A DNA stretch of 64,000 bases, taken from positions 26,622 through 90,621 of the forward strand of contig CAYSKO010000008.1 of the NCBI GenBank assembly GCA_964431835.1, read 5' to 3'. The position numbers and the translations under genes are program-made. The DNA comes from an uncultured Planctomycetia bacterium (GTDB lineage: Bacteria; Omnitrophota; Gorgyraeia; 2-02-FULL-51-18). Below the pieces are notes generated by a model, which had not been told where the DNA came from, made no database searches, and was given only the letters and a program-made list of their open reading frames with translations. Below are positions 1 through 64,000 of the stretch, in pieces. Every line of letters starts with the position of its first letter. Within the stretch, counting starts at the first letter, position 1.

Positions 1-7
1 ACGCCAA

Positions 8-3000
8 ATGATCTCTTATCACGTGGAGAGGGGAATTCAGCCGCTCGCCGTCGTCGAGCCGCTCGCCGTGGACAACTACCTACGCGGGTTCGGCTATCGC
101 CTCGCCGACCTCGCGGCGACCCAAAAGATCGGCCTGTCGGGTGGCCGCATCGTTGTAGCTCCGGACGCCGCCGTGCCGCTCACCGAAGATGGGGACGTCG
201 AATACGACACCGCGGACATTCCTCCGCTCACCCCGCGCAACTTGAGCGCGTGGCTTCCGAAGAAGGACGCGTACGTGAAGGACGCAGCGCGGGCACAGGC
301 GATCATCGACGCCATCGCGCGCGCCGACGGAGGGGACGTCTCCCTCGTTGACTCCGGAGCGACCTGGGACACCTTCGAATTGAAATCGCAGCCCGATCTT
401 GTTTTCAAAATAACGAAACTTTCGCCCGGCTTGACCGATTCCCGTTTTTTCTTCGAGGCTCAAGCGGCTGAAATGGGACGTCTGGCCAAAGGAGAAAAAG
501 CACTCACCAAGCAAATTGGAGGATTCGACCTTCTCTCCATCCCGGGTTTCGCGCCGTTCGTTTACGCGGAAGGTTTTTCCAGCGAAGCCGACAGGCCGGT
601 GGGACTCCTTATCCAACAGAAAGGTTCTTACGCTGCGGACCGTGAACTCGACCGCGCACGTACCGCGGCCGAAAGCTCGGGCGTCCAGGGCGGCCCGCTG
701 CGGGCGTCCGACGTCAAATTGGTCGGCGGCCGCGCGGTGGTGGCCGACTTCGACCGCGTGATTTATTCCGGCGCACGTATGTCGGACGCGGCGCAGCGCG
801 TGGAGATTCGCACGTTCGCGGCCGGTTATCTGGAAGGCCGCCCGGACGCCGAGGTCATGCGGAAGCTCGTCGACGCGTACCTGGCTTTCGAGAATCCGCG
901 CAGGGACGCGATCTACAATATCAGCATTGCGTATTACGACGGGATCAATCGCATCCCGGCCGACGCGGAAACGAAAGCGCAGTTCGAGGCGCTCCTGGCG
1001 ATTCTCGAGACCGACGTGAAGCCGCGCGCCGAGGCGGTCAAATATAAGGAACGCCGAATCAACTTTATCGCCAATACGCTGGGGCCCCTTTTCACCGCCT
1101 TCGACGGGCGAGAAGCCACCGCTCCCGAGGCTGCTCCTCAGAAAGCTATTGAAACTCTCGATAAGGAGTTCCGTGCGGGCATCGCCGACTGGCTCACATC
1201 GAACGGCGCTCCGTTCGATGTCGACGTCGCCCGGTGGAACGCGGCCTCGGCGACGGCTGATCCTTCGCTCGCTCCCGAAATCCGCGAAGAGCTCGCCGAT
1301 CTCAAGCTTGCGAAAGACGTCCTGGCGGCCAAAACGGCGGAAGGCGATCCGCGGGAGACCTTCTCCGCTGCGCTTCGTTTCGCGCGGGTCGCTCAAGGCG
1401 CCTATCAGACACTCCTCGGAAAAGCGGGCCGGCGCGGACTTGTCGCGGACACCGCGCGTTACGGCGGCACCGGCGAACTCTTCGGGATTCTGCGGCTGGA
1501 TTTCGGCGGCGACGAAATCCGCCGTCTCGCCGTGCAGCATTCCGACGCGGCCGCTCCGGACGCGATGCGCGTCCTCATACTTTCGGAGATACTCGATACC
1601 CTCGAAACGCTCGACCCCCAAGCGATCGCCGACGACCTCGGTCTGACGGGGGGGCTGAACGTATCCGCATTCCTGAGTGACAAACGCGGCGCGGGAGACG
1701 CTTTATACCGGGCCTACACCGCCCTCGTGACTCTCGGGAAGGACGACGCCGGGCGACCGTTCACGTTCGGAGACATGTCTCCCGAAGCCAAAACCTTCGT
1801 CCGTCAGAGTTTCGGCCGCCATTTCCGCGCGGCGCTCGAGGAATCGGTTCTCGGCAAAAAAGGCGCCATCGGTCAGGAGGGTCTGGCAAGGATCGCGGTG
1901 ATCGACGTGCCGAGGCGTGCCCGTCTCGAAGCGGTCTCGGCCGGTGCGCGCATGGCGGACTCGATCGATTGGGTCGGCCCGTTCCCAGCGTCCGTAAAAC
2001 CCGAGAAACGCGACGCGGTCGCCGCGGCGCTCGTCGACATCGCCAACGGTGCCGACGTGACCGATTTCCGGTTCCTCGCGCACGCGCTGCGTGAGATCGG
2101 CCTCGATCTTCTTTCGGCCGACGCCGCCGCCATCGAGCCGGACGATATCTACGAAACCTTCCGAACCATCCTCGCACGCGCCGCCGCGGGCAAGCTGGGC
2201 GCCGGGACGATGTCGAACGCGCGCAACTACATCCATCATTTCGACGCGATCGCCCCCGCGCTCGCGCGCCTTGCGTATGAGCTTTGGACGGATACAGATC
2301 AGGGCGCCGTCGGGGGTCTTAAAGGCGGCTTGATCGGATCGATCCTCCGGGCGAAGCCCGACACGACGTTTTCGGACGTCGGAACCCTGCCCAAAATGAA
2401 CCAGCTCGATACGGGCAACTTGGATTCTCCGCTCCTGCCTTTCCGCGCGTTGAACGTGCTCGCCGCCGATTCGTCGGTGCAGACGATGTTCGCCGTTAAC
2501 GAAAGCTTCGAGCGGGCGCTTGTGGACGTGCTGACACGTCTCGCCGGTCTCGACGCGGAAAGGCTGACCGAAGCCACCTTTAGGGATCGCTTCGCCGAAG
2601 AAGCGGCCCGTCCGATCGCGGAGCTTGACGGACGCACGTTCAACACGATCTACGCGGAGACGCTCGTCGAACTGGACGAGCGGGCCCGCCGGATGCTCGA
2701 GCAACCCGTCAGTCTCGATTTCGCCTTTCCGTTCGAGGCCGACGCGCCGCTGGCCGCCAACATCGACCGGGTGATCAACGAGCGCTACGGGAATTTCGCG
2801 CAGACGAAGCTTCACAAGCGCTACATCATGAGCCAACTCGACGCACTCGGCGAGAGGGAAGTATCCGCACCGAAGACGGCCGAGCGTCCTTATGGACCCG
2901 CCGCGGACCTCGTGCTCGAATCGCTCGAGAAATACTGGAGGGAAATGGGCCGCCTGTATTCCCGAGAATTGCCGGGCTGGGGCGCGCTCCGCGAGATCCC

Positions 3001-6000
3001 GCTCCGGGACGCACTGCCCTTCATCATCCTTTCCGGGGAACTGCGGCCGAAGTCGTCCGACGGGATCGTCTCGCATGAGCTCGTCCGGATGTTCGGTCTG
3101 GAGCGGGAATCCGCCACGTTCGTCCGCTACGCGCGCGCGCGGGCGGCCGCGGGCGCCGAGCCGCCCGCGGATTTTCTATCCGGCCGCGCTCTCGCGGGCC
3201 TTGCGTCCGGAGCGCGCATGGCGATCACGTTCAAGGGAGTGGAAACCGGCGGCGTGCTCGATAAGGAAGGCCGGGCCATCTTCGAGAGCGTGCTCGCACG
3301 CGCGGTCTACCTGACCGGCTGGGACAATTTCGAGCTCTTCTCACGGACGCTCGACCGGATGTTCGACGCCGAGGGCCGGCCGCTCCTCAGTCTCGACGAG
3401 ATCAAGAACGCTTCCGACGACTTCCTCATCGAAAAACTGCGCGAGGGAATCGCCGGCCAAATCGACGATTATGGAGCCTACGCGCGTTCGAGCCAGCTTT
3501 TTCAGTTCGAAGGGGACTCGAATCGCTTCATTAATCCGTACGTCGGATCCGAAGCGCTCGCGATCCTGCGCGCTTTGACGTCCCTCGCGTCTTATTCGGA
3601 TTCGGCCGGCCGCTCGCCGAGAACGCCGGCGGAGATCGCGGCGGTGCTGGAAGCGCTGCGCATCGGCAGGGTCGAGGAAGGACTCAAGACGATCAAGGAC
3701 GACGCCTCGTACCGCGCCCGCGTGCGCGTCCTCGATCCGACCCTCGTCTACGCAGGGTTCATCAAAGCCGGCGGCTTCGGAGACGTCGTGAAAGTATACA
3801 AGAACGGGAAACCCCACGCGCTCAAGCTTCCTGGCGGAGCGTACATGACGGGACTGTACACCGAGGCCGATCGCCGGAACGCCGCGACGGGCATCCAAGA
3901 GACGGTCGCGTTCGCCGAGACCATCATGAAGGGGGGCGAGAAGACGGCGGAGCTTCGCAAGTTCCTGCCGGTTCTCGTCGAAGCGTTCGGAGCCGACTGG
4001 AAAGAGGGCGATACGAAGGACCCAGCGATCCTCATGGAATTCATCGACTTCGACGCGATTCCCGAAGCCGAAAAATGGATTTTTGGGGGCGCGACGCCAC
4101 AGGAGCGGCTCGATCGCCTCCGGCAGACGGCCGAAAAGTTCAGGGAGCTCCAGAGTCTGATGATCGCGAGCACGGGACAGTACATCTTCGACGACCGAAT
4201 CAGCAACTTCAACGTGGAAGTCGAAAAAGACCCCTCGGGACGTGAAGCGATCAAGCGGCTCATCCTGCTCGATTTCGGTCTCACGCGACCCTATGTCGCG
4301 CCCGAGCAGGCTACCGATGACAACCTCGCGACCACCCTCCCGATCAATCCTTTTTCCAAAACCAGCCTGATGGCGCGCGCCAGCCGCGTGCGGCGGGCCG
4401 TGCCAGAAGGGGTGTTGAGCGCAGACCAGGCGGCAGAAAAATTGAGCCAGACGGACCCTGTGCTTCTGGAATCGCTCGGCGATTTCGAGCTTTTCCCCCA
4501 GAACGAACGCGCGACGCTTGTCAAAAACGCCGATTGGACGCCGGTGATCGCGGCCGAGTGGCTCAGCCGGGAGATCGAGCTCCTGCAGTTTTTCCCGACC
4601 GAGCGCTTCGAGCACGACCTCGGGGAGATGATCTCCTCCAAGGCGGAGAATGCGATCAAATACCTTCTTACTCTGCGCCCCGCGAAGGACGGAAACGGAA
4701 AGAACAAGCGGGCTTCGGTCACGCTGCGAGAACTGGATCTGCGGATCGATGCCGTGGACGGCAAACAGGTGATCTACGCTAAGGGGCTCGAGATCGGAAG
4801 CTTGTCCGACACCGCTTACGTCCCGAACGTGGCGAACCTCGTCGCGGCGCTGGGGTCGCTCGACAACAAGCCTGCTGGAGCGCGGATGGCGGACGAGGAT
4901 TTTTCAGGAAAGGTGAAAAACGCTTTTACGTCCGCGCGACAGGCGCTCTCTTCGGAGGGGCATCTCGATGCGCAGGCGGCGGAAATTCTCGATTTCCTCG
5001 AGAGCCGGTACGCGGGCGAAGATTTCAAGGCCGCACGAGCGGCTCAGGCACGGCTGTCCGATTTGGTTTCTGCGGAGCAAGGGACGGGGCGCCGCGACGC
5101 TCTGAAAGCAGCACTCGGCTTGGTCGCGCCTATACTGGGACTCTTCGCTACGGACATCAGCGCCCGTATTGCTCGGCGCAAGAAGGAATATGCGGCCGCG
5201 CTCGACGTGAGCGCTCTACCGGCCGCGGATTTCTCGGCCTACAGTTTCACGGGAAAGACGGAAGAAAGCGCCTATCGGTTCTTCGTAGCGACCCCCGTAT
5301 CCGGAGGTCCCATCGACATTCTTAAGATCGGGGAGGTGCGCCGCGAGGCGATCTTTCTCGACCGGGTGCGCCGAGAGTTTCCCTCCGTGGCGCCGTTCAT
5401 CCCCGTATTCAAGGGCTATGGAGTGCTCACCGACGTCGACGCGATGCGGCTCGGGGATCCCACTATGAAAGGTCGCCCGTACATGATTACCAGCCGCGCG
5501 GAGGGAAAACGATTCGAGCTGACCTTATTCGAATTGAGCAAAGGAAGCATCGGGGAGGACGAGGCGCTCGGCGCTCATCTGGCCGCCGCGCGGGCGATCG
5601 CCCGGCTCCATGCCGCCGGAATTGCCCATCGAGACCTGAAGGACAGGGAAGTTTTTGTAAATCCGGTCACGGGCAGGGCGACGATCGTGGATTTCGGCAT
5701 CTCGGCGATCTTAGGGGACGCGACCCGCGGCGAAGAGGACCTGGTGAAGGGGGAGCTGCATCAGATAGGAACCAGCGTGAGCGGGCGAGGAAAAGGTTCG
5801 TTGAACCGGGACGTGCGCGCGCTCGTGAGCTTGCTGGAACAGATCGTCTTCGCCGCGAACCAGTCTGCCGGTCGAGACGGGCGCGAGTCGCTTATCCGGA
5901 GACTAGCTCTCGAAGAATTCGGTCTGCAGGCCAAAAAAGCGTTGGTGTTAGCGCAGGAAAACGACGCCGCGCCGGCATACGGCATCGGCGAATTACTGGC

Positions 6001-9000
6001 CGACCTGGAAAAACTTTATGCGTCGTTTAAGGCCGCGGAAATCGCGCGGGCCGCGCGAATGGCCGATCCGAACGGGACGCCGGTAACCCCCGATAGTCTG
6101 CGCGCGTCCGTCGGAGCGCTGCGGACAGCTCCGGACCCCGCGGCCTGGAAAACTGCCGCCGAGGATTTGGCCGCGCGCGTGACTGCCGCGACGCCCGAGG
6201 CGCTGGACTTGAAGTTGTACGAGCGCTCGCCCGCGGTCGACGAAGCGCTGTCCGCCCTGCTCGACGCCTACCGCGACGCGCGGTCAGGCCGCGAGCTCCG
6301 GAATACGATCCGCGCGGCGCTGTACTCCGCGCTCGGACGAAACCATACGCTTGCGCCGCTTTACATCGAAGCCCTCGATCGCCTTTACGTGGATAAGGAA
6401 GACGCCGACGACGAGCAGACAAAGGCCAGGCTCGAAGAGGTTTACGCGCGTCTCGGCGTGGTCGTAGAAGGTCACAGCGAGATCTACGCCAGGATACAAG
6501 AATTTGAGACGGTCTATAGCGCGACCGCCGTCGCCGTGACCGCGCTTAAGGGAGTCGAATGGGAGAAGGCCCGCGATCTCTACGGTCTTCCCGGCGAACC
6601 CGGAGACTATGAGCTCCTCGGGCTTAGGGCCCGTTATTATCTGGGCTTGGCCAATAACTCGCTCAATCGCAGAGCGATTCTCAATAAGCCGGGTGATTCC
6701 GAAAAAGCTCGGGTCATGACGCAGCTCGTCCAGGAGTTCCGGGCGAAGGTCCGCGACTCGGAAAAAGAACATGAAAGGGAGCTTCCTGAGGAGGGTGAGG
6801 CCCCCGTAGAGCTTACCCTGCGATTCATCGGCGATATCCAGGCGATCGCCGCGGTCTATTCGCGGCTCGTCGAGCTGTTGCTCCGGGCGGACGCCGAAAA
6901 GGCCGAAGAGCTGCCCCGACTGCAGAGTGGGCTCTATTCCGGCGACGCCGAAGCGGCGCGGCATCTTCTCTGGCTGTCCAAATTCGGCAGTGCGCCGGCG
7001 ATCGCCGCGCTTCGGTTTGCGGGGGCTCCGACGAAAACCGCTGAAGTGGAGTGGGCCCAGACGAACCGTGAGCTCGACGAGCGTCTCGATATCTCCGGTG
7101 CCCGTGTAGCCGATCCGAAGGAGCTTCTGGCGGTCGCGGCGGATAAATCGAAGCCGATCGATGAGCGAAAACACGCGCTGACAACCCTCGCCGAGGTCGG
7201 GCAAGCTGCCGCCGTCGTCGTCACCCAAATAGAAGCGATCCGGATCGATCCCACGGAAGACAACGCACTCAGAGGGCTTGCGTACCTGGCGATCCGTTCG
7301 TACGAAGTGGCCGTGGAAAAAACGGTGCCGGAAGTTCCCGGCCCGGCCGCGCCGGTGCGTCTCGACGATCCTGACCGGCGGAACGCGGCACTGGCTCGCT
7401 GGGAAGGAAAATCGATCAGCCGCGTGAATTTCCTCAATGATCCACGAAACACGGCCGTCGTTTACCGCATGGCCAACCGCGCGGGAAAAGAGCGGAACCT
7501 CCATTTGGGCTGGGCGTTCGAAGTGGACGACGGTGTGCACAAGCCAATCACCGAACCTGAATTGCGCAACCCCGCCGCGATCGAGGCCGTGAACGCGGTC
7601 TTCGTCGAAGCCTTCCGGGAGACCGTGCAAGCCTACGATTGGCAAGACGTGCGCTGGAGCCTCGTCGTCGAAGGCAGTAGCGGATTCGGACTCGAGGCGG
7701 GCGCTTCTCTGGGAATCCGGGCGAGCTCCGTCAACGAGGTGTTGCCCCTTCTCCAGGCGCTCCAGTCTGGCGACGAAGCGAGGATCCGCCGAAATGCGGC
7801 GTTCTTCACGGCGTCGCTCGCGCACGAGTTCGCGCACAACCACCGGGACGAAGCGGCGGGTTTCTCGATGGCCCGCGAACGTGAGGTCGTCTCCCAGATG
7901 GCACAATTTTTATTCAACCCCGCCGAGAACGCGATTTTCAACGAATCGGTCGCGGCGGATCTGGATAAACTCCGGGTTCCCGTCGCGGGGCGGTCTCCGA
8001 AAGAAGCCTTCAATTACGAGTACTACGAAGCGATGCGGATCGCACTTGTTCTCGTGGCGGATCTCGCGCTTTCGTCCCGGGGCGAGTTCCCTGAAATAGC
8101 GGCGGAGGCGGACCGGTTGAAAGAAGGGGACGAGCTCGACGCCCTAAAAGTGTTCGCCGCGTCTTTCGAAAAGCTTCCCCGCGACCGGGCGGCCGCCATT
8201 TTCCGATCTGCCATGGATGCCTTCCTTCCCCTCAATCAGAAAGCGCTACGGGAACGCTATCCTGAGTCGCGCGACCGGGTTTTCGCGTCATCGGGGGCGC
8301 GGCTGGCGGCAGCGGATTCCGCATCGTCCGCTCAGGCCGACGCGCCGGCGGATAGACCCGCCCCCGCATCGGCGATCGAAGCGCTCGCCGCCGGGGAAAC
8401 AGGCGCCGCGCGCGCGGGCGGCCGCGGGCGTGAAACCACGTTCGCCGCCGCCTCTCCGGCCGAGCGTTTCCTCGAGAAGGCGGGTATCACGCTTCCAGCG
8501 AACCCTCCGAACGCCGAGCGTGTCCGTGAAAGCGCCGCCGCCGAGTCTGGCTTCCTTTCGCGTATTCGATGGGCAAGCGGTATGCTCGTTCCTTACGCGT
8601 TCGCGGAACAGGCCGCGGTCGTACGTCAAAACGGAGCGAGGCTGGCCGTTTCCGCACCGGACGGCACGCCGATCGCCGACGTCGAAATGCAATCAGCGCG
8701 CCCGGCGGCGGTTCCCACTCTTGCCGCCCAACCCAAATCCATCCCCGACTACCTCAGGGAATTCGACGGCGCCACAACCCGCGTCGAAGAAGCCATGCTT
8801 CTCGCCTTCGGAGCCGAAGGCTTGGAGACCTTGACGGCCGAGCCCCGCTCGATCGCCATCGACATCGGCGTCCTTCCGGCGAAGCGTCCCGAGTACTTAG
8901 AGAACCTCTTCGTCCAGCTTCTTGCGATGCGCGCGCGTCCCGTGGCCGCCAACGTCTCGTTCCGCCTGACGGGCCCCGGCGTCCAGGAAGCGCTCGCTTC

Positions 9001-9457
9001 GTCCGACTTGGCACGCCAGCTCGTACGGAAGGGAATTATCGACCAGACGCCCGATCCCAAGCTTAAGACCGCCGAGATCGCAGGTATAAACCGCATCGAA
9101 TCCCTCTCAGGTGAGACCTACCTGCCTTTCCGGGCGGTCGAGATCACGGACAAGGAAGCGGGAGTACCGAAGTGGCAGGCGATGATCCTTCTTGCCGTCA
9201 TGGCCTCCGAGATCGGGAAGAAGACCGAAGACCCCGTTCTCCTCAGGCAGTTCTACGAGGCTTACCGCGACGTCTCGGGCCTTTCGGTCGAGAAGCTAGA
9301 GCCTGCGAAGCTCCTAGAAGCTTTAAAGGCGTTCCTCACGGGTACGGCATCCAAATCCTTGGCCGAGGACTACGCGATGCGCGCCGCCCCCATCGACATC
9401 AACCGTATCATCCAGCTCTTCAGCAACATCAAGCGCATTGTGGCGTCGGCCGCGTAA
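8..9457 (+). CDS. Giant multidomain protein A, 5'-truncated by the window edge (>=3149 aa). Contains a eukaryotic-like protein kinase domain, a second kinase-like catalytic core, an HExxH metallopeptidase-like motif and the shared C-terminal module.
   Basis: The + frame is open from the window edge to TAA at 9455-9457, with strong GC3 codon bias throughout. ePK glycine loop plus AxK, GFIKAGGFGDVVKVY...HALKL (nt ~3755-3826), followed by LLDFGLTRPYVAPEQ (4268-4310). HRDLK at 5627-5641 and DFG at 5690-5698. HEFAH at 7823-7837. Five G/A-A-R-M-A/S motifs. The last ~240 aa are identical to the C-terminus of protein B. Confidence 0.8.
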   Translation: MISYHVERGIQPLAVVEPLAVDNYLRGFGYRLADLAATQKIGLSGGRIVVAPDAAVPLTEDGDVEYDTADIPPLTPRNLSAWLPKKDAYVKDAARAQAIIDAIARADGGDVSLVDSGATWDTFELKSQPDLVFKITKLSPGLTDSRFFFEAQAAEMGRLAKGEKALTKQIGGFDLLSIPGFAPFVYAEGFSSEADRPVGLLIQQKGSYAADRELDRARTAAESSGVQGGPLRASDVKLVGGRAVVADFDRVIYSGARMSDAAQRVEIRTFAAGYLEGRPDAEVMRKLVDAYLAFENPRRDAIYNISIAYYDGINRIPADAETKAQFEALLAILETDVKPRAEAVKYKERRINFIANTLGPLFTAFDGREATAPEAAPQKAIETLDKEFRAGIADWLTSNGAPFDVDVARWNAASATADPSLAPEIREELADLKLAKDVLAAKTAEGDPRETFSAALRFARVAQGAYQTLLGKAGRRGLVADTARYGGTGELFGILRLDFGGDEIRRLAVQHSDAAAPDAMRVLILSEILDTLETLDPQAIADDLGLTGGLNVSAFLSDKRGAGDALYRAYTALVTLGKDDAGRPFTFGDMSPEAKTFVRQSFGRHFRAALEESVLGKKGAIGQEGLARIAVIDVPRRARLEAVSAGARMADSIDWVGPFPASVKPEKRDAVAAALVDIANGADVTDFRFLAHALREIGLDLLSADAAAIEPDDIYETFRTILARAAAGKLGAGTMSNARNYIHHFDAIAPALARLAYELWTDTDQGAVGGLKGGLIGSILRAKPDTTFSDVGTLPKMNQLDTGNLDSPLLPFRALNVLAADSSVQTMFAVNESFERALVDVLTRLAGLDAERLTEATFRDRFAEEAARPIAELDGRTFNTIYAETLVELDERARRMLEQPVSLDFAFPFEADAPLAANIDRVINERYGNFAQTKLHKRYIMSQLDALGEREVSAPKTAERPYGPAADLVLESLEKYWREMGRLYSRELPGWGALREIPLRDALPFIILSGELRPKSSDGIVSHELVRMFGLERESATFVRYARARAAAGAEPPADFLSGRALAGLASGARMAITFKGVETGGVLDKEGRAIFESVLARAVYLTGWDNFELFSRTLDRMFDAEGRPLLSLDEIKNASDDFLIEKLREGIAGQIDDYGAYARSSQLFQFEGDSNRFINPYVGSEALAILRALTSLASYSDSAGRSPRTPAEIAAVLEALRIGRVEEGLKTIKDDASYRARVRVLDPTLVYAGFIKAGGFGDVVKVYKNGKPHALKLPGGAYMTGLYTEADRRNAATGIQETVAFAETIMKGGEKTAELRKFLPVLVEAFGADWKEGDTKDPAILMEFIDFDAIPEAEKWIFGGATPQERLDRLRQTAEKFRELQSLMIASTGQYIFDDRISNFNVEVEKDPSGREAIKRLILLDFGLTRPYVAPEQATDDNLATTLPINPFSKTSLMARASRVRRAVPEGVLSADQAAEKLSQTDPVLLESLGDFELFPQNERATLVKNADWTPVIAAEWLSREIELLQFFPTERFEHDLGEMISSKAENAIKYLLTLRPAKDGNGKNKRASVTLRELDLRIDAVDGKQVIYAKGLEIGSLSDTAYVPNVANLVAALGSLDNKPAGARMADEDFSGKVKNAFTSARQALSSEGHLDAQAAEILDFLESRYAGEDFKAARAAQARLSDLVSAEQGTGRRDALKAALGLVAPILGLFATDISARIARRKKEYAAALDVSALPAADFSAYSFTGKTEESAYRFFVATPVSGGPIDILKIGEVRREAIFLDRVRREFPSVAPFIPVFKGYGVLTDVDAMRLGDPTMKGRPYMITSRAEGKRFELTLFELSKGSIGEDEALGAHLAAARAIARLHAAGIAHRDLKDREVFVNPVTGRATIVDFGISAILGDATRGEEDLVKGELHQIGTSVSGRGKGSLNRDVRALVSLLEQIVFAANQSAGRDGRESLIRRLALEEFGLQAKKALVLAQENDAAPAYGIGELLADLEKLYASFKAAEIARAARMADPNGTPVTPDSLRASVGALRTAPDPAAWKTAAEDLAARVTAATPEALDLKLYERSPAVDEALSALLDAYRDARSGRELRNTIRAALYSALGRNHTLAPLYIEALDRLYVDKEDADDEQTKARLEEVYARLGVVVEGHSEIYARIQEFETVYSATAVAVTALKGVEWEKARDLYGLPGEPGDYELLGLRARYYLGLANNSLNRRAILNKPGDSEKARVMTQLVQEFRAKVRDSEKEHERELPEEGEAPVELTLRFIGDIQAIAAVYSRLVELLLRADAEKAEELPRLQSGLYSGDAEAARHLLWLSKFGSAPAIAALRFAGAPTKTAEVEWAQTNRELDERLDISGARVADPKELLAVAADKSKPIDERKHALTTLAEVGQAAAVVVTQIEAIRIDPTEDNALRGLAYLAIRSYEVAVEKTVPEVPGPAAPVRLDDPDRRNAALARWEGKSISRVNFLNDPRNTAVVYRMANRAGKERNLHLGWAFEVDDGVHKPITEPELRNPAAIEAVNAVFVEAFRETVQAYDWQDVRWSLVVEGSSGFGLEAGASLGIRASSVNEVLPLLQALQSGDEARIRRNAAFFTASLAHEFAHNHRDEAAGFSMAREREVVSQMAQFLFNPAENAIFNESVAADLDKLRVPVAGRSPKEAFNYEYYEAMRIALVLVADLALSSRGEFPEIAAEADRLKEGDELDALKVFAASFEKLPRDRAAAIFRSAMDAFLPLNQKALRERYPESRDRVFASSGARLAAADSASSAQADAPADRPAPASAIEALAAGETGAARAGGRGRETTFAAASPAERFLEKAGITLPANPPNAERVRESAAAESGFLSRIRWASGMLVPYAFAEQAAVVRQNGARLAVSAPDGTPIADVEMQSARPAAVPTLAAQPKSIPDYLREFDGATTRVEEAMLLAFGAEGLETLTAEPRSIAIDIGVLPAKRPEYLENLFVQLLAMRARPVAANVSFRLTGPGVQEALASSDLARQLVRKGIIDQTPDPKLKTAEIAGINRIESLSGETYLPFRAVEITDKEAGVPKWQAMILLAVMASEIGKKTEDPVLLRQFYEAYRDVSGLSVEKLEPAKLLEALKAFLTGTASKSLAEDYAMRAAPIDINRIIQLFSNIKRIVASAA
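8734..9453 (+). repeat. Copy 1 of a 720-bp perfect direct repeat; encodes the shared C-terminal ~240-aa module of giant protein A.
   Basis: Base-by-base comparison with 28764-29483 (offset exactly 20030 nt) shows no mismatches. Identity begins at aaatccatccccgactacctc and ends one codon before the stop (GCG TAA here, GCT TGA in copy 2). Confidence 0.9.
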
Positions 9458-9507
9458 CCGATTTTCATAACCCTATCATTTTAAATGGGATACGGAACTC
9501 TTTTCCT

Positions 9508-9536
9508 TTGATCCACTCGCCCTCCTAGTGTATACT
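9508..9536 (+). promoter_or_regulatory. Sigma70-like promoter for giant gene B: TTGATC-N17-TATACT.
   Basis: TTGATC at 9508-9513, a 17-nt spacer, then TATACT at 9531-9536. It sits in a ~125-nt AT-rich island (9458-9582) within an otherwise ~65% GC region. A second TATAAT lies at 9543-9548. Confidence 0.5.
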
Positions 9537-9582
9537 TTTACTTATAATCGCTTAAAATAATGTTATCAGAGTTAATAAAATT

Positions 9583-21500: not shown

Positions 21501-24500
21501 CGCGTCCATCGACGAGGAACTGGGCAGCGCCTCGGTCAAACAGTCGTACGTCATGACGCTTAAGAACGGCGACCGCCGCGCGATCAAGTACGTTCGCCCG
21601 CTCGCGGAGTTCGAGATGGTCGAAAATCTGGCGATCATGCGCAACGCCATCCAGCGGCTCAGGTTCCGGATTCCCGCCCTGAAAGAGCGTGTATCCGACT
21701 CGCTGCTCGACGAGATCGAGAAGTCTGTCCAACGCGAGCTTGACATCCGTCAGGAAGTCTTGAGCCAGCGCGAGCTCGGCCGTTTCTCGAGAGGGGAGCG
21801 TCACGGCGGGTGGACGCTCAAAGTCCCCCGCGTCGACGGCCGTTTCGTCGGTTCGCGGTACTTCGCGGACGAATACGTGGTCGGCGAAGCTCCGAAAGCC
21901 GCGTTCATCGCCGCCGCCGGCGAAAAGACGGCCGCCGCGTTCGCCGGCCTTACGCTCAAGACGGTGGTCAAGCAGGCGCTCCTCTTTGGCAAATACCACG
22001 GCGACCTGAACCGCGGCAATCTCAAGTTTGACGTTCCGGGCACCACCGCGCACCTCATCGACTTCGGCAACACGGCGACGCTTTCCAGGGCGAATCAGGA
22101 CGCCTTCGTGCTGCTTATGGACGCTCTGGCGGCTTCCCACGCACCGGACGCGCTGGCCGCGCTGAGGCGTCTGGCGCCCGCGGGATTGTCTCCCGCGCTC
22201 GAGGCGAAAATCGGCGCTGTGGCGGTGCTGGCCGACGTTCCGGCGGGCGCGAAGATCCAACGCGTGAAAGCCGTGATTGAAGGAGAGGGCGGAAAACTCG
22301 AACCGCAGATCGACTATTTCCTTAAAGTTCTCGAGACGCTTTCTTACCTCACGGGAAACGTCTCCAAAGACCAGATCGCCGAAATCTTCGCGGCGGCGGT
22401 CGTTCGCCGCCAGCTTTCCGTCCGGAACCTGTTCACCCCGACGACCTGGAAGTTCATCTCGCGCCGCCTTTTCGGTTCGTCCGCTCCGGTTCCCGCTCCG
22501 GGCGCGCCCCTGGCTGCCGAGGGTACGGCGGAAATTCCGTCCGTGGCGGCGATTCCGGAGAGCCCGAAGGCACCGGCCTCGAGCGAGCGCGGCGATTCAC
22601 CGGTCGGGGCGCGCATGGCCGAAGCGAAATCCGCCGCCCTCACTCCCGAGGGAGAAGCGCTCAAGCTTCTTGCGCTGTACCGCATCGGCGAGGGGTCTGG
22701 CGACTCCAAGGACGCGAACCGGTTCGCTTTTTCACCCGGAGGATCCCGCCTCCTTCACCGGGATAGGGGCCGCGTCTCGGTGATCGATCCCGCGACCGGA
22801 AAAACGGTTTCGATCGAGCTTCCGGGCGGCTACGAGTGGGCTTCGTTCCGCGGCGAGAACGTGCTCTACGTGTCCTTTCAGGACAAAACCGAACGCGTGT
22901 ATGCGCTTCGGGGGAACGAGATCGTGCAGACCATCGAGGATGAAGACGAACCCGTTTTATCGGCGGGAGGCCTGTTGAGCGTCGGCGGGGGCCGGTCTCT
23001 CTCGTTCTCCGACGACGGAAGTCTCATCTTGGTGGTGTCGGACACCGGTTACTCCGTCCGTCTATCTTCTACGGGGGAGACGCTGGCGATTCCCGACGCG
23101 CGAAAACCCAAGAAGGTGGAGCTGTCGGGAAATTACGTCGTCGTGAGCTTCGACGGCGGCCGCCATGCGATTTACCTCGTCGCGGAAAACAAGTTGTCGG
23201 TCGCTCTCACCGACGATGTCCTCGGAGTCCCTTCCATTGAAAGAGGCTACGCGTACGCCGTTCCTGCCGACGGAAGGGCCCGTGTCTGGGAGTTGGTGAC
23301 CGGCCGCCGTGCACTCGATTTGGAAGGAAGAATCAATCAGGTTAAAATTCTCGACGGGCGGTGGGCGGTCACTGTCGGAGCCAACGACGATACGGCGAAG
23401 CCGGGCTCGCTCGAGATGCAGCTTTACGACCTTCGGACGGGCGAGAATTTCGGAAGGAAGATCGCGCCGGAGGCCCGCGATTTCGCAGTCGACGGGAACG
23501 GCAGGTACGTCGACGTCTTCCTCGAAAACGAAAGGCGCCTGTTCGACTCCGAGACGGGAGCGGATCTAAGCCCCGTCGTTCGCCCCGGATACGACGAACT
23601 CTCTATCCGTGGGAACCGCGCGCTCGTTAAATACGGGCCGGCCGCCCGGATGAACGCGTTCGACGGACGGTACGAGACTTTGTACCGCCTGATCGATCTC
23701 GAAACGGGCAAGGAAATAACGGTCGAAGGGCTCGAAGCGGCGCAGCGGGCAACTCTCGCGCCCGACGGCTCTGCGCTCATTTTTAGAAATGCCGCGTCGG
23801 ACTCGATTCTTGCCGACGTGTCGGGAAAGACGGTCGACCGTTTCGGCACGGCGGGCCGCAAGCTTTACTCGGCGGGTTTCCTGCCGTCGGGCGTCGTCGA
23901 AACGAAAGACCAGAACAACAGGTCCCATCTTTTCGATCTGAAGACGGGCAATTCGCTCGATTCTCTGACGGGGCCGCAGGCGACGCAGCCCGTCGTGTCG
24001 TCCGACGGAAAGCGCGTCGTGGTCATGGATTCCAGCCGGTATTTCCGCCTGGTGGACATCGAGACGATGCGCCGGAATCCCGTTCTCGCTCCGCACGCGG
24101 CCAGGTGGGGCCGGAGCGCCCACTTCGCGCTCGAAATCCTCGCACAGCTGAAACGCGAAGGCCGCTTGGACACCGCCGCCGATCTCGAACGCCTCTTGCC
24201 GCGCGTGACCGAAGCGATCGAGCGTTACGAGGCGGCGGTCACGGATTACAACCGCGACCGCGTCGTGGGTCTTTTCCTGGACGGCAACAGCGTGCTCAGT
24301 GCACCGGTCCTCGAACGCGTGACGGCGAGCGGCGGCGACTCACTCGAATTTTTCCTTTTCTGCATCGAGCTCATGGAATCCGATCGCCGCCTAGCTTTCC
24401 AGATCTTAGACGGCGTCTTCACGGCGGCCAAGAGCGAGGGGCTCGCTTTCGAGGAGAATTCCGCAGTCACCGCGAAGCTCCCCAACGACGAGCGCGAGCG

Positions 24501-27500
24501 GATCCGGCGTTTCGTGGCGCTTACACGCAATTTCAACCCCGAGCTTTACCGCTATTTCCTTGCGACGAGCGAAGCCAAGCTGAAAGAGCTTCTTTTGTTC
24601 TCCGAAAAGATCCTTTCCGACGAAGCGGGAATGCCCGAGATCGAGGCTTTTCTGGCTCGAGCGGCGGGCGAGAAGGACTCCAAAGGACGGCCGTTCGACG
24701 GCGAGCAGCTCCTCTATGCCGTGGTCCAGCGGGCGATCCCGCCTTCCGGCGCTTCGTTTGTCCGGCAGACCGAAGCGCTCGGACTCATGAAAAAATACCT
24801 CGAAGCGGCTCGCGAACGCGACCCACGCGGAGACGTTCCGACCTCGCTCAAAGCCCTCGGAAGGTTCGGCGGCGGCGAAGTGCGGCGCATGGTCTGGCGC
24901 CGCCGCGCGGACGCGGGCGACACCTGGAGCCCTGAAGTGGCGGCTCTGATCGACGCGCTCCGGTATCCCGACGCCGCGCGTCCGACGGACGAGCTTAAGG
25001 CCGTCGTCGCCTCCGACCGCGCGCGCCTTTCCGCCGCGCTCACGGATTTGCTCAAGGATTTCGATAACGACGCCAAGCGGGACGAGGCGCTCGCGGCGTT
25101 CCTTGCGCACGCTGCCCACAGCGACGCGCTGAAAGAGAAGGTCGACCGGATCCAGACAGGAGAACGTGCCGGGCTTCGCGCCCTCGACGAGCTCTTTTTC
25201 GACAAGGACAATCTTGCGATCCTCCTCAACGAAATCCTCGCTGATTTCAATCTCGAAGGGGAAGGAGCCGTCCGCGATGGCAAGCGGCTCGCCCGGTCGT
25301 TGGGCTCGATTTGGGCCCTCCCGCTGGGCGAAGGCGCCCGGCGTGCGCGGCTCGGGATCGCGCTCGCTCCCGTGCGAAACGACGAGGTCCGGTCGAAGAT
25401 TCTCTCTGCTCTGCCGGACGTCCCCGGACTGCGCGCGGAAGTCGAAAAACTGCTCGACTCTCGCGTGAAGCTGCCGGGCGGTCTGATCGACCGTCTCTTC
25501 GAGAAACCGCGGGCGGCGATCTCCCTGGAGTCCGAGCGCTACGTCGAGATCCCTTCGGACAAAGCGGTCCGTGTTCGTTTCCAGGTCGTGAAGGGGCCCT
25601 TGTACGGGATGTGGGGCTTGAACGCGGGCGTTTGCATCGCGGCCGACGTCGCTCTCTGGAAGAGGCCGGAATTCTTCCTCCTGGCGATGATCGACGAGGA
25701 AACCGGCAGCGCGGTCGGGTTCACTCATCTTTTTACCAAGGATTTCGAGGTGGATGGAAAGACGAGCCGCCACCTGACGGTTCCCGGCATCAATCCGAGC
25801 ACGGAAATCCTCTCCGAAGTCCGCGCCTCGGAGCTTTACCCCATGGTCGAGGGGGCGCTCCGAACCGTCGCCGCTGCGGAGGGATACGACCAGATCGATC
25901 TACCGACGGACAAGAACGTGCTTTCGAACCGCAGCGACATCGTCGATCAGGCGGTCCGCAGCGGTTACGACAAAGACGACCTGCCTGAGGAGGTGGGTTG
26001 GAACTCCGTGCCGCAGCCTTACCCCTTCAAGAACGTTTTTGTGATTCCCAAGGGCGCGCGCATGTCCGGAGAGGCCCTTTCGCCCGAAGCCCGTACGGCC
26101 GCTCTCGCTTCGCGGCTCGAGACCGCCTTCCGATCGCTCGGCGAGAGCGCTCCCACCGGCGTGCGTCCCGACACCTTCGCGTTCTTCCGCAGCGCGCGTC
26201 CGACCGCGTTCGACGCTTTCGCCCGCCGTGTGGTGGAGAGTGACGACGCCCTCCTGGACCTGCGTTCGCCCGCCGTCGTGAGGATGGTTTTCCCCGTGAA
26301 AGGACGCGACAGCGTCGTTGTCCGCGTCGGCCGCGAAGGCCTCGATTTCCAGCAAGGCTCCGTTTACAAGATGCTTCCGATCGAGACCGGCGGCGCGACG
26401 AGGATCCCGTTGTCCGGCGTCCGGGCGCGCGACCCCGACGGAACCGTAAAACCGCTCTTCGATTTCCTTGCGGACTTCGGGGTTCCCGCCGAGACCGTCG
26501 CGAAAGCCCGGCTCCAGAGCCTTTCGTTCGAACACGGTTACCACCTCGAAATCGCGGCGGACGGTTCCCTCTCTCTTCCGGACCGCACGACCGGAGACGT
26601 CCAGCGCGCGCAGCTGCGCTTCGACCGGGACGGCGATCTCGTCAGCCGCCATTTCGAGGTCCCCCAGACGCCATCGTCCGAGATCCGGAACGGCCGGATC
26701 GTGTCCCTGGCGGGACACACGCACGGCATCACCGGCGACGACTTCATCTCCGAATTCACGAGCATCGACGTGGGCGTCACGTCCGTGAACGTGGTCAAAT
26801 TGCTCGATGCGCGGAAGCCTGGAGATCCCGCGGCTCTCACGCTCGCCGAGTTCCTGATCACGGAGCGCGTCGTCGGTGAGTTCGAATTCCGCGCGCTGGT
26901 CGTCGAGGTGGAGCCCGATCCGTCCGACCCGAGCGTACCCGCGACCGTGCGCCGGTTCGCGCTTAAGCACGACGCGGCGACCGGCTGGGCGATCGAAACG
27001 ACCGACGACGGCGAGCCGCTCGATTTCAACACCACCGTCGCCGAGCTGCGGGAGGACGTCGAGACGGGCGCCCGCATGGCCGACGAGCGGAAGGCCGAGC
27101 TCGATTATTTCTTCGAGGAGAACTTCATCACCTCCGGCGCCGTCGCCGACGGGAGCATCTTCGACAAGACGCCGATGGAGGTCGTGCACCGCTCGTTCGC
27201 GGAGATCGAAAAGCTCCGCCCGCTCCGGGACGCGCATTACCTGTCGATCGGCGCGGGCGACCTGCGCGACGCGTTCACGGCCGCGTACGTCCACGGAATG
27301 CGCGTGACGGCGATCGAAAAGGACCCGCGCGTGGCCGCCGGAAGCCGCGAGATTCTCGGATTCCCCGACGCCGCGAAGTTTCATGAAGACCGTTTCGAGT
27401 TCAAGGAAGGGGACGCGCTCGCCGAGTCGTGGAGCGACAAGGACGTCGTCTCGTTCTTCTACACGGAGCCGCCGAGTCTCGCGGAAGCGGCCGCTTTCCG

Positions 27501-29487
27501 CGCCCGCCTCGCCGAAAAAGCGAAAGAACTGCCCCCCGGCGCCGTGTTCGCGCTTCTTTTCACCGGCAAATACTTCGACGTCGAGCTCGGCCTGGATTAC
27601 GTCGCGACAATTCCGTTCGTCGCGCCGCGCTACGGCCGCAGCGAATTGCGTCTCTACGCGGCGCCGGCCGCCGGCGCCCGGATCGCAGACGATCCGTTCG
27701 CTACCGAGTTACTCGCGCTTTCCGCGGGAGAGGGCTGGGAAGCCGGGGCCGCCCGCGCGGACCTCGCCGCCCGCGATTCCGGGCCGACAGCGTCCCTCGA
27801 CCCGGCCGGCGCGCGCCTGACGACGCCCCAGGAAGCGCTCGCCTTCGCGGCGGCGGCTCTTGCGGTTGCGGGCGATCCGAAAAAACTTCCTGCGGGGACC
27901 ACTTTCCACAACGCCATGGGACAGTCCGTCTCTCCGAGGACGGTTTCGCCCTTCGAATACATTTCGGGATTCGCGGGTACCGCCCGGACTCCGCGGAGCG
28001 GGGAGCCTTCCGACGTCTTCGTTCTCGGCGAATTCGGCTACCTGACCGTGGACACCGCCGCGCATCCGGGCGCGACCGTGACTTCCTATAACTACCGCAT
28101 GTGCATCGGCGTCGCTGTCCAGGCCGTCGACGCGAACGGCCGCGTTCACGTGGGCGTGTACCACCGCCTGCCGCGTCCGAAACTCGACGAAGCCGTCCTC
28201 GACGTCTTCCGGTTTTACTCGGACAAAGGCTTCCACGACGTGAAGATGACGGTGCTGTACGCGAACGATTGGCAGGATTACGGCGCGGTCCCCCAAAAGG
28301 ACGTCGCCAAGGCGCTCGGTAAAGAGCTCGCGGCCCGGAACGGTGGCGTGCCCGTCTCGCTGCGCCTGGAAACGCATTCGCATTGGGACGTCGCGGTGCT
28401 CGCGGCGACGGCCGAAGGCGCCGCCGTCGTGACTCCCGCCACCGGCGTGCGTTACGCGCCCTGGGGGACGTCGGCCGCGCGGCTGGCCACGGCCGAGGAG
28501 CCCGCGGAATCCCTGCTCGCGCCGGCGAACGCCTCTTATCCGCGCCTCGACGCGGACGAAACGCGCGTGCGGACGGCCGCTGGGGCACTGGCGGCTCTCG
28601 TGTCGCGCATCCCGTTCGGCCGGAACGCTTTCGCCATGGACGTTGACGGAGTCGCCGCGACGGCGCGGCGCGAAGGGGAGACGGTCGTTTTTTCCTCCGC
28701 CTCGGGAGCACGGCTGGCCGCCGTCCCGATCGAGCGCGAGTCCGCCAAAGCCGCCGCCGCGGTCAAATCCATCCCCGACTACCTCAGGGAATTCGACGGC
28801 GCCACAACCCGCGTCGAAGAAGCCATGCTTCTCGCCTTCGGAGCCGAAGGCTTGGAGACCTTGACGGCCGAGCCCCGCTCGATCGCCATCGACATCGGCG
28901 TCCTTCCGGCGAAGCGTCCCGAGTACTTAGAGAACCTCTTCGTCCAGCTTCTTGCGATGCGCGCGCGTCCCGTGGCCGCCAACGTCTCGTTCCGCCTGAC
29001 GGGCCCCGGCGTCCAGGAAGCGCTCGCTTCGTCCGACTTGGCACGCCAGCTCGTACGGAAGGGAATTATCGACCAGACGCCCGATCCCAAGCTTAAGACC
29101 GCCGAGATCGCAGGTATAAACCGCATCGAATCCCTCTCAGGTGAGACCTACCTGCCTTTCCGGGCGGTCGAGATCACGGACAAGGAAGCGGGAGTACCGA
29201 AGTGGCAGGCGATGATCCTTCTTGCCGTCATGGCCTCCGAGATCGGGAAGAAGACCGAAGACCCCGTTCTCCTCAGGCAGTTCTACGAGGCTTACCGCGA
29301 CGTCTCGGGCCTTTCGGTCGAGAAGCTAGAGCCTGCGAAGCTCCTAGAAGCTTTAAAGGCGTTCCTCACGGGTACGGCATCCAAATCCTTGGCCGAGGAC
29401 TACGCGATGCGCGCCGCCCCCATCGACATCAACCGTATCATCCAGCTCTTCAGCAACATCAAGCGCATTGTGGCGTCGGCCGCTTGA
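9583..29487 (+). CDS. Giant multidomain secreted protein B (6634 aa, ~720 kDa) with a signal peptide. Modules include TraB/TIKI-like, degenerate GGDEF-like, APH-like kinase, PI3/4K- or HipA-like kinase, JAMM/JAB, M48-like HExxH peptidase, UbiB/ABC1-like kinase, beta-propeller and SAM-MTase-like, plus the shared C-terminal module.
   Basis: ATG at 9583 to TGA at 29485-29487, one 19.9-kb frame with high GC3. N-terminus MTPSGKRILRPIALLLALIFAFEEAAKA/AP is Sec-signal-like. HGDL at 13681-13692 with DFG at 13777-13785. DAKMKHLLLVND...FVGIDSE at ~15310-15405. JAMM HNHPSG-x-PS-xx-D at 16180-16221. HEAGH at 17923-17937. UbiB motif VGVKFGQQVLG at ~21367-21430 with HGDLNRGN at 21997-22020 and DFG at 22060-22068. 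MTase motif I LSIGAGDL at ~27238-27270. Nine G-A-R-[MIL]-A/S motifs. Confidence 0.85.
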   Translation: MTPSGKRILRPIALLLALIFAFEEAAKAAPISAPPTLDAQAALCADPSSLIVPFESAVLKEIHRGTNGRFVIHIQDAHSNLSGQRNLAAALDSILSSHGVRLVLSEGGADDCSLTPFKKAASKEVWKKVAKTLLVQGQISGEEYLNLTTDRPMKIVGVEDIALYLKSVEHYASLADGREQLLSHLREVRASITRMKARLYPSDIMEYEAAKRAGGSQEADFKALVALASARGESLQDFPEIRRLAATVAREAEIDFELANLEQAALAERLSRAGRPESLRESLEDAAHAGTEKVSQHLRVRALIRSAEEAKVPKADYENLSRYAAYLSDFSEVDLDGVLDELAKAEDRVYYAALPSEDARLLRALDRYATLLETAYSIRMSTKDFAQFRASEADFATIRWQAFLNRRLADAGDFGGMIPQTDLLDRGRRSLEEFYASVTERDFAFVRNLEKTMADEGEKAAVLITGGYHTPHLKKLLREKGYSFAVLTPVVLAETSQQKYESRLLAPLRGRGARTVETVSGQGTAGGSLADLGGEFSRPGKNDGVRAMLLRALASSDESPLNFSQDDLETIRAIRATMQNTFRSVLEAAVVDSLRARNAGLSLEEARPRAKGVVEAIFRELDAPRPAPKAAPARALDSAPRTAEAPYTTAAARMSSEVRAAERAAEFWAENERQKAGAFDLVRGQDKAWVGYSDMMKLGLRDRHYGKLAADYFIIDAISIAQRSLASSGVFAYRLGSGDDVVSMAFPESFDGDRVETALADVQVALETEYRSMAFAVLPPGLPTAALDALSEDESVRTVDFRPYYSNGTADGRPHPQILFKLAEGETHRQGLDRLLAAATLAPGTGDVLEVRAPLLPAAAVRLQAPELRTAQPEKSIEASLKAGELRQSALREMGALVGTEETVAAPQRAKENPLYGDTVNAGVESALAEIRARMNADTDPALPVEREYATYERVALFRILGEARKDRSGTPKLKTVRGPPDNFFFVSSDGKGGWQILLVRESVVALEHDGTLENAFLKNRRESGREGDYERKFGFKQVNDVFGHFAGNQLLKLGSLNLQNSFSEASASSGGLMGLEDVFRATFEAMSRVNEVVAEKGFKIEYDASTALTSAEFPADVESPAILLVLEKLAAARRSVTVESRPEFPGVAIRVYGTENKSTWSQIEEELAEVAAYRAHRAGLELERAHAQIREPRASVAAKNSVPAGARLSIQEVFGEDAPDVLEFVAGTRDLDAVLELLMGEPRRAGDRITTGYAVTLRTQAGPVQRLFFVKKLKSDSSLMRRFQTDEHELAQEAEIATRASRIGHSPSTRFFRFRSGTPGLVTTAAGGESIYRMFVRSEPSDPVRLVLEAAAEALADLHFRAGITHGDLVHPGLEDDLRADHIFWRRDADRIAVEFIDFGLANDKATDGQKAEELRKVVHAVSEYIPRRPDRAALVRAFSEAYEARREGIRNETAGARMALPWSPKSGTGILRFDLERRLPADLPVVRVTDKGLERPAFAGTSAETLLENPALATLLRAEGYEYLTGPQLRSRSFLEGLAAQTAREDLRLYLNQRLVYGVPRAVYARRHSPAVNAAARRVTAQLFRSVVRVHPQSAQMLVPVVADLLSRVPENQLESFLEETPFADTHEKALPFGVVRLVPFLVEWSRTLSEVSAAARGDAIPVQPLLSAGLLMDAGKLGPETVAYALERVRAKWINLGRPVNTTALFALEYAIEAALDAREPRSAAETEFAALERNFRAIDRQLESEPKWLGFAGLLRTKTIGFEGSEYRLRDAEIVAARGRNPVLVLKYDNPQKGELPILLKWTQVRKAKYDRIATRTASLLGLFSYRAQPLRDHADFLRSEWEVVQYRPHELVAFTASDSNAPARQKFVLNQPSFRRMIAAADAPRSNPLRDLGAHFFLQHLLGVRDAKMKHLLLVNDARLGENNNRFVGIDSELLFHYNEALDHVNFTDDGRRPPLTPARLNDVPRVLQPNGDQREFMRRIGAEADGARYLGRVIEGFKNAHETARSKREEILRLVRENVEPGRYEAIRAEVERRLDAPAEIALEEVGLATEAFLPAFRESGARVAAAADSSEAARNAYASFRENEIARIVREARTFRARLFAAAMRLALRTGSSPLSRAMLWFVPVGTTALLDLGPDLAASIGALDRAGYGRFADEIGLYRLRGTGRWLAIRGGRDYFPVRGDFAYELFDVFIHNHPSGHALPSLGDVAAHYNTETEGTPFALIAAGNEWLSFDARALQTGGYFKADQYTVYDLNEKLGKALRTKLGREGLVDLSDPVSLAASREAMGGLGIAIRSVLPSELSDNVVGAAPEPFALLGSTDPRTRYQALSILDRALPQGLAADIFQAFHTDTDVRVQMYALGILSMRIRNDFQALRRAVQPFRNSPFERVKEQAAYIGGSETESPSGARMAGDDWAERFPENLRPVFSRMSPAGRIRVDREIEAYRLLSGRAWLEMVDEIDAWKRGDGILDFHVNAEAIKKFGVYLYLGRRHTQVSPGDKRDRGVALEFATLTQVDLSPASPPRPAPGTVFSPPDATSKTAFGYVDLREHRPVRAWAVGMSTTAVREMLRENGLDIPVRKWREGKTEPNPEALYHTVSETLWPYVAMTGALLSGMEAQRRQSLETVVIQEAFPGRLSEYLEPEEEAQALAVVQAIVAESYSPTPGRVSGARIATTAQAPKTPEQSRRLEAIARTTGATPDNEIVATVRKLAFDAAKNLGLPSEQYAFVLSDSDEINAFFYTADGERVIQFNWGLVQFLHENGILNQAVIEFILGHEAGHSLDIDHSKRDPAARHLQLASEYSADEHGLTANDRSGRTPLGGLLLMRALRRHGKDGGISITYPQTHRREYKILNDIRHRYWENLTTSPEPIDAEPSSFERSRRYQMDSKMYGRLTFERLEEAVELAETPHDVLRLTHLYEKLLSVETVLRTLADGTVGRGAIKNNRWQSFDDFDLNNMEKRGEGAFVERYLRDNGVSPEDYFNDKQKDAIRQWAAKNGMDFRDALFMALSDLANRSLGEFRYATSKNEGRLQPYSSIQPTSDVGPDGQSTFKEPLEFWRMKQARHRELQPLRAKFEARAKVAFGGSALGEADRDRLVTDFLLGGLRYLDQEPADFTPYSVTKIDPDDGYESQDYVYPKPADAVADLAWDDPLAALQDVFRNYRSYENNYVKTRSSKDPAYKAYASDEYSAVQAMKVHHDKLIEDLLGKIGPETSTERLLELYATFHEYYRLMPYSVGGYSKDKQTEQYGFDILKRLSERLATVEEFVSVVPRLAKLVPNKYDSSELAKTWFSKAQTVDELLGALDTLLSEPRLRGGTLKALAAFEENAVRIASAADWSKTKPALALVEGLTATLERHGLDPKKTERREEWPLAAAKAAASLIRLTQSNRSNEVFHGELVVRYYTRFYDGKSPYGRPGAAIRVDYPQTRFLYSENELLRHLEGVFYDKVKALRFFFGNGLPPTAGLLYDLKAENREEMFGLFLANEEAYLRNGMPQEEFDRLLCIFAWEWFGPGRGSSVERLRAFTARLRRSPVNAEFLRAFDGAGYNVQESKEGDPKFEAAAEIAEKIGHDAVGSYYAYFGGYEEYKDPTKDKRREHGLERRSYAPLWATDGRDPRKTDEIRAGNDLYEAWAFAHMGASIEERIAWLVRFHPEPTPYRNGLLLKLVGDPFTAGPAVFAPVLPHLAPDRITDILNRRVLQARKAAGELSFKTYAEVKAVIDAHFPEDSEIGRELFFGWLQNARITPVELNGLRETGALSRLAGDKKKKVAHEIIERMGDDMERQSVEEKREVYLWLAGLAPKPTLIEYYEFTSKTDLDDLPRLLAAGTEAERYAFLTTLLVGDSGVLSDPVQRADLMKTLFEAGTGEKAEASNTRFAVLEEVFEACPEHKQFDILHGALGHFQESSGTAAVSSEALTKRFLTSFGLVGVKFGQQVLGIEDLSDRVPPLDKRYLLNAILHDGGMELLDDVASIDEELGSASVKQSYVMTLKNGDRRAIKYVRPLAEFEMVENLAIMRNAIQRLRFRIPALKERVSDSLLDEIEKSVQRELDIRQEVLSQRELGRFSRGERHGGWTLKVPRVDGRFVGSRYFADEYVVGEAPKAAFIAAAGEKTAAAFAGLTLKTVVKQALLFGKYHGDLNRGNLKFDVPGTTAHLIDFGNTATLSRANQDAFVLLMDALAASHAPDALAALRRLAPAGLSPALEAKIGAVAVLADVPAGAKIQRVKAVIEGEGGKLEPQIDYFLKVLETLSYLTGNVSKDQIAEIFAAAVVRRQLSVRNLFTPTTWKFISRRLFGSSAPVPAPGAPLAAEGTAEIPSVAAIPESPKAPASSERGDSPVGARMAEAKSAALTPEGEALKLLALYRIGEGSGDSKDANRFAFSPGGSRLLHRDRGRVSVIDPATGKTVSIELPGGYEWASFRGENVLYVSFQDKTERVYALRGNEIVQTIEDEDEPVLSAGGLLSVGGGRSLSFSDDGSLILVVSDTGYSVRLSSTGETLAIPDARKPKKVELSGNYVVVSFDGGRHAIYLVAENKLSVALTDDVLGVPSIERGYAYAVPADGRARVWELVTGRRALDLEGRINQVKILDGRWAVTVGANDDTAKPGSLEMQLYDLRTGENFGRKIAPEARDFAVDGNGRYVDVFLENERRLFDSETGADLSPVVRPGYDELSIRGNRALVKYGPAARMNAFDGRYETLYRLIDLETGKEITVEGLEAAQRATLAPDGSALIFRNAASDSILADVSGKTVDRFGTAGRKLYSAGFLPSGVVETKDQNNRSHLFDLKTGNSLDSLTGPQATQPVVSSDGKRVVVMDSSRYFRLVDIETMRRNPVLAPHAARWGRSAHFALEILAQLKREGRLDTAADLERLLPRVTEAIERYEAAVTDYNRDRVVGLFLDGNSVLSAPVLERVTASGGDSLEFFLFCIELMESDRRLAFQILDGVFTAAKSEGLAFEENSAVTAKLPNDERERIRRFVALTRNFNPELYRYFLATSEAKLKELLLFSEKILSDEAGMPEIEAFLARAAGEKDSKGRPFDGEQLLYAVVQRAIPPSGASFVRQTEALGLMKKYLEAARERDPRGDVPTSLKALGRFGGGEVRRMVWRRRADAGDTWSPEVAALIDALRYPDAARPTDELKAVVASDRARLSAALTDLLKDFDNDAKRDEALAAFLAHAAHSDALKEKVDRIQTGERAGLRALDELFFDKDNLAILLNEILADFNLEGEGAVRDGKRLARSLGSIWALPLGEGARRARLGIALAPVRNDEVRSKILSALPDVPGLRAEVEKLLDSRVKLPGGLIDRLFEKPRAAISLESERYVEIPSDKAVRVRFQVVKGPLYGMWGLNAGVCIAADVALWKRPEFFLLAMIDEETGSAVGFTHLFTKDFEVDGKTSRHLTVPGINPSTEILSEVRASELYPMVEGALRTVAAAEGYDQIDLPTDKNVLSNRSDIVDQAVRSGYDKDDLPEEVGWNSVPQPYPFKNVFVIPKGARMSGEALSPEARTAALASRLETAFRSLGESAPTGVRPDTFAFFRSARPTAFDAFARRVVESDDALLDLRSPAVVRMVFPVKGRDSVVVRVGREGLDFQQGSVYKMLPIETGGATRIPLSGVRARDPDGTVKPLFDFLADFGVPAETVAKARLQSLSFEHGYHLEIAADGSLSLPDRTTGDVQRAQLRFDRDGDLVSRHFEVPQTPSSEIRNGRIVSLAGHTHGITGDDFISEFTSIDVGVTSVNVVKLLDARKPGDPAALTLAEFLITERVVGEFEFRALVVEVEPDPSDPSVPATVRRFALKHDAATGWAIETTDDGEPLDFNTTVAELREDVETGARMADERKAELDYFFEENFITSGAVADGSIFDKTPMEVVHRSFAEIEKLRPLRDAHYLSIGAGDLRDAFTAAYVHGMRVTAIEKDPRVAAGSREILGFPDAAKFHEDRFEFKEGDALAESWSDKDVVSFFYTEPPSLAEAAAFRARLAEKAKELPPGAVFALLFTGKYFDVELGLDYVATIPFVAPRYGRSELRLYAAPAAGARIADDPFATELLALSAGEGWEAGAARADLAARDSGPTASLDPAGARLTTPQEALAFAAAALAVAGDPKKLPAGTTFHNAMGQSVSPRTVSPFEYISGFAGTARTPRSGEPSDVFVLGEFGYLTVDTAAHPGATVTSYNYRMCIGVAVQAVDANGRVHVGVYHRLPRPKLDEAVLDVFRFYSDKGFHDVKMTVLYANDWQDYGAVPQKDVAKALGKELAARNGGVPVSLRLETHSHWDVAVLAATAEGAAVVTPATGVRYAPWGTSAARLATAEEPAESLLAPANASYPRLDADETRVRTAAGALAALVSRIPFGRNAFAMDVDGVAATARREGETVVFSSASGARLAAVPIERESAKAAAAVKSIPDYLREFDGATTRVEEAMLLAFGAEGLETLTAEPRSIAIDIGVLPAKRPEYLENLFVQLLAMRARPVAANVSFRLTGPGVQEALASSDLARQLVRKGIIDQTPDPKLKTAEIAGINRIESLSGETYLPFRAVEITDKEAGVPKWQAMILLAVMASEIGKKTEDPVLLRQFYEAYRDVSGLSVEKLEPAKLLEALKAFLTGTASKSLAEDYAMRAAPIDINRIIQLFSNIKRIVASAA
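28764..29483 (+). repeat. Copy 2 of the 720-bp perfect direct repeat (shared C-terminal module of giant protein B).
   Basis: Identical to 8734-9453 (compared line by line). Confidence 0.9.
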
Positions 29488-29515
29488 TCTGGCCCGGGGA
29501 GGGCACCGCCCTTCT

Positions 29516-29543
29516 CTTGTGAAATCCCGCCCGTTCGGTATAA
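29516..29543 (+). promoter_or_regulatory. Sigma70-like promoter for acnA: TTGTGA-N16-TATAAT.
   Basis: TTGTGA at 29516-29521 and TATAAT at 29538-29543. SD GAGGAAA precedes ATG 29577. Confidence 0.45.
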
Positions 29544-29576
29544 TAGGATTTCCATAACCCGAGGAAATCCGAGCCC

Positions 29577-31871
29577 ATGAAAGAATTCGAGAAACAGATC
29601 CACGAGCTTTATTCCAAACTCCCCGATAAAATCGATGTCCTCCGCCGCCGCTTCGGCCGCCCGATCACCCTCGCCGAGAAGATTCTCGCCGCTCATGTGA
29701 CACGCGTGGAAAGCCAGGAGTTCGTCCGTGGGTCGAGCTACCTTTCGCTGCATCCCGACCGCGTCGCGATGCAGGATGCGACCGCGCAGATGGCGCTTTT
29801 GCAGTTCATGCTCGCCGAGCGCGATTCCACCGCCGTGCCGTCGACGATCCACTGCGACCATTTGATCCAGGCGCGCTTCGGCGCCGCGCAGGACACGAAG
29901 ACCGCCGTCGACACCAATAAAGAGGTTTACGATTTTCTCCGGAGCGCCTCCAAGCGTTACGGCATCGGCTTCTGGGAGCCGGGCTCGGGCATCATCCACC
30001 AGGTGGTGCTCGAGAATTACGCTTTCCCGGGCGGTCTCATGATCGGCACGGATTCGCACACGCCGAACGCCGGCGGCCTCGGCATGCTCGCGATCGGAGT
30101 CGGCGGCGCCGACGCGGCGGACGTCATGAGCGGCCTCGCGTGGGAAGTGAAGTGCCCGAAGCTCATCGGGGTGAAGCTCACCGGCAAGATGTCGGGCTGG
30201 ACGGCCGCCAAGGACGTCATTCTCAAACTCTGTGGTCTCCTCACCGTGAAGGGTGGCACCGACAAGATCGTCGAGTATTTCGGCCCCGGCGCGCGCACGA
30301 TCAGCTGCACCGGCAAAGCCACCATCACGAACATGGGCGCCGAACTCGGCGCGACGACGTCCGTTTTCCCGTACGACGCGAAGATGGGGGAGTATTTGAA
30401 ATCGACCGGCCGCGCCGAGATTGCGCGCATGGCCGACGCGAACCTCGCGCACCTTTGCGCCGACCCCGAGGTCGAGGCCGATCCTTCGAAGTACTTCGAC
30501 CAGGTGATCGAGATCGATCTTTCGACGCTCGAGCCCCACGTCGTCGGCCCGCACACGCCCGACCTCGCGCGTCCTATTTCGCGGATGGCCGAAGAGGTGC
30601 GCGAGAAGGGCTATCCGGTTGGGATCACGGCCGCACTCATCGGAAGCTGCACCAATTCCTCGTACGAGGACATCGGCCGCGCGGCGGACCTCGCTTCGCA
30701 GGCGCGCCGCGCCGGTATCAAATCCCACACGCGCTTTTACATTTCTCCCGGCTCGGACCAGGTCCAGAATACCGTCCGTCGCGACGGCCAACTCGGTCTC
30801 CTCGAGGATATCGGCGGCGTGGTGCTTTCGAATTCGTGCGGTCCGTGCATCGGCCAGTGGAAGCGCGACGACATCGAGAAGGGGACGAAGAACTCGATCG
30901 TCACCTCGTTCAACCGCAACTTCCCGGCGCGTAACGACGGCAACGACTGCACGTTCGCGTTCATCGCCTCCCCCGAGATCGTGACCGCGTTCGCCCTCGC
31001 GGGCCGGCTGGATTTTAACCCCTTGGTCGACACGATACGCACCGCGGACGGCAAGGACGTGCTTCTCGTCGCGCCATCGGCGCCCGAGCTTCCAGAGAAG
31101 GGATACGTCTCCGGCGAGGCCGGTTACATCGCTCCTGGGCTTTTGGAACAGCGCCGCGCAATGCAGGTGGCGATCGATCTCAAGAGCGAACGCCTCCAGA
31201 AGCTCGAGTCGTTCAAGGTGTGGGACGGAAAGGACATCGAGCGCGTGCCCGTTCTCATAAAAGTGAAGGGCAAGTGCACGACCGACCACATTTCGCCGGC
31301 CGGCCCGTGGCTCAAGTTCCGCGGCCATCTCGACCGTATCTCGGACAACATGTTCCTCGGCGCGGTGAACGCGTTCACGGGGACGGCGGGGCAGGTGAAA
31401 AACTGGATGGAAGGCGGCAAGATCGGCTCTCCCGCCGAGATCGCGCGCGATCATAAAAAGCAGGCGATCGGCTGGATCGTCGTCGGCGACGAGAACTACG
31501 GCGAGGGCTCGAGCCGCGAGCACGCGGCGATGTCCCCGCGCTTCCTCGGCTGCGAGGCGATCGTGGCGAAATCCTTCGCGCGTATCCACGAGACGAACTT
31601 GAAGAAGCAGGGCCTCCTCGCGCTGACGTTCAAGGACCCGAAGGATTACGACCGTGTCCGCGAAGATGACCGCGTGAGCGTGAAGGGCCTTTCGAAGTTC
31701 GCGGCCGCACTGGATCTGACCCTGGCGCTCTGGCATTCCGACGGCACGTCCGAAGAGTTCCTCGTTTCGCACTCGTATACGCCCGAGCAGGTCGAGTGGT
31801 TCAAGGCCGGCAGCGCGTTGAACCGAATCCGCGGCCAGGAAACCAAATTCGCCGTTCCTCCCGCCCTCTAA
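29577..31871 (+). CDS. acnA: Aconitate hydratase (aconitase).
   Basis: 764-aa ORF with aconitase-family motifs HCDHLIQA, GTDSHTPNAGGLG, SCTNSSYEDI, SCGPCIGQW and VGDENYGEGSSREHAA. Confidence 0.9.
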   Translation: MKEFEKQIHELYSKLPDKIDVLRRRFGRPITLAEKILAAHVTRVESQEFVRGSSYLSLHPDRVAMQDATAQMALLQFMLAERDSTAVPSTIHCDHLIQARFGAAQDTKTAVDTNKEVYDFLRSASKRYGIGFWEPGSGIIHQVVLENYAFPGGLMIGTDSHTPNAGGLGMLAIGVGGADAADVMSGLAWEVKCPKLIGVKLTGKMSGWTAAKDVILKLCGLLTVKGGTDKIVEYFGPGARTISCTGKATITNMGAELGATTSVFPYDAKMGEYLKSTGRAEIARMADANLAHLCADPEVEADPSKYFDQVIEIDLSTLEPHVVGPHTPDLARPISRMAEEVREKGYPVGITAALIGSCTNSSYEDIGRAADLASQARRAGIKSHTRFYISPGSDQVQNTVRRDGQLGLLEDIGGVVLSNSCGPCIGQWKRDDIEKGTKNSIVTSFNRNFPARNDGNDCTFAFIASPEIVTAFALAGRLDFNPLVDTIRTADGKDVLLVAPSAPELPEKGYVSGEAGYIAPGLLEQRRAMQVAIDLKSERLQKLESFKVWDGKDIERVPVLIKVKGKCTTDHISPAGPWLKFRGHLDRISDNMFLGAVNAFTGTAGQVKNWMEGGKIGSPAEIARDHKKQAIGWIVVGDENYGEGSSREHAAMSPRFLGCEAIVAKSFARIHETNLKKQGLLALTFKDPKDYDRVREDDRVSVKGLSKFAAALDLTLALWHSDGTSEEFLVSHSYTPEQVEWFKAGSALNRIRGQETKFAVPPAL

Positions 31872-31893
31872 GCCCTATATAAGGAAGAGCGCC

Positions 31894-32124
31894 GTGGAAG
31901 AACGTCGCATCGTCGATTTAAAGCCCGAGCCCGCGGAAGAAGGGGAGATTCTTTACGACCGTCCGAAGGCGCCTTCGCCGTGGCGCGGATTCGCGGTCAA
32001 GATCGTGGGCATCGCGGCGGGGGTCGCACTTTTTCTCGTGCTTCTGACGCTTTTCGTCTACGTGGTCGTTCCGGTCGTGGCCGTCCTCGTCCTTTTTGCG
32101 ATCCTCCGCCGCTTTTTCCGCTGA
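31894..32124 (+). CDS. Small hypothetical membrane protein (76 aa, one long hydrophobic helix).
   Basis: GTG start preceded by AAGGAAG. C-terminal half IVGIAAGVALFLVLLTLFVYVVVPVVAVLVLFAIL is a transmembrane segment. No homology recognised. Confidence 0.3.
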   Translation: MEERRIVDLKPEPAEEGEILYDRPKAPSPWRGFAVKIVGIAAGVALFLVLLTLFVYVVVPVVAVLVLFAILRRFFR

Positions 32125-32222
32125 ACGGAGAGCGAGTCGCTAAAATACCCCTTTTCTCCTCCTGGGCTTCATGTTATAAATTTACGTAAGGAAGTCGTTT
32201 TTTTAAAAAAATGCGAGGGATC

Positions 32223-33245
32223 ATGCCGATAGAGACTCAGCCAAAGAAGAATGCGCGCGCCGCCGTGACCGTGAACCATCACGCGGTGAAAGAGTTCATG
32301 ACGCATAACTACCGGCATTTCAACTCCGCCGTCGTTATCGACGCGTCCCAGGCGTACGTGGATCATCTCAAGGCCGGCAACAAGATGATGGTCACGCTGG
32401 CCGGCGCGATGAGCACGGCCGAGCTCGGCATCTCGCTTGCTCAGATGATCCGCGAGGACAAGGTGCACGCGATCACGTCCACCGGCGCGAACCTCGAAGA
32501 AGACATCTTCAATCTCGTCGCGCACGACCACTACAAGCGCGTCCCGCACTACCGCAACCTCACCGCCGCCGAGGAAGTCGAGCTCCGGAACGGCGGCTGG
32601 AACCGCGTCACCGACACCTGTATCCCCGAAGAAGAGGCTATGCGCCGCATCGAGCGCCAGGTCCTCAAGTTCTGGCAGAAAGCGGATAAGGAAAACCAGC
32701 GCTATTTCCCGTACGAATACATGTACCAGCTCCTGCGCAGCGGCACGATCAACGAGTCGTTCCAGATCGATCCCAAGGATTCGTGGGTCATGGCCGCCTG
32801 CGAGAAGAATATCCCGATCTGGACGCCGGGCTGGGAAGATTCGACTCTCGGAAACATCTTCGTCGCCAACGTCCAGAAGAAGGAAGTCTCGAAATTCTCC
32901 GTCGTGAAGCACGGCGTCGAGCTCATGGACGACCTCATCCACTGGTACAAGAAAAACACATCGTCCAAGTCGGTTGGTTTCTTCCAGATCGGCGGCGGCA
33001 TCGCCGGCGATTTCCCGATCTGCGTCGTGCCGCTCATCGAGCAGGACCTGAAGGAAAAGGTCCGTCTCTGGGGTTACTTCTGCCAGATCTCCGATTCGAC
33101 GACCTCCTACGGGTCGTACAGCGGCGCGGTCCCGAACGAGAAGATCACTTGGGGCAAGCTCGACGGCGACACGCCGCGTTTCGTGATCGAGTCCGACGCC
33201 TCGATCGTGGCGCCGCTCGTCTTCTCTTACGTCCTCGCTTCGTAA
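32223..33245 (+). CDS. Deoxyhypusine synthase-like protein (DHS family).
   Basis: ~341 aa. Motifs HNYRHFNS, LAGAMSTAELG and ITSTGANLEEDI resemble the DHS/homospermidine-synthase fold. ATG 32223 has a GAGGGA SD 4 nt upstream; the alternative ATG 32211 lacks a well-spaced SD. Confidence 0.5.
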   Translation: MPIETQPKKNARAAVTVNHHAVKEFMTHNYRHFNSAVVIDASQAYVDHLKAGNKMMVTLAGAMSTAELGISLAQMIREDKVHAITSTGANLEEDIFNLVAHDHYKRVPHYRNLTAAEEVELRNGGWNRVTDTCIPEEEAMRRIERQVLKFWQKADKENQRYFPYEYMYQLLRSGTINESFQIDPKDSWVMAACEKNIPIWTPGWEDSTLGNIFVANVQKKEVSKFSVVKHGVELMDDLIHWYKKNTSSKSVGFFQIGGGIAGDFPICVVPLIEQDLKEKVRLWGYFCQISDSTTSYGSYSGAVPNEKITWGKLDGDTPRFVIESDASIVAPLVFSYVLAS

Positions 33246-33273
33246 AACCGGCCGCGGCCGGAGGGACTAGCCA

Positions 33274-34065
33274 TTGACTCCCGCCGCCGCGGTCGCCGCC
33301 GTTCCGCCGCCCTCCGAGCGCGCTTCGCGTAAGCGCCGCACGTCTCCCGATTTCCACGTCGAAACGCGTTTCGGGCTGATCTACGAAGACGACCACTACC
33401 TCGTTCTCGACAAGCCCGCTCCCTTGGCCGTCTATCCCGTGGGCTGCTACGCGGATTTAAATCTCCATTCGCTCGTGAAACGCGATTGGCGTTGGAAGGA
33501 CACCGACGTGCGTTTCGCGCACCGCTTGGACGCCGAGACGAGCGGCGTGATCCTCGCGGCCAAATCCCATGAGGCGGCGCGTTTCGCCGGGATCGAGTTC
33601 CTGAAGGGCCGCGTGAAGAAGATGTACCGCGCCGTGGTCTTCGGCGTTCCCATCGCGTCCGCCGGATTGATCGACGTTCCTCTCGGCTACGACCGCAGCT
33701 CCGGTTTTCAGGCGATTCGGGTCGCCGATCGAGCGGGGGAGCGCGCGGTGACTCGGTGGCGCCTCGTCTCATCGGACGGCGCCTATTCGGAGCTCGACGT
33801 CGAGCCCGTGACGGGCCGCACGCATCAGATCCGTGTGCACCTTTCCTTGATCGGCCACCCGATCGTCGGAGACAAGATCTACGTCGACCCGTCTCTTTTC
33901 CCGCGCTACGTGGAAAGCGGCATCGACGCGTACATCCTCTCCCGCATCAAGCTTCCGCGGCTGGCGCTGCACGCCAAGAGACTCGCGCTGTCGCATCCGG
34001 CGATGCGCGAGGAGGTCGTTTTCGAATCCCAGCCACCCGACTTTCTTTCGGAGATCCCGCGATGA
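33274..34065 (+). CDS. RluA-family pseudouridine synthase.
   Basis: Catalytic motif HRLDAETSGVILAAK and GRTHQIRVHL. TTG start (uncertain). Stop TGA at 34063-34065 overlaps the next gene's ATG. Confidence 0.8.
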   Translation: MTPAAAVAAVPPPSERASRKRRTSPDFHVETRFGLIYEDDHYLVLDKPAPLAVYPVGCYADLNLHSLVKRDWRWKDTDVRFAHRLDAETSGVILAAKSHEAARFAGIEFLKGRVKKMYRAVVFGVPIASAGLIDVPLGYDRSSGFQAIRVADRAGERAVTRWRLVSSDGAYSELDVEPVTGRTHQIRVHLSLIGHPIVGDKIYVDPSLFPRYVESGIDAYILSRIKLPRLALHAKRLALSHPAMREEVVFESQPPDFLSEIPR

Positions 34066-35084
34066 GACCGAGTCCGCAAGATTACGCCCGCTACCTGAAA
34101 GACCTCGCCTCCCTGATCAAGGAAGAAGCGCCGGAGCTGCCCGAGGACCAAGTCGCGCAGGAGATGCTCGTCAATATCGCGCGCGTGCGGGAGGAGCATT
34201 TCGACATGGGCGACATGCGGCTCCTAAACACGGCGTTTAAAGAGCTCCGCTACGCGCTCAAAGTGTTCAAACCCTACCGCGCGGTCCCGAAAGCGGCCGT
34301 GTTTGGCTCGGCGCGCACGCCGCAGGATCATCCGAACTTCAAGTTCGCGGCCGAGTACGGAAAGAAGCTCTCGAAGAAGGGGTGGATGATCATCACCGGC
34401 GGCGCGAGCGGCATCATGGAGGCCGCGATGGTCGGTGCTGGCGCCGAATCGAGCTTCGGCCTCAACATCCTGCTTCCGTTCGAACAGAGCGCGAACGCCG
34501 TCATCATGGGGAACCAGAAACTCGTCTTCTTCAAGTACTTCTTCACGCGCAAGCTTATGTTCTTGAAGGAATCGCACGCGACGGTCCTTTTCCCCGGCGG
34601 TTTCGGTACGTTCGACGAAGGATTCGAATCGTTCACGCTCGTCCAGACCGGAAAGGCGCGGCCTCGGCCGCTTCACCTCCTCGACGTTCCGGGAAGCGAG
34701 TTCTGGAGCTCGACCCTCGATCTTTTCCGGAAGAACCTGGGAGGGGACAAACTCGTGTCGCCCGCCGACTTTTCGCTGATCGAACATTTCCAGGACACCG
34801 ACCGCGCGATCGAGAGCCTGCTGCGCTTCTACGGCAACTACGATTCGTCCCGATTCCTTCGCGACCGCTACCTGATCCGTCTCCGGAGGCCCGTGACCGC
34901 GTCGCTCCTCGAGAAGCTCACTTCCGAATTCGGGGATATCTTGAGCCAAGGGGGCTTCGAACGGCTCCAGGACGCTTCAGAAGACGACGTGAAGGACCCC
35001 GCGCTCGAGCGGATTGTCTTTTATTTCGACAAGACGGGTTACGCCCGCCTCCGTCAGCTGATCGACCGCTTAAACGAGGTCTGA
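34062..35084 (+). CDS. LOG-family (TIGR00730) Rossmann-fold nucleotide-binding protein with N- and C-terminal extensions.
   Basis: GGASGIMEA and PGGFGTFDEGFE (LOG PGGxGTxxE motif). ATG 34062 overlaps the RluA stop (ATGA). The listed 442-aa ORF from 33756 is rejected as an artefactual upstream extension. Confidence 0.7.
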   Translation: MRPSPQDYARYLKDLASLIKEEAPELPEDQVAQEMLVNIARVREEHFDMGDMRLLNTAFKELRYALKVFKPYRAVPKAAVFGSARTPQDHPNFKFAAEYGKKLSKKGWMIITGGASGIMEAAMVGAGAESSFGLNILLPFEQSANAVIMGNQKLVFFKYFFTRKLMFLKESHATVLFPGGFGTFDEGFESFTLVQTGKARPRPLHLLDVPGSEFWSSTLDLFRKNLGGDKLVSPADFSLIEHFQDTDRAIESLLRFYGNYDSSRFLRDRYLIRLRRPVTASLLEKLTSEFGDILSQGGFERLQDASEDDVKDPALERIVFYFDKTGYARLRQLIDRLNEV

Positions 35085-35095
35085 CCCTCTCCGTC

Positions 35096-35124
35096 TTGAC
35101 GAAAAGGGCGGGTCCGGGTATCCT
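35096..35124 (+). promoter_or_regulatory. Candidate promoter: TTGACG-N17-TATCCT.
   Basis: Read directly from the intergenic region upstream of the OmpA/LysM gene. The -10 element is weak. Confidence 0.25.
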
Positions 35125-35195
35125 AAAAGGCTATAGGTCGCTCCGCCGGCCCTTACCGCAACTAAAAAAGATTCCCAAAAACGAAGGTGGTCTGA

Positions 35196-36316
35196 TGATG
35201 CGCACGCTGAAACACTCTCTTTTGGTCCTACCTCTCTTTCTCCTGACGTCAGCGGCCGCGTACGCGGATTCCGCCGAGACAGCGTCCGAAACGGCCTACG
35301 GCAACGAGGACCCTTCGGCGCTCGGCCAATTCCCGCGCGCGGAAGTTTCTGCGATGCCGGCGAACGCCTCTCTGCAGGCCGCCCAAGCCGCTCAGCTGGA
35401 CGCCCAGACTCCGCAATCCGACCCCGTGCAGCCCGCTCCGGCCCGTGCCGGGAAAGTGGCCTCCGCGGATGGTTCTGCTCAGCAGTTCCCGAAGGCGCGC
35501 ACGCAGGAAGAGGAAGACTTCGCCAAGAAATTCGCCTGGTGGCCGACCGACGCAAAGCCCGCGCCCGTCAAAGATCCGAACCGCAGCGGTTATTGGTGGT
35601 GGCCCGACGTTCCGGGCGAGGCACGTCCGTGGGGCAACCAAGGTTGGGTCTACGTCCGTAAGATCATCTTCGATTACAAGAGCTCCGACGGGGAGATGAA
35701 GCCTTCGCTCGTCATCAAGAAGGTTCTCCGCAACGTGAAGATCTTCTACGACTACAACAAGTCGGAGCTTCGCGAAGACGCGCGCCAGGTCCTCGACAAG
35801 GCGCTCTATACGCTCGAGAAGAACCAGAACACCGACATCCTCATCACGGGCAACGCCGACCAGCGCGGATCGAACGAATACAATCTCAAGCTCGGCGAAC
35901 GACGCGCAGACACGGTGAAGCAGTATCTGCTCGAGCAGGGCCTGCCCGAGGCGCGCATCCGCATTCTTTCCCGCGGAAAGCTCGACGCCATGGCGCCGAC
36001 GAACGATCTCGAGGGCATGCAGCTCGACCGCAACGCGCAGTTCATGATCGCAGAAGTCGAGGAAGTCATGATCCCGGCCTCGAAGGCGCATCTCTTCCAG
36101 GACAAGATCGTCGAAGAGAAGCAGGAGCTCCAGAGCGAGGTCCAGGTCGACGTGAAAGAATACACGATCCAGACCGGCGACTCGCTGTGGGCCATCGCCA
36201 AGCGCGAATACGGCGACGGCATGCAGTGGAAGCGCATCTACGAATTCAATAAAGACGTCATTTCCAACCCGGATCGCCCCAAAAAGGGCACGAAGATCCG
36301 CATCCCGATCGAGTAA
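35196..36316 (+). CDS. OmpA-family peptidoglycan-associated protein with a C-terminal LysM domain.
   Basis: Signal peptide MMRTLKHSLLVLPLFLLTSAAAYA. OmpA-like core ITGNADQRGSNEYNLKLGERRADTVKQYL. LysM YTIQTGDSLWAIAKREYGDGMQWKRIYEFN. SD GAAGGTGG. Confidence 0.8.
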
Positions 36317-36344
36317 AAAGGTCCTAAAAGGAGAATAACGCGAA

Positions 36345-37046
36345 ATGGAACATAAGATCGTCACTTCGGGTTCGCGGGCGGTTTCGTCCGAATCCGACTT
36401 CATCTCGAAGGTCTACCTTTGGATGTCGTTGGGCCTGGCGGTCTCCGCCATCGCTTCGGCTTGGCTGCTCACTCAGCCGGCGTTGCTTAAGGCGATCTTC
36501 ACGAACGGCATCCTGCTCATCGGCATCGTGCTGGTCGAGCTCGGTCTCGTGTTCTGGTTGTCGGCGCGGGCGATGCATATGAGCCCGACCGCAGCGACCG
36601 GCGCGTTCCTCGGTTATTCGTTCCTAAACGGCATCACGCTCACCTCGATCTTCCTCGTGTACACGGGCGCGTCGATTCTGACGACGTTCGCGGTCGCGAC
36701 GGGGACGTTCTTCTTCTTCAGCGTTTACGGCCGGACCACCCAGAGGGACCTGACGAACGTCGGCGGCATCGCGATGATGGGCCTCATCGGCATCGTGATC
36801 GCGAGCCTCGTGAACCTGTTCCTCAAGTCGAGCGGGCTCATGTGGGCGACGACGTTCATCGGCATCGCGGTGTTCATGGCTCTCATCGCCTACGACACGC
36901 AGAAACTGAAGGAAATGTACGCTGCGGGGGCGCAAGACGCCGCTTCCGAGAAGAAGCTCGCGATCCTGGGCGCGCTCCGGTTGTACCTCGACTTCATCAA
37001 CCTTTTCCTTATGCTCCTCCGTATTTTCGGGAAGGGCAGAGATTAA
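36345..37046 (+). CDS. Bax-inhibitor-1/YccA family membrane protein.
   Basis: 233 aa with ~7 predicted TM helices and a BI-1-like profile. SD AAAGGAG 7 nt upstream of the ATG. Confidence 0.65.
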   Translation: MEHKIVTSGSRAVSSESDFISKVYLWMSLGLAVSAIASAWLLTQPALLKAIFTNGILLIGIVLVELGLVFWLSARAMHMSPTAATGAFLGYSFLNGITLTSIFLVYTGASILTTFAVATGTFFFFSVYGRTTQRDLTNVGGIAMMGLIGIVIASLVNLFLKSSGLMWATTFIGIAVFMALIAYDTQKLKEMYAAGAQDAASEKKLAILGALRLYLDFINLFLMLLRIFGKGRD

Positions 37047-37070
37047 TTCGATTCGGACAACCGCTTAAGA

Positions 37071-37105
37071 GGGGAGCTGGGCGCTCAAGCGACCGGCTCC
37101 CCTTT
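37071..37105 (+). terminator. Candidate rho-independent terminator after the BI-1 gene.
   Basis: GGGGAGC (37071-37077) pairs with GCTCCCC (37096-37102) around an 18-nt loop, followed by TTTCGGTT. The large loop lowers confidence. Confidence 0.35.
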
Positions 37106-37126
37106 CGGTTATCCGGCGGACAAAGA

Positions 37127-38857
37127 ATGTCACTGACTTTAAAAAAGGTCGAACGCCCGCGCGAGCTCAAGTGGTACCAAGCGAGCTCGCTCTTGTACGG
37201 GGATTGGGGCACCTCGAAGGCGTACGTGCTGGGCCTCGCGTTTGCGATCTCGGGCCACGCCTCGATGTTCTTCCTGTTCGCGATGAGCGCCCTCACGGTG
37301 CTCATCGGTTACTGCTACACCATCCTCTGTAAGGCGTATCCGGACGGAGGAGGCGTTTACTCCGCCCTGCGCACGCGCTCACGCACGCTCGCCGTGGTGG
37401 GCGCGCTTCTTCTGGTGGCCGACTATGTCATCACCGCGTCTCTCTCGAGCCTAGCCGCCTTCCACTATCTCGGCTGGCCTCATCCCGAACTCTTCGCCAT
37501 CGTCGCGCTCTGCCTGATCGGGCTCGTAAACGTGGTCGGCCCCACGAAGAGCGGCAATGCCGCGGCGATCATCGCGGTGCCGGTGCTCATCATCCTTTCG
37601 ATCCTGTGCGCGGCGGTGCTCCCCAGCCTGCGCGACATGCAGGTCGCTTTGCCGCAGGGAGGCTTCTTCGAGAATTGGACCAAATTCACGGGAATCGTGC
37701 TCGCGCTCTCCGGCGTCGAGGCAATCGCCAACGTGACCGGCATCATGGTCGAACCGGTCAAGAAGACGGCCAAGAAAGCCATCGTCCCCGTGATGATCGA
37801 GGTCACGGTCGTCTCGCTTATCCTCGGCGCCGCGATGAACGCGATACCCGGCCTCGAGGGGCGCACCGAGGACATGATCCGAGCGATCGGCGAGTATTAC
37901 GTGGGAGACTGGTTCGGAAGCCTAATCGGCGCGGTCTTGAGCCTTCTTCTCATCTCGGCCGCGAACACCGCTATCATGGGCCTCATCAGCGTCCTCTTCC
38001 TCATGTCGAAGGATAAGGAGTTGCCGCCCGTTTTCAGCTCGCTGAATCGCTACGGAATGCCCTGGTTCAGCCTTTGGCTCGGCGTCGCGGTCCCGGCGTT
38101 CGTCCTCCTTCTCGAGCACGACCTTGAACGGCTGGCCGCGCTTTATGCGATCGGCGTCGTCGGCGCGATCGCGATCAACTTGGGCGCGTGCGCCACGAAC
38201 AAAGACGTCTCGGTGAAGCGCGCGGAGCGCTGGGTGCTTGGCTTTGCCGCCGTCATCATGGTGCTCGTCGAGCTCACGATCATCTACGAGAAGCACCACG
38301 CGGTGATATTTGCGACTTCCGTTCTCGTGATCGGCATGTCGGCCCGCGCGGCCGCCAAGTGGTTTGAGGCGCGGCGCGTGGTGGTCCCGGCGGTGCTGGG
38401 CGTGAACGTACTGACTCTCGAGGAGGCACGCGACCTCATGCCGCTTTACAAAGGTTCGACGCTCGTGGCGATCAAGGGCGTGAGCCCGTCGCTCATCGAG
38501 GAAGCCGTTCTCCACGCCAAGGGCAAGGAGGAAGAGGTGGTTTACACGCTCTTCGTCGAGGAGAAGCCCCCGGGATGGGCGTACCCGACCGAAGTCGAGC
38601 CGTCGGACGAAGCGGTGCGTGTCCTCAACGAAGCCAACGAAGCGTTCCAGAAGCGAGGCATCACCGCTGTGCCTCTCTGGAATCTGGGGGAGGACCCGGG
38701 TGGGCTCATCGTCAAGACCGCCCGCGAACTCAATCTCGACACCGTCATGATCGGCGCCACCAAGCGAGGCGCCCTCGAGCGCCTGATGCGCGGCGAAGTG
38801 CTGAAGAGAATTTCGGAACAACTTCCGAGCGACAAACACCTGGTGATCTGCAACTAA
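37127..38857 (+). CDS. APC-superfamily transporter (amino-acid permease or Kup-like K+ transporter) fused to a C-terminal universal stress protein (UspA) domain.
   Basis: 577 aa. N-terminus [15 protein letters not shown] resembles the Kup motif VYGDIGTSPLY. About 12 TM segments. C-terminal ~150 aa is Usp-like ([20 protein letters not shown]). The listed ORF from 36842 is rejected as an extension. Confidence 0.6.
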
Positions 38858-38867
38858 GGAGTCCCGA

Positions 38868-39494
38868 ATGCCTTTCCTCGTTCTCGTACGTCACGGCGAA
38901 TCGCAGTGGAATCTGGAAAACCGCTTTACGGGATGGGTCGACGTGCCGCTGTCGCCGAAGGGCGAAGGCGAGGCGACCGCGGCGGGAGAACGCCTCAAAA
39001 AGACCGGAATCAAATTCGACCAGGCGTATACCTCGAACCTTCAGCGCGCGCAGAACACGCTGAAGAGCATCCTGGCTGTCCTCGGGCAAGAAAGCCTCCC
39101 CGTCGTGAGGGACCAGGCCCTCAACGAGCGCCATTACGGCGACCTGCAGGGCCTCGACAAAGCAGAAACCGCGAAGAAGTACGGCGACGACCAAGTGAAG
39201 ATCTGGCGACGCTCCTACGACGTGCCGCCACCGAACGGGGAGAGCCTGAAGGACACGGCCGCCCGCACGCTGCCTTATTTCGAATCCGCGATCGTCGCCG
39301 ATCTGAAGGCGGGGAAGAACGTCATCGTCGCCGCCCATGGAAACAGCCTGCGCTCGATCGTCATGCACCTGGATAAGCTCACGAAAGAGCAGGTGCTCGA
39401 ACTCAACCTTGGAACCGCCGTTCCGCTCGTGTACGAACTGGATTCGAACCTCCGGATCGTCTCAAAAAAGGAGCTGGCGGCCGCGAAGGCCTGA
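38868..39494 (+). CDS. gpmA: 2,3-bisphosphoglycerate-dependent phosphoglycerate mutase.
   Basis: N-terminal [18 protein letters not shown] catalytic-His motif; 208 aa. Confidence 0.9.
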
Positions 39495-39579
39495 ACTTAA
39501 AGCTGTTAATAATTGACGAAGATATTCATCTTCTGATAAAGTCGTTCCAAACGGGGACGACCCAGAAACGGAGGCAAGC

Positions 39580-40257
39580 GTGGACTGGCATACGACGATC
39601 GTGGATCCGGTAGAGGGAGTTTGGGCGAGGTCGCTGGCTTTCCTGCCGACGCTCATCATCGTCATTCTGATCCTCATCATCGGCTGGATGTTCGCCGCAT
39701 TCGCTCAGAAGGTGATCACGCGTTTCCTCAAGCTCGCGCGGCTCGACACCGTCAGCGAGAAGATCGGCATCTCCAATATCCTCACGAAGGGCGACATCAA
39801 CTACACGCTCTCCGAGATCATCGGCGTGCTCGTGTACTGGCTCCTCATGCTGATCGTGTTCCTCGCCGCAGTCAACGCGCTTCACCTGGACGTCGCGGCG
39901 CAGCTCCTCAACCAAGTCATTCTCTACATCCCGAGGGTGATCGCCGCCGTCTTCATCCTCGTTCTTGGCATTTTCTTTGCGAGCGTCGTAGCGAACACGG
40001 TGCGCACCGCCGCCGCCAACGCGGGCCTCTCGCAGGCGCGGAGCCTCGCGCAGTTCGCGCAGGTCGTGATCGTGATCTTCTCGATCATCGAGGCACTCAA
40101 GCAGCTTCACATCGACACGACGCTCTTCGACATGCTCGTGAAGGCTGTCCTCTTCGCGGTCGCGCTCGGTGTGGGCCTGGCGATCGGGCTTGGCTGCAAG
40201 GACATCGCCCAGCGGCACGTCCAGCAGCTGATCGACGGCTTCAAGCCCCGCAAGTGA
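39580..40257 (+). CDS. Conserved-TM-helix repeat membrane protein (MscS-associated TM_helix-like).
   Basis: GTG start with a GGAGG SD. Repeated TM helices of the form LxxxIPxLIxAxxILIIGW. Confidence 0.4.
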   Translation: MDWHTTIVDPVEGVWARSLAFLPTLIIVILILIIGWMFAAFAQKVITRFLKLARLDTVSEKIGISNILTKGDINYTLSEIIGVLVYWLLMLIVFLAAVNALHLDVAAQLLNQVILYIPRVIAAVFILVLGIFFASVVANTVRTAAANAGLSQARSLAQFAQVVIVIFSIIEALKQLHIDTTLFDMLVKAVLFAVALGVGLAIGLGCKDIAQRHVQQLIDGFKPRK

Positions 40258-40263
40258 GATGAA

Positions 40264-40821
40264 TTGAAGAAAAGCGCCGCCGTCTCCGCGCTTCTCGTCG
40301 CGCTGGCGCTCGCCGGCTGCTCTTCGTACGGTCCCGAAGAGCTCGACCGGCTTACGAAGGAGGACCCCGAGTTCAAGCAGATGATCGCCGCGCGCGACCG
40401 CATGAACACGCAGATCCGCCTCATCAAGGACGACCTCCTGAAACGTAAGCAGGCCGCGAACGCTGAAATCGCCCGGCGGCGTGCCGAATACGACACGTTC
40501 GCCCGCGCCGAGTCGATCAAGATCGAGAAGTACCGTGCGGTCATCGACGCGCACCGGAACGAGCTGAAGCGCGAGGTCGAAACGTCGGCCGCGCGGCTCG
40601 AGGCCAAGGAAGCGGAGCTTGACCGCCTGAAGAAGTCCCGTGAGGAAGTCGAGAAGGTCCTCTCGCAGTCCGGTGAAATCGCCCTTTCGAAGCCTGAGCG
40701 CGAAAAATGGGAGGAACGCCGTCTCCTTATCTCCGAGAAGATCCGTCCTCTCGAGGACGAGATTGCCGAAACGAAGGCGGCTATCCGCCTCAACAAGCGC
40801 AAGATAAGTTTTCTCCGCTAA
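40264..40821 (+). CDS. Hypothetical coiled-coil lipoprotein.
   Basis: TTG start. Lipobox LALAGC followed by Lys/Glu/Arg-rich heptad-like sequence. Confidence 0.45.
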   Translation: MKKSAAVSALLVALALAGCSSYGPEELDRLTKEDPEFKQMIAARDRMNTQIRLIKDDLLKRKQAANAEIARRRAEYDTFARAESIKIEKYRAVIDAHRNELKREVETSAARLEAKEAELDRLKKSREEVEKVLSQSGEIALSKPEREKWEERRLLISEKIRPLEDEIAETKAAIRLNKRKISFLR

Positions 40822-40832
40822 AAAAGAGCCCC

Positions 40833-42287
40833 TTGCCCGCACGGTCACCGTCCGCCGTTTTTTTTCGAAACCTCGATCCCCGCACGGACCCGTTCCGCGC
40901 TTTTCGCGCGCTGAAGGGGAAGGGGCCGGGGGCGCTTCTCGAGAGCGCCCGCGCTTCGCAGCGTTCGGGCCGCTGGTCGTTCGCGGCGGGCCGTCCGACG
41001 CGCATCCTGCGCGCGAAGGGCCGGCGCGTGGAGCTTCGCGGCCCCGGCGGTAGGCGCGTCTGGACGGGCGATCCGTTCGACGCACTCGCGCGCGAACTCG
41101 GCGGGCCGTGCGAAATTCCTCCTGGGGCCCCGCCTTTCTTCGGCGGTGCGATCGGAGTCGTGGGCTACGAAGCGAAGAATCTCCTTGAGCCGCACCTCCC
41201 TCAGACGGCGGCGGACGACCTGGGCCTACCCGACCTCTGCTTTCTTTTTTTTGACGAGGGGGTCGCCTTCGACGCAGCGGCCGGGCGCGCGACCGCCTTC
41301 CGTGTCGAGCGCGGCGGATCGGCCCGGACGGCCGGGAAACGGCTGGACGCCATCCAGCGCGTCCTCCGCGCGCCGCTCGCGGAGCCCGTTCTACCGCGCA
41401 CTCCCTCGACGGCAAGCGTGCGCCGCTCGACGCCGCGTGAGGCGTTTCTCGACTCCGTGAAGCGCGCCAAGCGCCATATCCGCGCCGGCGACGTGTTCCA
41501 GGTGAATCTTTCTCAGCGCCTCGACTTTCCGCTCGCCGGCGACGGACTTTCGACTTACGCGCGGCTCCGGAAACTCAATCCCTCGTCTTTTTTTGGTTTC
41601 TTCGACGCGGGCGATTTCCGGCTCGTCTCGGGTTCTCCTGAGCGGCTCGCGCGGCTCGACGGTGGCACTCTCGAGACGCGTCCGATCGCCGGCACGCGCC
41701 CGCGCGGCGAGACCGCCGCCGCGGACTCGGCTCTCACGAGGGAGCTTCTGCTCAGCCCCAAAGAACGCGCCGAGCACGTGATGCTGGTTGATCTCGAGCG
41801 GAACGATTTGGGACGCGTCTGCGAGTACGGTTCGGTCGCGGTGGACGAGCTCATGACACTCGAAGAGTACTCGCACGTGAAACACATCGTTTCGAACGTG
41901 AGCGGAACGCTCCGCCGCGGCTACGGTCCCGTCGATGCTTTGAAAGCGGTGTTCCCGGGCGGGACGATCACGGGCGCACCGAAAGTGCGCTGCATGGAAA
42001 TCATCGACGCGCTCGAGCCGGTCGCGCGCGGAGCTTACACCGGATCGCTCGGATACGTCTCGTACTCAGGTTCCATGGATTTCAATATCATCATCCGCAG
42101 CCTCGTGCTGAAAGCCGGAAGGGCGTACCTTCAGGCCGGCGCGGGGATCGTCGCGGATTCCGTCCCCGAAAGGGAGCATGACGAAACACTTTATAAGGCA
42201 GAGGCCGTTCTCAGTGCCGTCTTCGGCGCCGTCGGGGCACGCGGAATTCTCCGCCGCCTCGGAGCTCGACGCCGCGCATCTCGATAG
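40833..42287 (+). CDS. pabB: Chorismate-binding enzyme, aminodeoxychorismate synthase component I-like (PabB/TrpE family).
   Basis: LVDLERNDLGRV, GAYTGSLGYVSYSGSMDFNIIIRS and PKVRCMEII. Start is uncertain (TTG 40833 or later). Assigned to pabB rather than trpE because a class IV aminotransferase follows. Confidence 0.7.
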   Translation: MPARSPSAVFFRNLDPRTDPFRAFRALKGKGPGALLESARASQRSGRWSFAAGRPTRILRAKGRRVELRGPGGRRVWTGDPFDALARELGGPCEIPPGAPPFFGGAIGVVGYEAKNLLEPHLPQTAADDLGLPDLCFLFFDEGVAFDAAAGRATAFRVERGGSARTAGKRLDAIQRVLRAPLAEPVLPRTPSTASVRRSTPREAFLDSVKRAKRHIRAGDVFQVNLSQRLDFPLAGDGLSTYARLRKLNPSSFFGFFDAGDFRLVSGSPERLARLDGGTLETRPIAGTRPRGETAAADSALTRELLLSPKERAEHVMLVDLERNDLGRVCEYGSVAVDELMTLEEYSHVKHIVSNVSGTLRRGYGPVDALKAVFPGGTITGAPKVRCMEIIDALEPVARGAYTGSLGYVSYSGSMDFNIIIRSLVLKAGRAYLQAGAGIVADSVPEREHDETLYKAEAVLSAVFGAVGARGILRRLGARRRASR

Positions 42288-43032
42288 CGTCGCCTGCTTC
42301 GAGACGATGCGCGCCTACGGCGGACGCGTGTTCCATTTGGACGCGCACTTGGAGCGCCTCGAGGAGTCGTGTCGGGGTTTGGCGCGCCGTCTTCCCGCCG
42401 GCCGCCATGAGTTGTCCGCGTGGACGCGCGCGGTTCTCGCAGAGAGCGGGGAGGCCGACGCGGTGATCCGGTTGTCGGTCCATTGGGAGTGCAGTGGGCT
42501 CTACGTTTGGATGCTGCGCCCGTTCGTCGGGCATCCGGCCGCGTGGTACGAGACGGGCGTCGCCGTCCGGACGGGGACGCCGCGCCGTCCCTCGCCCCGC
42601 GCGCAGGAGGCGCAGGTGAAGGCGTCCCAGTTTGTGGCGGGCGTCCTCGCGCACCTGGATAAAAGCGGCCCCGAGCCCCACGAGATCCTATTCTTGAACG
42701 ACGCCGGAACACTCGCCGAAGGAACGGTTTCCAACGTTTTTGTCGTAAAGAAAAAAAGGCTTTTGACACCCCCTGCGGCATCGGGTATTTTAAGGGGGGT
42801 CACGCGCGGAACGGTGATCGAAATCGCGCGCGAGGAAGGATTTCCGCTCGTCGAAATCCCTCTCACGCGACACGATGTCTACTCCGCCGACGAGTGTTTC
42901 ATGACCAACACCTCGTCGGAAATTCTGCCGGTCGTGTCCGCCGACGCCCGGCGGATCGGCGACGGCAGGCCCGGTCCCGTCACGAGCGCGCTCGCACGCG
43001 CCTTCAAGCGAAAGGTTTCCGAATCCGTATGA
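42178..43032 (+). CDS. pabC: Class IV aminotransferase / aminodeoxychorismate lyase-like.
   Basis: Class IV motifs CFETMRAYGGRVF and ECFMTNTSSEILPV. Start is uncertain (ATG 42178 overlaps pabB by 110 nt; GTG 42214 is an alternative). Stop overlaps the purH ATG. Confidence 0.65.
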   Translation: MTKHFIRQRPFSVPSSAPSGHAEFSAASELDAAHLDSVACFETMRAYGGRVFHLDAHLERLEESCRGLARRLPAGRHELSAWTRAVLAESGEADAVIRLSVHWECSGLYVWMLRPFVGHPAAWYETGVAVRTGTPRRPSPRAQEAQVKASQFVAGVLAHLDKSGPEPHEILFLNDAGTLAEGTVSNVFVVKKKRLLTPPAASGILRGVTRGTVIEIAREEGFPLVEIPLTRHDVYSADECFMTNTSSEILPVVSADARRIGDGRPGPVTSALARAFKRKVSESV

Positions 43033-44576
43033 AGATCCAGCGCGCCCTCCTGAGTGTATTCGACAAGACCGGCATCGTTCCGTTCGCCCGAGCCCTCGAA
43101 GCGATGGGCGTCGAGATCGTTTCCACCGGCGGCACTGCCGATCTTCTGAAAATAGAAGGGATCGCGGTCGTCGACGTCTCGGCCGTCACGCGCTTCCCGG
43201 AAATGCTCGATGGCCGGGTGAAGACCCTCCACCCGAACCTTCACGCAGGCATCCTGGCCGTACGGGACGACAGAAAACACATGGCAACCCTCGCCGAGCA
43301 CGGCATCCGTCCGATAGACCTCCTGGTCGTGAACCTCTACCCGTTCGCGGAAACCCTCAAGAAAACCTCCGATCCCGAGAAGATCATTGAAATGATCGAC
43401 GTCGGCGGCCCTTCCATGCTGCGCGGCGCGGCAAAGAACCATCGTTTCGTCGCGGCGGTCTCCGACCCGGCCGATTATGCTCCCGTTCTCGAGGAGCTTT
43501 ACAACCGCGGATCTCTCGGCGAAACCACACGCCGCCGCCTCGCCGCCAAGGTGTTCGCGGCCACGGCGGAATACGACGCTTTGATCGCGGGTTGGTTCGC
43601 AGGCGGCATGTCCGCGGGCCATTCGAAGAACGGAGCGCTTCCGCACAAACTCGAACTCACCTTCGAAAAAGCGGCGGACCTGCGCTACGGCGAGAATCCG
43701 CACCAGAAGGGCGCGCTGTACCGCGAGCCTGGCGCCTCGGGCGTGGGCGACGCACAGAAGCTGAATGGAAAGGAGCTTTCATTCAACAACATCCTCGACC
43801 TCGACGCCGCCCTCGAGATGGTCGAGGCGTTCGACCGGCCGGCGTGCTCGATCGTGAAACACACGAGCCCGTGCGGTTTCGCCCTCGGCAAGGACGCGTC
43901 CGCGGCGTTCAAGGCCGCCTGGGCATGCGACCCGCTTTCGGCGTTCGGTTCGATCGTGGGATTCAACGGCGAGGTCGACGGCCGCACGGCGCGGGCGATG
44001 CTGGCGGCGGGTTTTATTGAGTGCGTGATCGCTAAGTCCTTTACGAAGGAGGCGCTCGAGCTTCTGCGCGCCAAGAAAAATCTCCGTCTTCTCGCCGCGA
44101 AGATCGGACGCCCGAACGTGGCTCCCGACTTCAAGCGCGTGAAAGGGGGGCTTCTCGTGCAGGACCGGGACCTCACGGACCCGTCCGCCGCAGACCTCAA
44201 GTTCCCGACGAAAAAAAAGCCCAAGCATTCACAGATTCCCGACCTTCTTTTCGCATTCAAGATCTGTCGGTATGTGAAATCCAACGCGATTGTGGTCGCC
44301 AAAGGCGGTATCACGCTCGGCATGGGGATGGGGCAGCCGTCGCGCGTCGATTCCTGCCTCACCGCGTTCCGCAAGGCGGGGAAGCGCGCCAAGGGCGCGG
44401 TGCTCGCCTCGGATGGCTTCTTCCCGAAGCCCGATTCGATCGCGCTCGCCAAGCGCGCGGGCATTACCGCGATCGTCCAGCCCGGTGGCTCCATTCAGGA
44501 CGAGGAAGTGATCCGCGCGTGCGATAAAGCCGGCATCGCGATGGCCTTCACGGGCGTGCGGCATTTCAAGCACTGA
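43029..44576 (+). CDS. purH: Bifunctional AICAR formyltransferase / IMP cyclohydrolase.
   Basis: 516 aa. MGS-like N-terminus MKIQRALLSVFDKTGIVPFARALEAMGVEIVSTGGTADLL and an AICARFT domain. ATG overlaps the pabC stop (ATGA). Confidence 0.9.
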   Translation: MKIQRALLSVFDKTGIVPFARALEAMGVEIVSTGGTADLLKIEGIAVVDVSAVTRFPEMLDGRVKTLHPNLHAGILAVRDDRKHMATLAEHGIRPIDLLVVNLYPFAETLKKTSDPEKIIEMIDVGGPSMLRGAAKNHRFVAAVSDPADYAPVLEELYNRGSLGETTRRRLAAKVFAATAEYDALIAGWFAGGMSAGHSKNGALPHKLELTFEKAADLRYGENPHQKGALYREPGASGVGDAQKLNGKELSFNNILDLDAALEMVEAFDRPACSIVKHTSPCGFALGKDASAAFKAAWACDPLSAFGSIVGFNGEVDGRTARAMLAAGFIECVIAKSFTKEALELLRAKKNLRLLAAKIGRPNVAPDFKRVKGGLLVQDRDLTDPSAADLKFPTKKKPKHSQIPDLLFAFKICRYVKSNAIVVAKGGITLGMGMGQPSRVDSCLTAFRKAGKRAKGAVLASDGFFPKPDSIALAKRAGITAIVQPGGSIQDEEVIRACDKAGIAMAFTGVRHFKH

Positions 44577-44577
44577 T

Positions 44578-45900
44578 TTGGAGAAACACTGCCGGATTCT
44601 CGGCGTCCGTCCTGGCGCCTCGACGAATGAGATCCGAAAGGCCTACCACGAACTCATCAAAGTCTGGCACCCCGACCGCTTCCCGAACGACCCGTCGCTC
44701 CAGCAAAAAGCGCTCGAAAAAACCAAAGAGATCACAGAGGCTTACCGCGCGTTGAGCGGGCCTGAGGGGTCCGCGCCGTCGGCGGATCGCGTTGCGCCCA
44801 ACCGCGCAGCCTGGCACCCGGCCCGTGCGGCGGCCGCCGCCGCGCGCGTTCTGCGTCCGCGCCGGGACGCCTCGGGCGTCCGCGCGTTCGTCGTCTTCAC
44901 GCTCACGGGCGGTGTGCTCCTGGGCGCTGCGTACGCCCTCCTTGTTTTCAGCGAAAATTCCCGTAAGGTCATGGTGAACGGCGTTTCCTTCAACGAATGG
45001 GAATGGGGCCTCAATTTCCGTGTCGGTTCGACGAAGGACGAGGTGATGGCGGTCCAGGGAGCCCCTGACCGGATCGAAGGTGACACGTGGTTCTACGGCA
45101 ATGACTCGGTTCGCTTCGCTTCCGACGCCCGCGTCGTGAATTTTTCCAACGCCGGAGGCGCTTTAAGGATCAGGGAAACGACGCCCCCGCCCCAGGCCCC
45201 GGTCCCGGCCTTCTTCACCCTCGGTTCGACTAAAGAGGAAGTTCTCGCGACGCAGGGCAAACCCACCCGGGAAGCCGGAGACGAATGGCGATGGGGGGAA
45301 GACGCCGTTTTTTTCTCGAAGGGCCGCGCCGCGCACTACGACAACTCCTCGGGTCGCCTGCGTGTGAAGGTGTTTCCTTCGACAAGCGTGAACGTGGCCA
45401 AGGATTCGGCATTCGGGCTCGGTGCAACGAAAGACGACGTGCTCGCGATACAGGGAACTCCGTCCCGCATGGCGGGAGACCGCTGGCATTACGGTCTCGA
45501 CACCGTTCTTTTTTCGCGCGGCCGCCTGTTCGGTTTCTCGAACGCCGCGCGCGGACTCAGAATCCGCTTCGTGCCTTTGAAGCCCGTTTCGGCGCCTCCG
45601 GGAGCACGTTTCACCGTCGGATCTACCGCCGACGACGTGATCGCGGTTCAGGGCACGCCGACGCGGGTGGACGGAGACCTCTGGTATTGGGACAAGGACT
45701 CCGCCACGTTCGCGGCCGGGCGCGTCGTTTCCTTCACGAACCGCACCGGTTTCTTGAAGGGCATGATTCTTGTGTCCAAGCCTCCCTCGAAACCCGCTCC
45801 CGCAAAGCCCACACCCGCTTCACCCGCTCCGTCGACGGGCGCGCGTAAACCGAGTGGATGGGAAGACACGCGTTTCGAAGATAAAGAAACGAAGCTTTGA
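44578..45900 (+). CDS. Membrane-anchored J-domain protein (DjlA-like) with four periplasmic BamE/SmpA-OmlA-like repeats.
   Basis: J-domain with HPD (ILGVRPGASTNEIRKAYHELIKVWHPDRF). TM helix AFVVFTLTGGVLLGAAYALLVF. Four ~58-aa tandem repeats of the form GSTKDEV.AVQG.P.R..GD.W.YG.D...F. TTG start (uncertain). Confidence 0.7.
   Translation: MEKHCRILGVRPGASTNEIRKAYHELIKVWHPDRFPNDPSLQQKALEKTKEITEAYRALSGPEGSAPSADRVAPNRAAWHPARAAAAAARVLRPRRDASGVRAFVVFTLTGGVLLGAAYALLVFSENSRKVMVNGVSFNEWEWGLNFRVGSTKDEVMAVQGAPDRIEGDTWFYGNDSVRFASDARVVNFSNAGGALRIRETTPPPQAPVPAFFTLGSTKEEVLATQGKPTREAGDEWRWGEDAVFFSKGRAAHYDNSSGRLRVKVFPSTSVNVAKDSAFGLGATKDDVLAIQGTPSRMAGDRWHYGLDTVLFSRGRLFGFSNAARGLRIRFVPLKPVSAPPGARFTVGSTADDVIAVQGTPTRVDGDLWYWDKDSATFAAGRVVSFTNRTGFLKGMILVSKPPSKPAPAKPTPASPAPSTGARKPSGWEDTRFEDKETKL
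45019..45745 (+). repeat. Four tandem ~174-bp coding repeats (BamE-like modules) inside the J-domain gene.
   Basis: The protein-level repeats GSTKDEVMAVQGAPDRIEGDTWFYG, GSTKEEVLATQGKPTREAGDEWRWG, GATKDDVLAIQGTPSRMAGDRWHYG and GSTADDVIAVQGTPTRVDGDLWYWD are divergent at the DNA level. Confidence 0.6.
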
Positions 45901-45974
45901 TATAATAAGAACAGAAAACTCGAAGCGTCTGCGGCGGCCTGAGGGATTCCCCGCCTTCTCCCCTGGCGTAAGTT

Positions 45975-46010
45975 AGCGTTTTTTAATCCAATTCTAAGCG
46001 TTTTTTAATC
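45975..46010 (+). repeat. Two copies of the 14-mer AGCGTTTTTTAATC as a direct repeat 22 bp apart (candidate regulator-binding sites).
   Basis: Copies at 45975-45988 and 45997-46010 in the 160-nt intergenic region upstream of the Gly/Pro-rich secreted protein gene. Confidence 0.5.
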
Positions 46011-46060
46011 TGGCTTTTGTTAGGCTGTTCTCGGCGCAGGGTGCGCGCCGAGGAGGGTTT

Positions 46061-46870
46061 ATGAAAAAAATTCTGGGAGCTTTTTTCCTTTTACTCGCGG
46101 CGACGGCGCCGGCGATGGCTGAGGACGTATCCGGCGGCGGTGATTTCATCGGCGACGACGGAAATTCGGGCCGCGGCAACGGCGGTTTCGGCGATGACGA
46201 CGATCGCGGCGGAGGCCGCGGGCGTGACGACGACGGTTTCGGGAACGGCCCCGACGGAAATCCCGGCCTCGGCGGTGATCCCGTGAATCCGGGCCCCGGT
46301 CCGACCGATCCGTTCGGCGGCGGAGGCGGTGGTGGATTCGAACCTCAATTGCCTCCCGTATTCGAGCCTCCGACTCCTACGCCGTCTCCGATAACGCCCA
46401 GTCCCACACCGGGGCCGGTAGATCCGGGACCTTCGTTTCCGGCACCGACTCCGATGCCCAATCCCGTTTTCGAGTCGCCGGTCATGAACCCCGCTCCGAT
46501 CAATAGCGGCGTGATGCCATCCACAGTGAACCAGGCGAGGCGGGACCCGACCGTGAGCGTTTACTCCCAGTCGAGCTCCTCGGCTTGGGTGGAAGGCGAT
46601 CCGTACAGCGTCGCCGGCGCCGGGGCCGTGCCCGAGAGCTCTCCCCAGGCGATGCTCCGCTCCGCACCCGATTCGAGCTTCGTTTGGGTGGTCAGCGGAG
46701 AGGTGGTCTCGAAAAATGGCACGAGCGTGACGATCCGCGACCGCCGCCGGAAGCAGACGACCATCTTCGCCGAGCCGGGCGTCGTGGGCTCGCTGCGTAA
46801 AGGAAGTATGATTCAGGCGACGATGGTCCCCGGCAGCAACCGGGCGAAGTCGCTCCAAAAGCTCTCGTAA
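46061..46870 (+). CDS. Secreted low-complexity Gly/Asp/Pro-rich protein.
   Basis: Signal peptide MKKILGAFFLLLAATAPAMA. Long GGxGDD / PxPxP low-complexity tracts. No enzymatic motif. Confidence 0.45.
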   Translation: MKKILGAFFLLLAATAPAMAEDVSGGGDFIGDDGNSGRGNGGFGDDDDRGGGRGRDDDGFGNGPDGNPGLGGDPVNPGPGPTDPFGGGGGGGFEPQLPPVFEPPTPTPSPITPSPTPGPVDPGPSFPAPTPMPNPVFESPVMNPAPINSGVMPSTVNQARRDPTVSVYSQSSSSAWVEGDPYSVAGAGAVPESSPQAMLRSAPDSSFVWVVSGEVVSKNGTSVTIRDRRRKQTTIFAEPGVVGSLRKGSMIQATMVPGSNRAKSLQKLS

Positions 46871-46894
46871 CCAAAAAAAGAACGTTTCGCGCTA

Positions 46895-46922
46895 AAGGGC
46901 CGCTCCTCGGGGGGCGGCCCTT
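46895..46922 (+). terminator. Rho-independent terminator candidate.
   Basis: Perfect 9-bp stem AAGGGCCGC (46895-46903) pairing with GCGGCCCTT (46914-46922) around a 10-nt loop. A weak T tract follows. Confidence 0.45.
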
Positions 46923-46926
46923 CCAT

Positions 46927-46955
46927 TTGTCACGGGTCGTGGAATCCGATACAAT
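46927..46955 (+). promoter_or_regulatory. Sigma70-like promoter for the TPR gene: TTGTCA-N17-TACAAT.
   Basis: TTGTCA at 46927-46932 and TACAAT at 46950-46955. ATG at 46962. Confidence 0.45.
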
Positions 46956-46961
46956 CGAGCC

Positions 46962-47708
46962 ATGAGACGCCTTCCGTTCCTTCTTTCGACTCTTCTTTTC
47001 TGCGCGCCGGTCTCGGCCGCGCCCCAAGCTCCCGCTCGAACGCTCTTCGAGGAGGGCGCGGCCCATCTCGAGGCGGGCCGCTACGCTGAGGCCGAAAAAT
47101 CCTTCACGGACTGCCTCAAACTTCTCGAGCCCAAGTCCGTGGCGCTCGCGGATGCTTCCTTCAATCTCGGGCTCGCGCAAGCCAATCAGGGCCGCTATGA
47201 GGAAGCCTCCGCCACCTTCCGAAAAACGATCGAAACCGATCCGGGCCGCGCGGACGCGCGTCTTTTTTTGGGCACCTGTCTCAGGGTCACGGGCGACTGG
47301 TCCGGCGCCGTCGCCCAGCTCGTCGAGACTCTTCGTCTGGATCCCGACAACGCCCGCGCGCACGACGAGCTCTGGCAGGCCTACGCGGAGTTTGGTGCCA
47401 AATACGGCTATGACGAAGAATTGGTCTTCCGGCAGTACTACCATATCGAGCGGCTGCTCAAGGCCGATTCGGGTTATGAAAAGCGCCACCCGGGAATTTT
47501 TCGGGAACTCAAAATCCTCACGCGGATCGATTTTCTGCTTGATCAGGACGGCTCGCGGCGCGTGCGGCGCGGGCAGAACGAGGAAGAACCGACGGTCGTC
47601 GAAGAGGTCGAGAAGGGGGTTCCCTCCGCCCAGATTCCGGCGCTTCCCGACGACGGCATCCCGGCCGAAGAAAAGCTGATGGCCCTCGTGAACGCGAAAC
47701 GTCGCTAG
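46962..47708 (+). CDS. Secreted TPR-repeat protein.
   Basis: Signal peptide MRRLPFLLSTLLFCAPVSAAP. Tetratricopeptide-like repeats (AEKSFTDCLKL..., YEEASATFRKTIETDPGRADARLFLG...). Confidence 0.55.
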   Translation: MRRLPFLLSTLLFCAPVSAAPQAPARTLFEEGAAHLEAGRYAEAEKSFTDCLKLLEPKSVALADASFNLGLAQANQGRYEEASATFRKTIETDPGRADARLFLGTCLRVTGDWSGAVAQLVETLRLDPDNARAHDELWQAYAEFGAKYGYDEELVFRQYYHIERLLKADSGYEKRHPGIFRELKILTRIDFLLDQDGSRRVRRGQNEEEPTVVEEVEKGVPSAQIPALPDDGIPAEEKLMALVNAKRR

Positions 47709-47721
47709 GAGCGCCTTTTAA

Positions 47722-49053
47722 GTGAATTACGAAGAATCGATCGAGTACGTCCAGTCGTTCGTCGATCACGAGCGCGCCGCGGATTGGGTATACCCCGAGG
47801 CGTTCAAGCTCGACCGCATGCACCGCCTCTGTAAGGACCTCGGTAATCCCCAGAACGCGTTCGAGTCCGCGATCGTCGCGGGTTCGAAAGGCAAAGGTTC
47901 CGTGGCTACGATTCTCGCGTCTATCCTGCGGATGGAAAATTACAAGGTCGGTCTTTACACCTCGCCGCACCTCATCGACCTGCGCGAACGAATTCGCGTA
48001 AACGGTTTGTGTGTGAGTGAGGTGCGGTTCGCCGAGTACGTGTCGATGTTTCGAAAGCTACTCGATACGTCCGCGTGGCGCAAGGACCCGCCGACGTACT
48101 TCGAGGTACTGACCGCGATGGCGTTTCACCATTTTCGTGAGATGAAGGTACATGTCGCCGTGCTGGAAGTCGGGCTGGGCGGCCTCTACGATTCCACGAA
48201 TGTGGCCCCGGCTAAAGTGGCGGGTTTGGCGCCCATCAGCCTCGAGCATACCGACAGGCTCGGAAAGACCGTAGCCAAGATCGCCGTCCAGAAGGCGGGA
48301 ATCATCAAAGGGCGTGAAATCGTCGTGTCGGCGCCTCAAGCCCCCGACGCCGAAGCCGTGATCGAACGCGCCGCGCGCGACCGCGAAGCCGAGCTTTTAC
48401 GCGTGGGCCGCGAGGTGAAAGTCTTCCCGCGGGACTATTCGGACGAATCCCAGAAATTCGACGTGCGCACGCCCTATGGAAACCATTTCGATCTCGAGAT
48501 ACGCCTTCTCGGCCGTCATCAGATCGACAACGCGGCGGTGGCCGTCGCGATGGCCGAAGCTCTCACGAAGAAAACCCGTCTCACAGTGACGGCCGAGGCG
48601 ATCCGGCGCGGAACGCTCGACGCGCACTGGCCCGGCCGCCTCGAGCGCGTCGCACGCGATCCGGACATTGTCTTCGACGGCGCGCAGAACCCCGACAGCG
48701 CAGAAAAACTCGTGGCCGCGCTCAAAAGGCATTTCCACTGGCGGCGGCTCCTGGTCGTGATGGGCGTCTCCTCCGACAAAGATGCGGCCGGCATTCTCGC
48801 GCAGCTTCTTCCGGAGACGGCCTGCCTTTGGGCCACGCGCTCGACCAATCCCCGCGCGCTCGCGCCCGGGGAGATCGCGCGTGAGGCCGAGGGTTTCACG
48901 GGTGAGGTTTTCGTCGAACCCGATTTCCGTGTCGCATTCCGCGCCGCGCGCGCTTCGGCACGGCCCAACGACATGGTGCTTGTCACCGGGTCCCTTTTCC
49001 TGGTGGGGGACGTGAAGGCCGCGTTTTCCAAGGAGCTCGAAGAAAGATGGTGA
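47722..49053 (+). CDS. folC: Bifunctional folylpolyglutamate synthase / dihydrofolate synthase.
   Basis: Mur-ligase-family P-loop GSKGKGS with FolC-like overall sequence. GTG start. Overlaps mnmE by 7 nt. Confidence 0.8.
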   Translation: MNYEESIEYVQSFVDHERAADWVYPEAFKLDRMHRLCKDLGNPQNAFESAIVAGSKGKGSVATILASILRMENYKVGLYTSPHLIDLRERIRVNGLCVSEVRFAEYVSMFRKLLDTSAWRKDPPTYFEVLTAMAFHHFREMKVHVAVLEVGLGGLYDSTNVAPAKVAGLAPISLEHTDRLGKTVAKIAVQKAGIIKGREIVVSAPQAPDAEAVIERAARDREAELLRVGREVKVFPRDYSDESQKFDVRTPYGNHFDLEIRLLGRHQIDNAAVAVAMAEALTKKTRLTVTAEAIRRGTLDAHWPGRLERVARDPDIVFDGAQNPDSAEKLVAALKRHFHWRRLLVVMGVSSDKDAAGILAQLLPETACLWATRSTNPRALAPGEIAREAEGFTGEVFVEPDFRVAFRAARASARPNDMVLVTGSLFLVGDVKAAFSKELEERW

Positions 49054-50447
49054 TCCGGGGGTTCGACGACGACACGATCGCCGCGATCGCGACGGCGCCC
49101 GGAGAAGGCGGCATCGGAATCGTCCGCTTGTCGGGCCGCAGTGCTCTCGAGATCGGCGACCGCATCTTCCGCGCGAAAACCGGTACGCCCGTGTCCCGTC
49201 AGAAGAGCTTCGCTGCGCGCTATGGTCACGTCGTCCGGGAGAGCGACTGTTCGTCGCGGGCCGTCGACGAGGCAATTGCGCTCGTCATGCGTGCCCCTAA
49301 AAGCTACACCTGCGAAGACGTCCTCGAGATCCATGCGCACGGCGGCTCGGCGGTGCTGCGCGAGGTGCTCGATCTCGCGCTCCGCGCGGGTGCACGTTTG
49401 GCCGAACCCGGAGAATTCACCAAGCGCGCTTTCCTGAACGGTCGTCTCGATCTGCTCCAGGCGGAGGCCGTGATCGACCTCATCCGTTCAAAGACCGCGC
49501 TCGCTCGGCGCTGGGCGTCGTCCCAGCTCGAAGGCGCTCTTTCTTCGCGTGTGCGCGAAATACGAGACGCGCTCGTCTCGGCGCTCGCTCGTCTCGAGGC
49601 TTCGATTGATTTTCCCGAAGACGCTCCCGAGGCGGACGCGCCGCCCGAGGTCGTGCGGGAGCTCGAATCGGCCGCGGCGATCCTGGCCGAGCTCACCGCC
49701 GGCGCCGAGTGGGGCAAGCTCCTGCGCCGCGGACTTTCGGCCGCCATCGTCGGCCGCCCGAACGTGGGCAAGTCGAGCCTCCTCAACGCGCTGGCAGGCG
49801 AGGACCGCGCGATCGTGACTCCGCACGCCGGTACGACGCGCGATGTGGTAGAGGCCGAGATTCAAGTAGGTGGTTTTCCGCTGCGCCTCTCCGACACCGC
49901 AGGCCTGCGCGAAACCGATCATCCCGTCGAACGCGAGGGGATCGCGCGCTCGAAGCGCGCGGCTTCCGGCGCCGAAATCCTCCTTTGCGTGTTTGACGCG
50001 AGCCGTCCGCTCGAACCCGAAGACCGCGCATTCTTCGATTCCTACGCGGACCGCGAACGGATCGCGGTCCTCAATAAAGCCGATCTCGGCATGAAGATCG
50101 ATTCCGCCGCTCTCACCGGGCCCGGCGTGCGCGCGGTGGTGGCCTGTTCGACGTTGCACCCGGATGGCATCAAGGTGTTAGAGGAGGAAATTTATAGATT
50201 CGTAGTGGGCGGCGAAGCCGAGATTCCCGAAGACGCCGTCGTCAGTTCGGTACGCCAAAAGGAGCACTTGGACCGCACGGCCGCAAGCGTCCGCGAGGCG
50301 CTCGCCTCCTGCCGGGCAGGGCTCTCCCCAGAGCTGACGGCGGTCGATGTGCGTGTAGGACTCGACCACTTGGGGCTTTTGGTGGGCGAAGTGGTGACCG
50401 ATGACGTCCTAGACGCCCTTTTCGGACGTTTCTGTATCGGAAAGTGA
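49047..50447 (+). CDS. mnmE: tRNA modification GTPase MnmE (TrmE).
   Basis: G1 motif IVGRPNVGKSSLLNAL, DTAG and C-terminal CIGK. N-terminal domain DTIAAIATAPGEGGIGIVRLSG. Confidence 0.9.
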   Translation: MVIRGFDDDTIAAIATAPGEGGIGIVRLSGRSALEIGDRIFRAKTGTPVSRQKSFAARYGHVVRESDCSSRAVDEAIALVMRAPKSYTCEDVLEIHAHGGSAVLREVLDLALRAGARLAEPGEFTKRAFLNGRLDLLQAEAVIDLIRSKTALARRWASSQLEGALSSRVREIRDALVSALARLEASIDFPEDAPEADAPPEVVRELESAAAILAELTAGAEWGKLLRRGLSAAIVGRPNVGKSSLLNALAGEDRAIVTPHAGTTRDVVEAEIQVGGFPLRLSDTAGLRETDHPVEREGIARSKRAASGAEILLCVFDASRPLEPEDRAFFDSYADRERIAVLNKADLGMKIDSAALTGPGVRAVVACSTLHPDGIKVLEEEIYRFVVGGEAEIPEDAVVSSVRQKEHLDRTAASVREALASCRAGLSPELTAVDVRVGLDHLGLLVGEVVTDDVLDALFGRFCIGK

Positions 50448-50464
50448 CCGTTCCAAAGCTTTTC

Positions 50465-50494
50465 TTGCCTATTTTCGGCAGGGGACTATATAAT
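50465..50494 (+). promoter_or_regulatory. Sigma70-like promoter: TTGCCT-N18-TATAAT.
   Basis: TTGCCT at 50465-50470 and TATAAT at 50489-50494, upstream of the DUF212 gene. Confidence 0.4.
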
Positions 50495-50523
50495 GAAGCC
50501 GCTTAAAAGAACGATAGGATTTT

Positions 50524-50994
50524 ATGGGATTGATTAGCCCTGACTCTTTTTTCGTCCAGCTCGGCCGGAACAAAATACTGGTTACGACTTTCTTGGCCTG
50601 GGCTATCGCCCAATGCCTGAAGGTCTTGATCGGTTATTTCCGTGAAAAACGGTTTAATTTCAAATGGCTCATCCGTTCAGGTGGCATGCCGAGCTCGCAT
50701 TCGGCGCTTTCGATGAGCCTGACGACGTCGATGGGTCTTTATTACGGGTTCGATTCGGGTCTTTTCGCAATGTCGCTGGGATTCGCGGCGATCACGATGT
50801 TCGATGCGCAAGGGGTACGCCGCCACAGCGGCCGCCAGGCCGCCGCGCTCAACCGGATTTTGGACGACCTGTACGCGCACAAAGGTATCCAGCAGGAGCC
50901 CCTCAAGGAGCTCCTGGGTCACGCGCCGGTGGAGGTTTACGCCGGCGGACTTTTGGGGATCGTGGTCGCGATTTTGTTCTACAGCCGAGGATAA
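50524..50994 (+). CDS. Divergent PAP2 / DUF212 family membrane protein (acid phosphatase/vanadium haloperoxidase-related).
   Basis: 156 aa with TM helices and a GGMPSSHSAL signature. Confidence 0.65.
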   Translation: MGLISPDSFFVQLGRNKILVTTFLAWAIAQCLKVLIGYFREKRFNFKWLIRSGGMPSSHSALSMSLTTSMGLYYGFDSGLFAMSLGFAAITMFDAQGVRRHSGRQAAALNRILDDLYAHKGIQQEPLKELLGHAPVEVYAGGLLGIVVAILFYSRG

Positions 50995-50998
50995 GCCC

Positions 50999-52036
50999 TT
51001 GATCACCGCCCTGGATTTCGAAAAACCGATTTTCGAGCTCGAAAAGAAGATCGCCGAGCTTCGTAGCCTTTCGAACGACGGTAATCTGAACCTCCTCACC
51101 GAGGTGAAGAAGCTCGAGGGTCGCCTCGAACACCTTAAGAAAGAAACCTATTCCGGCCTCACCCCCTGGCAGCGCGTCCAGCTGGCGCGCCATCCCAAGC
51201 GTCCCTACACCCTCGATTACATCGGAATGATCTTCAGCGAGTTCGTCGAGTTCCACGGCGACCGCACGTTCGCCGACGATAAAGCGCTGATCGGCGGTTT
51301 CGCCAAGCTGGATGGCCAGACGTTCCTCGTGATCGGCCACCAAAAAGGCCGCGACGCGAAGGAAAACATTATGCGAAACTTCGGAAGCGCCCATCCGGAG
51401 GGCTATCGCAAGGCCCTGCGTCTCATGCGGATGGCGGAGAAGTTCGACGTGCCGATCGCGGTCTTCGTCGACACCCCGGGAGCTTATCCGGGCGTCGGAG
51501 CCGAAGAGCGCGGCCAGGCCTACACCATCGCATTCAACATCCGCGAGATGGCGCGCGTGCGCGTGCCGATCGTCGTCTTCGTCATCGGGGAGGGTGGCTC
51601 GGGCGGAGCGCTCGGTATCGGCGTTGGCGACCGTGTGCTCGTCATGGAAAACGCCTACTATTCCGTCATTTCGCCGGAGGGCTGCGCGGCCATTCTCTGG
51701 AAGGACCGCACGAAGGCTCCTGAGGCCGCCGCCGCACTTCGTCTCACCGCGAAGGATCTCCTTGAGATGAAGCTCATCGACGAGGTGGTGAAGGAGCCGC
51801 TCGGCGGGGCGCACCGGGACCCGGCTGTGGCGGCGGAAGCGATCAAGACCGCGATTAAGAAGTACTGGAAAGAGCTCGAGAACGTGGACCGGGAACAGCT
51901 CGTCGAGAATCGTTACGCGAAGTTCCGTTCGATCGGCGTCTTCGAGAGCCGCTCGTCGGTCGAGGCGGCCGAAAGGATCGCCGCAACGAATGGCAAAAAA
52001 AGCCGTCAGAAAAAAAGAGTTCCGGCTACCAAGTGA
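50999..52036 (+). CDS. accA: Acetyl-CoA carboxylase carboxyltransferase alpha subunit.
   Basis: LDFEKPIFELEKKIAELR matches the AccA N-terminus. VDTPGAYPGVGAEERGQ is the carboxyltransferase motif. TTG start at 50999 with a GAGGATAA SD. The listed ORF from 50804 is rejected as an extension. Carries an unusual Lys-rich C-terminal tail. Confidence 0.85.
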   Translation: MITALDFEKPIFELEKKIAELRSLSNDGNLNLLTEVKKLEGRLEHLKKETYSGLTPWQRVQLARHPKRPYTLDYIGMIFSEFVEFHGDRTFADDKALIGGFAKLDGQTFLVIGHQKGRDAKENIMRNFGSAHPEGYRKALRLMRMAEKFDVPIAVFVDTPGAYPGVGAEERGQAYTIAFNIREMARVRVPIVVFVIGEGGSGGALGIGVGDRVLVMENAYYSVISPEGCAAILWKDRTKAPEAAAALRLTAKDLLEMKLIDEVVKEPLGGAHRDPAVAAEAIKTAIKKYWKELENVDREQLVENRYAKFRSIGVFESRSSVEAAERIAATNGKKSRQKKRVPATK

Positions 52037-52439
52037 CCTCGCGGAGGTCCAGAAGGCGAGCGCCAAGGTGCTCGCCTTTCTGCGGCCTCTTTCGCTGAGC
52101 GAAGCCGCGTCGTTCGACATCCGTCTGTGTCTTGAGGAGGCGCTGATCAACGCCATGAAATATGGCCACGGTCTGCGTCCGGAACTCGAAGTGCGTCTTG
52201 CCGCCGAATACGACGACGAGTCCATCCGGCTGACGATCGAGGATCACGGGCCGGGTTTCGACGTCGACAAAGTGGCCGACTGCACGCAGAAGAGCAATCT
52301 TTTGAGAGGCAGCGGGCGCGGTGTGTATCTCATCCGTCAGCTGATGGACGAAGTCGAATACAACGCCAAGGGAAACCGCCTGACGATGACTAAGCGTCTC
52401 GTCGGGCCCGAAACGAAGCGATTAAGGAAAAGGGAGTAG
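51990..52439 (+). CDS. Anti-sigma regulatory factor-type Ser/Thr kinase (RsbW/SpoIIAB-like HATPase_c).
   Basis: 149 aa. EFRLPSDLAEVQKASAKVLAF...EALINAMKYGH and a GxG ATP-lid (GSGRGVYL). Overlaps accA by 47 nt. Confidence 0.7.
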   Translation: MAKKAVRKKEFRLPSDLAEVQKASAKVLAFLRPLSLSEAASFDIRLCLEEALINAMKYGHGLRPELEVRLAAEYDDESIRLTIEDHGPGFDVDKVADCTQKSNLLRGSGRGVYLIRQLMDEVEYNAKGNRLTMTKRLVGPETKRLRKRE

Positions 52440-52446
52440 TCATCCA

Positions 52447-52773
52447 ATGACCGTGAAATCATTCGAAAAGGACGGAGTGGCCGTCTTTCAGGTGAACGGC
52501 GAGATCAATATCAGCACGTCGCCGGATCTGAAGAAGCATTTCGAAAAACTGGCCGCCAAGAAAGTCGTCGTCGACCTCACCGAGGTCGGTTACGTCGACA
52601 GCTCGGGTCTGGCTACGTTGGTTGAGATGCTGAAGAAGACGAAGTCGCAGGGAGGCAGCCTCGGGCTCGCCGGAATGTCCGAGAAAGTCCGCAGCCTTTT
52701 CGAGATCACGAAACTCGACAAGCTTTTCCCGATCTTCGCCAGCCAGGAGGAAGCGGTCACGCGTGTCAAGTAA
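52447..52773 (+). CDS. STAS-domain anti-sigma-factor antagonist (SpoIIAA/RsbV-like; possibly a MlaB analogue).
   Basis: 108 aa. Conserved phosphorylatable Ser in VDSSGLATLVEML. Confidence 0.75.
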   Translation: MTVKSFEKDGVAVFQVNGEINISTSPDLKKHFEKLAAKKVVVDLTEVGYVDSSGLATLVEMLKKTKSQGGSLGLAGMSEKVRSLFEITKLDKLFPIFASQEEAVTRVK

Positions 52774-52790
52774 GGCGCTCCGGAGTCCAT

Positions 52791-53582
52791 TTGTTGTTCG
52801 TTGAGTCGGTCGGCCGGGCGACACACGCACTCGCCGGGCAGATCAGTCAGACGAGCTCTCTCCTGGCTCAGACGCTTTATTGGCTCGTCGTCGGTCCGTT
52901 CCGAAAGAAACCCGTCTCCCGCAAGAGCGTCTTCGCCCAAACCGTCTTCTCCGGCTGGGATTCCCTGGCCATCGTCTTCTTCACCGATTTCTTCATCGGC
53001 ATGGTGCTTGCCATGCAGTCCGCGTACCAGCTCGAACAGCTCGGCGCCACGCTTTACGTGGCCGCTCTCGTGGGCGTCTCGATGGCCCGCGAGATCGGGC
53101 CCGTCCTGACCGCGCTCGTCGTTGCGGGCCGAGTCGGAGCGGCCATCACCGCCGAACTCGCAACCATGAAGGTCACCGAGCAGGTCGAAGCGCTCCAGAC
53201 CCTTTCGCTCAATCCCGTCCGGTATCTCGTCGCGCCCCGGTTCATGGCGCTTCTTCTTATGGTGCCGTGTCTTACGCTTCTCGGCGACTTGATAGGGATG
53301 TTCGGCGGCTTCGTGATCGGAACCACGAGTCTCGGACTTCCGCCCGGCCTCTACATCGACACCACGTTCGAGTTCTTGACGGCCAAGGACGTTCTTACCG
53401 GCCTTCTGAAAAGCGCCGTATTCGCGATGCTGATCGCGCTTATCGCCTGCCAGCAAGGCTTGGCCGCCGAGGGCGGCGCCGAGGGTGTAGGCCGCGCGAC
53501 CACGCGCAGCGTCGTCACGAGTTTCATCATGATCATCGTTGCCGACGCGCTCCTTACCGCTTTCTTCTACATGGCCGGCTGA
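52791..53582 (+). CDS. mlaE: ABC-transporter permease MlaE (phospholipid transport).
   Basis: 263 aa. MlaE-like EQLGATLYVAALVGVSMAREIGPVLTALVVAGRVG...ELATMKVTEQVEAL. TTG start with a GGAG SD. Confidence 0.8.
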   Translation: MLFVESVGRATHALAGQISQTSSLLAQTLYWLVVGPFRKKPVSRKSVFAQTVFSGWDSLAIVFFTDFFIGMVLAMQSAYQLEQLGATLYVAALVGVSMAREIGPVLTALVVAGRVGAAITAELATMKVTEQVEALQTLSLNPVRYLVAPRFMALLLMVPCLTLLGDLIGMFGGFVIGTTSLGLPPGLYIDTTFEFLTAKDVLTGLLKSAVFAMLIALIACQQGLAAEGGAEGVGRATTRSVVTSFIMIIVADALLTAFFYMAG

Positions 53583-54385
53583 TGACGGCTCCGCGCGAAC
53601 CCGTCATCTCTGTGAAAAGCCTGGTCAAGACCTTCGGGGGGCGCCGTGTGCTCGACGGCGTCACGCTCGATATCCACCGCGGAGAGACCTTCGTGATCAT
53701 GGGCGGTTCCGGCTGCGGCAAGAGCACGTTCCTGCGCCATCTGATCGGTGCGATCCGGCCGGACTCCGGCGAAGTCTGGATGTTCGGGCAGGACATCGCG
53801 AAGGCGAGCGAGGACTCGATGGACGAAATCAGGAAGAAATTTGGCATGCTCTTTCAGTCGGGCGCGCTCTTCGACTCGATGACGGTGGGGGAGAACGTGG
53901 CGCTGCCGCTTCGCGAGCACACGAAGCTCGACGACAGCGTGATCCAGATCATGGTCAAGATGAAGCTCGAGCTCGTGGGTCTTCGCGGCTTCGAGCACCT
54001 CATGCCCTCGCAGCTCTCGGGGGGCATGAAAAAGCGCGTGGGCCTCGCCCGCGCGATCGCGCTCGACCCCGCGATCATTTTCTACGACGAACCGACCGCC
54101 GGACTCGATCCGATCATGACCGGCGTCGTCGACAAGCTCACGATCGACCTCACTAAGCGGCTCGGCCTTACCTCCGTGGTCGTCACGCATGACATGAATA
54201 GCGTGTTCCGGATCGCGGACCGCATCGTGATGTTCCACCAGGGTCGCATCCGGCAGATAGGCACTCCGGACGAGATCCGGAAGTCGAAGGACCCGATCGT
54301 GCAGCAGTTCATCACCGGAGAAGCCGAGGGGCCGATCGCCCACCAGGGCGAGGACTACCTCGACCATCTGACCAAAGGTTTCTAA
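53582..54385 (+). CDS. mlaF: ABC-transporter ATPase MlaF.
   Basis: Walker A GGSGCGKST. ABC signature LSGGMKKRVGLARA. Walker B IIFYDEPTAGLD. ATG overlaps the mlaE stop. The listed 501-aa ORF from 52880 is rejected. Confidence 0.85.
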   Translation: MTAPREPVISVKSLVKTFGGRRVLDGVTLDIHRGETFVIMGGSGCGKSTFLRHLIGAIRPDSGEVWMFGQDIAKASEDSMDEIRKKFGMLFQSGALFDSMTVGENVALPLREHTKLDDSVIQIMVKMKLELVGLRGFEHLMPSQLSGGMKKRVGLARAIALDPAIIFYDEPTAGLDPIMTGVVDKLTIDLTKRLGLTSVVVTHDMNSVFRIADRIVMFHQGRIRQIGTPDEIRKSKDPIVQQFITGEAEGPIAHQGEDYLDHLTKGF

Positions 54386-54397
54386 CAAGGAGGCGGG

Positions 54398-55156
54398 ATG
54401 AAAGCGGGCGCATTCTCGAACGAAGCGAAGACCGGCACGATCGTGCTGGTATCGATCGCCCTTCTGATCGGGCTCATGATCAAGATCGGAAATTTCTCGG
54501 TGTTCCAAAAGGGATACACCGTGAAGTCCCGTTTCCATTTCACCGGCGGTGTGAAACGCCATTCGCCAGTCCGTCTCTCCGGCGTGGATGTCGGGGAAGT
54601 GAAGGATATCCGCATGATCTACGGCGAGGAGACGCTCGTCGAGGTGGATCTCTGGCTCCGCGACGAAACGAAACTACGGATGGATTCGCAGGCGTACGTC
54701 ACAACGCTCGGCATGATGGGCGAGAAGTACATCGAGATCAAAGCGGGCACGCCGGCCGCCGAATGGGCCAAGGACGGGGACACGATCCCCGGCAAGGACC
54801 CGGTCCGGCTCGAGGAGCTCGTCGAAGTCGGCACCAAGGTCGCAGGCGACGTGAGCGACATGGCCAAGAACATCGGTTCCCTCGCCAAGCACGCCGACGA
54901 GGCGGTCGTCGGCAACCGGCCGAAGATCGACCGGACCTTCTCGAACCTCGAAGACACTTCCGAGAACTTCCGCGATTTCAGTGAGGATATCAAGTGGCAC
55001 CCCTGGAAGATCCTCGTGAAGGGCAGGGAGAAATCGCGTAGCGACGTCGAGGCCGAGAGGACCAAGCGCGCTGCGGCCCGCGTCGAGGCAAAAAAGCAGT
55101 CCCAGAACTTCGCGCCCAAGGCGGGAACGCCTTCCGGCACAAAGGAAACCTCATGA
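54398..55156 (+). CDS. mlaD: MCE-domain protein MlaD.
   Basis: N-terminal TM helix followed by an MCE domain. AGGAGG SD. Confidence 0.75.
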   Translation: MKAGAFSNEAKTGTIVLVSIALLIGLMIKIGNFSVFQKGYTVKSRFHFTGGVKRHSPVRLSGVDVGEVKDIRMIYGEETLVEVDLWLRDETKLRMDSQAYVTTLGMMGEKYIEIKAGTPAAEWAKDGDTIPGKDPVRLEELVEVGTKVAGDVSDMAKNIGSLAKHADEAVVGNRPKIDRTFSNLEDTSENFRDFSEDIKWHPWKILVKGREKSRSDVEAERTKRAAARVEAKKQSQNFAPKAGTPSGTKETS

Positions 55157-55977
55157 CAAAGCGTCTCGTTCTCTTGCTCGCCGTCTGCCTCGCCATGACC
55201 GCGCCCGTCTCTGCCGCCGAAGGCCGTGCGCGGGCTTCCGGGGTCTCGGGAGATGTTACGGTTTTCTCCGGATCCTCTCCTTCACGGCGACTCGCCTCTG
55301 GTGATGCCGTGGTCGCGGGCGACGAGATCCGCGCCGCCGCCAACTCGAAGTGCAGCCTCGTCCTCGAAGGGAAACCCTCGAGCGCAGTGAAAATAGAACC
55401 TTCGTCGACGGTCCGCGTCTCGTCGCTCGACCCGGTTCGCCTAGACGTCCGGGGCGGGAAGCTTTTCGCGCTCGTCAACGGCCTTGCGAAAGGATCCACG
55501 TTCGAAGTCAGCACGCCCACCGCTATCGCGTCCGTCCGCGGCACCGCACTCGGCGCCGAGACGGGGGCTGCGGGAGACCGTTTCTACGCGTTCGAGAATT
55601 CGATCGAAGTCACACCTCAAGGCGGCGTACCGGCCGTTCTCGAAGAGGGTTTCGGCGCCTCGGTAGGTGGTGGTGCCCTTGAGACGTTCCAGCTTGGCGA
55701 CGCCGACCGGGAGTATTTCCGCGAGTCCGCAAGGGAAGCCGAAGAAGCCATGAAGGAAGTGCCGAAGGCGGCCGGCGAGGAAGCCGCGCGCAGCCTCCTC
55801 GTCTTCGAAGACGACCCGATGCCATCCGATCTCTCGACCGGCGCCGACGCGATGCCGAACGCCAAAGAGGAGACGCGGGAAGTCGGGGCCGCTGAAGCTT
55901 TCAAGAAAAACGATAGCGGTGGTACGGGAACCGGCGGCCAAGGCGGTACCAGCCCGGGCGGCGGCGGCGACATCTGA
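55153..55977 (+). CDS. Secreted FecR-domain protein.
   Basis: Signal peptide MTKRLVLLLAVCLAMTAPVSA. FecR-like VSTPTAIASVRGTALG. ATG overlaps the mlaD stop (ATGA). Confidence 0.55.
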   Translation: MTKRLVLLLAVCLAMTAPVSAAEGRARASGVSGDVTVFSGSSPSRRLASGDAVVAGDEIRAAANSKCSLVLEGKPSSAVKIEPSSTVRVSSLDPVRLDVRGGKLFALVNGLAKGSTFEVSTPTAIASVRGTALGAETGAAGDRFYAFENSIEVTPQGGVPAVLEEGFGASVGGGALETFQLGDADREYFRESAREAEEAMKEVPKAAGEEAARSLLVFEDDPMPSDLSTGADAMPNAKEETREVGAAEAFKKNDSGGTGTGGQGGTSPGGGGDI

Positions 55978-55982
55978 AGCGC

Positions 55983-56933
55983 TTGAAGAGATTGGGAGCG
56001 CTTCTAACGCTCTTCGTATTTCTCTTTACGGGCATCGCTCTTCCCGCCGCGTCGGCGGGCGATTCTTCCGTGGACGTACGGGCGGGGATCGGGATCGGCC
56101 GGGACGATAACGCCCGGCTCGACTCCGGCCGAAAAGGTGACGCGTTCCTCCAGGAATCCGCGTCGGTGGGCTGGCGCAAGCGGACGGGGGACAATTCCCG
56201 TCTGCGCGTTTTTTACGACGTCTTCAACGTGAATTATTTCGAAGTGACCGATCAAAGCTTCCTGTGGCAGGGCGCCGGCGCCGGCTACGACGTCGCCCTG
56301 ACGCCCGAAACCGCCGTCCAATTCGACTACACGCTCGAATGGCTCTATTTTCCCGACAACGAATCGGTAGGTTCGCACGTGAACGAGGGCCGCATCGGGC
56401 TTCTCCGGCGTTTTTACTCGGGAGCCTATGTGAAAGCCGGAATCGGCCTTTCCGAACGACAGTTCGCGGACAATAAGCGCCGGGACGGCGCCGGTCTCCT
56501 TTCCGGGGACGACGAGCGGACGGACCGCCGCGTCGGAGGGGACGCCGAGATCGGATTTCTCCCCATCAAGACGCTGCTCGTCCGCCTCGGCGGTTCGATC
56601 TACAACAACGACTCGGACGATGCTTTCCACGACTTTTACGACTACCGCTCTGTCTCCTCCTACGCCACGGCGACATTACGCATCACTGCTAAGCTCTTCG
56701 CTTTTTTCAAGGCGGGAATCGAAAATCAGGCTTTTCACTCGCGTCCGCTTCTCGACGCTCCCGGCTCCGAGGAAGATTCGGACCTTTATACGGGAACCCT
56801 CGCCATCTTTTACCGGCTCCGGGAAAACATCACTCTCTCCCTGACCCAAAACTACCGCGAGAAAGTTTCGAACGAACCCTCCCGCGAACACTCCGGCTCC
56901 ATCTCAACCCTTGGCCTTCTTTACTCGTTTTAA
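55983..56933 (+). CDS. Putative outer-membrane beta-barrel protein.
   Basis: Signal peptide, alternating-hydrophobic strands and a C-terminal LLYSF (terminal Phe). TTG start. Confidence 0.45.
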   Translation: MKRLGALLTLFVFLFTGIALPAASAGDSSVDVRAGIGIGRDDNARLDSGRKGDAFLQESASVGWRKRTGDNSRLRVFYDVFNVNYFEVTDQSFLWQGAGAGYDVALTPETAVQFDYTLEWLYFPDNESVGSHVNEGRIGLLRRFYSGAYVKAGIGLSERQFADNKRRDGAGLLSGDDERTDRRVGGDAEIGFLPIKTLLVRLGGSIYNNDSDDAFHDFYDYRSVSSYATATLRITAKLFAFFKAGIENQAFHSRPLLDAPGSEEDSDLYTGTLAIFYRLRENITLSLTQNYREKVSNEPSREHSGSISTLGLLYSF

Positions 56934-58836
56934 GAGGTACTCGCCGCTCGTTTGGGCCGCGACGGCGGTCCTGGCGGGGTCTCTGTCCTGGTTCCGCGTC
57001 TTCGAACTCTACGAGCTCCAAACCTACGACTGGCGCTGCGTGGTCCGGGGAGCCCGGCCCGTCTCTCCCGACATCGTCCTCATCGACATCTGGGACGACA
57101 CGTTGAAAGCGCTTGGTGCCTGGCCCTTCGACCGCGGGTACCATGCGGAGCTCATCGACGCGCTCGCCGCGCACGGAGTGAAAGGCGTCGCGATGGATAT
57201 GGTCATCGTCGAGGAACGTGAAGGGGACGACGCGGTCGCCGCGGCCGCCGCACGCGCGAAGAACGTGTATTTCGTCGAGGCGTTCTACAGCGTCCTGCCG
57301 CACGCGGGCAAATTCCGTTCGGACCGCCTGATCGCGCCCCTCATCCCCGAATACGCGAAGGCCGCCCGCGCCGTCGCCCACGTGAATTCCACAGCCGATA
57401 TGGACGGCAAGCGGCGCCGCACGTTTCCCATTATCGAGCACGAAGGACGAAACCACTACCAGCTGAGTCTCCGCGTGGCGATGGACGTTTTCGGAGTGAA
57501 TCCCGAATCGATGCACTTGAATCCCGGAAAAGAAATCGATTTCGGCGGAAAGATACGGATCCCGCTCGACGAACAAGGCCATTTCATCGTCAATTACGCG
57601 GGTCCCTGGGAAGACACGTTCAAGCACTACTCGTATTTTGAGGTTTTGGCGGCCCGTCTCCAGGAAACGTCGGGACAGAAACCGATAATCGATCTCGAGG
57701 AATTACGCGGAAAGATATGCTTCGTCGGGCTCACGTCGCTCGGCTCGCACGACACCAACCCCGTGCCGATCCAGGCGGTCTATCCGATGGTCGGTATGCA
57801 CGCAAACGTGCTGAATTCGCTTCTGACCGGGGATTTCATTCGGCGACTCGACCGGTCCGCCAACCTCGCGGTCCTGGCGCTCTTTTGTCTCTGGGTGATC
57901 TTCCTCTCGGTGAAGCTTAAGCCCTGGAAGGCGCTGGGGGCGGTGCTTGCGACCTTGATCGCCTACGTGGGCCTGGTGACCGCCGTCTTCTCGCTCTGGG
58001 GCCTCTGGGTCGACCTTTTCTACCCCTGCATGCTCTTCGCGGCGCTCTACGCGGGGTCGACGCTCCGGCGCGTGATGCACGAGACGCGCCGCCGCGAACT
58101 CATCGAGGGCGAGCTCAAGATCGCGAGCCAGATCCAGCAGAGCTTTCTTCCCGCAAGCCTTCCTAAGGAGAACGGCGTCGAAATCGCGGTTTTCATGAAA
58201 CCCGCGAAAGCCGTCGGTGGGGATCTCTACTCGTTCGTGACGCTCAAGGACGGCAAGCTCGGTATCATGGTCGGCGACGTCTCAGGAAAGGGGACGCCGG
58301 CCGCCCTCTTTATGGCGAAAACCGTCTCGGAGTTCAAATTCTCAGCGCGAGACGAGGAGGATCCCGCGGCGGCGCTCGCTCGGCTCAACGACTCGATCGC
58401 GGGGGAATCGACCGGCGGTTTGTTCGTCACGCTGACGTATGCTATATTTGACATGCATTCGAAGAAGGTCCGTCTGGCCAACGCGGGCCACCTGCCGGTC
58501 GTCCTCGTGACACCGGAAGGCGAGTCCGCTCTCGTGACCGCGGATGATGGCATGCCGATCGGAGTGTTTGCGGGCGCGGAATTTACGATGAAGGAAATTC
58601 CGATGCGGCCCGGCGAATGTTTCGCGTTTTACTCCGACGGAGTCAGCGAAGCTCGCAACCGCCGTAAAGATGAATATGGAGTCGAGGCCCTGCAAAAAAC
58701 CATGGTCGAACACCGCGCCGAGTCCGCCCCCGCGATCCTCGAAAAAGCGGTCGTAGACCTGACGCGTTTCATGGCCAAAGCCGAACAGCACGACGACATC
58801 ACTTTGATCGTGGTAAAAGTCGGCGAGGTGACTTGA
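56911..58836 (+). CDS. CHASE2 sensor fused to a PP2C/SpoIIE-type Ser/Thr phosphatase (RsbU-like).
   Basis: CHASE2-like IDIWDDTLKALGAWPFDRGYHAELIDAL. TM helices. PP2C/SpoIIE motif GDVSGKGTPAALFMAKT. Start is uncertain (TTG 56911). Confidence 0.75.
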   Translation: MAFFTRFKRYSPLVWAATAVLAGSLSWFRVFELYELQTYDWRCVVRGARPVSPDIVLIDIWDDTLKALGAWPFDRGYHAELIDALAAHGVKGVAMDMVIVEEREGDDAVAAAAARAKNVYFVEAFYSVLPHAGKFRSDRLIAPLIPEYAKAARAVAHVNSTADMDGKRRRTFPIIEHEGRNHYQLSLRVAMDVFGVNPESMHLNPGKEIDFGGKIRIPLDEQGHFIVNYAGPWEDTFKHYSYFEVLAARLQETSGQKPIIDLEELRGKICFVGLTSLGSHDTNPVPIQAVYPMVGMHANVLNSLLTGDFIRRLDRSANLAVLALFCLWVIFLSVKLKPWKALGAVLATLIAYVGLVTAVFSLWGLWVDLFYPCMLFAALYAGSTLRRVMHETRRRELIEGELKIASQIQQSFLPASLPKENGVEIAVFMKPAKAVGGDLYSFVTLKDGKLGIMVGDVSGKGTPAALFMAKTVSEFKFSARDEEDPAAALARLNDSIAGESTGGLFVTLTYAIFDMHSKKVRLANAGHLPVVLVTPEGESALVTADDGMPIGVFAGAEFTMKEIPMRPGECFAFYSDGVSEARNRRKDEYGVEALQKTMVEHRAESAPAILEKAVVDLTRFMAKAEQHDDITLIVVKVGEVT

Positions 58837-60587
58837 AACACAAAAGCAAGATCCTCCTCATGATCGACGACGCCGCTTTCCGCGACGGCGTCGAAAAAGC
58901 TTTCAAGAAGCTCCCTGCGAACGCCCTTTTCGTCACCGGCGGAAACGTCATGCAAAAGGTGTTCGACGAAGTGCCCCACGTGATCGTCATCGACGAGGAT
59001 TTCGGTAGCGGGGAAGGGCACAGCCTCGCGCTCAACGTGAAAGAGGACGCGGTCCTTAAATACATTCCCGTCGTCCTCATCGTGCGCAGCGAAGTCCCGG
59101 CCGCCGGCGACGAGCCCATCGAGCTCTGCTTCCGTAAAGACCAGGACCCCGCGCATTTGGCGTTCTGCGTCGGCGAAATTTTGAAGAAGAACATACACGA
59201 ACTCGACTTGAACCCTCTCACGCACCTGCCCGGCACGCGTTCGAGCGTTCTCCGTCTCGAAAAAGCGGTCACTTCGAAGGAGCGTTTTTCGATCTGCTGC
59301 ATCGATCTATCGGACCTTGCAGCGTTCAACAGCGCCTACGGCGACGCACGCGGCGACGAGATCATCGTGAAGATCGGCCACATCCTGCAGGAAGTGCTGA
59401 AAAAAGAAGGCGGGGCGGACGATTTCGTCGGCCATCTCGGCGGAGACGACTTCGTGGTCGTGACGAATCCGGGGATGGCGATTCAGATCTCGGAAGAGGT
59501 CATCCGCCAGTTCGACTCGACGGTGCCCCAGTTTTACGACGCCAACGACCGCAAGCAGGGATATATTCTACAGAGAAATCACGAGGGAACTCTGACGCAG
59601 TACCCCATCATGAGCGTCTCGGTCGCGCTCGTCCAGCACGGCGGATCCAGCGGCACCGTCCAGATGAGCGAGATCAGCCGCATTGCGTCCGAGCTCAAGC
59701 GCTATATGAAAACACTCCCGGGCAGCTGCTACATCAACTACAGCTACGCCGGCGCGCATCCCGAGGTCACCGGGTCCTATCTCGAAGTCCGCTTCCCGAC
59801 GAAGATGGAAAGCGTGCGCGTGCCGAGCCTGGCCGTGCGCTCCGACAAATATGAGGCTTTCCTGAACGTCGTCGTGAGAGGGAAGAAGCTTTCCAGCGTT
59901 TTCCAGCCGATCGTGGACATGAAGGTCCGCCGGATCGTGGGGTACGAAGCTCTGACGCGCTGTCCGGAGGGCGATTTCGCCTCTGATCCGGCGTCGCTTT
60001 TCAGCATGGCGCGCGAATCCGGCCGGACGAAGGAACTCGACAAGATTTGTGTCGACTGCGCGCTCCGGACGGCGCAGGGGCTTCCGGCGGACCGAAAGAT
60101 TTTTCTCAACCTGAACCACGAGACGCTGATCGATCCCAAAAGCATGAAAACGCTCTTCTCCGAAAAGGGAACGATCGGCTTCAAGAACATCGTCATCGAG
60201 GTGACGGAGCAGAGCATTCTGCGTTCGTTCCAAAAGGTGAAGGACGCGCTCCTCGAGCTCAAGGAACAGGGCGTTTCGGTCGCAATCGACGACGTGGGCG
60301 GAGGCGCGGTCTCCCTCCGCGACGTGGCGGTACTCAAACCCGATTTCATCAAGTTCGACCGTTCGCTCATCCGGCAGATCGACTCCAACGTCACCAAGCA
60401 GCAGATCGTTCTTTCGATGCTTCTTTTCGCCAACGGCATCAACGCGATGACCACGGCCGAGGGGATCGAAACGAAGGAGGAGTATGACGCCGTCATGATG
60501 TGCGGCGTACCTCTGGGGCAGGGGTATTTCATCTCCCGTCCCGGGAAAGCCTTCCCCGAGATCCAAATGCCTTCGGAAGTTAGTTAA
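58833..60587 (+). CDS. REC-like domain, degenerate GGDEF (GGDDF) and EAL domain protein (c-di-GMP turnover).
   Basis: KILLMIDD REC-like N-terminus. HLGGDDFVVV in place of GGDEF. EAL domain FQPIVDMKVRRIVGYEALTRCP ... DDVGGG. Confidence 0.8.
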   Translation: MKHKSKILLMIDDAAFRDGVEKAFKKLPANALFVTGGNVMQKVFDEVPHVIVIDEDFGSGEGHSLALNVKEDAVLKYIPVVLIVRSEVPAAGDEPIELCFRKDQDPAHLAFCVGEILKKNIHELDLNPLTHLPGTRSSVLRLEKAVTSKERFSICCIDLSDLAAFNSAYGDARGDEIIVKIGHILQEVLKKEGGADDFVGHLGGDDFVVVTNPGMAIQISEEVIRQFDSTVPQFYDANDRKQGYILQRNHEGTLTQYPIMSVSVALVQHGGSSGTVQMSEISRIASELKRYMKTLPGSCYINYSYAGAHPEVTGSYLEVRFPTKMESVRVPSLAVRSDKYEAFLNVVVRGKKLSSVFQPIVDMKVRRIVGYEALTRCPEGDFASDPASLFSMARESGRTKELDKICVDCALRTAQGLPADRKIFLNLNHETLIDPKSMKTLFSEKGTIGFKNIVIEVTEQSILRSFQKVKDALLELKEQGVSVAIDDVGGGAVSLRDVAVLKPDFIKFDRSLIRQIDSNVTKQQIVLSMLLFANGINAMTTAEGIETKEEYDAVMMCGVPLGQGYFISRPGKAFPEIQMPSEVS

Positions 60588-60597
60588 GAAAACCCAA

Positions 60598-60640
60598 AAT
60601 TCAGACTGAATTTGAATTCGACCGGTTCATAGGGTATAAT
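60598..60640 (+). promoter_or_regulatory. Promoter TTGAAT-N17-TATAAT with an overlapping perfect palindrome AATTCAGACTGAATT (candidate operator).
   Basis: Palindrome at 60598-60612 (7-bp arms). -35 TTGAAT at 60612-60617. -10 TATAAT at 60635-60640. GTG at 60664 preceded by GGAGAAA. Confidence 0.5.
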
Positions 60641-60663
60641 ATGTCAAAACAAGGAGAAATCCG

Positions 60664-60951
60664 GTGCCTATCACCGCTAAGCGCAAGTCCGGTCGCATAA
60701 CGAACTACATGGAAGAGCTCACGCAAGACGTCCTCAAGAGCCTGCTTCCGGAGTACAAGGCCGCCCGCTTCAGCGAAGAGGCGATCCAGGATATCAAAGC
60801 GCTCGCGTTGAACCGCCTCTGGCCGATGTATACGACCTCCACTTCGGGTAAGGATTTCCTGAAGAAGGCCGTCGAAGAGGACAGTGTCGAAAAAGACGTC
60901 GTCCGGGAACTCCGCGCCGCTATCGATATCGTCAAGTCGAACCCGCGCTAA
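60664..60951 (+). CDS. ComFB-like protein (late competence development protein family).
   Basis: 95 aa. NYMEELTQDVL ... ALNRLWPMY follows the ComFB-family pattern; the cysteines seen in some family members are absent. Confidence 0.4.
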   Translation: MPITAKRKSGRITNYMEELTQDVLKSLLPEYKAARFSEEAIQDIKALALNRLWPMYTTSTSGKDFLKKAVEEDSVEKDVVRELRAAIDIVKSNPR

Positions 60952-60967
60952 AGCTTCGTTTTTTCAA

Positions 60968-61002
60968 AGCCCCGCTCCCACCCGGAGCGGGGCTTTTCTT
61001 TT
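60968..61002 (+). terminator. Strong rho-independent terminator.
   Basis: 11-bp stem AGCCCCGCTCC (60968-60978) pairing with GGAGCGGGGCT (60984-60994) around a 5-nt loop, followed by TTTTCTTTT. Confidence 0.75.
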
Positions 61003-61046
61003 GCCTCTCCGGCGCATGTGTTATGATGACCGCAGGGACCTCTCGC

Positions 61047-64000
61047 ATGCCTTCACTCGAACTCCTCGTCTCACCGCCGGGAACCGGCAAAACGGCTCGC
61101 TGCATCGAACTTTTCAAGCAGCGGATCCTGAATACCCGCGCCGGAATCGGCAGCCGCTCCTACTTCGTCCTTCCCAGCCGCGAACACGCCGACCGCATTC
61201 AAAATCTGATCCTCCGCCGCGACGTGCCGGGGCTATTCAACGCCCATATCCTGACGATTCAGGACCTCGCGGACCGTTTCCTCGAAGGCGGAGGCCGCCC
61301 GGCCGATTCGGTACGCCGAGCGGCGGCGGCGGGCGCTCTCGACGCGCGCGACGCCTCCGGCGAGTCCGTCTACGGTTATTTCCGGGACTCGCTCGAACTC
61401 GGAGGGTTCCGCGAGCTCGCTCTCGAGGTGGTCCGTGAATTCAAGGCGGGCCTCCTTTCGACCGCCGATTTCGAGCGGCGCGCCCAGCCGCTTCTCAAGG
61501 ACCCGGTTTTCCGTTCAAAGTTCCGTGATTTTTCGATCCTTCTCAAGCGCTACGACGCCGCGCTGGAAGCGCTCGGAGTCGTCGAGGCCGACGACGAGAT
61601 CGCGCGGCTTGAGATGCTCGACGGGCGGCCGGGACGCCCCGATCTCGTTATTTTCGACGGTTTCTATCATTTCACGCGCGCCCAAGCCAAACTTCTTGTC
61701 CTCCTCTCCCGATGGGCCGATCATACAGTCGTCACACTCACGCTCGATCCCGCGCATTCCGCCGGCGAGGCGCTCTTCGGGTACCCGGAACGCACGCGCC
61801 GATTCTTGCGCGCCGCTGGTTTTCGCGAAAGCGCGCCTTCCGATGAAAATCACCGCGCCGCACACCCGGCGCTCAAGCACCTGGCAGCTCATCTTTTCGC
61901 GGCCTCCCCGCCGAAATTCGAAGGGGAGTCGCCCGCCGCGGTGTTTTCGGCGCCGTCGCGCCGCGCGGAGTACGAAATGATCGCGCGCGAGATCCGGAAG
62001 CTGTACCGCGAGGGTCCGTACCATTTCAGTGACGTCTGCCTTATCCTCCGGGGCGTCAGCGGACAGCGCGCGCTGATCGAGTCCACTTTCGCCGAATTCG
62101 CCGTTCCGGTGGCCATCCACGAGCGCAACCGCCTCGTGGAAAGTGGTCTCGCGGGCGCGCTCCACAGGCTCCTGCGGCTAGCCGTGGACGATTGGCGTCG
62201 CGACGACGTGCTTTATCTCGCCAAATCAAGTTACTTCCGCGATCGGCTCGCGCTCGCGGACGCTCTCGAGATCGAGCGCGCCGCTCTTCGCGAAGGCCTG
62301 CGCGAGGGCCGCGCCGCTTGGGAGACTCTCGCGGCCAACGCCGCTCTTTCGGCTCCGGCACGCGCGTTCCTTTCGTTCCTCCTCGAGACGGAGGCGCGCC
62401 TACTTTCCGCGCCGCGCGTCCACGCGTTCGCGGCGGTCGTGCGTGCTTATCTCGAGCCGCTCGCTGCGGCGTCCGGCGACGCCATCGACGCCGCGGCCGC
62501 GCGCGCGATCGCCTCCATGCTTGCGGCGGCGCGCCGGCGGTACGGGTCGGATGCGCCCTTCGACGCCTCCCGTTACGCGCGCGAGCTTCTCGGCGACGTC
62601 GAGGACGGTCTCTTCTCCACGAAAGCCCGGGGAAGGAACCGCGTGCAGGTGTACGACGTCGTCATGGCTCTGCCGAAGGAGTACAAGGTCGTTTTCGTCT
62701 GCGATCTTCTCGAGAAAACGTTCCCGCAGCCCGTCACCGAGGATCCTCTGTTCAAGGACGCGGAACGCAGCGTCCTGAACGGCGATGATCCCGCTCTTGA
62801 GGAGCGCCGTTTCCGTCTCACGGGCGAGCGGTATTTTTTCTACATGGCGGTGACGCGCGCCCGCGAACGGCTTTACCTCACGCATTCGACGCACGACGCG
62901 GACGGCAAACCGTCGCTGCGGTCTTTCTTCGTCGACGAAGCACTCGCGTGTTTCGGCGAGCACGCGGTCGAGCGGCGTTCGCGCGATCTCTCCCGCTTCC
63001 TGCCGCGGCCCGACGAATGGGAATCGGAGACCGACGTCGCTCGCGGCGTGGCCGCCTTGCGCGGCGCCCCGGCGGGGGACGCGTTCGCCCGCGAAGTGCT
63101 CGCGGCATGGGATCCGCCGGAGATGCTCGCGCGCGGTCTTTCGCGTACCGCGCTCCAGGCGGGCTTCCGGGATCCGCGCGTGCTCAAAGCGGTCGCGTCG
63201 CTCGAGCGGCCGTTCAGCGCCTCGACGCTCGAGGCGTTCCTCACGTGTCCGTTCCGTCATTACGCGGAGCACTTGCTCGGCCTTAATCGCTCGATCGAGG
63301 GCCACGAAGAAGCCGAGATGGGCACGCTCCTTCACGAGGTGTTGTACGAGTACTTCGTCGCGGTTCCTGAGGCCGACCGCATATCCGGCGCCTATTTCAA
63401 GGACGCCGCGAAAATGGAAGCGGATCTCGAGGCGATATTCGACCGAAAGTTCGAGGAGGGTCCGTTCCGTGGCCAGCCCGCTTATCGCCGCGCCGCATGG
63501 CGGGAATCGATGCGCGCGATGCTCAAACGTTACGTCCGTCTTGAAGGAGAGCTCGCGGGTTCCGGCGTGCCGTCGCATTTCGAATGGGAGTTCGGAAAGA
63601 ACAAGAAGGAGGGCCTGCGGATACCGGCCGCAGAAGGGGATATTCTCCTCAAAGGCACGGTAGACCGCGTCGACGTCGATCCGGCCACCGGCCGGGCGGT
63701 CGTCATCGACTACAAGAAGTCGTCGCGCAACCTGCGCGAGAAATTGAAGAAAGGTCATGAGATCCAACTGCCGATTTATCTTTTGGCGGTGCGGAGCCTG
63801 TTGGGGCTCGAGCCGGCCGGATTCGAGCACCGAGTGCTCAAGACCGGACGGCGCGAGGACGCCGGGCTTTCGGACGAGGACATGGAAAACCTGCTCGCGG
63901 AAACCGAAGACAGGGTCCGCCAGGCCGTGCGCCGGATCCGCGCCGGGGAAATCACCGTTGAATCGCGCGACTGCAAGTTTTGCGAGTTCGACGCCGTGTG
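61047..64000 (+). CDS. AddB/RexB-like helicase-nuclease subunit (PD-(D/E)XK nuclease with an Fe-S cluster); 3'-truncated by the window edge.
   Basis: Own translation of frame 0 from ATG 61047 is open to the window end. N-terminus LELLVSPPGTGKTARCIELF (Walker-A-like). ERYFFYMAVTRARERLYLT. Nuclease motifs LTCPFRHY, DRVDVDP...VIDYKKSS, QLPIYLLA. Terminal CKFCEF cysteines. Confidence 0.7.
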   Translation, partial: MPSLELLVSPPGTGKTARCIELFKQRILNTRAGIGSRSYFVLPSREHADRIQNLILRRDVPGLFNAHILTIQDLADRFLEGGGRPADSVRRAAAAGALDARDASGESVYGYFRDSLELGGFRELALEVVREFKAGLLSTADFERRAQPLLKDPVFRSKFRDFSILLKRYDAALEALGVVEADDEIARLEMLDGRPGRPDLVIFDGFYHFTRAQAKLLVLLSRWADHTVVTLTLDPAHSAGEALFGYPERTRRFLRAAGFRESAPSDENHRAAHPALKHLAAHLFAASPPKFEGESPAAVFSAPSRRAEYEMIAREIRKLYREGPYHFSDVCLILRGVSGQRALIESTFAEFAVPVAIHERNRLVESGLAGALHRLLRLAVDDWRRDDVLYLAKSSYFRDRLALADALEIERAALREGLREGRAAWETLAANAALSAPARAFLSFLLETEARLLSAPRVHAFAAVVRAYLEPLAAASGDAIDAAAARAIASMLAAARRRYGSDAPFDASRYARELLGDVEDGLFSTKARGRNRVQVYDVVMALPKEYKVVFVCDLLEKTFPQPVTEDPLFKDAERSVLNGDDPALEERRFRLTGERYFFYMAVTRARERLYLTHSTHDADGKPSLRSFFVDEALACFGEHAVERRSRDLSRFLPRPDEWESETDVARGVAALRGAPAGDAFAREVLAAWDPPEMLARGLSRTALQAGFRDPRVLKAVASLERPFSASTLEAFLTCPFRHYAEHLLGLNRSIEGHEEAEMGTLLHEVLYEYFVAVPEADRISGAYFKDAAKMEADLEAIFDRKFEEGPFRGQPAYRRAAWRESMRAMLKRYVRLEGELAGSGVPSHFEWEFGKNKKEGLRIPAAEGDILLKGTVDRVDVDPATGRAVVIDYKKSSRNLREKLKKGHEIQLPIYLLAVRSLLGLEPAGFEHRVLKTGRREDAGLSDEDMENLLAETEDRVRQAVRRIRAGEITVESRDCKFCEFDAV

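Follow-up and report, generated by a model that had tools for sequence, protein, structure and literature searches.

A tandem pair of giant genes from a family of predicted exported, multidomain proteins with a TIKI/TraB-like head and a conserved C-terminal tail

The gene pair and its surroundings

The window (the whole 64,000-nucleotide stretch of DNA that was analyzed) opens with two giant genes, A and B, which lie one after the other on the plus strand. Gene A (positions 8 to 9457) consists of 3,149 codons followed by TAA, is open at the 5′ edge, and is probably longer. Gene B (9583 to 29487) encodes 6,634 amino acids followed by TGA, and its product is identical to P0083 of a public protein collection (from a 94,443-bp NCBI contig). 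There is no in-frame stop upstream of A inside the window. In a collection of 15 billion proteins, we found B, and the exact A sequence that begins at the position 8 ATG was absent. We concluded that the 5′ end of A is very probably cut off by the window edge and that the initial annotation was correct to give its size as more than 3,149 amino acids. A word-indexed search with the whole of A returned no homologues at an E value of ≤1e−5. That database seemingly returns no proteins longer than about 3,300 amino acids, since neither A nor B retrieved itself.

We found no internal stop codon in either reading frame (0 in A and 0 in B; 9,783 codons together). GC content at the three codon positions is 0.68, 0.46, and 0.75 to 0.78 in A and B, is even along both genes, and agrees with that of five housekeeping genes in the window. 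An antisense open reading frame (ORF) of 1,299 amino acids (18361 to 22260) was dropped because its codon-position GC is that expected of the shadow of B. Tandem DNA repeats were not found in A or B, and the sole internal protein repeat of the pair is their common C terminus. Thus, A and B are not adhesin-like repeat proteins, and the original description of a same-strand pair of giant genes whose modules are distinct and nonrepeated holds. The gene boundaries are backed independently, as both A and B finish in a family tail and B opens with a family signal peptide and head. The spacer between the genes (9458 to 9582) has a GC content of 32% and carries a sigma-70-like site, TTGATC-17-TATACT, at 9508 to 9536.

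The 34 kb downstream of B contains genes for aconitase, DHS, PurH, TrpE, MnmE, AccA, Mla, and similar functions, with the aconitase gene directly next to B. We found no tRNA or Rfam features within the window. We found no secretion or injection genes in the window or beside two homologues. Cysteine is nearly missing from the two proteins (0 of 3,149 residues in A and 7 of 6,634 in B), and its frequency in the family is 0.14%, versus 0.90% in 15 neighboring genes. Judged from composition, this near absence is consistent with export.

Signal peptide, head, and tail

The N terminus of B, MTPSGKRILRPIALLLALIFAFEEAAKAAP, has the pattern of a Sec-type signal peptide (amino acids 1 to 29; 9583 to 9669), with a K/R n-region, a hydrophobic core, and the ending ...AKA|AP, of which the family form is ...YAAP. 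The pattern is kept in 13 of the 16 homologue N termini listed, and the AAP ending is missing in the three most distant. The signal peptide called in the initial annotation is therefore a conserved feature. B has only one hydrophobic segment in its 6,634 amino acids.

The signal peptide is followed by the domain that defines the family, a TIKI/TraB-like hydrolase head (amino acids 40 to 550; 9700 to 11232) with a helical insertion of about 280 amino acids. The first 550 or so amino acids of B match the N termini of 79 proteins with 24 to 52% identity (mostly 32 to 50%) and E values down to 5e−205, and the Pfam content downstream of the head varies from protein to protein. We found that D76, H78, E106, E159, R441, and H469 of the head are invariant and that D76-x-H78, E106, R441, and H469 are so in 35 to 65 sequences. 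The fold of the head is alpha/beta and is built around a parallel sheet, as in the TIKI/TraB/ChaN/EreA superfamily. It keeps the 2His/2Glu set of the superfamily and the conserved basic residue, with Asp instead of Glu as the first acid. In addition, the spacing of D76-x-H78, E106 (+28), R441, and H469 (+28) equals that of E3900-x-H3902, E3930, R4001, and H4030 in RRSP. This catalytic set and spacing agree with the TraB/TIKI-like segment noted at first. A Foldseek search with the head gave no significant match, and Pfam and PDB profile searches gave no match of the head to the TIKI/TraB/PrgY/ChaN/erythromycin-esterase superfamily. The head differs from members of that superfamily, which include the MARTX effector RRSP and the type III effector HopBA1, in that its insertion splits the fold and in that it occurs as the constant N-terminal part of huge proteins instead of as a free-standing enzyme or as toxin cargo.

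Among GTDB species representatives, the head is encoded at 319 loci, with several per metagenome-assembled genome (MAG) and 8 to 10 in two MAGs. It stands at the start of the ORF in all 44 of the GTDB loci that have upstream sequence. A hidden Markov model of the head scored 745 bits on B and found no second copy in the window. The 79 best head loci are labeled Omnitrophota or Omnitrophica (38 loci), "uncultured Planctomycetia" TPA MAG (37 loci), Eisenbacteria (3 loci), and proteobacterium (1 locus), and the Mla-FecR-porin-CHASE2 block of the window is syntenic with the Omnitrophota MAG GCA_040753015.1. These labels suggest that the family occurs mainly in Omnitrophota-type bacteria, and with the one syntenic block they indicate that the organism of the window may be one of them.

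A and B share a C-terminal domain (amino acids 2814 to 3149 of A, 8447 to 9454; amino acids 6304 to 6634 of B, 28492 to 29484), and both proteins terminate in ...IVASAA. The last 120 or so amino acids of A, which end in ...VASAA-COOH, match the family tail, and the shared domain of B includes this tail too. A profile of 39 homologue tails, from which A and B were left out, matched residues 3031 to 3149 of A (E = 5e−5; 18 bits) and 6515 to 6634 of B (E = 1.5e−4; 17 bits). The scores are modest, and the matches run end to end and in register. In the controls, the best of 500 shuffled sequences reached 8.6 bits overall, and no single matched stretch exceeded 8 bits. We also found that 16 of the 19 complete head ORFs of at least 1,500 amino acids at GTDB loci end in [ASTW][AS]A. 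A scan of GTDB with the A/B C-terminal alignment found nothing. The last part of each gene lies in an exact 720-bp direct repeat, with copy 1 (8734 to 9453) at the end of A identical to copy 2 (28764 to 29483) at the end of B.

Modules of A and B

In gene A, the initial annotation had named a eukaryotic-type protein kinase (ePK) and a second HRDLK/DFG core. We found an ePK-like core at amino acids 1823 to 2009 (5474 to 6034), with HRDLK at 1874 and DFG at 1895. Its Pfam Pkinase score lies near the cutoff (30.3 to 32.8 bits; cutoff, 31.7) and covers profile positions 72 to 151 of 263, that is, subdomains V to VII only. The core has no Gly-rich loop (no GxGxxG) and has Glu in place of the catalytic-loop Asn. 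It matched StkP/PknA in the PDB, a PHROG kinase (7.5e−8), and PADLOC kinase models (down to 6.5e−10). A weak second kinase-like core (amino acids 1373 to 1429; 4124 to 4294) shows D....N and then LLDFG, and its match to Pfam ABC1 on a tile (E = 0.21) is not significant alone. The HExxH motif reported for A is present as HEFAH (amino acids 2606 to 2610; 7823 to 7837), a possible zincin by motif only, to which profile searches lent no support.

Downstream of the head of B lies a conserved module (amino acids 642 to 1185; 11506 to 13137) that is common to P0004, P0109, and, at another position, L043. One module was thus found at differing positions in different proteins. It holds a GGDEF-like fragment. 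An active GGDEF domain is not borne out, as B has no GG[DE]EF motif and a 28-residue fragment alone matches (E = 0.05 to 0.18). Next is a weak Bud32/RIO-like kinase-like core (amino acids 1293 to 1450; 13459 to 13932) with HGDL and IDFG (NCBIfam arch_bud32, E = 0.0012). The additional kinase-like cores claimed for the pair were therefore detected, each as a weak one. The PI3/4K- or HipA-like kinase was not, since these families were absent from every profile search run on A and B. In several of the kinase-like cores, canonical residues are missing, and these cores may be pseudoenzymes.

The JAB/JAMM-like module (amino acids 2131 to 2403; 15973 to 16791) contains E...HNHPSGHALPSLGD. The domain proposed earlier is a candidate at the level of its motif. 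The motif E...H-x-H-x7-S-x2-D has the exact spacing and is conserved in five homologues; the E, both His, and the D are invariant in the six sequences, and the Ser is variable. The module gave no Pfam or PDB profile match, and its AlphaFold2 (AF2) pLDDT is below 50.

We found a cassette of about 1,600 amino acids (amino acids 2626 to 4300; 17458 to 22482) that runs from an M48 peptidase to an ABC1 kinase. At least 17 further long proteins carry it in collinear form, at 27 to 32% identity. The proteins that bear it include ones of 6,359, 6,110, 5,008, and 4,792 amino acids, and some of the cassette bearers also have the head. The M48 zinc metallopeptidase (amino acids 2680 to 3020; 17620 to 18642) has HEAGH at 2781 and is of the BepA-like soluble type. 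It scored 36 to 38 bits in Pfam (cutoff, 20.3) and matched BepA/3c37 in Foldseek (E = 5e−5 to 7e−5); in the AF2 model of residues 2101 to 3300, the M48 part alone is resolved. The ABC1/UbiB atypical kinase (amino acids 3945 to 4183; 21415 to 22131) has DFG at 4160 and scored 72 to 74 bits in Pfam (cutoff, 22.9), 1.3e−21 with NCBIfam UbiB, and 3.4e−14 with PHROG. It falls far below the NCBIfam equivalog cutoff and is thus a domain relative, not UbiB itself. Both the M48-like HEAGH and the UbiB-like kinase of the initial annotation are accordingly significant matches to BepA/LoiP-type M48 peptidases and UbiB/ABC1 kinases at the domain level. They differ from these in that both are fused in the cassette, with a middle of about 900 amino acids, inside giant predicted exported proteins.

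Toward the C terminus, we found support for the beta-propeller and for an S-adenosylmethionine (SAM)-methyltransferase-like segment. The propeller (amino acids 4380 to 4850; 22720 to 24132) is WD40/PQQ-like, with matches to Pfam PQQ_2 (7.7e−4) and, in the PDB, to Ika8 (1.2e−10), PkwA (2e−5), and WDR61 (2e−3). The methyltransferase-like segment (amino acids 5875 to 6000; 27205 to 27582) contains IGAGD...AIEKD...TEPP and matched PADLOC mad2 (6.7e−6) and a PDB RNA methyltransferase (E = 0.17). Between them lies a module (amino acids 4876 to 5501; 24208 to 26085) common to P0001 to P0003, in which C5351, a residue of interest for the putative cysteine-protease-like segments of the initial annotation, is invariant within GLNAGVCIAAD; one of P0001 to P0003 comes from an Omnitrophota MAG. 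PDB sequences searched with profiles of the head, the JAB-like module, this module, and the tail yielded no significant relative. No domain is recognizable in about two-thirds of B or in almost the whole of A, so the term "multienzyme" covers a minority of the sequence. PHROG and PADLOC gave generic kinase and methylase similarity only, and we therefore rejected membership in a phage or a defense system.

Proposed function and relation to published giant proteins

We propose that A and B are adjacent, separately transcribed, intact members of a family of long proteins in which a signal peptide, head, and tail frame shuffled cargo and that these proteins are exported by the Sec route, with the cargo acting outside the producer (probability, roughly 0.6). 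The three fixed elements are the conserved Sec-type signal peptide (...YAAP), the N-terminal TIKI/TraB-like head of about 500 amino acids with its His/acid/Arg catalytic set, and a C-terminal tail of about 100 to 200 amino acids ending in ...[AS][AS]A-COOH. The shuffled modules between head and tail span 0.5 to more than 6 kAA; in B, they comprise the JAB-like domain, the M48-peptidase-to-UbiB-kinase cassette, the kinase-like cores, the WD40 propeller, and the methyltransferase-like domain. According to this model, the whole chain would leave by the Sec route, with which the near-zero cysteine agrees, and the head and tail would be the invariable parts by which the chain is sorted, docked, and/or processed, with the tail as a signal. 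The protease-type domains (TIKI-like, JAB-like, and M48) may cleave the polyprotein. The ATP- and SAM-dependent cargo would then act beyond the cytoplasm of the producer. Its most plausible site would be the surface or interior of a host or prey cell with which the producer is in contact, and reports of an episymbiotic or predatory lifestyle in Omnitrophota agree with such a target.

Outside the cytoplasm, there is no obvious source of cofactors for kinases and methyltransferases, and our inference of export or of activity could for this reason be wrong. The same observation favors a second reading, in which A and B are cytoplasm-facing, membrane-tethered multienzyme scaffolds whose N-terminal anchor is not cleaved and whose modules serve the cell's own metabolism or envelope, e.g., UbiB-type lipid/quinone homeostasis and M48 quality control. 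Domains that depend on ATP or SAM require cofactors from the cytoplasm, members of the UbiB and M48 families usually have housekeeping roles, and A and B, with their native composition, sit among housekeeping genes, as their homologues do. In contrast, the positive n-region, the short hydrophobic core, and the A-x-A-type site that follows are found family-wide and predict that the C-terminal bulk is translocated, and B has a single hydrophobic segment in 6,634 amino acids. Cysteine depletion this extreme is atypical for cytoplasmic enzymes of this genome. TIKI-superfamily domains and BepA-like M48 domains are typically extracytoplasmic, which also argues against the scaffolds. We consider this reading unlikely, although it merits serious weight.

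Resemblance to MARTX toxins and an arsenal of effectors directed against eukaryotic or competitor cells had also been suggested. In such a reading, a secreted carrier would bring toxic enzymes that are freed by autoprocessing. The likeness consists of several enzymatic modules in one secreted polypeptide along with one or more protease domains that could free them. MARTX toxins are marked by glycine-rich A/B/C repeats, an inositol-phosphate-activated C80 cysteine protease domain, and dedicated type I secretion genes. A and B do not have the repeats, no Peptidase_C80 match was found in Pfam searches with whole proteins or tiles (A has no cysteine at all), and type I secretion genes are absent from the window, including the 34 kb downstream; export appears to be Sec dependent instead. 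Save for the distant TIKI fold, no module is related to a known effector of MARTX toxins. Polymorphic toxins have a variable C-terminal toxin followed by an immunity gene and RHS/FHA-type repeats. In A and B, RHS/FHA repeats are absent, and the C terminus is the conserved part. There is no immunity gene after B, as the next gene is aconitase. Moreover, the family's cargo consists largely of housekeeping-type enzymes, not known toxins, and nothing that we found suggests a eukaryotic target. The MARTX comparison is thus an analogy only, and we regard a toxin arsenal as improbable.

The exact repeat at both gene ends raises the question of a chimeric join across it, or of A and B as nonfunctional, decaying remnants. 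Short-read MAG assembly is error prone at repeats of this kind, and an independent JGI contig (sample 3300020596) leaves the repeat differently, running from the unique tail of A through the repeat directly into the aconitase gene. The A-to-B junction is thus supported by the window's assembly alone. Exact-pattern scans of a metagenome collection with the window start, for extending A upstream, and with the end of the repeat, for testing the junctions, gave no match; this collection evidently lacks sample 3300020596. However, the other pairing of the flanks would join the B tail to the start of B itself, which needs a circle or a tandem copy. The JGI join is therefore better explained by an assembler that took a wrong turn or by a natural deletion that removed the 20,030 bp separating the two repeats. 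The stop-free 9,783 codons, the native and uniform codon-position GC, the family hallmarks exactly at the start of B and at the ends of both genes, and homologues of similar size elsewhere also argue against an artifact or decay, which we consider very improbable.

Polyvalent proteins, which are delivered with the DNA of a phage or conjugative element into a recipient cell, are multidomain and often carry RadC-like JAB, zincin, methylase, and kinase domains, and HNHPSG...PS..D is of the RadC-like JAB type beside zincin-like, methyltransferase-like, and kinase modules; with core housekeeping genes as flanks, no mobile-element genes, tRNAs, or integrases in the window, native composition, PHROG matches to generic kinase models only, and a Sec signal peptide that is foreign to such proteins, we find this origin hardly credible.

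Returning to exported proteins with a constant frame, we also put forward, tentatively and with considerably less assurance, that the signal peptide, head, and tail form an undescribed "cargo carrier" system with which episymbiotic or predatory Omnitrophota export, and possibly deliver into partner cells, interchangeable strings of enzymes. The tail would act as a signal for recognition or docking, and its partner would perhaps be a PDZ-type protein, another C-terminus-binding protein, or the head; the proteases would release the cargo; and gene conversion would keep the tails of A and B identical and compatible with one machinery. Giant Omnitrophota genes have mostly been viewed as sequence-unique curiosities, and at least one large subset has a fixed architecture. 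A signal peptide, protease-like head, tail, near-zero cysteine, and shuffled enzyme cargo together make a signature that lends itself to searches, to counts in each genome, and to bench tests. If the head and tail prove to be handles for export or processing, asking what these giant proteins do turns into a tractable problem concerning how uncultured episymbionts run a delivery system; otherwise, the pair is a well-annotated case of a recognized phenomenon.

Long multienzyme proteins with signal peptides or transmembrane (TM) segments are known in Omnitrophota (West-Roberts et al. 2023, bioRxiv 10.1101/2023.11.21.568195; Nielsen & Lui 2026, bioRxiv 10.64898/2026.06.07.730766). The likeness to giant Omnitrophota genes seen in the initial annotation is borne out by homologues with Omnitrophota labels and by these published proteins, and we read A and B as new members of this group. 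The claim that the domain combination matches no family is wrong in one sense: B belongs to a large Omnitrophota-type family, and giant multienzyme proteins of Omnitrophota are the subject of two preprints. The head-plus-tail signature was not found in the literature searched. Neither the Nielsen and Lui preprint nor a full-text literature search mentions the TIKI-like head, the C-terminal tail, or the M48-to-UbiB cassette. The family, which is large, paralogue rich, of exported type, and cysteine poor, is thus apparently undescribed so far. A and B differ from the published giants in size, with 6.6 kAA in B and a lower bound of 3.1 kAA for A, versus catalogue thresholds of 10 to 30 kAA (≥10 kAA in Nielsen and Lui, 10.64898/2026.06.07.730766; higher in West-Roberts et al., 10.1101/2023.11.21.568195). 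TM bundles, dockerins, and domains of the C39, S8, and SecA-like types are also absent from them. They resemble those giants in a lineage that is probably the same or closely related, in the signal peptide, in many distinct enzyme-type domains with no dominant repeat, and in much "dark," largely unique sequence, and in both cases protease domains may process the chain. Class 1 ("multienzyme") of Nielsen and Lui is matched by B, with its signal peptide, its M48, ABC1, and PQQ_2/WD40 domains, and its freedom from repeats, and A has a Pkinase domain.

Integrity of genes A and B and their shared repeat

We found that the tandem giant same-strand genes described in the initial annotation are intact. 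ORF A (8-9457, + strand) has 3149 codons and a TAA stop, and ORF B (9583-29487, + strand) has 6634 codons and a TGA stop; neither contains an internal stop. B is identical at every residue to P0083, an entry of a public protein collection (NCBI source; one 94,443-bp contig). No entry identical to A, read from position 8, was found in that collection. Only two sense codons lie upstream of the ATG of A, so its frame is open at the window edge. Together with the absence of A as read from the collection that holds B, this indicates that the window edge probably cuts off the 5' end of A.

GC contents at codon positions 1, 2, and 3 are 0.68, 0.46, and 0.75 to 0.78 for A and B, are even along their length, and equal those of the aconitase, PurH, MnmE, AccA, and TrpE genes downstream in the window. 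Thus, both genes look native and coding. An antisense ORF inside B (18361-22260, - strand, 1299 aa) was rejected as a real gene because its codon-position GC (0.78/0.42/0.65) is that of the shadow cast by a gene with high GC3. Between A and B lies a 125-bp spacer (32% GC) with a predicted promoter-like, near-consensus site, TTGATC-17-TATACT. We found no tandem DNA repeats in A or B, and internal protein similarity is limited to their common C terminus. This excludes an adhesin-like reading, as had been claimed.

The 3' ends of A and B form a 720-bp exact direct repeat (8734-9453 and 28764-29483), in which identity ends one base short of the end of the last codon; the DNA sequences that flank the two copies upstream are unrelated. 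JGI contig Ga0163149_10003424 (sample 3300020596; L001 1-1045) matches the window at 100% identity from 28764 on. Upstream of the repeat it carries the unique 8417-8733 of A, not the flank of B, and the repeat there connects the tail of A to the aconitase gene. This join reflects either a wrong path taken by the assembler or the natural loss of the 20,030 bp between the direct repeats. The repeat has two left and two right flanks, and the sole alternative pairing joins the B tail to the B start; therefore, the arrangement in the window is the consistent linear one. Two scans of a metagenome collection returned nothing bearing on the repeat or its junctions. Since paralogue tails differ within other genomes and those of A and B are identical, their perfect identity points to probable recent gene conversion.

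A family defined by head and tail

A and B belong to a large family defined by a ~500-aa domain after the signal peptide (the head) and a C-terminal domain (the tail). The two proteins share 78% identity over the last ~340 aa and 100% over the final 240 aa. We dropped the idea that this domain is unique to the pair, as homologues have a like ending: most complete ones finish ...A(V/I)G[SA][AS]A-COOH. A profile made from the C-terminal 260 aa of 39 homologues, with A and B left out, matched A 3031-3149 (18 bits; domain E, 5e-5) and B 6515-6634 (17 bits; domain E, 1.5e-4), each alignment running in register from one end to the other; among 500 shuffled controls, the highest overall score was 8.6 bits. 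Of 19 complete head ORFs with 1500 aa or more in an independent set of GTDB loci, 16 have the same ending. Alignments give a domain of ~200 aa, for which no PDB relative was found. Because A carries the family tail, its sequence makes it almost certainly a family member with its head upstream of the window.

The first 1899 aa of B, used as the head query, returned 79 proteins of 1000 to 3300 aa, many ending at contig ends and some named as Omnitrophota MAG proteins. All align to B aa ~40 to 550, mostly at 32 to 50% identity (E values down to 5e-205), and the match is N terminal except in a few contig-truncated proteins and in P0082, where it is internal. Aligning the head against GTDB species representatives gave 319 loci; the best 79 comprise 38 Omnitrophota/Omnitrophica, 37 "uncultured Planctomycetia" (TPA MAGs), 3 Eisenbacteria, and 1 proteobacterium. 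The highest identity among these loci is 53%, which places the source genome outside this set of representatives. Some MAGs carry several loci (8 to 10 in two of them). The head lies at the ORF start in all 44 loci having upstream sequence. Twenty head ORFs exceed 3850 aa, a lower bound set by the end of the DNA span examined. At 2 of the 44 loci, a long same-strand ORF ends just upstream of the head gene (L068 2-9049, at least 3015 aa; L069 5096-9973, 1625 aa); tandem pairs like A and B thus occur elsewhere and are not the rule.

The head was initially called TraB/TIKI-like, rightly so. Six residues are invariant (D76, H78, E106, E159, R441, and H469), within the motifs IHIQDAH, VEGG, GxED, RDxAF, and GGYHTxHL. 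An AF2 model from 34 homologues was confident (pLDDT, 83), and seven of the eight top matches of the head (a TraB-family protein, HopBA1, Bcr135/136 [EreA-like], RRSP, ChaN, and EreC) all belong to the TIKI superfamily; HopBA1 is a type III effector and RRSP a MARTX effector. In RRSP, the superfamily 2His/2Glu set plus conserved Arg is E3900, H3902, E3930, R4001, and H4030 (PMC6254334). Residue order and the 28-residue spacings are equal in the head, which differs in that Asp replaces the first Glu and a helical insertion of ~280 aa interrupts the domain midway. A TIKI-superfamily hydrolase-like fold is well supported, not proven, since Foldseek returned nothing significant for the head (Bcr135, EreC, and ChaN appear only at E > 0.1) and no sequence-profile link to known families was found. 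The insertion (B aa 160-460, window ~10060-10960) shows a weak, nonsignificant Foldseek likeness to long helical bundles, among them the tripartite alpha-pore-forming toxins AhlB/SmhA and chemoreceptors.

Enzyme-type domains and module shuffling

Several enzyme-type domains in A and B are genuine. Significant Pfam matches were few, whether whole proteins or tiles of ~1000 aa were searched: A has a partial Pkinase (aa 1823-1905; 30 to 33 bits, cutoff 31.7), and B has Peptidase_M48 (aa 2714-2809; 36 to 38 bits, cutoff 20.3) and ABC1/UbiB (aa 3945-4183; 72 to 74 bits, cutoff 22.9). The M48 HEAGH and UbiB-like kinase assignments therefore hold, and AF2 with Foldseek gave the M48 domain a soluble BepA-type fold. 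A PQQ_2 propeller (B aa 4395-4621) fell below the Pfam threshold; matches of WD40 type over B aa 4380-4850 (Ika8, 1.2e-10; PkwA, 2e-5) support the proposed beta-propeller. Libraries other than Pfam gave generic kinase matches in A and, at B aa 1293-1450, a weak core resembling Bud32. We also found a methylase-like segment at B aa 5875-6000 (mad2, 6.7e-6). The proposed GGDEF-like segment is a 28-residue fragment without GG[DE]EF. The claimed JAB/JAMM motif is real: at 2200 in B, HNHPSGHALPSLGD has exact spacing, and five distant homologues retain it together with a Glu upstream. Pfam and PDB profile searches gave no match to this region, where the AF2 model cannot be relied on, and the JAB-like assignment stays at the motif level. 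About two-thirds of B and almost all of A have no recognizable domain.

Modules are shuffled across the family. In precomputed annotation of the 79 homologues, Pfam content past the head varies by protein and includes methyltransferases, HATPase_c, M48 plus ABC1, HEAT, Pkinase, GNAT, NUDIX, HAD, DnaJ, and sugar-metabolism enzymes. B aa 1900-3099, used in an exhaustive HMMER search of 1.84 billion representatives, had only 25 relatives, 20 of which share the M48 module. Similarity is collinear over B aa ~2650-4300 (M48 to ABC1) in at least 17 relatives (27 to 32% identity), including proteins of 6359, 6110, 5008, and 4792 aa; some also have a B-type head. A module like B aa 642-1185 lies right after the head in P0004/P0109 and ~2400 aa past it in L043 (4276-15850; ORF of at least 3858 aa), direct evidence of shuffling. 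Three shorter proteins carry a counterpart of B aa 4876-5501 at their C-terminal end, and C5351 is invariant in this module. The M48-ABC1 homologue P0092 (3184 aa; L008 10001-19555) is preceded by a 959-aa ORF (7150-10029) overlapping it by 29 nt; the two may be one larger gene broken by a frameshift or sequencing error.

Export, possible role, and genomic setting

The family is depleted of cysteine: none of the 3149 residues of A is a cysteine, B has 7 in 6634 (0.11%), and 77 members have 0.14% over 175,516 residues, versus 0.90% in 15 neighboring genes (29577-60584). The signal peptide reported on B is borne out by a conserved family n-h-c pattern ending ...YAAP, and B has only one hydrophobic segment. 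Together, these features argue that such chains leave the cytoplasm. The main rival, a cytoplasm-facing scaffold, is less likely because signal-peptide geometry and cysteine depletion speak against it. Membership among MARTX toxins, which the initial annotation thought similar, polymorphic toxins, or polyvalent proteins was rejected on the defining features tested.

We propose that the whole chain would be exported via Sec and that head and tail would be its constant handling elements. Processing of the chain may fall to the TIKI-like, JAB-like, and M48 domains, and the ATP- or SAM-dependent cargo might act in or on another cell; this last step leans on published work that portrays Omnitrophota as episymbionts or predators bearing giant surface proteins. 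The pair was said to match no known family. Giant multienzyme Omnitrophota proteins are already described, and A and B, which fall below the size thresholds of published catalogues, add to that kind. The head-plus-tail signature, M48-to-UbiB cassette, and cysteine depletion gave no hit in a term search of the Nielsen & Lui preprint and none in full-text searches, which cover searchable literature only and do not prove novelty.

Secretion genes were sought in the window, and none were found; the neighbors of A and B are housekeeping genes, as are those of two cassette homologues looked up. A block at 52880-58833 (MlaF-like ABC ATPase, MlaD, FecR-domain protein, porin-like protein, and CHASE2-SpoIIE phosphatase) is syntenic and collinear with an Omnitrophota MAG (L002 1-5224) of only 36% GC (identity, 27 to 64%), a hint of Omnitrophota lineage. 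By the homologue P0001, 5.4 kb of the contig of this MAG (L002 17127-22589) has no called gene and an AT-rich start. The window, which is bacterial, also carries a deoxyhypusine-synthase-family gene (32211-33245; Pfam DS, 1.4e-44), which adjoins a pseudouridine synthase gene and a lysine-decarboxylase-like (LOG-type) gene.

Follow-up and report, generated by a model that had tools for sequence, protein, structure and literature searches.

The window, that is, the whole 64 kb stretch of DNA that was analysed, opens on two very long reading frames, and all features given below lie on the forward strand. The first frame (8 to 9457) is open at the start of the window and encodes the C-terminal 3,149 residues of protein A, equivalent to residues 2889 to 6037 of P0059 (6,037 residues), which has an N-terminal TIKI-like domain. 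The second (9583 to 29487) is complete and encodes protein B, of 6,634 residues. Its N-terminus (9583 to 9669) resembles a signal peptide, with basic residues, a hydrophobic core at residues 8 to 26 and then AAKA-AP, and this core is the sole transmembrane-like or hydrophobic segment of B. It is followed by a conserved N-terminal domain, the N-domain (residues 40 to 510; 9700 to 11112). A signal-peptide-like segment and the N-domain open both window proteins and every relative that was retrieved via the N-domain.

Pfam scans of A and B returned Pkinase, Peptidase_M48 and ABC1 only. A kinase-like stretch is found at residues 1823 to 1905 of A (5474 to 5722), within a module bounded by the motifs at residues 1624 and 2015 described below. 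In B, an M48-like metallopeptidase module (residues 2714 to 2809; 17722 to 18009) with an intact HEAGH at 17923 to 17937 precedes an ABC1 atypical kinase-like domain (residues 3945 to 4183; 21415 to 22131) and a methyltransferase-like module (residues 5829 to 6030; 27067 to 27672). An NRPS/PKS megasynthase, suggested by the size of the frames, was ruled out by the lack of any such Pfam domain in A and B. Both chains end in ...IKRIVASAA, and the C-terminal modules of A (residues 2814 to 3149; 8447 to 9454) and B (residues 6304 to 6634; 28492 to 29484) share 78.5% identity. Searches with residues 240 to 1080 of A and with the C-terminal 345 residues of B found no homologue among 5.8 billion proteins, and comparison of the A/B C-terminal module with the C-terminal module of the wider family by hhalign was not significant (probability 2.6%). 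That the modules may be effectors is suggested by the signal peptide and by the cytoplasmic type of the enzymes.

A pentapeptide between the modules

Both chains are punctuated by a short peptide of the form G-A-R-[M/L]-[A/S]. In A it occurs as GARMS at residue 255 (770 to 784), as GARMA at residues 646 (1943 to 1957), 1068 (3209 to 3223) and 1624 (4877 to 4891), as AARMA at residue 2015 (6050 to 6064), as a GARVA variant at residue 2364 (7097 to 7111) and as GARLA at residues 2763 (8294 to 8308) and 2876 (8633 to 8647), the last directly ahead of the near-identical C-terminal module. SARIA at residue 1718 (5159 to 5173) and AARVT at residue 2055 (6170 to 6184) are weak variants that may be due to chance. 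The first site past the N-domain of B is AARMS at residue 651 (11533 to 11547), followed by GARLS at 1206 (13198 to 13212), 27 residues past the end of a module shared with P0001, GARMA at 1457 (13951 to 13965), a GARVA variant at 2067 (15781 to 15795), GARMA at 2413 (16819 to 16833), GARIA at 2675 (17605 to 17619), 34 residues ahead of the M48-like domain, and GARMA at 4342 (22606 to 22620), 159 residues past the ABC1 domain. GARMS at residue 5491 (26053 to 26067) lies where the homology blocks of the preceding module stop, while GARMA at 5829 (27067 to 27081) and GARIA at 6031 (27673 to 27687) stand at the start and end of the methyltransferase-like module. A GARLT variant at 6076 (27808 to 27822), AARLA at 6298 (28474 to 28488), 6 residues ahead of the point where the module shared with A begins, and GARLA at 6375 (28705 to 28719), directly ahead of the near-identical C-terminal 240 residues, complete the series. 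The coordinates in the first-pass annotation were all right, with the sole correction of the GARLA at residue 2763 of A, which it had placed at about 8296 to 8310; missing from it were the second GARLA of A, the GARLS and AARLA of B, and the GARVA and GARLT variants. In addition, a degenerate motif-like element, K-N-D-G-V-R-A, follows the N-domain of B (11203 to 11223), and some relatives have a true GAR[MFV]A at the position aligned with it.

The abundance of the motif exceeds what composition predicts. GARM was seen 9 times in the 9,783 residues of A and B and GARMA 7 times, with 0.108 and 0.015 copies expected, respectively (Poisson P about 5e-15 for GARM), and they are the most enriched 4-mer and 5-mer of the two proteins. 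In 2,000 residue shuffles of A and B, a check named beforehand, the maximum was 2 copies, and the idea was not refuted. A six-frame translation of the whole window showed [GA]ARM[AS] to be confined to the A and B frames. The same restriction was found at 80 loci from Omnitrophota metagenome-assembled genomes (MAGs), where GAR[LM][AS] occurred 217 times in 175,079 residues of N-domain frames, 23 times in giant frames that run on directly from these, and a single time in 167,563 residues of all other frames. Absence from orthologues, named beforehand as a refuting outcome, was thus not what we found; the motif is present across the phylum, in hundreds of relatives. Relatives with a taxon name are mostly Candidatus Omnitrophota or Omnitrophica, while the titles of further carrier MAGs read 'uncultured Planctomycetia', 'Candidatus Eisenbacteria' or Elusimicrobiota. 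The window proteins themselves match a JGI metagenome contig and an NCBI protein. GARLA was seen 106 times with 0.45 expected, and in relatives leucine outnumbered methionine at the fourth position by 185 to 41. Because the canonical family form is GARLA, the GARIA and GARLA first listed as near-variants belong fully to the motif, and the use of GARMA is a preference of this lineage. G-A-R-[L/M]-[A/S] is a family-wide pentapeptide, which this organism has as GARMA and most of its relatives have as GARLA.

The level at which the motif is conserved can be read from its codons. The 255 instances in relatives correspond to 170 distinct 15-mers that use both arginine, both leucine and both serine codon families, so that the codon variation between copies and the conservation of peptide rather than DNA, both noted at the outset for the window, extend to the family. 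The motif is kept across genomes of 40 to 66% GC. In alignments of at most 60% identity its columns are 54% identical compared to 22% in the flanks, which are unconserved at about 0.1 bit per position. As a short linear motif, G-A-R-[M/L]-[A/S] is under selection in a large paralogous family of multi-module proteins in Omnitrophota.

Structural models place the motif in linkers. In the AlphaFold model of residues 1 to 700 of B, the first motif lies at the end of a predicted 26-residue coil (residues 623 to 648; 11449 to 11526), inside a stretch with pLDDT below 50 (residues 627 to 654). In the model of residues 1480 to 2128 of P0012, all three motifs fall between two better-folded modules, in stretches whose pLDDT is below 50, and they keep this low confidence even where the alignment covers the motif. 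None of 77 motif sites lay inside any of 19 Pfam envelopes, compared with 8.8 expected (P about 9e-5). Together, these data uphold the proposal that the motifs fall between domains and not within folded ones.

Module edges were found at the same places. When HSP edges were compared globally with the nearest motif, the histogram was noisy, dominated by a few families and uninterpretable; individual module matches and an exhaustive HMMER search took its place. In the pairs P0001/P0012 and P0004/P0024, homology blocks begin 2 residues before the motif in both partners, and the HMMER search with residues 5435 to 6634 of B gave blocks bounded by motif sites. The first motif stands 50 to 150 residues past the GGYHT of the N-domain in 72 of 114 proteins, and 12 of 15 proteins have a motif at one aligned column ahead of the conserved C-terminal module of the family. 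The modules of relatives belong to diverse enzyme families, namely MTases, HAD, DnaJ, FBPase, transaldolase, PGM, LMWPc, HATPase, receiver and PEP-utilizer domains.

Doublets of the motif 13 to 60 residues apart are common, and 39 of the 96 tallied N-domain proteins of at least 1,200 residues have fewer than three copies of any recognised motif; both features count against a cleavage site. In GARLA-type proteins the motif recurs 4 to 14 residues from the C-terminus in at least 10 proteins, where a cut would free only a tiny peptide and a recognition tag would fit as well or better. A separate C-terminal feature, an [SA]A-COOH tail, is common to most family members examined. An ARLA-like stretch in the C-terminal helix was rejected as an instance of the motif, and the tail was treated separately, because, of the proteins with a different motif type, P0103 alone carries its own motif at this place.

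The sequence of the pentapeptide changes with lineage while its position stays. Homologues of the methyltransferase-like module of B are flanked by GARLA/GARLS, RSEVR, RSELR, RSEQR, RTST or GAMHE, so that GARMA, GARLA, AARLA and these replacements occupy equivalent flanks of one module family. The upstream pentapeptide lies 2 to 13 residues before the homology block in 9 of 10 cases, the exception being P0082, in which it lies 37 residues before a block that starts later in the query, and the downstream one follows the block by 37 to 51 residues. Several of the proteins with these homologues are named Candidatus Omnitrophota, and ARFTE occurs in locus L066. Within a genome the motif type is uniform, even across paralogues whose N-domains are only 34 to 53% identical to that of B. 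This uniformity is explained by one separate reader no less well than by self-processing.

The N-terminal domain and candidate proteases

The N-domain, of about 470 residues, has an alpha/beta fold with a central parallel beta-sheet as in the TIKI/EreA/ChaN/TraB superfamily and carries the signature D/E-x-H, E, R, GGxH. In B the signature comprises D76-A-H78 (9808 to 9816), pattern-aligned with the E-x-H of TIKI enzymes, E106 (9898 to 9900), R441 (10903 to 10905) and H469 of GGYH (10987 to 10989). D76, H78, E106, R441 and H469 are invariant across 22 N-domain sequences, the first acid being aspartate in most members and glutamate in P0067, and the signature is retained in proteins of the RSEVR and RTST types. 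In RRSP, E3900, H3902, E3930, R4001 and H4030 are essential for Ras cleavage (PMC6254334). The spacings from H to E and from R to H are 28 and 28 residues in the N-domain (H78 to E106 and R441 to H469) and 28 and 29 in RRSP, the correspondence being one of pattern and spacing. The N-domain differs from superfamily members such as Tiki1, RRSP, erythromycin esterases, ChaN and HopBA1 in a helical insertion of about 290 residues between the active-site halves, in its fusion to a signal peptide and kilobases of modules, and in the lack of a sequence-profile match to Pfam or PDB members: TraB_PrgY_gumN, Cofac_haem_bdg and Erythro_esteras gave no Pfam match in it even at E values up to 10, a profile of the 22 sequences found no member in the PDB, and a Foldseek search with the N-domain model was not significant.

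With its TIKI/EreA/ChaN-like fold and intact catalytic signature, the N-domain is therefore a candidate cognate protease. To look for a cognate protease had been advised in the first-pass annotation. The M48-like module of B with its HEAGH is a rival candidate within the same chain. The superfamily also includes esterases and a haem-binding protein; these non-peptidase members, and aspartate in place of glutamate as the first acid, count against the N-domain as a protease.

Cleavage, docking and other readings

As its most likely function, and with our confidence and our doubt about equal, we propose that the motif is recognised and cut by a sequence-specific protease that the same genome encodes. 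What we infer here is the cleavage, the enzyme that reads the site, the bond cut and an action of the modules outside the producer cell. A megaprotein with a Sec-type signal peptide and an N-domain would be made as one chain, with unrelated enzyme-like modules joined by flexible linkers, and G-A-R-[M/L]-[A/S] in these linkers would mark the cut sites at which the polyprotein is converted to separate modules. The cut would probably fall between [L/M] and the small [A/S], giving new N-termini that start with alanine or serine. The CPD of MARTX toxins cuts between leucine and a small residue that follows it, a pair similar to [L/M]-[A/S], and the bond cut by Tiki1 is reportedly Leu-Ala. The best candidate for the protease would be the TIKI-like N-domain, acting in cis or in trans, and this assignment we make only tentatively; that the site is read by another protease, be it the M48-like module of B or an unlinked enzyme, seems to us rather unlikely. 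In the fullest form of the proposal, to which we lend guarded credence, the exported Omnitrophota megaproteins are bacterial polyproteins whose own TIKI-like N-domain would cut genome-specific pentapeptides, site and specificity co-evolving between lineages. Dozens of fast-evolving enzyme modules might thereby be released, perhaps as effectors directed at host or prey cells. The topology poses a puzzle for cleavage, in that a Sec signal would place ATP- and SAM-dependent modules outside the cytoplasm.

Almost all of the same observations may be accounted for by a motif that is recognised and left uncut, the pentapeptides in the linkers and those near some C-termini being bound or modified by one common partner such as an export or translocation chaperone, an anchoring protein, a module-organising scaffold or an enzyme modifying arginine. 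We regard this as a serious rival, though with reservations. Restriction to the family, selection on the peptide, position in linkers and genome-specific types would all suit a trans-acting reader equally, as does a single motif type across the diverged paralogues of a genome; copies close to the C-terminus and common doublets suit a multivalent binding tag naturally and would be strange in a release site. However, the invariant hydrolase-type signature in the one conserved domain of the family would suggest chemistry rather than binding, the succession of a large hydrophobic and a small residue resembles a scissile-bond pair, and, in the known cases of a short consensus repeated where unrelated domains meet, it is a cleavage site (viral polyproteins, MARTX). 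A purely structural role, as a favoured helix start or turn between modules with no trans-acting reader, appears improbable. It would be consistent with the passage from coil to helix at the motif in the B model and with the mildly polar residues adjoining it, but it leaves unexplained the near-identity of at least 10 sites per genome and the near-absence of the motif from neighbouring proteins; quite different pentapeptides (RSEVR, RTST, GAMHE, ARFTE) occupy the same positions in other lineages, and in the P0012 model the motifs lie in very-low-confidence coil with no defined element.

A signal at the level of nucleic acid, whether a recombination site for module shuffling, an internal translation start or a relic start codon of fused genes, was suggested by the shuffling of modules between proteins exactly at the motif, by 3 of 11 window copies reading GGAG-N5-ATG, which is similar to a ribosome-binding site with start codon, and by methionine followed by alanine or serine, as is typical of protein N-termini. 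Third codon positions are free and both arginine and both leucine codon families are used, and therefore nothing in the DNA or RNA is conserved beyond what the peptide requires; no Rfam family was present. Recombination sites and DNA repeats were rejected on this codon diversity, and relic starts or internal initiation on the varying codons and the preponderance of leucine, mostly encoded by CTG or TTG, over methionine in relatives; RTST and GAMHE have neither residue at that place. We consider such a signal very improbable. As for a chance product of composition in a high-GC genome, the proteins are indeed rich in alanine (13.9%), arginine (8.6%) and glycine (7.2%), but the excess over expectation and shuffles, the persistence of the motif in relatives of 40 to 50% GC and its absence from other frames and genes of the window leave this explanation next to no credence.

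Precedents for a cleaved chain exist. MARTX toxins are likewise single, very long secreted chains with several unrelated enzyme modules, unstructured linkers with short processing sites and a protease in the same chain (PMC6315884). The megaproteins share the layout of modules and linkers, with putative sites in low-pLDDT segments between folded parts and outside all Pfam envelopes, and have candidate proteases within the chain. The first-pass annotation had invoked the MARTX CPD sites; Pfam scans of A and B detected neither RTX repeats nor a C80 cysteine protease (CPD) domain, so that the comparison holds as an analogy only. In contrast to MARTX, where the TIKI-fold RRSP is a cargo effector and not the processing enzyme, the candidate protease here is TIKI-like and N-terminal, the five-residue consensus varies by lineage, and the family, which occurs in Omnitrophota, is chromosomal and rich in paralogues. 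Viral polyproteins with picornavirus 3C or coronavirus main protease sites also have a short consensus in flexible linkers at junctions of unrelated domains, with unconserved flanks and a consensus that differs by lineage while the position is kept. They differ from the present cellular, chromosomal bacterial genes, which have many paralogues per genome and mostly orphan modules, and for which cleavage is only proposed. The motif does not resemble a C-terminal sorting signal of the sortase LPXTG or exosortase PEP-CTERM type, since copies are mostly internal and the [SA]A C-termini have no transmembrane helix, B being without any hydrophobic segment besides its signal-peptide-like core.

The closest setting is that of the long Omnitrophota proteins termed 'Archaeovorin', 'Dockerin-type' and 'multi-enzyme metabolic cluster', which come from what is probably the same phylum, run to thousands of residues, start with a signal peptide and likewise combine many unrelated enzyme families per chain (methyltransferases, PGM, receiver, NUDIX, HAD, kinases). 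A and B, with kinase-like, M48, ABC1 and methyltransferase-like modules on chains of thousands of residues, resemble the 'multi-enzyme' class in this respect and are smaller, at 6,037 (as P0059) and 6,634 residues, than the giants of more than 30,000. Cleavage of the giants into several products has been proposed, with C39 or S8 peptidase domains as processing enzymes (bioRxiv 10.1101/2023.11.21.568195; 10.64898/2026.06.07.730766; PMC10066038), and the authors who raised the question of single or cut chains state that nothing is known of the cleavage points. These three papers report no cleavage sites, punctuating motif or TIKI-like N-domain, and literature searches for GARMA, and of the three papers for cleavage motifs, found no description of the motif.

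The pentapeptide is the first concrete candidate for cut or recognition sites in giant proteins such as A and B. Exact candidate sites, and a conserved candidate protease of catalytic type at the head of the same proteins, make the question of single or cut chains directly testable. If cleavage were confirmed, this would be a further polyprotein system of bacteria, one that has a processing enzyme of TIKI type, shares no descent with MARTX toxins and occurs in many paralogues per genome across an uncultured phylum, and, if the polyprotein reading is true, the motif would give an in silico rule for the mature products. It already serves as a practical rule for splitting the mostly unannotated megaproteins into modules for structure prediction.

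Two giant proteins headed by a hydrolase-like domain

Two giant open reading frames on the + strand fill the first 29.5 kb of the window. Protein A (8-9457, 3,149 aa) is open at the window start and protein B (9583-29487) comprises 6,634 aa. Residues 2889-6037 of the 6,037-aa protein P0059 are 100% identical to protein A, which is thus the tail of P0059, and both genes therefore encode proteins of about 6,000-6,600 aa. An N-terminal domain with 46% identity to that of B (N-domain, aa 40-510) is present in P0059 as well, as are five more copies of the pentapeptide motif described below, which lie upstream of the window. The window has 63% GC, but the 125 nt that separate A from B (9458-9582) are strikingly rich in A and T. 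They probably serve as promoter and leader of B, and A and B are therefore likely expressed separately. Housekeeping genes, including aconitase, a deoxyhypusine synthase homologue, purH, trpE, mnmE and accA, lie 3' of the giants; neither tRNAs nor Rfam families were found in the window.

Pfam annotation of the giants is nearly empty, with a weak protein-kinase stretch in A, and an M48 peptidase stretch and an ABC1 kinase-like domain in B. The cargo parts of A and B each contain a motif of the zinc-metallopeptidase type, an intact HEAGH in the M48-like module of B (17923-17937) and HEFAH in A (7823-7837). A and B are unrelated except for a common C-terminal module (8447-9454 in A, 28492-29484 in B) of 78.5% identity, of which the last ~240 aa are nearly identical. 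This suggests that the tail alone was recently duplicated or underwent gene conversion. Both proteins end in NIKRIVASAA (9437-9454 and 29467-29484), and most examined family members of all motif types end in [SA]A-COOH (for example AVGSAA, FLAAA or IAYAA), a tail that looks like an ssrA-type degron or a PDZ ligand.

The N-terminus of B shows a basic stretch, a hydrophobic core at aa 8-26 and AAKA-AP, and contains the sole TM-like segment of the protein. For the N-domain that follows, no sequence matches were found in Pfam, NCBIfam or the PDB. Structure comparison returned BcR135 (2rad, 9.6), TraB (8bqs_DQ, 9.6), ChaN (2g5g, 9.5), HopBA1 (5t09, 9.5), a succinoglycan biosynthesis protein of the BcR135/136 type (2qgm, 9.2), EreC (6xcq, 9.1) and RRSP (5w6l, 8.3); Foldseek placed EreC, BcR135 and ChaN near the top at non-significant scores. 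Residues D76, H78, E106, R441 and H469 are invariant in 22 sequences. Ras cleavage by RRSP, a TIKI-family endopeptidase, requires each of E3900, H3902, E3930, H4030 and R4001 (PMC6254334). By pattern and spacing the two signatures match, with spacings of 28 and 28 in the N-domain and 28 and 29 in RRSP. Among relatives with other pentapeptides, P0067 (RSEVR type) has E-A-H and P0096 (RTST type) has D-A-H. We consider it likely that the N-domain is a hydrolase of the TIKI superfamily. This superfamily also includes esterases and a haem-binding protein. Stand-alone N-domains with real stops and no module tail were observed at two of the relatives' loci (L071:9905-11542, 546 aa; L076:5379-6938, 520 aa), and these could act in trans.

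A pentapeptide at module edges

The first-pass annotation had described a recurrent GARMA-like peptide in both proteins. All of its sites are present, one of them shifted by 2 nt (the first GARLA lies at 8294-8308), together with several further variants. GARM occurs 9 times in A and B versus 0.108 expected by composition (Poisson 5e-15) and GARMA 7 times versus 0.015; they are the top-enriched 4-mer and 5-mer of the two proteins, and 2,000 shuffles gave a maximum of 2. Translated in six frames, the 64 kb contain [GA]ARM[AS] in the A and B reading frames only. The only GARLA copy outside the giants, at 49389-49403 within the mnmE-like ORF, is consistent with chance. A semi-conserved K-x-D-G-V-R-A element of B (11203-11223), ~30 aa past the N-domain, aligns with a true GARMA, GARFA or GARVA in some relatives and may be a degenerate first site.

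The proposed position between modules was supported by Pfam envelopes, structure models and homology edges, which place the motif in linkers and at module edges. None of 77 sites fell inside a Pfam envelope, versus 8.8 expected (19 envelopes in 13 proteins, P ~9e-5). In relatives, a receiver domain (aa 1087-1180) is flanked by GARLA at 1050 and 1222, and another site lies 8 aa past the end of a J domain; in B, GARIA lies 34 aa upstream of the M48 domain start. In the model of B 1-700 the N-domain is predicted with pLDDT ~90, residues 623-648 form coil, pLDDT falls below 50 from 627 to 654, and the first motif (651-655) ends this low-confidence stretch. In the model of P0012 1480-2128, the motifs between the CheR-like and the C-terminal module (local 38-42, 310-314 and 323-327) each fall in a segment with pLDDT <50, also at motif positions that the alignment does cover. 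The first site follows the GGYHT of the N-domain by 50-150 aa in 72 of 114 proteins, and sites are a median of 308 aa apart.

Homology blocks have their edges at or near motif sites. The block shared by P0001 (650-849) and P0012 (1515-1735) has motifs at 652 and 1517, and the one starting at P0004 2296 and P0024 2206 has them at 2298 and 2208. In B, the module that follows the first site aligns with P0001 over a stretch that begins 8 aa ahead of this site and stops 27 aa short of the following one. In an exhaustive HMMER search of B 5435-6634 against 1.84 billion representatives, one set of blocks ended at GARMS 5491, another spanned GARMA 5829 to GARIA 6031, and a third began 11 aa before AARLA 6298. 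A C-terminal module of ~366 positions conserved in at least 20 relatives is preceded at one aligned column by G-[AS]-R-[LMF]-x in 12 of 15. At L030:9977-20293, a relative ends in ...GSGARLAGPIVESSKQ-stop, 9 aa past a motif, and 3 nt further on begins an ORF of 2,012 aa that has four additional motifs but lacks an N-domain; either the protein is truly split at a punctuation site or the break stems from a sequencing error.

Family-wide selection and lineage-specific replacement

The motif is real and far broader than the sequence of the window alone showed. A search with B aa 1-1600 yielded 57 proteins, those with a taxon name mostly labelled Candidatus Omnitrophota/Omnitrophica; the 57 match B over the first 500-600 aa only and then run into diverse enzyme domains. 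A scan with one genome per species gave at least 554 N-domain relatives, with many paralogues per MAG. The motif occurs across this family in the canonical form GARLA: in the tails of family members at 80 loci, GARLA was found 106 times versus 0.45 expected and GARMA 16 times versus 0.08. At these loci GAR[LM][AS] has 217 copies in 175,079 residues of N-domain ORFs and 23 copies in 15,901 residues of giant ORFs directly continuing them, versus 1 copy in 167,563 residues of all other ORFs.

The sequence logo reads [S/A/D]-G-A-R-[L/M]-[A/S]-[E/D/A/G], with mildly polar flanks (-4 to +11) of ~0.1 bit per position. Most genomes prefer GARLA, some AARLA, and Met is preferred in the window and a few MAGs. 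Conservation is at the peptide and not the DNA level, as had been claimed for the window: the 255 instances comprise 170 distinct 15-mers, both codon families of Arg, of Leu and of Ser occur among them, and the motif is kept in genomes from 40% to 66% GC. In alignments of up to 60% identity, motif columns are 54% identical versus 22% in the 25 columns on each side. No homologues of A aa 240-1080 (725-3247) or of the last 345 aa of B (28450-29484) were detectable in 5.8 billion clustered proteins; both orphan parts still keep the pentapeptide, which at the sequence level is their sole recognisably conserved element.

The module at B 5829-6030 resembles a SAM methyltransferase, as judged from the LLDFGAGD common to its relatives, and is found again in many long proteins. 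It is flanked by GAR[LM]x in P0070, P0082, P0087 and P0099, and in proteins without GAR[LM]x by another strongly over-represented pentapeptide. These are RSEVR in P0067, P0061, P0063 and P0066, RSELR in P0083, P0097 (14 copies) and P0110, RSEQR in P0081, RTST[AVL]D in P0096 (12 copies) and GAMHE in P0108 (7 copies). In 9 of 10 cases 2-13 aa separate the upstream copy from the module block (37 aa in P0082, where the block starts later in the query), and the downstream copy follows the block at a distance of 37-51 aa. ARFTE (6 copies in L066:9716-19441) is not tied to this module, and P0042 carries PSMNP[GR][GS]SSG. The named proteins among the carriers of replacement pentapeptides are from Candidatus Omnitrophota, and P0067, P0081, P0096 and the L066 protein have the same N-domain. 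Each genome uses one motif type, even across paralogues whose N-domains are 34-53% identical to that of B. Uniformity within a genome, exchange between lineages and a fixed place argue for the site of a common, co-evolving factor rather than a structural preference. The different over-represented pentapeptides, which behave alike in the linkers of other long Omnitrophota proteins, suggest that punctuation with lineage-specific codes is a general phenomenon.

Possible cleavage or docking, and candidate readers

Proteins headed by a hydrolase-like domain thus carry a family-restricted linker pentapeptide that is under peptide-level selection and swapped between lineages. The inter-module signature suggested by the first-pass annotation is established; its polyprotein reading is the best supported one, and it is a mechanism that we infer. 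In this reading a sequence-specific protease would recognise the pentapeptide and cut the polyproteins there into modules, a proposal for which we see the balance as even. The scissile bond would probably be [L/M]-[A/S], since pairs of a large hydrophobic P1 and a small P1' residue are common and since the Ala or Ser N-termini produced would be stabilising; cutting behind Arg would instead leave an N-terminal Leu in most lineages. As no other element is conserved throughout the family, the N-domain is the leading candidate for the reader, and the narrower version of the cleavage proposal in which it is itself the protease is held tentatively. The reader may alternatively be the M48-like module of B, which keeps its intact HEAGH, or an unlinked enzyme.

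That the pentapeptide is a non-cleaved docking or modification motif we regard as a less likely but serious alternative. Several observations argue against simple module release: a further motif copy lies 4-14 aa from the C-terminal end of at least 10 proteins, doublets are common, 39 of 96 tallied N-domain proteins of at least 1,200 aa have fewer than three recognised copies, and a Sec signal would put ATP- and SAM-dependent modules outside the cytoplasm. Delivery into another cell could, speculatively, account for the Sec topology and would fit the predatory or parasitic lifestyle proposed for Omnitrophota (PMC10066038).

The closest working analogy is MARTX, in which effector modules are freed by an internal protease cutting inter-effector regions (PMC6315884). 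The earlier comparison does not extend to membership of this class, as A and B have neither RTX repeats nor a C80 domain (Pfam). Viral polyproteins follow the same logic of repeated, lineage-specific sites. No explanation of the motif was found in the literature and a full-text search for GARMA gave nothing relevant; the 2023 giant-gene preprint, which states that the cleavage points of giant proteins are unknown (bioRxiv 10.1101/2023.11.21.568195), a 2023 phylum survey and a 2026 preprint (bioRxiv 10.64898/2026.06.07.730766) mention neither a punctuating motif nor a TIKI-like domain. The finding turns an open question on giant bacterial proteins into a defined experiment. The 2026 preprint describes a 'multi-enzyme' class among the long proteins of Omnitrophota, into which A and B fit. 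MAGs carrying the family are often labelled 'uncultured Planctomycetia' or 'Candidatus Eisenbacteria'; their proteins group with Omnitrophota-labelled ones, and these bins may be mislabelled.

What the first reader, a model, noticed from the sequence alone, without database searches (positions are those of the whole stretch)
3740..22080. Arsenal of at least five distinct kinase-like modules, including a bona fide eukaryotic-type protein kinase
Protein A has a Gly-loop GFIKAGGFGDVVKVY plus HALKL at 3755-3826 and DFGLTRPYVAPEQ at 4268-4310, which reads as ePK subdomains I-II and VII-VIII. It has a second core with HRDLK at 5627-5641 and DFG at 5690-5698. Protein B has an APH/Kdo-like kinase (HGDL 13681-13692, DFG 13777-13785) and a PI3/4K- or HipA-like DAKMKHLLLVND...FVGIDSE at 15310-15405. 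It also has a UbiB/ABC1-like kinase (KFGQ 21367-21430, HGDLNRGN 21997-22020, DFG 22060-22068). Multiple unrelated kinase classes in one secreted polypeptide is highly unusual.
Basis: partly seen in the sequence, partly recalled or inferred. Interest (0 to 1): 0.7.

Follow-up and report, generated by a model that had tools for sequence, protein, structure and literature searches.

The report
Multi-kinase giant modular proteins, Omnitrophota
Two neighbouring giant genes of an uncultured Omnitrophota-type bacterium encode signal-peptide-bearing proteins built from dozens of different enzyme modules, five of which in this window are kinase-like domains of different families. The modules are separated by a recurring GAR(M/L)A peptide that may mark where the giant proteins are cut into separate enzymes.

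Summary
All ten motifs are in frame at the stated coordinates. They lie in two adjacent giant ORFs, not one. A (8..9457) is the last 3149 aa of a 6037-aa protein. B (9583..29487) is 6634 aa.

All five kinase-like modules get independent support, but several labels change:
- nt 3755-4310 is not a bona fide ePK. It is a minimal atypical kinase-like core, and a 40%-identical homologue just passes Pfam ABC1.
- The HRDLK/DFG module is the real Hanks-type kinase (Pfam Pkinase 33.8 bits).
- HGDL/DFG is Bud32/PRPK-like (profile vs PDB, E 9.5e-9).
- ABC1/UbiB is clear (74 bits).

The organism groups with Omnitrophota, a phylum known for giant mosaic proteins.

New points:
- Both proteins share a signal peptide plus a ~560-aa N-terminal domain, found in at least 254 metagenome relatives.
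- Modules are delimited by a peptide motif GAR[ML]A: 17 seen vs 0.35 expected here, and 147 vs 0.7 across the family, with synonymous codon variation.

Best reading: exported polyprotein-like effector arrays, processed at these junctions. Cleavage and delivery are inferred, not shown.

The parts
8..9457 (+). Giant ORF A. This is the C-terminal 3149 aa of a 6037-aa protein; its first 2888 aa lie upstream of the window.
   Evidence: Its product is identical to the end of P0002. P0002 and P0001 lie on the same 94,443-nt NCBI contig.
9583..29487 (+). Giant ORF B, 6634 aa and complete. It follows an AT-rich intergenic region with promoter-like sites.
   Evidence: Identical to P0001.
3695..4366 (+). 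Kinase-like module 1 (A aa ~1230-1453). It is a minimal atypical PKL core nearest ABC1, with Gly-loop KAGGFGDV, HALK Lys, catalytic loop FDDRISN and DFG. It is not a canonical ePK.
   Evidence: G26/F28/D30/V31, K44, D166, N171 and D193 are invariant in three divergent homologues. The P0005 homologue passes Pfam ABC1 at 23.9 bits (cut-off 22.9) and hits PK_Tyr_Ser-Thr at E 0.028. The window copy has no profile hit of its own. The AF2 model failed.
5255..5887 (+). Kinase-like module 2 (A aa ~1750-1960): Hanks-type Ser/Thr protein-kinase domain with HRDLK, DFG and an alphaF Asp. The catalytic-loop Asn is replaced by Glu (HRDLKDRE). The profile-matched core is nt 5471-5722.
   Evidence: Pfam Pkinase 33.8 bits, above the gathering score of 31.7. 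PDB phmmer: StkP 2.2e-6, PknA 2.6e-5. NCBIfam PknB-type 4e-6.
13198..13950 (+). Kinase-like module 3 (B aa 1206-1456): Bud32/PRPK-like small atypical kinase, flanked on both sides by the junction motif. HGDL is followed by a 10-12 aa insert, and an invariant His sits in place of the catalytic-loop Asn.
   Evidence: NCBIfam arch_bud32 E 7.2e-5. Family profile vs PDB: Bud32-type kinase 9x4g E 9.5e-9, TP53RK E 1.7e-5. K67, E89, H162, D164, H178 and D194 are invariant in 5 homologues.
14773..15780 (+). Kinase-like module 4 (B aa 1731-2066): PI3K/PI4K/PIKK-fold domain. It has beta3 Lys ILLKW (14986-15000), catalytic loop GVRDAKMKH (from 15310) and metal-binding GIDSE.
21367..22131 (+). Kinase-like module 5 (B aa ~3929-4183): ABC1/UbiB-family atypical kinase. 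It has KFGQ, Ala-rich loop GSASVKQ, Lys in RAIKY, HGDLNRGN and DFG.
   Evidence: Pfam ABC1 71.6-74.2 bits, gathering score 22.9. TIGR01982 scores 76.7 bits, far below its equivalog cut-off of 487.
9583..11250 (+). Signal-peptide-like N-terminus (MTPSGKRILRPIALLLALIFAFEEAAKA|AP) followed by a conserved ~560-aa N-terminal family domain. Invariant motifs are IHIQDAH (9796-9816) and GGYH (10978-10992).
   Evidence: 46% identical to the N-terminus of full-length A. 254 metagenome relatives. Invariant residues listed. 7 of 34 members give weak Pfam hits to the ChaN/Tiki superfamily, PF04187. It contains the only strongly hydrophobic segment in B.
8450..9457 (+). C-terminal ~335-aa domain of A. It is shared with B, and its last 240 aa (720 nt) are identical. 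It ends ...IVASAA-COOH.
   Evidence: Tail motif shared with other family members.
28492..29487 (+). C-terminal ~335-aa domain of B. It is a paralogue of A's, and 28764-29483 is 100% identical in DNA to 8734-9453.
17722..18010 (+). Peptidase M48 (Ste24/HtpX-type zinc protease) module in B, with HEAGH at 17923-17937.
   Evidence: Pfam Peptidase_M48 39.2 bits, gathering score 20.3.
16180..16221 (+). JAMM-type motif HNHPSGHALPSLGD (HxHx7Sx2D). Tentative JAB/MPN+ metalloprotease module in B.
   Evidence: Motif read directly from the sequence. Only weak RadC-JAB hits at E 0.1. PDB phmmer found nothing.
7823..7837 (+). HEFAH (HExxH) motif. Possible zincin protease module in A.
   Evidence: Sequence only. 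No profile hit.
770..784 (+). junction motif GARMS
1943..1957 (+). junction motif GARMA
3209..3223 (+). junction motif GARMA
4877..4891 (+). junction motif GARMA, between kinase modules 1 and 2
6050..6064 (+). junction motif variant AARMA
7097..7111 (+). junction motif GARVA
8294..8308 (+). junction motif GARLA
8633..8647 (+). junction motif GARLA, before the C-terminal domain of A
11533..11547 (+). junction motif variant AARMS, at the end of the N-terminal domain of B
13198..13212 (+). junction motif GARLS, at the start of the Bud32-like module
   Evidence: The same position is GARLA in homologue P0004.
13951..13965 (+). junction motif GARMA, at the end of the Bud32-like module
15781..15795 (+). 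junction motif GARVA, at the end of the PI3/4K-like module. The preceding residues have pLDDT below 50 in the model.
16819..16833 (+). junction motif GARMA
17605..17619 (+). junction motif GARIA
22606..22620 (+). junction motif GARMA, after the ABC1-containing module
26053..26067 (+). junction motif GARMS
27067..27081 (+). junction motif GARMA, before a putative SAM-methyltransferase module
27673..27687 (+). junction motif GARIA
27808..27822 (+). junction motif GARLT
28705..28719 (+). junction motif GARLA, before the C-terminal domain of B

Best explanation
The region encodes two tandem, architecturally paralogous giant proteins (6037 and 6634 aa) of an Omnitrophota-type bacterium.

Shown:
- Each protein has a signal-peptide-like N-terminus, a conserved ~560-aa family-defining N-terminal domain, a long string of mutually unrelated modules, and a shared C-terminal domain.
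- Within the window the modules include five different protein-kinase-like domains: an ABC1-like minimal core, a Hanks-type Ser/Thr kinase, a Bud32-like kinase, a PI3K/PI4K-fold kinase and an ABC1/UbiB kinase.
- They sit alongside an M48 protease, possible JAB and HExxH proteases, a beta-propeller and a methyltransferase-like module.
- Modules are separated by a short peptide, small-G-A-R-(M/L)-A, lying in low-hydrophobicity linkers. The motif is selected at the peptide level and conserved across a large metagenomic family.
- Homologous modules occur in other proteins with different neighbours, or as stand-alone ~300-aa proteins.

Inferred:
- The proteins are exported through Sec.
- They are then processed at the GAR(M/L)A junctions into individual enzymes, like a polyprotein or a MARTX-type multi-effector toxin.
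- The ATP-dependent kinases act inside, or on the surface of, a partner or prey cell, phosphorylating its proteins (or lipids, for the PI3/4K-fold module).

The processing protease is unknown. Candidates in cis are the Tiki/ChaN-like N-terminal domain and the M48, JAB and HExxH modules.
For: ORFs and motifs.

Kinase identities:
- Pfam Pkinase 33.8 bits and ABC1 74.2 bits.
- PDB StkP and PknA hits.
- Bud32: NCBIfam 7e-5, and family profile vs PDB 9.5e-9.
- Module 1: catalytic residues invariant in three homologues, one of which passes the Pfam ABC1 threshold.
- Catalytic Lys and Asp residues are conserved in every family alignment.

Architecture:
- P0002 is full-length A, with the same signal peptide plus N-domain as B.
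- The C-terminal domain is shared.
- B has a single N-terminal hydrophobic segment.

Junction motif:
- 17 GAR[MLIV][AS] in A+B against 0.35 expected, with a maximum of 4 in 2000 shuffles. Only 1 GAR[MLIV] occurs in 9057 aa of housekeeping proteins in the window.
- The codons vary synonymously.
- 147 GAR[ML]A against 0.7 expected in 147,527 aa of 80 metagenome relatives, with a median spacing of 282 aa.
- It is also the commonest 4-mer in P0002 and P0005, and it flanks the Bud32-like module in P0004, where the next module is different.
- It is seen in an independent Omnitrophota MAG, L013, between methyltransferase-like, propeller-like and GNAT-like modules.
- Stand-alone homologues of modules exist (P0014, 310 aa; P0018, 302 aa).

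Taxon and context:
- AccA is 73-83% identical to Omnitrophota MAGs.
- The literature describes giant mosaic ORFs, a predatory or parasitic lifestyle, suspected proteolysis and unknown cleavage points.
Against: - There is no direct evidence of cleavage, export or delivery. The signal peptide was judged by eye and by hydropathy only.
- No conserved protease or secretion-system gene lies next to family loci. The window's own neighbours are housekeeping genes.
- Only 23 of 38 long family members carry two or more motifs. Some lineages have variants (GTRL) or none.
- Several kinase modules depart from canonical catalytic loops. Asn is replaced by Glu in the Hanks-type module and by His in the Bud32-like and PI3/4K-like modules, and DFG is replaced by DSE. 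They could be pseudokinases or could catalyse other chemistry.
- Module 1 of the window has no profile hit of its own, and its structure prediction failed.
- The N-domain's link to Tiki/ChaN is weak (best E 0.004, 7 of 34 members), and a profile of it finds nothing in PDB.
- The 720-nt perfect repeat between A and B leaves a small risk of local misassembly.
Confidence: 0.5

Rival explanations
1. The giant proteins stay intact as multi-enzyme scaffolds of the producer itself, either cytoplasmic or anchored by the N-terminal hydrophobic segment. The kinases regulate the producer's own physiology. GAR(M/L)A is a structural linker or capping motif, or a docking motif, and not a cleavage site.
For: A 2026 preprint reads many Omnitrophota giants as inner-membrane-anchored proteins with cytoplasmic regulatory or metabolic modules. 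FHA domains, which read phosphothreonine, occur in the same protein A, which suggests an internal signalling circuit. Kinases, a methyltransferase and a JAB domain need ATP, SAM or cytoplasmic substrates. No secretion or injection genes are nearby.
Against: The N-terminus fits the positive-inside rule and has an A-x-A site conserved across the family (...AAP), which predicts export of the bulk of the protein. Modules shuffle exactly at the motif and also exist as stand-alone proteins. A five-residue motif conserved across GC contents of 0.44 to 0.66 is more specific than a passive linker needs.
Confidence: 0.3
2. Most of the kinase-like modules are pseudokinases, or they use the kinase fold for other chemistry such as AMPylation, glutamylation or ATPase activity (as in Bud32). 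The 'kinase arsenal' would then be an arsenal of ATP-using enzymes, not phosphotransferases.
For: The catalytic-loop Asn is replaced in three modules (Glu, His, His), and DFG becomes DSE or DWE in the PI3/4K-fold family. Module 1 lacks a C-lobe in its homologue. Bud32 acts as an ATPase in KEOPS, and SelO and SidJ show alternative chemistries on this fold (general knowledge, not tested here).
Against: The beta3 Lys, the catalytic Asp and the metal-binding Asp are invariant in all family alignments. The substitutions are themselves invariant, which indicates selection on an active site. The ABC1 module has the complete motif set.
Confidence: 0.25
3. The kinase motifs are chance matches in long, poorly conserved ORFs, or the ORFs are assembly or annotation artefacts.
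For: Three of the five modules have no hit above Pfam thresholds when the window sequence is scanned alone. Three word-indexed homology searches returned nothing. A 720-nt exact repeat is present.
Against: Profile, fold and conservation evidence supports all five modules. The exhaustive search finds both proteins and divergent homologues. There are 254 metagenome relatives of the N-domain with long downstream ORFs.
Confidence: 0.03

Closest known systems
Giant mosaic ORFs of Omnitrophota: 'multi-enzyme' class giants, Archaeovorins, and the 39,678-aa protein of Ca. Velamenicoccus archaeovorus
   Same: Same phylum-level affiliation. Very long ORFs tiled with many unrelated enzyme domains, mostly unannotated and poorly conserved. 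They are suspected to serve a predatory or parasitic lifestyle and to be proteolytically processed.
   Different: These two proteins are 6.0 and 6.6 kaa, below the 20-kb and 25-30-kaa definitions. B has one N-terminal hydrophobic segment instead of dozens of TM helices. No SecA-like, C39, dockerin or carbohydrate-active domains were found. The papers read here do not mention the payload of protein-kinase-like modules, the shared N-terminal domain, the C-terminal tail or the GAR(M/L)A junction motif. One paper states that cleavage points are unknown.
MARTX (multifunctional autoprocessing RTX) toxins of Vibrio
   Same: A single huge exported polypeptide carries an array of unrelated effector enzymes. 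These are released by proteolysis at short inter-domain linkers after delivery (general knowledge).
   Different: No RTX repeats, no cysteine protease domain and no T1SS genes were detected. MARTX is cut after Leu by an inositol-hexakisphosphate-activated CPD. Here the candidate site is GAR(M/L)A and the protease is unknown.
Polyvalent proteins of phages and conjugative elements (Iyer et al. 2017, PMC5512222)
   Same: 2 to 15 or more unrelated enzymatic domains in one polypeptide. These often include zincin or papain-like peptidases proposed to autoprocess the protein into effectors used in inter-genomic conflict. There is a weak LPD15 hit in protein A (E 0.0023).
   Different: The context here is chromosomal housekeeping genes, not a mobile element. 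Entry is by a Sec-type signal peptide, not by co-delivery with DNA. The domain repertoire is different.
Kinase effectors of intracellular pathogens: Legionella LegK, MavQ and LepB; Shigella OspG; E. coli NleH; H. pylori CtkA; HipA toxins
   Same: They use Hanks-type, minimal and PI3/4K-fold kinases as secreted effectors or toxins. CtkA, HipA-like kinases and MavQ are among the structural neighbours of module 4.
   Different: Those are separate small proteins delivered by T3SS or T4SS, mostly into eukaryotic hosts. Here several kinase classes are concatenated in giant proteins of a bacterium thought to associate with prokaryotes. No substrate or host is known.
Viral polyproteins
   Same: One long translation product in which functional units are separated by a short, recurring, protease-specific junction peptide.
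   Different: These are bacterial chromosomal genes. No dedicated protease has been identified, and processing is unproven.

Membership tests
Hanks-type (eukaryotic-like) protein kinase, Pfam PF00069 - module 2 (nt ~5255-5887) | Profile match at or above the Pfam gathering score | tested here: met
   33.8 bits against 31.7 when the module is scanned alone. 30.3 bits within the whole protein.
Hanks-type (eukaryotic-like) protein kinase, Pfam PF00069 - module 2 (nt ~5255-5887) | HRD catalytic Asp, DFG Asp and alphaF Asp | tested here: met
   HRDLK, DFG and DVRALV align with StkP HRDLK, DFG and DIYAM.
Hanks-type (eukaryotic-like) protein kinase, Pfam PF00069 - module 2 (nt ~5255-5887) | Catalytic-loop Asn (HRDLKxxN) | tested here: not met
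   The sequence is HRDLKDRE, with Glu at the Asn position.
Hanks-type (eukaryotic-like) protein kinase, Pfam PF00069 - module 2 (nt ~5255-5887) | Gly-rich loop, beta3 Lys and alphaC Glu | tested here: inconclusive
   The profile alignments start at profile position 71. A candidate Lys lies in IDILKI (nt 5315-5329), but there is no clear GxGxxG.
   No Pfam, NCBIfam or PDB hit for the window sequence or for 2- and 3-sequence profiles. A homologue gives only E 0.028.
   APE is not conserved (VSEE and FEGD in homologues). In P0005 the module ends at a GARLA junction about 25 aa after DFG.
Protein-kinase-like superfamily (any branch) - module 1 | Ordered Gly-loop, beta3 Lys, catalytic D-x4-N and DFG with canonical spacing, conserved among homologues | tested here: met
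   G26, F28, D30, V31, K44, D166, N171, D193 and G195 are invariant in three sequences of 28-40% identity. The homologue passes Pfam ABC1 at 23.9 against 22.9 bits over the hinge-to-DFG region.
Protein-kinase-like superfamily (any branch) - module 1 | Bilobal kinase fold | tested here: inconclusive
   AF2 with a 2-sequence alignment gave pLDDT 37, which is unusable.
ABC1/UbiB atypical kinase, Pfam PF03109 - module 5 | Profile match at or above the gathering score, plus KxGQ, Ala-rich loop, Lys, HxDxxxGN and DFG | tested here: met
   74.2 bits against 22.9, covering profile positions 2-233 of 244. KFGQ, GSASVKQ, RAIKY, HGDLNRGN and DFG are read from the sequence.
UbiB (ubiquinone biosynthesis) orthologue, TIGR01982 | Equivalog score cut-off | tested here: not met
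   76.7 bits against a cut-off of 487.55.
Bud32/PRPK (KEOPS) kinase - module 3 | Sequence-profile similarity over the whole small kinase domain | tested here: met
   Family profile vs PDB: 9x4g E 9.5e-9, 8k20 E 1.2e-6, TP53RK E 1.7e-5. NCBIfam arch_bud32 E 7.2e-5 over profile positions 42-174 of 193.
Bud32/PRPK (KEOPS) kinase - module 3 | Equivalog membership, and partnership with Kae1 and KEOPS subunits | tested here: not met
   22.4 bits against a cut-off of 125. No Kae1 or KEOPS gene was identified in the window. The catalytic loop carries a 10-12 aa insert and His in place of Asn.
PI3K/PI4K/PIKK kinase, Pfam PF00454 - module 4 | PI3/4-kinase catalytic fold | tested here: met
PI3K/PI4K/PIKK kinase, Pfam PF00454 - module 4 | Sequence-profile match and the DRHxxN / DFG signatures | tested here: not met
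   No Pfam hit for any of 10 family members, and no PDB sequence hit. The motifs are D-x-x-M-K-H and I-D-[WS]-E.
Omnitrophota 'Archaeovorin' / giant-gene class (West-Roberts et al. 2023) | At least 25-30 kaa, many TM helices, SecA-like or C39-like domains, and cell-wall-degrading domains | tested here: not met
   Lengths are 6037 and 6634 aa. B has one strongly hydrophobic N-terminal segment. None of those domains appears in the Pfam scans.
MARTX toxin | RTX glycine-rich repeats, a cysteine protease domain and a T1SS operon | tested here: not met
   No such Pfam hits. The neighbours are housekeeping genes.
Polyvalent proteins of mobile elements | Encoded on a phage or conjugative element, with characteristic LPD domains | tested here: not met
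   Chromosomal context. There is only one sub-threshold LPD15 hit, at 18.2 bits against 27.
New family proposed here: signal peptide + IHIQDAH/GGYH N-domain giant proteins with GAR(M/L)A junctions | N-terminal domain with the invariant IHIQDAH...EGG...R...GGYH motifs | tested here: met
   Present in B and in full-length A. 254 metagenome relatives.
New family proposed here: signal peptide + IHIQDAH/GGYH N-domain giant proteins with GAR(M/L)A junctions | Proteolytic cleavage at the junction motif | not testable with these tools
   Needs proteomics or biochemistry.

The most novel reading that the evidence does not exclude
GAR(M/L)A is a protease-recognition code. A large, previously unrecognised family of Omnitrophota giant proteins would then be true bacterial polyproteins, defined by a signal peptide, a Tiki/ChaN-like N-terminal domain and an ...AxGxAA C-terminal tail. 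They would be exported and cut at these junctions into dozens of independent effectors. These include at least five different kinase types that reprogramme or kill the partner or prey cell. This would supply the missing cleavage points for Omnitrophota giant ORFs and reveal a chromosomal polyprotein strategy in bacteria.
Probability: 0.3. Interest if true: 0.85.

Novelty: new variant of a known kind. Interest (0 to 1): 0.65.

Why it matters
Omnitrophota are abundant, uncultured, ultra-small bacteria suspected of preying on or parasitising other microbes. Their giant genes are their most striking and least understood trait. Published work says the domains are mostly unannotated and that cleavage points, if any, are unknown.

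This locus contributes three things:
- It shows that one family of these giants carries a diverse set of protein-kinase-like enzymes, including a PI3K/PI4K-fold domain that sequence methods cannot see. That points to phosphorylation-based manipulation of a target cell.
- It defines the family by a conserved N-terminal domain, which makes its members easy to retrieve.
- It provides a short, statistically overwhelming junction motif. The motif divides the giants into domain-sized units for structure prediction, and it gives proteomics a precise hypothesis to test.

Tried and rejected
1. Three word-indexed homology searches returned nothing: whole protein A, the shared C-terminal domain, and the module-1 alignment. 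The exhaustive search later showed that homologues exist but are too divergent or too rare for that index.
2. A genome-collection scan with the C-terminal domain found nothing. jackhmmer of that domain against the fetched family also found nothing. BLASTP against the C-terminus of the L013 giant found nothing.
3. An exact look-up of the MnmE protein, meant to find the source contig, failed. The source was instead inferred from P0001 and P0002.
4. I considered that GAR-M/L/V/I-A reflects a DNA element, namely a Shine-Dalgarno sequence plus alternative start codons or a recombination site. I rejected this because the Gly, Ala and Arg codons vary synonymously at every site.
5. Module 1 gave nothing by several routes. 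PDB phmmer and 2- and 3-sequence profiles found no kinase. hhalign against the Bud32-like family and against module 2 aligned only the DFG strand, with probability below 7%. AlphaFold with 2 sequences failed.
6. The PI3/4K-like family gave no Pfam or PDB sequence hits. Only the fold search resolved it.
7. A profile of the N-domain against PDB sequences found nothing relevant.
8. Clustering the neighbours of 80 family loci, to look for a conserved protease or secretion partner, found only Nuo genes, a heptose-epimerase-like gene and an HD-GYP gene in subsets.
9. PDB phmmer on the putative JAB module found no JAB hit.
10. I considered signal peptidase I (-3/-1 rule) and C39 double-glycine cleavage for the junction. 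I set both aside because there is no preceding hydrophobic region and no conserved hydrophobic P4 or P7 positions in the logo.

Full report
**Observation.** The window carries two very long + strand ORFs, 8..9457 and 9583..29487. ORF A has no in-frame stop upstream within the window. Its product is exactly the last 3149 residues of a 6037-aa database protein, P0002, and ORF B is identical to the 6634-aa P0001. Both are singletons from one 94,443-nt NCBI contig. The 'one polypeptide' is therefore two adjacent giant proteins, and A is cut by the window edge.

**Organism and context.** Downstream genes are ordinary chromosomal housekeeping genes of a diderm bacterium: aconitase, deoxyhypusine synthase, TrpE, PurH, MnmE, AccA, MlaD and OmpA/BamE-type proteins. 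AccA is 73-83% identical to MAGs labelled Omnitrophota, or to MAGs with evidently automatic labels. Omnitrophota are known for giant, poorly annotated, mosaic ORFs and a suspected predatory or parasitic lifestyle. One preprint states that cleavage points in those giants are unknown.

**Module 5 (ABC1/UbiB).** This one is unambiguous. It scores Pfam ABC1 72-74 bits over almost the whole profile, and KFGQ, the Ala-rich loop, the Lys, HGDLNRGN and DFG are all present. It is not a UbiB orthologue, scoring 76.7 bits against a cut-off of 487.

**Module 2 (HRDLK/DFG).** This is the real Hanks-type domain. It scores Pfam Pkinase 33.8 bits, above the gathering score of 31.7, when the module is scanned alone. 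In PDB it matches StkP at 2e-6 and PknA at 3e-5, with alignment through the alphaF Asp. Its catalytic-loop Asn is Glu, and its N-lobe is not covered by the profile alignments.

**Module 3 (HGDL/DFG).** It has only weak single-sequence hits (Pfam APH E 0.39; NCBIfam Bud32 E 7e-5). The exhaustive search supplied four homologues. The five-sequence profile hits Bud32-type kinases and TP53RK in PDB at E 9.5e-9 to 2e-5. Lys, alphaC Glu, HGD and DFG are invariant. An invariant His after a 10-12 aa insert replaces the Asn.

**Module 1 (the claimed 'bona fide ePK').** This is the weakest case. The window sequence has no hit in Pfam, NCBIfam or PDB. Small profiles and hhalign were uninformative, and the AlphaFold model failed. 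However, homologues in P0005 (40% identity) and in metagenome locus L098 (28%) keep the Gly-loop, the Lys, D-x4-N and D[FY]G with canonical spacing. The P0005 copy just passes Pfam ABC1 (23.9 against 22.9 bits, hinge to DFG) and touches PK_Tyr_Ser-Thr over the N-lobe (E 0.028). 'APE' is not conserved, and the P0005 module ends about 25 residues after DFG. I read it as a minimal atypical kinase-like core, not a canonical ePK.

**Relations among the modules.** No paralogy links the five modules. A sixth kinase-like signature and two FHA domains lie in the part of A outside the window.

**Shared architecture.** A (full length) and B share three features:
- A signal-peptide-like N-terminus with an A-x-A|AP site.
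- A ~560-aa N-terminal domain, 46% identical between them.
- A ~335-aa C-terminal domain whose last 720 nt are 100% identical.

B has no other strongly hydrophobic segment.

**The N-domain defines a family.** A metagenome scan found 254 relatives. The 80 fetched loci have GC contents of 0.33-0.66, and most continue into ORFs that run off the contig after 2000-4000 aa. The invariant residues are IHIQDAH, EGG, an Arg and GGYH. Seven of 34 members give weak hits to the ChaN/Tiki superfamily. This is a lead, not a demonstration, because a PDB sequence-profile search found nothing.

**The junction motif in the window.** Both proteins are punctuated by G-A-R-[MLIV]-[AS]. There are 17 copies in 9543 non-redundant residues against 0.35 expected (maximum 4 in 2000 shuffles). 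Only one GAR[MLIV] occurs in 9057 aa of the window's housekeeping proteins. The codons vary synonymously at every site, so the selection is on the peptide.

**The junction motif across the family.**
- GARM and GARL are the commonest 4-mers in P0002 and P0005.
- In the 80 family ORFs, GAR[ML]A occurs 147 times against 0.7 expected, with a median spacing of 282 aa. The 15 residues upstream are less hydrophobic and richer in Pro, Ser, Thr and Gly than the background. 23 of 38 ORFs of 1500 aa or more carry two or more copies.
- One lineage uses GTRL instead.

**The motif coincides with homology breakpoints.** The Bud32-like module is bounded by it in B, P0004 and P0005, with different neighbours in each. 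The module-1 homologue in P0005 ends at it. An unrelated Omnitrophota MAG (L013) shows it between methyltransferase-like, propeller-like, GNAT-like and C-terminal modules. Modules also exist as stand-alone ~300-aa proteins. In the model of module 4, the residues just before the next junction have pLDDT below 50.

**Shown and inferred.** The following are shown: two giant modular proteins, five kinase-like domains of different families with conserved active-site residues, an M48 protease module, a family-defining N-domain, and a conserved peptide junction motif at module boundaries. The following are inferred: Sec export, proteolytic release of modules at the junctions, and action of the ATP-dependent modules in or on another cell.

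**Arguments for and against the inferred model.** In favour:
- The signal peptide is conserved across the family.
- The arrangement is polyprotein-like, and stand-alone homologues of modules exist.
- Kinases have no role outside a cytoplasm.
- The phylum is inferred to have a predatory or parasitic lifestyle.

Against:
- There is no direct evidence of cleavage or delivery.
- No partner protease or secretion system was found nearby.
- Part of the family lacks the motif.
- Several catalytic loops are non-canonical, so pseudokinase or alternative chemistry is possible.

The main rival is that the proteins remain intact as scaffolds in the producer.

**Comparison with known systems.** In kind this belongs with Omnitrophota giant mosaic proteins. 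It fails the specific features of Archaeovorins (size, many TM helices, SecA-like and C39-like domains). It works most like MARTX toxins, polyvalent proteins (PMC5512222) or viral polyproteins, but it lacks their defining domains or contexts. The papers read here describe neither the kinase-like payload nor the N-domain family nor the junction motif.

**Verdict.** The feature is a new variant of a known kind. The junction motif is the most valuable by-product.

Noticed in passing
window 770-28719 (21 sites listed under parts); also P0002, P0005, P0004, L013, L081-L151: A peptide motif G-A-R-(M/L)-A recurs at module boundaries of the giant proteins. It is 17 vs 0.35 expected here, and 147 vs 0.7 expected in 80 metagenome relatives. 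Codons vary synonymously, and the median spacing is 282 aa. It is a candidate processing or junction signal, and it is not mentioned in the Omnitrophota giant-gene papers read.
   Followed up: yes
window 9583-11250; P0002 aa 1-560; L081-L160: A signal peptide plus a conserved ~560-aa N-terminal domain (invariant IHIQDAH, EGG, R, GGYH) defines a family with at least 254 metagenome relatives. 7 of 34 members give weak Pfam hits to the ChaN/Tiki superfamily (PF04187). In more distant lineages it also occurs as a stand-alone ~500-600-aa protein (e.g. L153-L156, L160).
   Followed up: partly
window 9430-9457 and 29460-29487; ORF ends in L083, L086, L090, L093, L102, L103, L105, L107, L122; L013: Complete family members end in a similar tail, ...A-[VI]-G-[SAG]-[AS]-A-COOH (IVASAA, AVGGAA, AIGAAA, AIGSAA, AVGAAA, AVHAAA, ATGASA). 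This holds even though their C-terminal domains are otherwise not detectably similar. It may be a C-terminal sorting or recognition signal.
   Followed up: partly
window 8734-9453 and 28764-29483: A 720-nt stretch is 100% identical between the 3' ends of the two giant genes, while the ~100 codons upstream have diverged. This indicates gene conversion, or a repeat that could confuse assembly.
   Followed up: partly
window 1-8 (left edge): ORF A is truncated by the window. The full protein (P0002) is 6037 aa. Its upstream part holds two Pfam FHA domains (E 3.6e-18), a further HExxH motif and a sixth kinase-like signature (LVLKV...NDMRLDNFMF...FPDAGG, aa ~645-905).
   Followed up: partly
window 16180-16221: A perfect JAMM motif, HNHPSGHALPSLGD (HxHx7Sx2D), suggests a JAB/MPN+ metalloprotease or deubiquitinase-like module. 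Only weak RadC-JAB profile hits (E 0.1) support it.
   Followed up: partly
window 17722-18010 and 7823-7837: B contains an M48 (Ste24/HtpX-type) zinc protease module (39 bits), and A contains an HEFAH zincin-like motif. These are possible in-cis processing proteases.
   Followed up: partly
window 22606-26052 and 27067-27672: Other payload modules are a beta-propeller-like region (PQQ_2, E 6e-5, below threshold) and a probable class I SAM-methyltransferase motif (SIGAGDLRD; weak KsgA hit).
   Followed up: no
L098 (metagenome contig ORJL010668517.1), ORF aa 700-3648: A related giant uses GTRL[ASPV] instead of GAR(M/L)A at five sites. It carries a homologue of kinase-like module 1 with DYG instead of DFG.
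   Followed up: partly
L001 and P0004 (NCBI 'Candidatus Eisenbacteria' SMAG MAG); many 'uncultured Planctomycetia' MAGs: The closest relatives of the window's AccA and of the Bud32-like module are deposited under phylum labels that disagree with the surrounding Omnitrophota hits. The taxonomic labels of these MAGs look unreliable.
   Followed up: no
L094, L096, L097, L101, L104, L117, L132: In one sub-lineage the giant gene sits next to a NADH dehydrogenase (nuoA/B/CD/H/I/J-like) operon. This looks like synteny only, with no obvious functional link.
   Followed up: no
window 32211-33245: A deoxyhypusine synthase homologue lies in a bacterial housekeeping neighbourhood.
   Followed up: no

Follow-up and report, generated by a model that had tools for sequence, protein, structure and literature searches.

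The stretch of DNA analysed here (the window, 64 kb, from an Omnitrophota-like bacterium) carries two giant genes in tandem, A and B, both of which end in the same module of 240 codons. The left edge of the window truncates gene A, whose complete product is P0001 (6,037 aa). This protein ends with the 3,149-aa open reading frame of the window, and the gene is ~18.1 kb long in full; the ~8.7 kb given in the preliminary description for its upstream part therefore applies to a truncated gene. The features of the locus are listed below in the order of their position.

8–9457, + strand: 3′ 9.45 kb of gene A (open reading frame list), cut by the left window edge
8450–8734, + strand: diverged stretch of A directly 5′ of the module, ~95 aa, 33% identical to its counterpart in B (BLASTP)
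8735–9454, + strand: module copy 1, forming the final 240 codons of A, then the stop TAA at 9455–9457; identical to copy 2 except for the final synonymous base
9458–9582, + strand: AT-rich spacer between A and B with two promoter-like sites (9508–9536 and 9552–9581), unrelated to the spacer after B
9583–29487, + strand: giant gene B, 6,634 aa (open reading frame list; identical to P0002)
9583–9669, + strand: MTPSGKRILRPIALLLALIFAFEEAAKA↓AP, a probable signal peptide of the Sec type at the start of B, judged by inspection of the sequence (KD15 of the hydrophobic core, 2.5)
9700–11322, + strand: N-terminal family domain of B (aa 40–580), 49% identical to that of A
28492–28764, + strand: diverged stretch of B 5′ of the module (BLASTP, motif scan)
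28765–29484, + strand: module copy 2, forming the final 240 codons of B, then the stop TGA at 29485–29487; also present in contig L085, there after A-body sequence
29488–29576, + strand: spacer leading from B to the aconitase gene; promoter-like site, 29517–29544

Within the body of B, Pfam matches are represented by an M48 peptidase (17722–18009) and an ABC1 kinase-like domain (21415–22131); A has a weak protein-kinase-like match at 5474–5722. Besides the signal peptide, no further TM-like segments were found in A or B, and no tRNA or Rfam elements in the 64-kb window.

Direct comparison of 8734–9453 with 28764–29483 within the window confirmed the 720 identical nucleotides of 720 reported previously at an offset of 20030. 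This exact match cannot be extended by even one base on either side. Outside the repeat, identity at the same offset is 23–40% per 100-nt bin, which is random at that composition, and further repeats of at least 40 nt are absent across the 64 kb. In the codon frame the module is shifted by one base (8735–9454 and 28765–29484, terminal in both giant open reading frames), since base 8734 is a chance match within the codon preceding it. Over the 240 codons the copies differ only at the third position of the final Ala codon (GCG in copy 1, GCT in copy 2), so that they are 719/720 nt identical in frame. As this difference is synonymous, the A and B proteins are identical from the start of the module through their final residue. 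The earlier statement that identity ends one codon before the stop was thus essentially right: the last Ala codon differs synonymously and is followed by TAA in gene A and TGA in gene B. Past its own stop codon, each copy is followed by an unrelated spacer.

Giant proteins with a common N-terminal domain

A and B are old tandem paralogs of one multi-copy family. Their N-terminal domains share 48.6% identity over 543 aa (A's copy lies beyond the window), and the 94 aa directly before the module align colinearly with 33% identity (E=0.003, BLASTP against the whole B body). The preliminary description of the two genes as otherwise non-homologous does not hold in these two regions. N-domain distances from A and B to genes of other genomes are 0.43–0.45, while the distance from A to B is 0.495; in a neighbour-joining tree of N-domains (no bootstrap) A pairs with L008 and B with L005/L007, of which L007 and L008 come from one other MAG. 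Consequently, a recent whole-gene duplication is excluded by the 49% identity of the N-domains, by the 33% identity of the pre-module stretch and by the closer genes in other genomes.

N-domain relatives, with E-values down to 1e-148, come mostly from named Omnitrophota MAGs. The core of the domain adopts a TIKI/TraB/ChaN/erythromycin-esterase-like fold into which a large helical segment is inserted, and its alpha/beta core with a parallel sheet resembles ChaN/Ere/TraB structures, which places it in the TIKI/TraB/ChaN/EreA group. A candidate catalytic 2His/2Glu set could be recognized in an alignment of 24 sequences, where H469 and E159 are invariant and H78 and E106 are at least 90% conserved.

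The second landmark is the pentapeptide GAR[LM]A, roughly 50-fold enriched across the family. Motifs of this type occur nine times each in A and B against 0.3 expected; in B the nine GAR[LMI][AS] motifs start at 13198, 13951, 16819, 17605, 22606, 26053, 27067, 27673 and 28705. The last copies (8633–8647 in A by motif scan, 28705–28719 in B) lie within the diverged pre-module stretches, and the module starts 20–34 aa past them. From the last GAR[LM]A to the C-terminus there are 273 aa in A and 259 aa in B, compared with 254–387 aa in 12 members.

The third landmark is the tail. An [SA]A ending is found in 16 of the 22 complete family open reading frames against 9 of 297 control ones (Fisher p=3e-16). 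The last ~34 aa of the module fit this tail signature, an amphipathic helix ending in [SA]-A-COOH: the hydrophobic moment of the terminal helix is at the 99th percentile, and the tail ...KRIVASAA scores z=+3.1 by a right-anchored ungapped PSSM, a score reached by only 13 of 12,125 internal windows. The A/B tail was missed by a gapped HMM of family tails, and pairwise phmmer and BLASTP comparisons of the module with C-termini of family members gave no similarity. Support for a tail shared with the family comes from the ungapped right-anchored PSSM and the terminal residues only, and the module corresponds in position and ending to the terminal unit of the family.

A and B thus combine N-domain homology, GAR[LM]A enrichment and an [SA]A-ending terminal unit, the traits by which the family is defined here. 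They are best explained as members of a multi-copy family of giant exported proteins found so far chiefly in MAGs of Omnitrophota. The layout of these proteins comprises a probable Sec-type signal peptide, a TIKI/TraB/ChaN-like N-domain of ~540 aa, a long, fast-evolving body interspersed with GAR[LM]A pentapeptides, and a terminal unit of ~250–390 aa past the last of them, in which an amphipathic helix is followed by [SA]-A-COOH.

C-terminal sharing is rare in this family, and A/B are exceptional. When the terminal 320 aa of 27 sequences (22 family open reading frames from GTDB loci, 3 database relatives, A and B) were compared all against all by BLASTP, other paralogs sharing a genome showed no similarity. 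For instance, the tandem pair of locus L047 has N-domains 53% identical and unrelated C-termini. No long repeats of at least 90% identity were found at 3′ ends in ~1 Mb of related loci.

Origin of the shared 3′ module

Searches with the module were empty at nearly every level. A word-indexed search of 5.8 billion proteins gave no match, and a full HMMER scan of 1.84 billion representative proteins returned only A, B and one marginal TPR protein. Nothing was found in Pfam, NCBIfam or PDB sequences, in protein-guided scans of GTDB genomes, JGI metagenome contigs and viral contigs, or in an exact-DNA scan of metagenome contigs; tblastn against 72,556 plasmids and 50,697 phage records gave no match either. 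Look-ups with the exact A and B proteins led to no recorded contig. Because the module has no homologs, no deeper alignment was available for its structure model. The single-sequence AlphaFold model is poor (pLDDT 49), and Foldseek matches obtained with it are meaningless (best E=0.05, TM<0.3).

These results bear on the reading of the module as a mobile-element fragment or a recently acquired foreign cassette inserted twice, the first part of which the preliminary description had itself named as a possible refutation. The only feature in its favour is the exact duplication itself. Neither a transposase nor another mobility domain nor phage or plasmid similarity was found in the module; the Pfam, NCBIfam, plasmid, phage, viral, metagenome and genome-contig searches gave no match, and no inverted repeats were detected by the repeat scan of the 64-kb window. 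GC3 of the module (0.80) resembles that of the host genes (0.75–0.77), which argues that the module is not foreign DNA, and it lies in frame as the natural C-terminus of A and B. Lacking a transposase, terminal inverted repeats and copies in unrelated replicons, an IS or mobile fragment is rejected, and the probability of the whole reading is negligible.

Since A and B are only 49% and 33% identical outside the module, segmental transfer is required. The two paralogs share a genome, an N-domain, the family architecture and a tandem position; the module is in frame in both, at a homologous position, and reaches the last codon in each. The tract has discrete boundaries, with 719/720 identical nucleotides inside it against 33% amino acid identity in the adjacent 94 aa and 49% in the N-domain. 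The preferred reading, with a probability of about 0.7, is a very recent non-reciprocal copy-over (gene conversion) of the C-terminal unit of the family between anciently diverged A and B. The terminal unit of one gene would have been copied very recently over that of the other, probably through interlocus gene conversion, a non-reciprocal form of homologous recombination, or through a segmental replacement of equivalent effect. The outcome would be 240 codons identical at the nucleotide level inside proteins otherwise 33–49% identical or unalignable. Both the recombination mechanism and the direction of the module transfer are matters that we infer. Of the origins proposed in the preliminary description, gene conversion or a recent copying of the shared C-terminal domain is supported as the best reading; duplication of whole genes falls with the 49% and 33% identities elsewhere.

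Gene conversion is supported by an independent contig, described below, whose join is what crossing over between the copies would give. Against it, homologous conversion needs flanking similarity, while at both ends of the module identity stops sharply together with detectable nucleotide homology. Such knife-sharp edges suit a single copy-paste event and long-standing homogenisation equally well.

The two 720-bp direct repeats, 20 kb apart, now offer a substrate to RecA-type recombination and can mislead assemblers. The previous warning of assembly collapse or recombination was borne out by the independent JGI contig L085/L089, in which A-body sequence, the module and the flank downstream of B (aconitase) are joined at 100% identity, with no B. 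A second assembly thus carries an alternative join across the module, in B's stop-codon context (GCT TGA). This join is either a recombination product of the two copies or an assembler mis-path. L085/L089 is the only independent contig reaching the module; the junctions it does not cover are those of the B-body with the module and of the module with the A-B spacer. L085 reaches only 317 nt into the A-body, where it ends in 8 aberrant bases that look like nearby sequence folded back. The same population was recorded in at least five samples or runs, and several samples show small differences outside the module (99.9% identity, an indel near 46.2 kb).

Under a chimeric contig, the genome would contain one module copy, as in L085, and the C-terminus or position of B would be an assembly error. 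The run of L085/L089 from A-body through the module to the aconitase flank agrees with this, and no independent contig confirming the junction of B-body and module was retrieved. However, that junction is in frame and at a position homologous to A's, with 33% identity over the preceding 94 aa, and copy 1 has its own last-codon variant, its own stop and its own spacer leading into the start of B. The four distinct junction sequences need two copies, at least of the module ends, and the order in the window is the only linear one compatible with all of them. The 317-nt A-body stub of L085 with its aberrant end looks like a contig tip and not like a long confirmed haplotype. A chimeric origin is hence considered very unlikely.

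Consensus collapse is less remote, yet still unlikely. The interiors of the copies could differ slightly, the assembler collapsing both to one consensus; the modules would then be homologous and only near-identical (e.g. 97–99%), merged by the assembly graph, and the perfect identity and sharp edges would be partly an artefact. A 720-bp repeat exceeds typical short-read insert sizes, the second assembly of the same population resolves it differently, and the several samples holding this population show the small differences mentioned above. On the other hand, L085 is 100% identical to the window on the A side and on the B side, with no sign of variant positions in the module, and even under consensus collapse a recent homogenisation of the C-terminal unit would still be concluded.

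The same contig could also reflect a structural polymorphism, a tentative reading to which somewhat more weight may be given than to consensus collapse. The population would be a mixture of the A+B arrangement and a recombinant without B (A-body, module, aconitase) produced by recombination between the modules, and the repeat would act as a switch for the gain, loss or shuffling of a 20-kb giant gene. L085/L089 is exactly the predicted deletion product, with its GCT TGA context and 100% identity, and the population's presence in several samples is in agreement with this. However, an assembler path chosen arbitrarily through a repeat that has two entries and two exits can give the same contig, and L085 extends only 317 nt into the A-body.

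Possible role and comparison with known systems

The identity of the copies could alternatively be driven by function: the module would be a docking, export or oligomerisation unit, serving a single partner or the pairing of A with B, and selection would keep the copies identical. The family-wide terminal signature, the strongly amphipathic terminal helix and the position of the module as a discrete unit past the last GAR[LM]A are consistent with this. Nevertheless, other genomes contain 3–5 paralogs each with mutually unrecognisable C-terminal regions, which means that the family does not depend on module identity for its function; no partner gene is conserved next to family members, and the structure model of the module is poor. 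Selection of this kind is therefore a doubtful explanation of the identity. The sorting, secretion or docking role proposed in the preliminary description has indirect support only: the module end matches the family-wide C-terminal signature, but the searches gave no partner, no fold and no known class of signal. We infer that the module may be the terminal recognition or docking unit of the family.

Several specific candidates for this role were rejected. A dedicated partner gene is not indicated, the recurrent neighbours being nuo (complex I) genes, i.e., synteny of one ortholog group. A sortase- or exosortase-type anchor (LPXTG, PEP-CTERM) does not agree with the absence of LPxTG, with a maximal 19-aa Kyte-Doolittle mean of 1.13 in the module or with its end, an amphipathic helix plus SAA. 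An RTX/type I secretion substrate was likewise rejected. Type I secretion (T1SS) substrates such as giant RTX adhesins have uncleaved C-terminal signals, GGxGxD nonapeptide repeats and usually linked ABC/MFP genes, and lack an N-terminal signal peptide. RTX adhesins resemble A and B in being very large and Cys-poor, with a C-terminal amphipathic helix and a short small-residue tail. In contrast to T1SS substrates, A and B have Sec-type signal peptides, contain zero GGxGxD and are followed by no T1SS genes in the 34 kb downstream within the window; their terminal [SA]A is much more conserved across the family than usual T1SS signals.

A more far-reaching scheme, which is quite improbable at present, would treat A and B as undescribed "beads-on-a-string" exported polyproteins of Omnitrophota. 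A TIKI-like N-terminal hydrolase would cut the chain at GAR[LM]A, whose context x-[SA]-G-A↓R-L-A resembles an AxA-type cleavage site; cleavage would leave fragments with small end residues, like the natural ...S-A-A C-terminus, and the module could serve as the common recognition or docking part. Acting as recombination handles, identical modules might allow entire 20-kb gene bodies to be deleted, regained or swapped within the population, and the JGI contig without B would be a real case of gene-body loss.

To return to the copy-over of the terminal unit, the evolutionary mechanism of module sharing between A and B is of a known kind. In tufA/tufB, RecA-dependent gene conversion holds two same-genome copies nearly identical between unrelated flanks; the whole coding sequence is homogenised there, versus only the last 4% of each gene in A and B. 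Among the Hop outer-membrane paralogs of Helicobacter pylori, intragenomic homologous recombination of babA/babB/babC makes chimeras and homogenises the 3′ region (PMC4552749). Like A and B, the Bab proteins are same-genome paralogs with near-identical terminal regions and a divergent middle (PMC4552749). Unlike them, they have ~700 aa, are dispersed and not tandem, and are >90% identical at both ends, whereas in A and B only the C-terminal unit is identical, the N-domain is at 49%, the genes are 18–20 kb long and such sharing is no general trait of the family.

The giant proteins of Omnitrophota (bioRxiv 10.1101/2023.11.21.568195; 10.64898/2026.06.07.730766) belong to the same kind of lineage and share with A and B very long open reading frames, N-terminal export signals, sequence that is largely without annotation and dispersed enzyme domains, kinases and peptidases among them. 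At 6.0–6.6 kaa, A and B are smaller than the 10–30 kaa classes of both reports. Text searches of these reports brought up no mention of N-domains of the TIKI/ChaN-like family, GAR[LM]A motifs, [SA]A tails or paralogs with an identical C-terminal module. The likeness to the TIKI/TraB/ChaN/erythromycin-esterase superfamily concerns the N-domain of A and B, not the module.

Giant bacterial genes are hard to assemble and their evolution is poorly known. The A/B locus is a clear case: a single terminal unit of two 18–20 kb genes is homogenised and the remainder has diverged beyond recognition. Such a repeat already makes independent assemblies of one population disagree, and this disagreement, if biological, would mean that a 6,634-aa protein is gained or lost. 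The TIKI/ChaN-like N-domain, the GAR[LM]A pentapeptide and the [SA]A tail are testable landmarks of a large uncharacterised family of Omnitrophota, and they are relevant to the processing and export of such proteins.

Extent of the identical module and of genes A and B

The two longest ORFs in the window, those of the giant genes A (product P0001) and B (product P0002), carry the module at their 3' ends.

8..9457, + strand: ORF of gene A in the window; module copy 1 is its 3' end
9583..29487, + strand: ORF of gene B; module copy 2 is its 3' end

Direct comparison of 8734-9453 with 28764-29483 gives 720 equal nucleotides out of 720, the base-for-base identity claimed in the preliminary description. 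The exact match is not extendable by one base, and the flanks at the same offset are 23-40% identical per 100-nt bin, which corresponds to random sequence. Other repeats of at least 40 nt were not found in the 64-kb window. Read in frame, the module comprises 240 codons (8735-9454 in A, 28765-29484 in B), starting with ...KSIPDYLREF and ending with ...NIKRIVASAA. Within them the copies differ at one base, the third of the final Ala codon (GCG in A, GCT in B), which is a synonymous change; identity thus stops just before the stop codons, as had been noted. The module is followed by TAA in A and TGA in B, and then by unrelated spacers.

Protein P0002 (6,634 aa) is the product of gene B, which is complete in the window. 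The C-terminus of P0001 (6,037 aa) is the window's 3,149-aa ORF; gene A is therefore truncated by the window edge and exceeds the ~8.7 kb first ascribed to it. Both proteins are singletons from one 94,443-bp NCBI contig. The initial view that their upstream parts are non-homologous holds for the nucleotide flanks but not for the proteins, since the N-terminal regions are 48.6% identical over 543 aa and the 94 aa directly before the module are colinear and 33% identical (E=0.003 against the whole B body). The middle parts, roughly 5,000-6,000 aa, are unalignable; their sparse Pfam matches are an M48 peptidase and an ABC1 kinase-like domain in B and a sub-threshold protein kinase in A. The N-termini of A and B look like Sec signal peptides (AQA|AP and AKA|AP), and further TM-like segments were not found in either protein. 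Extreme Cys depletion (2 residues in 6,037 aa of A, 7 in 6,634 aa of B) would fit export of unfolded protein. Downstream of B lie diderm housekeeping genes (aconitase, deoxyhypusine-synthase-like, OmpA, TrpE, PurH, MnmE, AccA and the Mla system); the deoxyhypusine-synthase-family gene occupies 32211-33245 (Pfam DS, E=1e-44). Overall GC of the window is 62.6%.

The giant protein family and its terminal unit

The N-domain, the N-terminal domain of both proteins that defines the family, matches nothing in Pfam or NCBIfam (B: 9700-11322, + strand; the copy of A lies outside the window). Its predicted fold (pLDDT 82) resembles the TIKI/TraB/ChaN/erythromycin-esterase superfamily; His and Glu residues are conserved, and a helical insert spans ~270 aa. 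Database searches yielded 27 relatives, the named ones being Omnitrophota/Omnitrophica MAG proteins, and GTDB species genomes yielded 152, of which 80 loci were fetched. Many MAGs encode 3-5 paralogs, and family ORFs are mostly 1,500 to >3,900 aa. The best non-self relatives of the window's MnmE, again from Omnitrophota-type MAGs, are only 53-58% identical, so the lineage has no close sequenced relative. Record titles of the family-bearing MAGs (L005-L084) are mixed (Omnitrophota/Omnitrophica, 'uncultured Planctomycetia', 'Eisenbacteria', 'proteobacterium'); either these labels are unreliable or the family reaches beyond Omnitrophota. For the window itself, best hits are the sole basis of the taxon. 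The N-domain also occurs in shorter proteins of ~600-900 aa, e.g., P0004 (locus L001) and P0016 (locus L004). At L001 (236-3945) a 618-aa N-domain gene is followed by a 622-aa ORF, overlapping by 16 nt, with a GARMS motif and the C-terminus ...VWTSA; this arrangement may be a frameshifted or split single family gene.

The pentapeptide G-[AS]-R-[LMI]-[AGS] occurs nine times in A and nine times in B (0.3 expected). Family ORFs contain 201 copies in 149,978 aa (4.2 expected), whereas control ORFs of these loci have 4 in 172,354 aa.

770, 1943, 3209, 4877, 8294, 8633, + strand: pentapeptide sites of gene A in the window, 15 nt each
13198, 13951, 16819, 17605, 22606, 26053, 27067, 27673, 28705, + strand: pentapeptide sites of gene B, 15 nt each

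The flanks are not conserved save for a small residue at -1, and the median spacing is ~300 aa. Literature on a GARMA/GARLA pentapeptide was not found. The motif looks like a unit delimiter and could serve in cleavage or as a docking peptide.

Complete family ORFs typically end with R/K at -7 and I/V at -5, then [SAI]-[SA]-A-COOH. The form [SA]-A-COOH after an amphipathic helix is present in 16 of 22 (L006, L017, L021, L032, L033, L037, L040, L047-L051, L053, L054, L056, L057) versus 9 of 297 controls (Fisher p=3e-16).

9353-9454 and 29383-29484, + strand: tail regions of A and B

On a right-anchored PSSM from which A and B were left out, their tail scores z=+3.1, a score reached by only 13 of 12,125 internal windows of the two proteins; the hydrophobic moment of the terminal helix is at the 99th percentile. 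A gapped HMM of family tails did not detect the A/B tail, and beyond the tail no recognisable similarity was found between terminal units of family members. Judged by sequence, the relation of the module to the family is limited to a common terminal signature and a common position. A distant subfamily (L074, L077, L079) lacks GARLA motifs altogether and ends in ...LWSV, ...QYSV or ...LWSL instead. Counted from the C-terminus, the last GAR[LM]A is 254-387 aa away in 12 family members, 273 aa in A and 259 aa in B. Together with the tail signature, these distances indicate that the identical 240 aa correspond in essence to the terminal unit of the family without its initial 20-34 residues.

With the last 336 aa of A as the query, HMMER found only two real matches among 1.84 billion representative proteins, P0001 and P0002. 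Fold and sequence searches with the module were empty, and the structure modelled from its single sequence is of poor quality (pLDDT 49; an alpha/beta part, then a helical one). The genes found repeatedly beside family members are nuo genes, with no dedicated partner system among them. A hydrophobic C-terminal anchor or LPxTG is ruled out, neither being present, as is an RTX-type signal, since RTX repeats are lacking and the N-terminus carries a Sec-type signal. The unit is best taken to carry the terminal recognition element of the family (amphipathic helix and [SA]A), which would serve an export, processing or docking step.

Probable recent segmental transfer between old paralogs

The N-domain distance between A and B is 0.495, versus 0.43-0.45 to genes of other MAGs. 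In an NJ tree of N-domains without bootstrap, A groups with L008 and B with L005/L007. Since L007 and L008 belong to one MAG, the A/B split is suggested to predate the divergence from that MAG, and with so old a split 719 of 720 identical nucleotides cannot be inherited from the duplication. The terminal unit would have been copied very recently from one gene to the other, or held identical by repeated conversion. The earlier proposal of recent duplication or gene conversion is thereby supported, with old paralogs of which only the terminal unit is identical.

A foreign or mobile module, such as a known mobile or IS fragment, is ruled out: GC3 is host-like, neither Pfam mobility domains nor inverted repeats were found in it, and plasmids, phages and viral contigs gave no matches.

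C-terminal regions of same-genome paralogs (CAZJAX01, CAMDWQ01, CAYSFB01, JBLINS01) are unrelated. The tandem pair at L047 has 53% identical N-domains and C-termini without similarity beyond the tail, and ~1 Mb of related loci contained no other long high-identity repeats at 3' ends. C-terminal sharing is, by these comparisons, not a family habit. Module identity ends exactly where nucleotide homology is lost on both sides. The modules could already have been similar enough to recombine, the whole similar block being converted; alternatively, the ends of a one-off replacement could have been under selection to keep the reading frame intact.

The probable mechanism is segmental gene conversion between paralogs, a known kind of event of which this is a new example. 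Among documented cases, the H. pylori bab paralogs come closest: their ends are near-identical, their middle is divergent, and the loci undergo gene conversion with one another (PMC4552749). The A/B identity would be a recombination by-product and not a functional requirement, since in other genomes dissimilar terminal units suffice. The architecture common to this large family of Omnitrophota giant proteins is undescribed and is more novel than the conversion itself.

Assembly of the repeat and a contig without gene B

The contig contains four distinct junctions: A-body/module, B-body/module, module-GCG-TAA/A-B spacer and module-GCT-TGA/aconitase spacer. A k-mer graph needs read support for each; the sole linear order using all four is that of the window. 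The B-body/module junction is in frame, at a position homologous to that of A. The module copies may differ slightly inside and have been merged into one consensus.

The same population was found in JGI 3300020596 and 3300020057 and in Logan SRR6448207, SRR6448209 and SRR6448212 (99.9-100% identity). The single independent contig reaching the module, Ga0163149_10003424 (L085/L089; 18,095 bp), takes another path there, in line with the initial warning that a long perfect repeat invites assembly trouble or recombination. It consists of 8 aberrant bases, 8417-9453 (317 nt of A-body and the module) and 29454-46533 (the stop-codon context of B, spacer, aconitase and onward). All matching parts are 100% identical, and gene B is omitted. 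Positions 1-1138 of this contig cover the join of 8417-9453 to 29454-29576; the 8 bases at its start differ from A and look like a fold-back of sequence ~40 nt downstream.

Such a contig is exactly the product expected of a crossover between the copies, which would remove one module together with the B body and the spacer, but an arbitrary assembler path through a two-entry/two-exit repeat gives the same sequence. We lean towards the assembler path, because the contig reaches only 317 nt into A and its tip resembles a fold-back; a real B-less haplotype is plausible but less likely.

Elsewhere, same-population assemblies differ at about 46203-46249, within the unannotated ORF 46061-46870, where the alignments of L086 and L090 overlap by 47 nt in window coordinates; this is consistent with a differing copy number of a short tandem repeat. 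Two JGI contigs break near 46.5 kb.

The disagreement of assemblies at the module, documented here, may stem from an actual gain or loss of a 20-kb gene.
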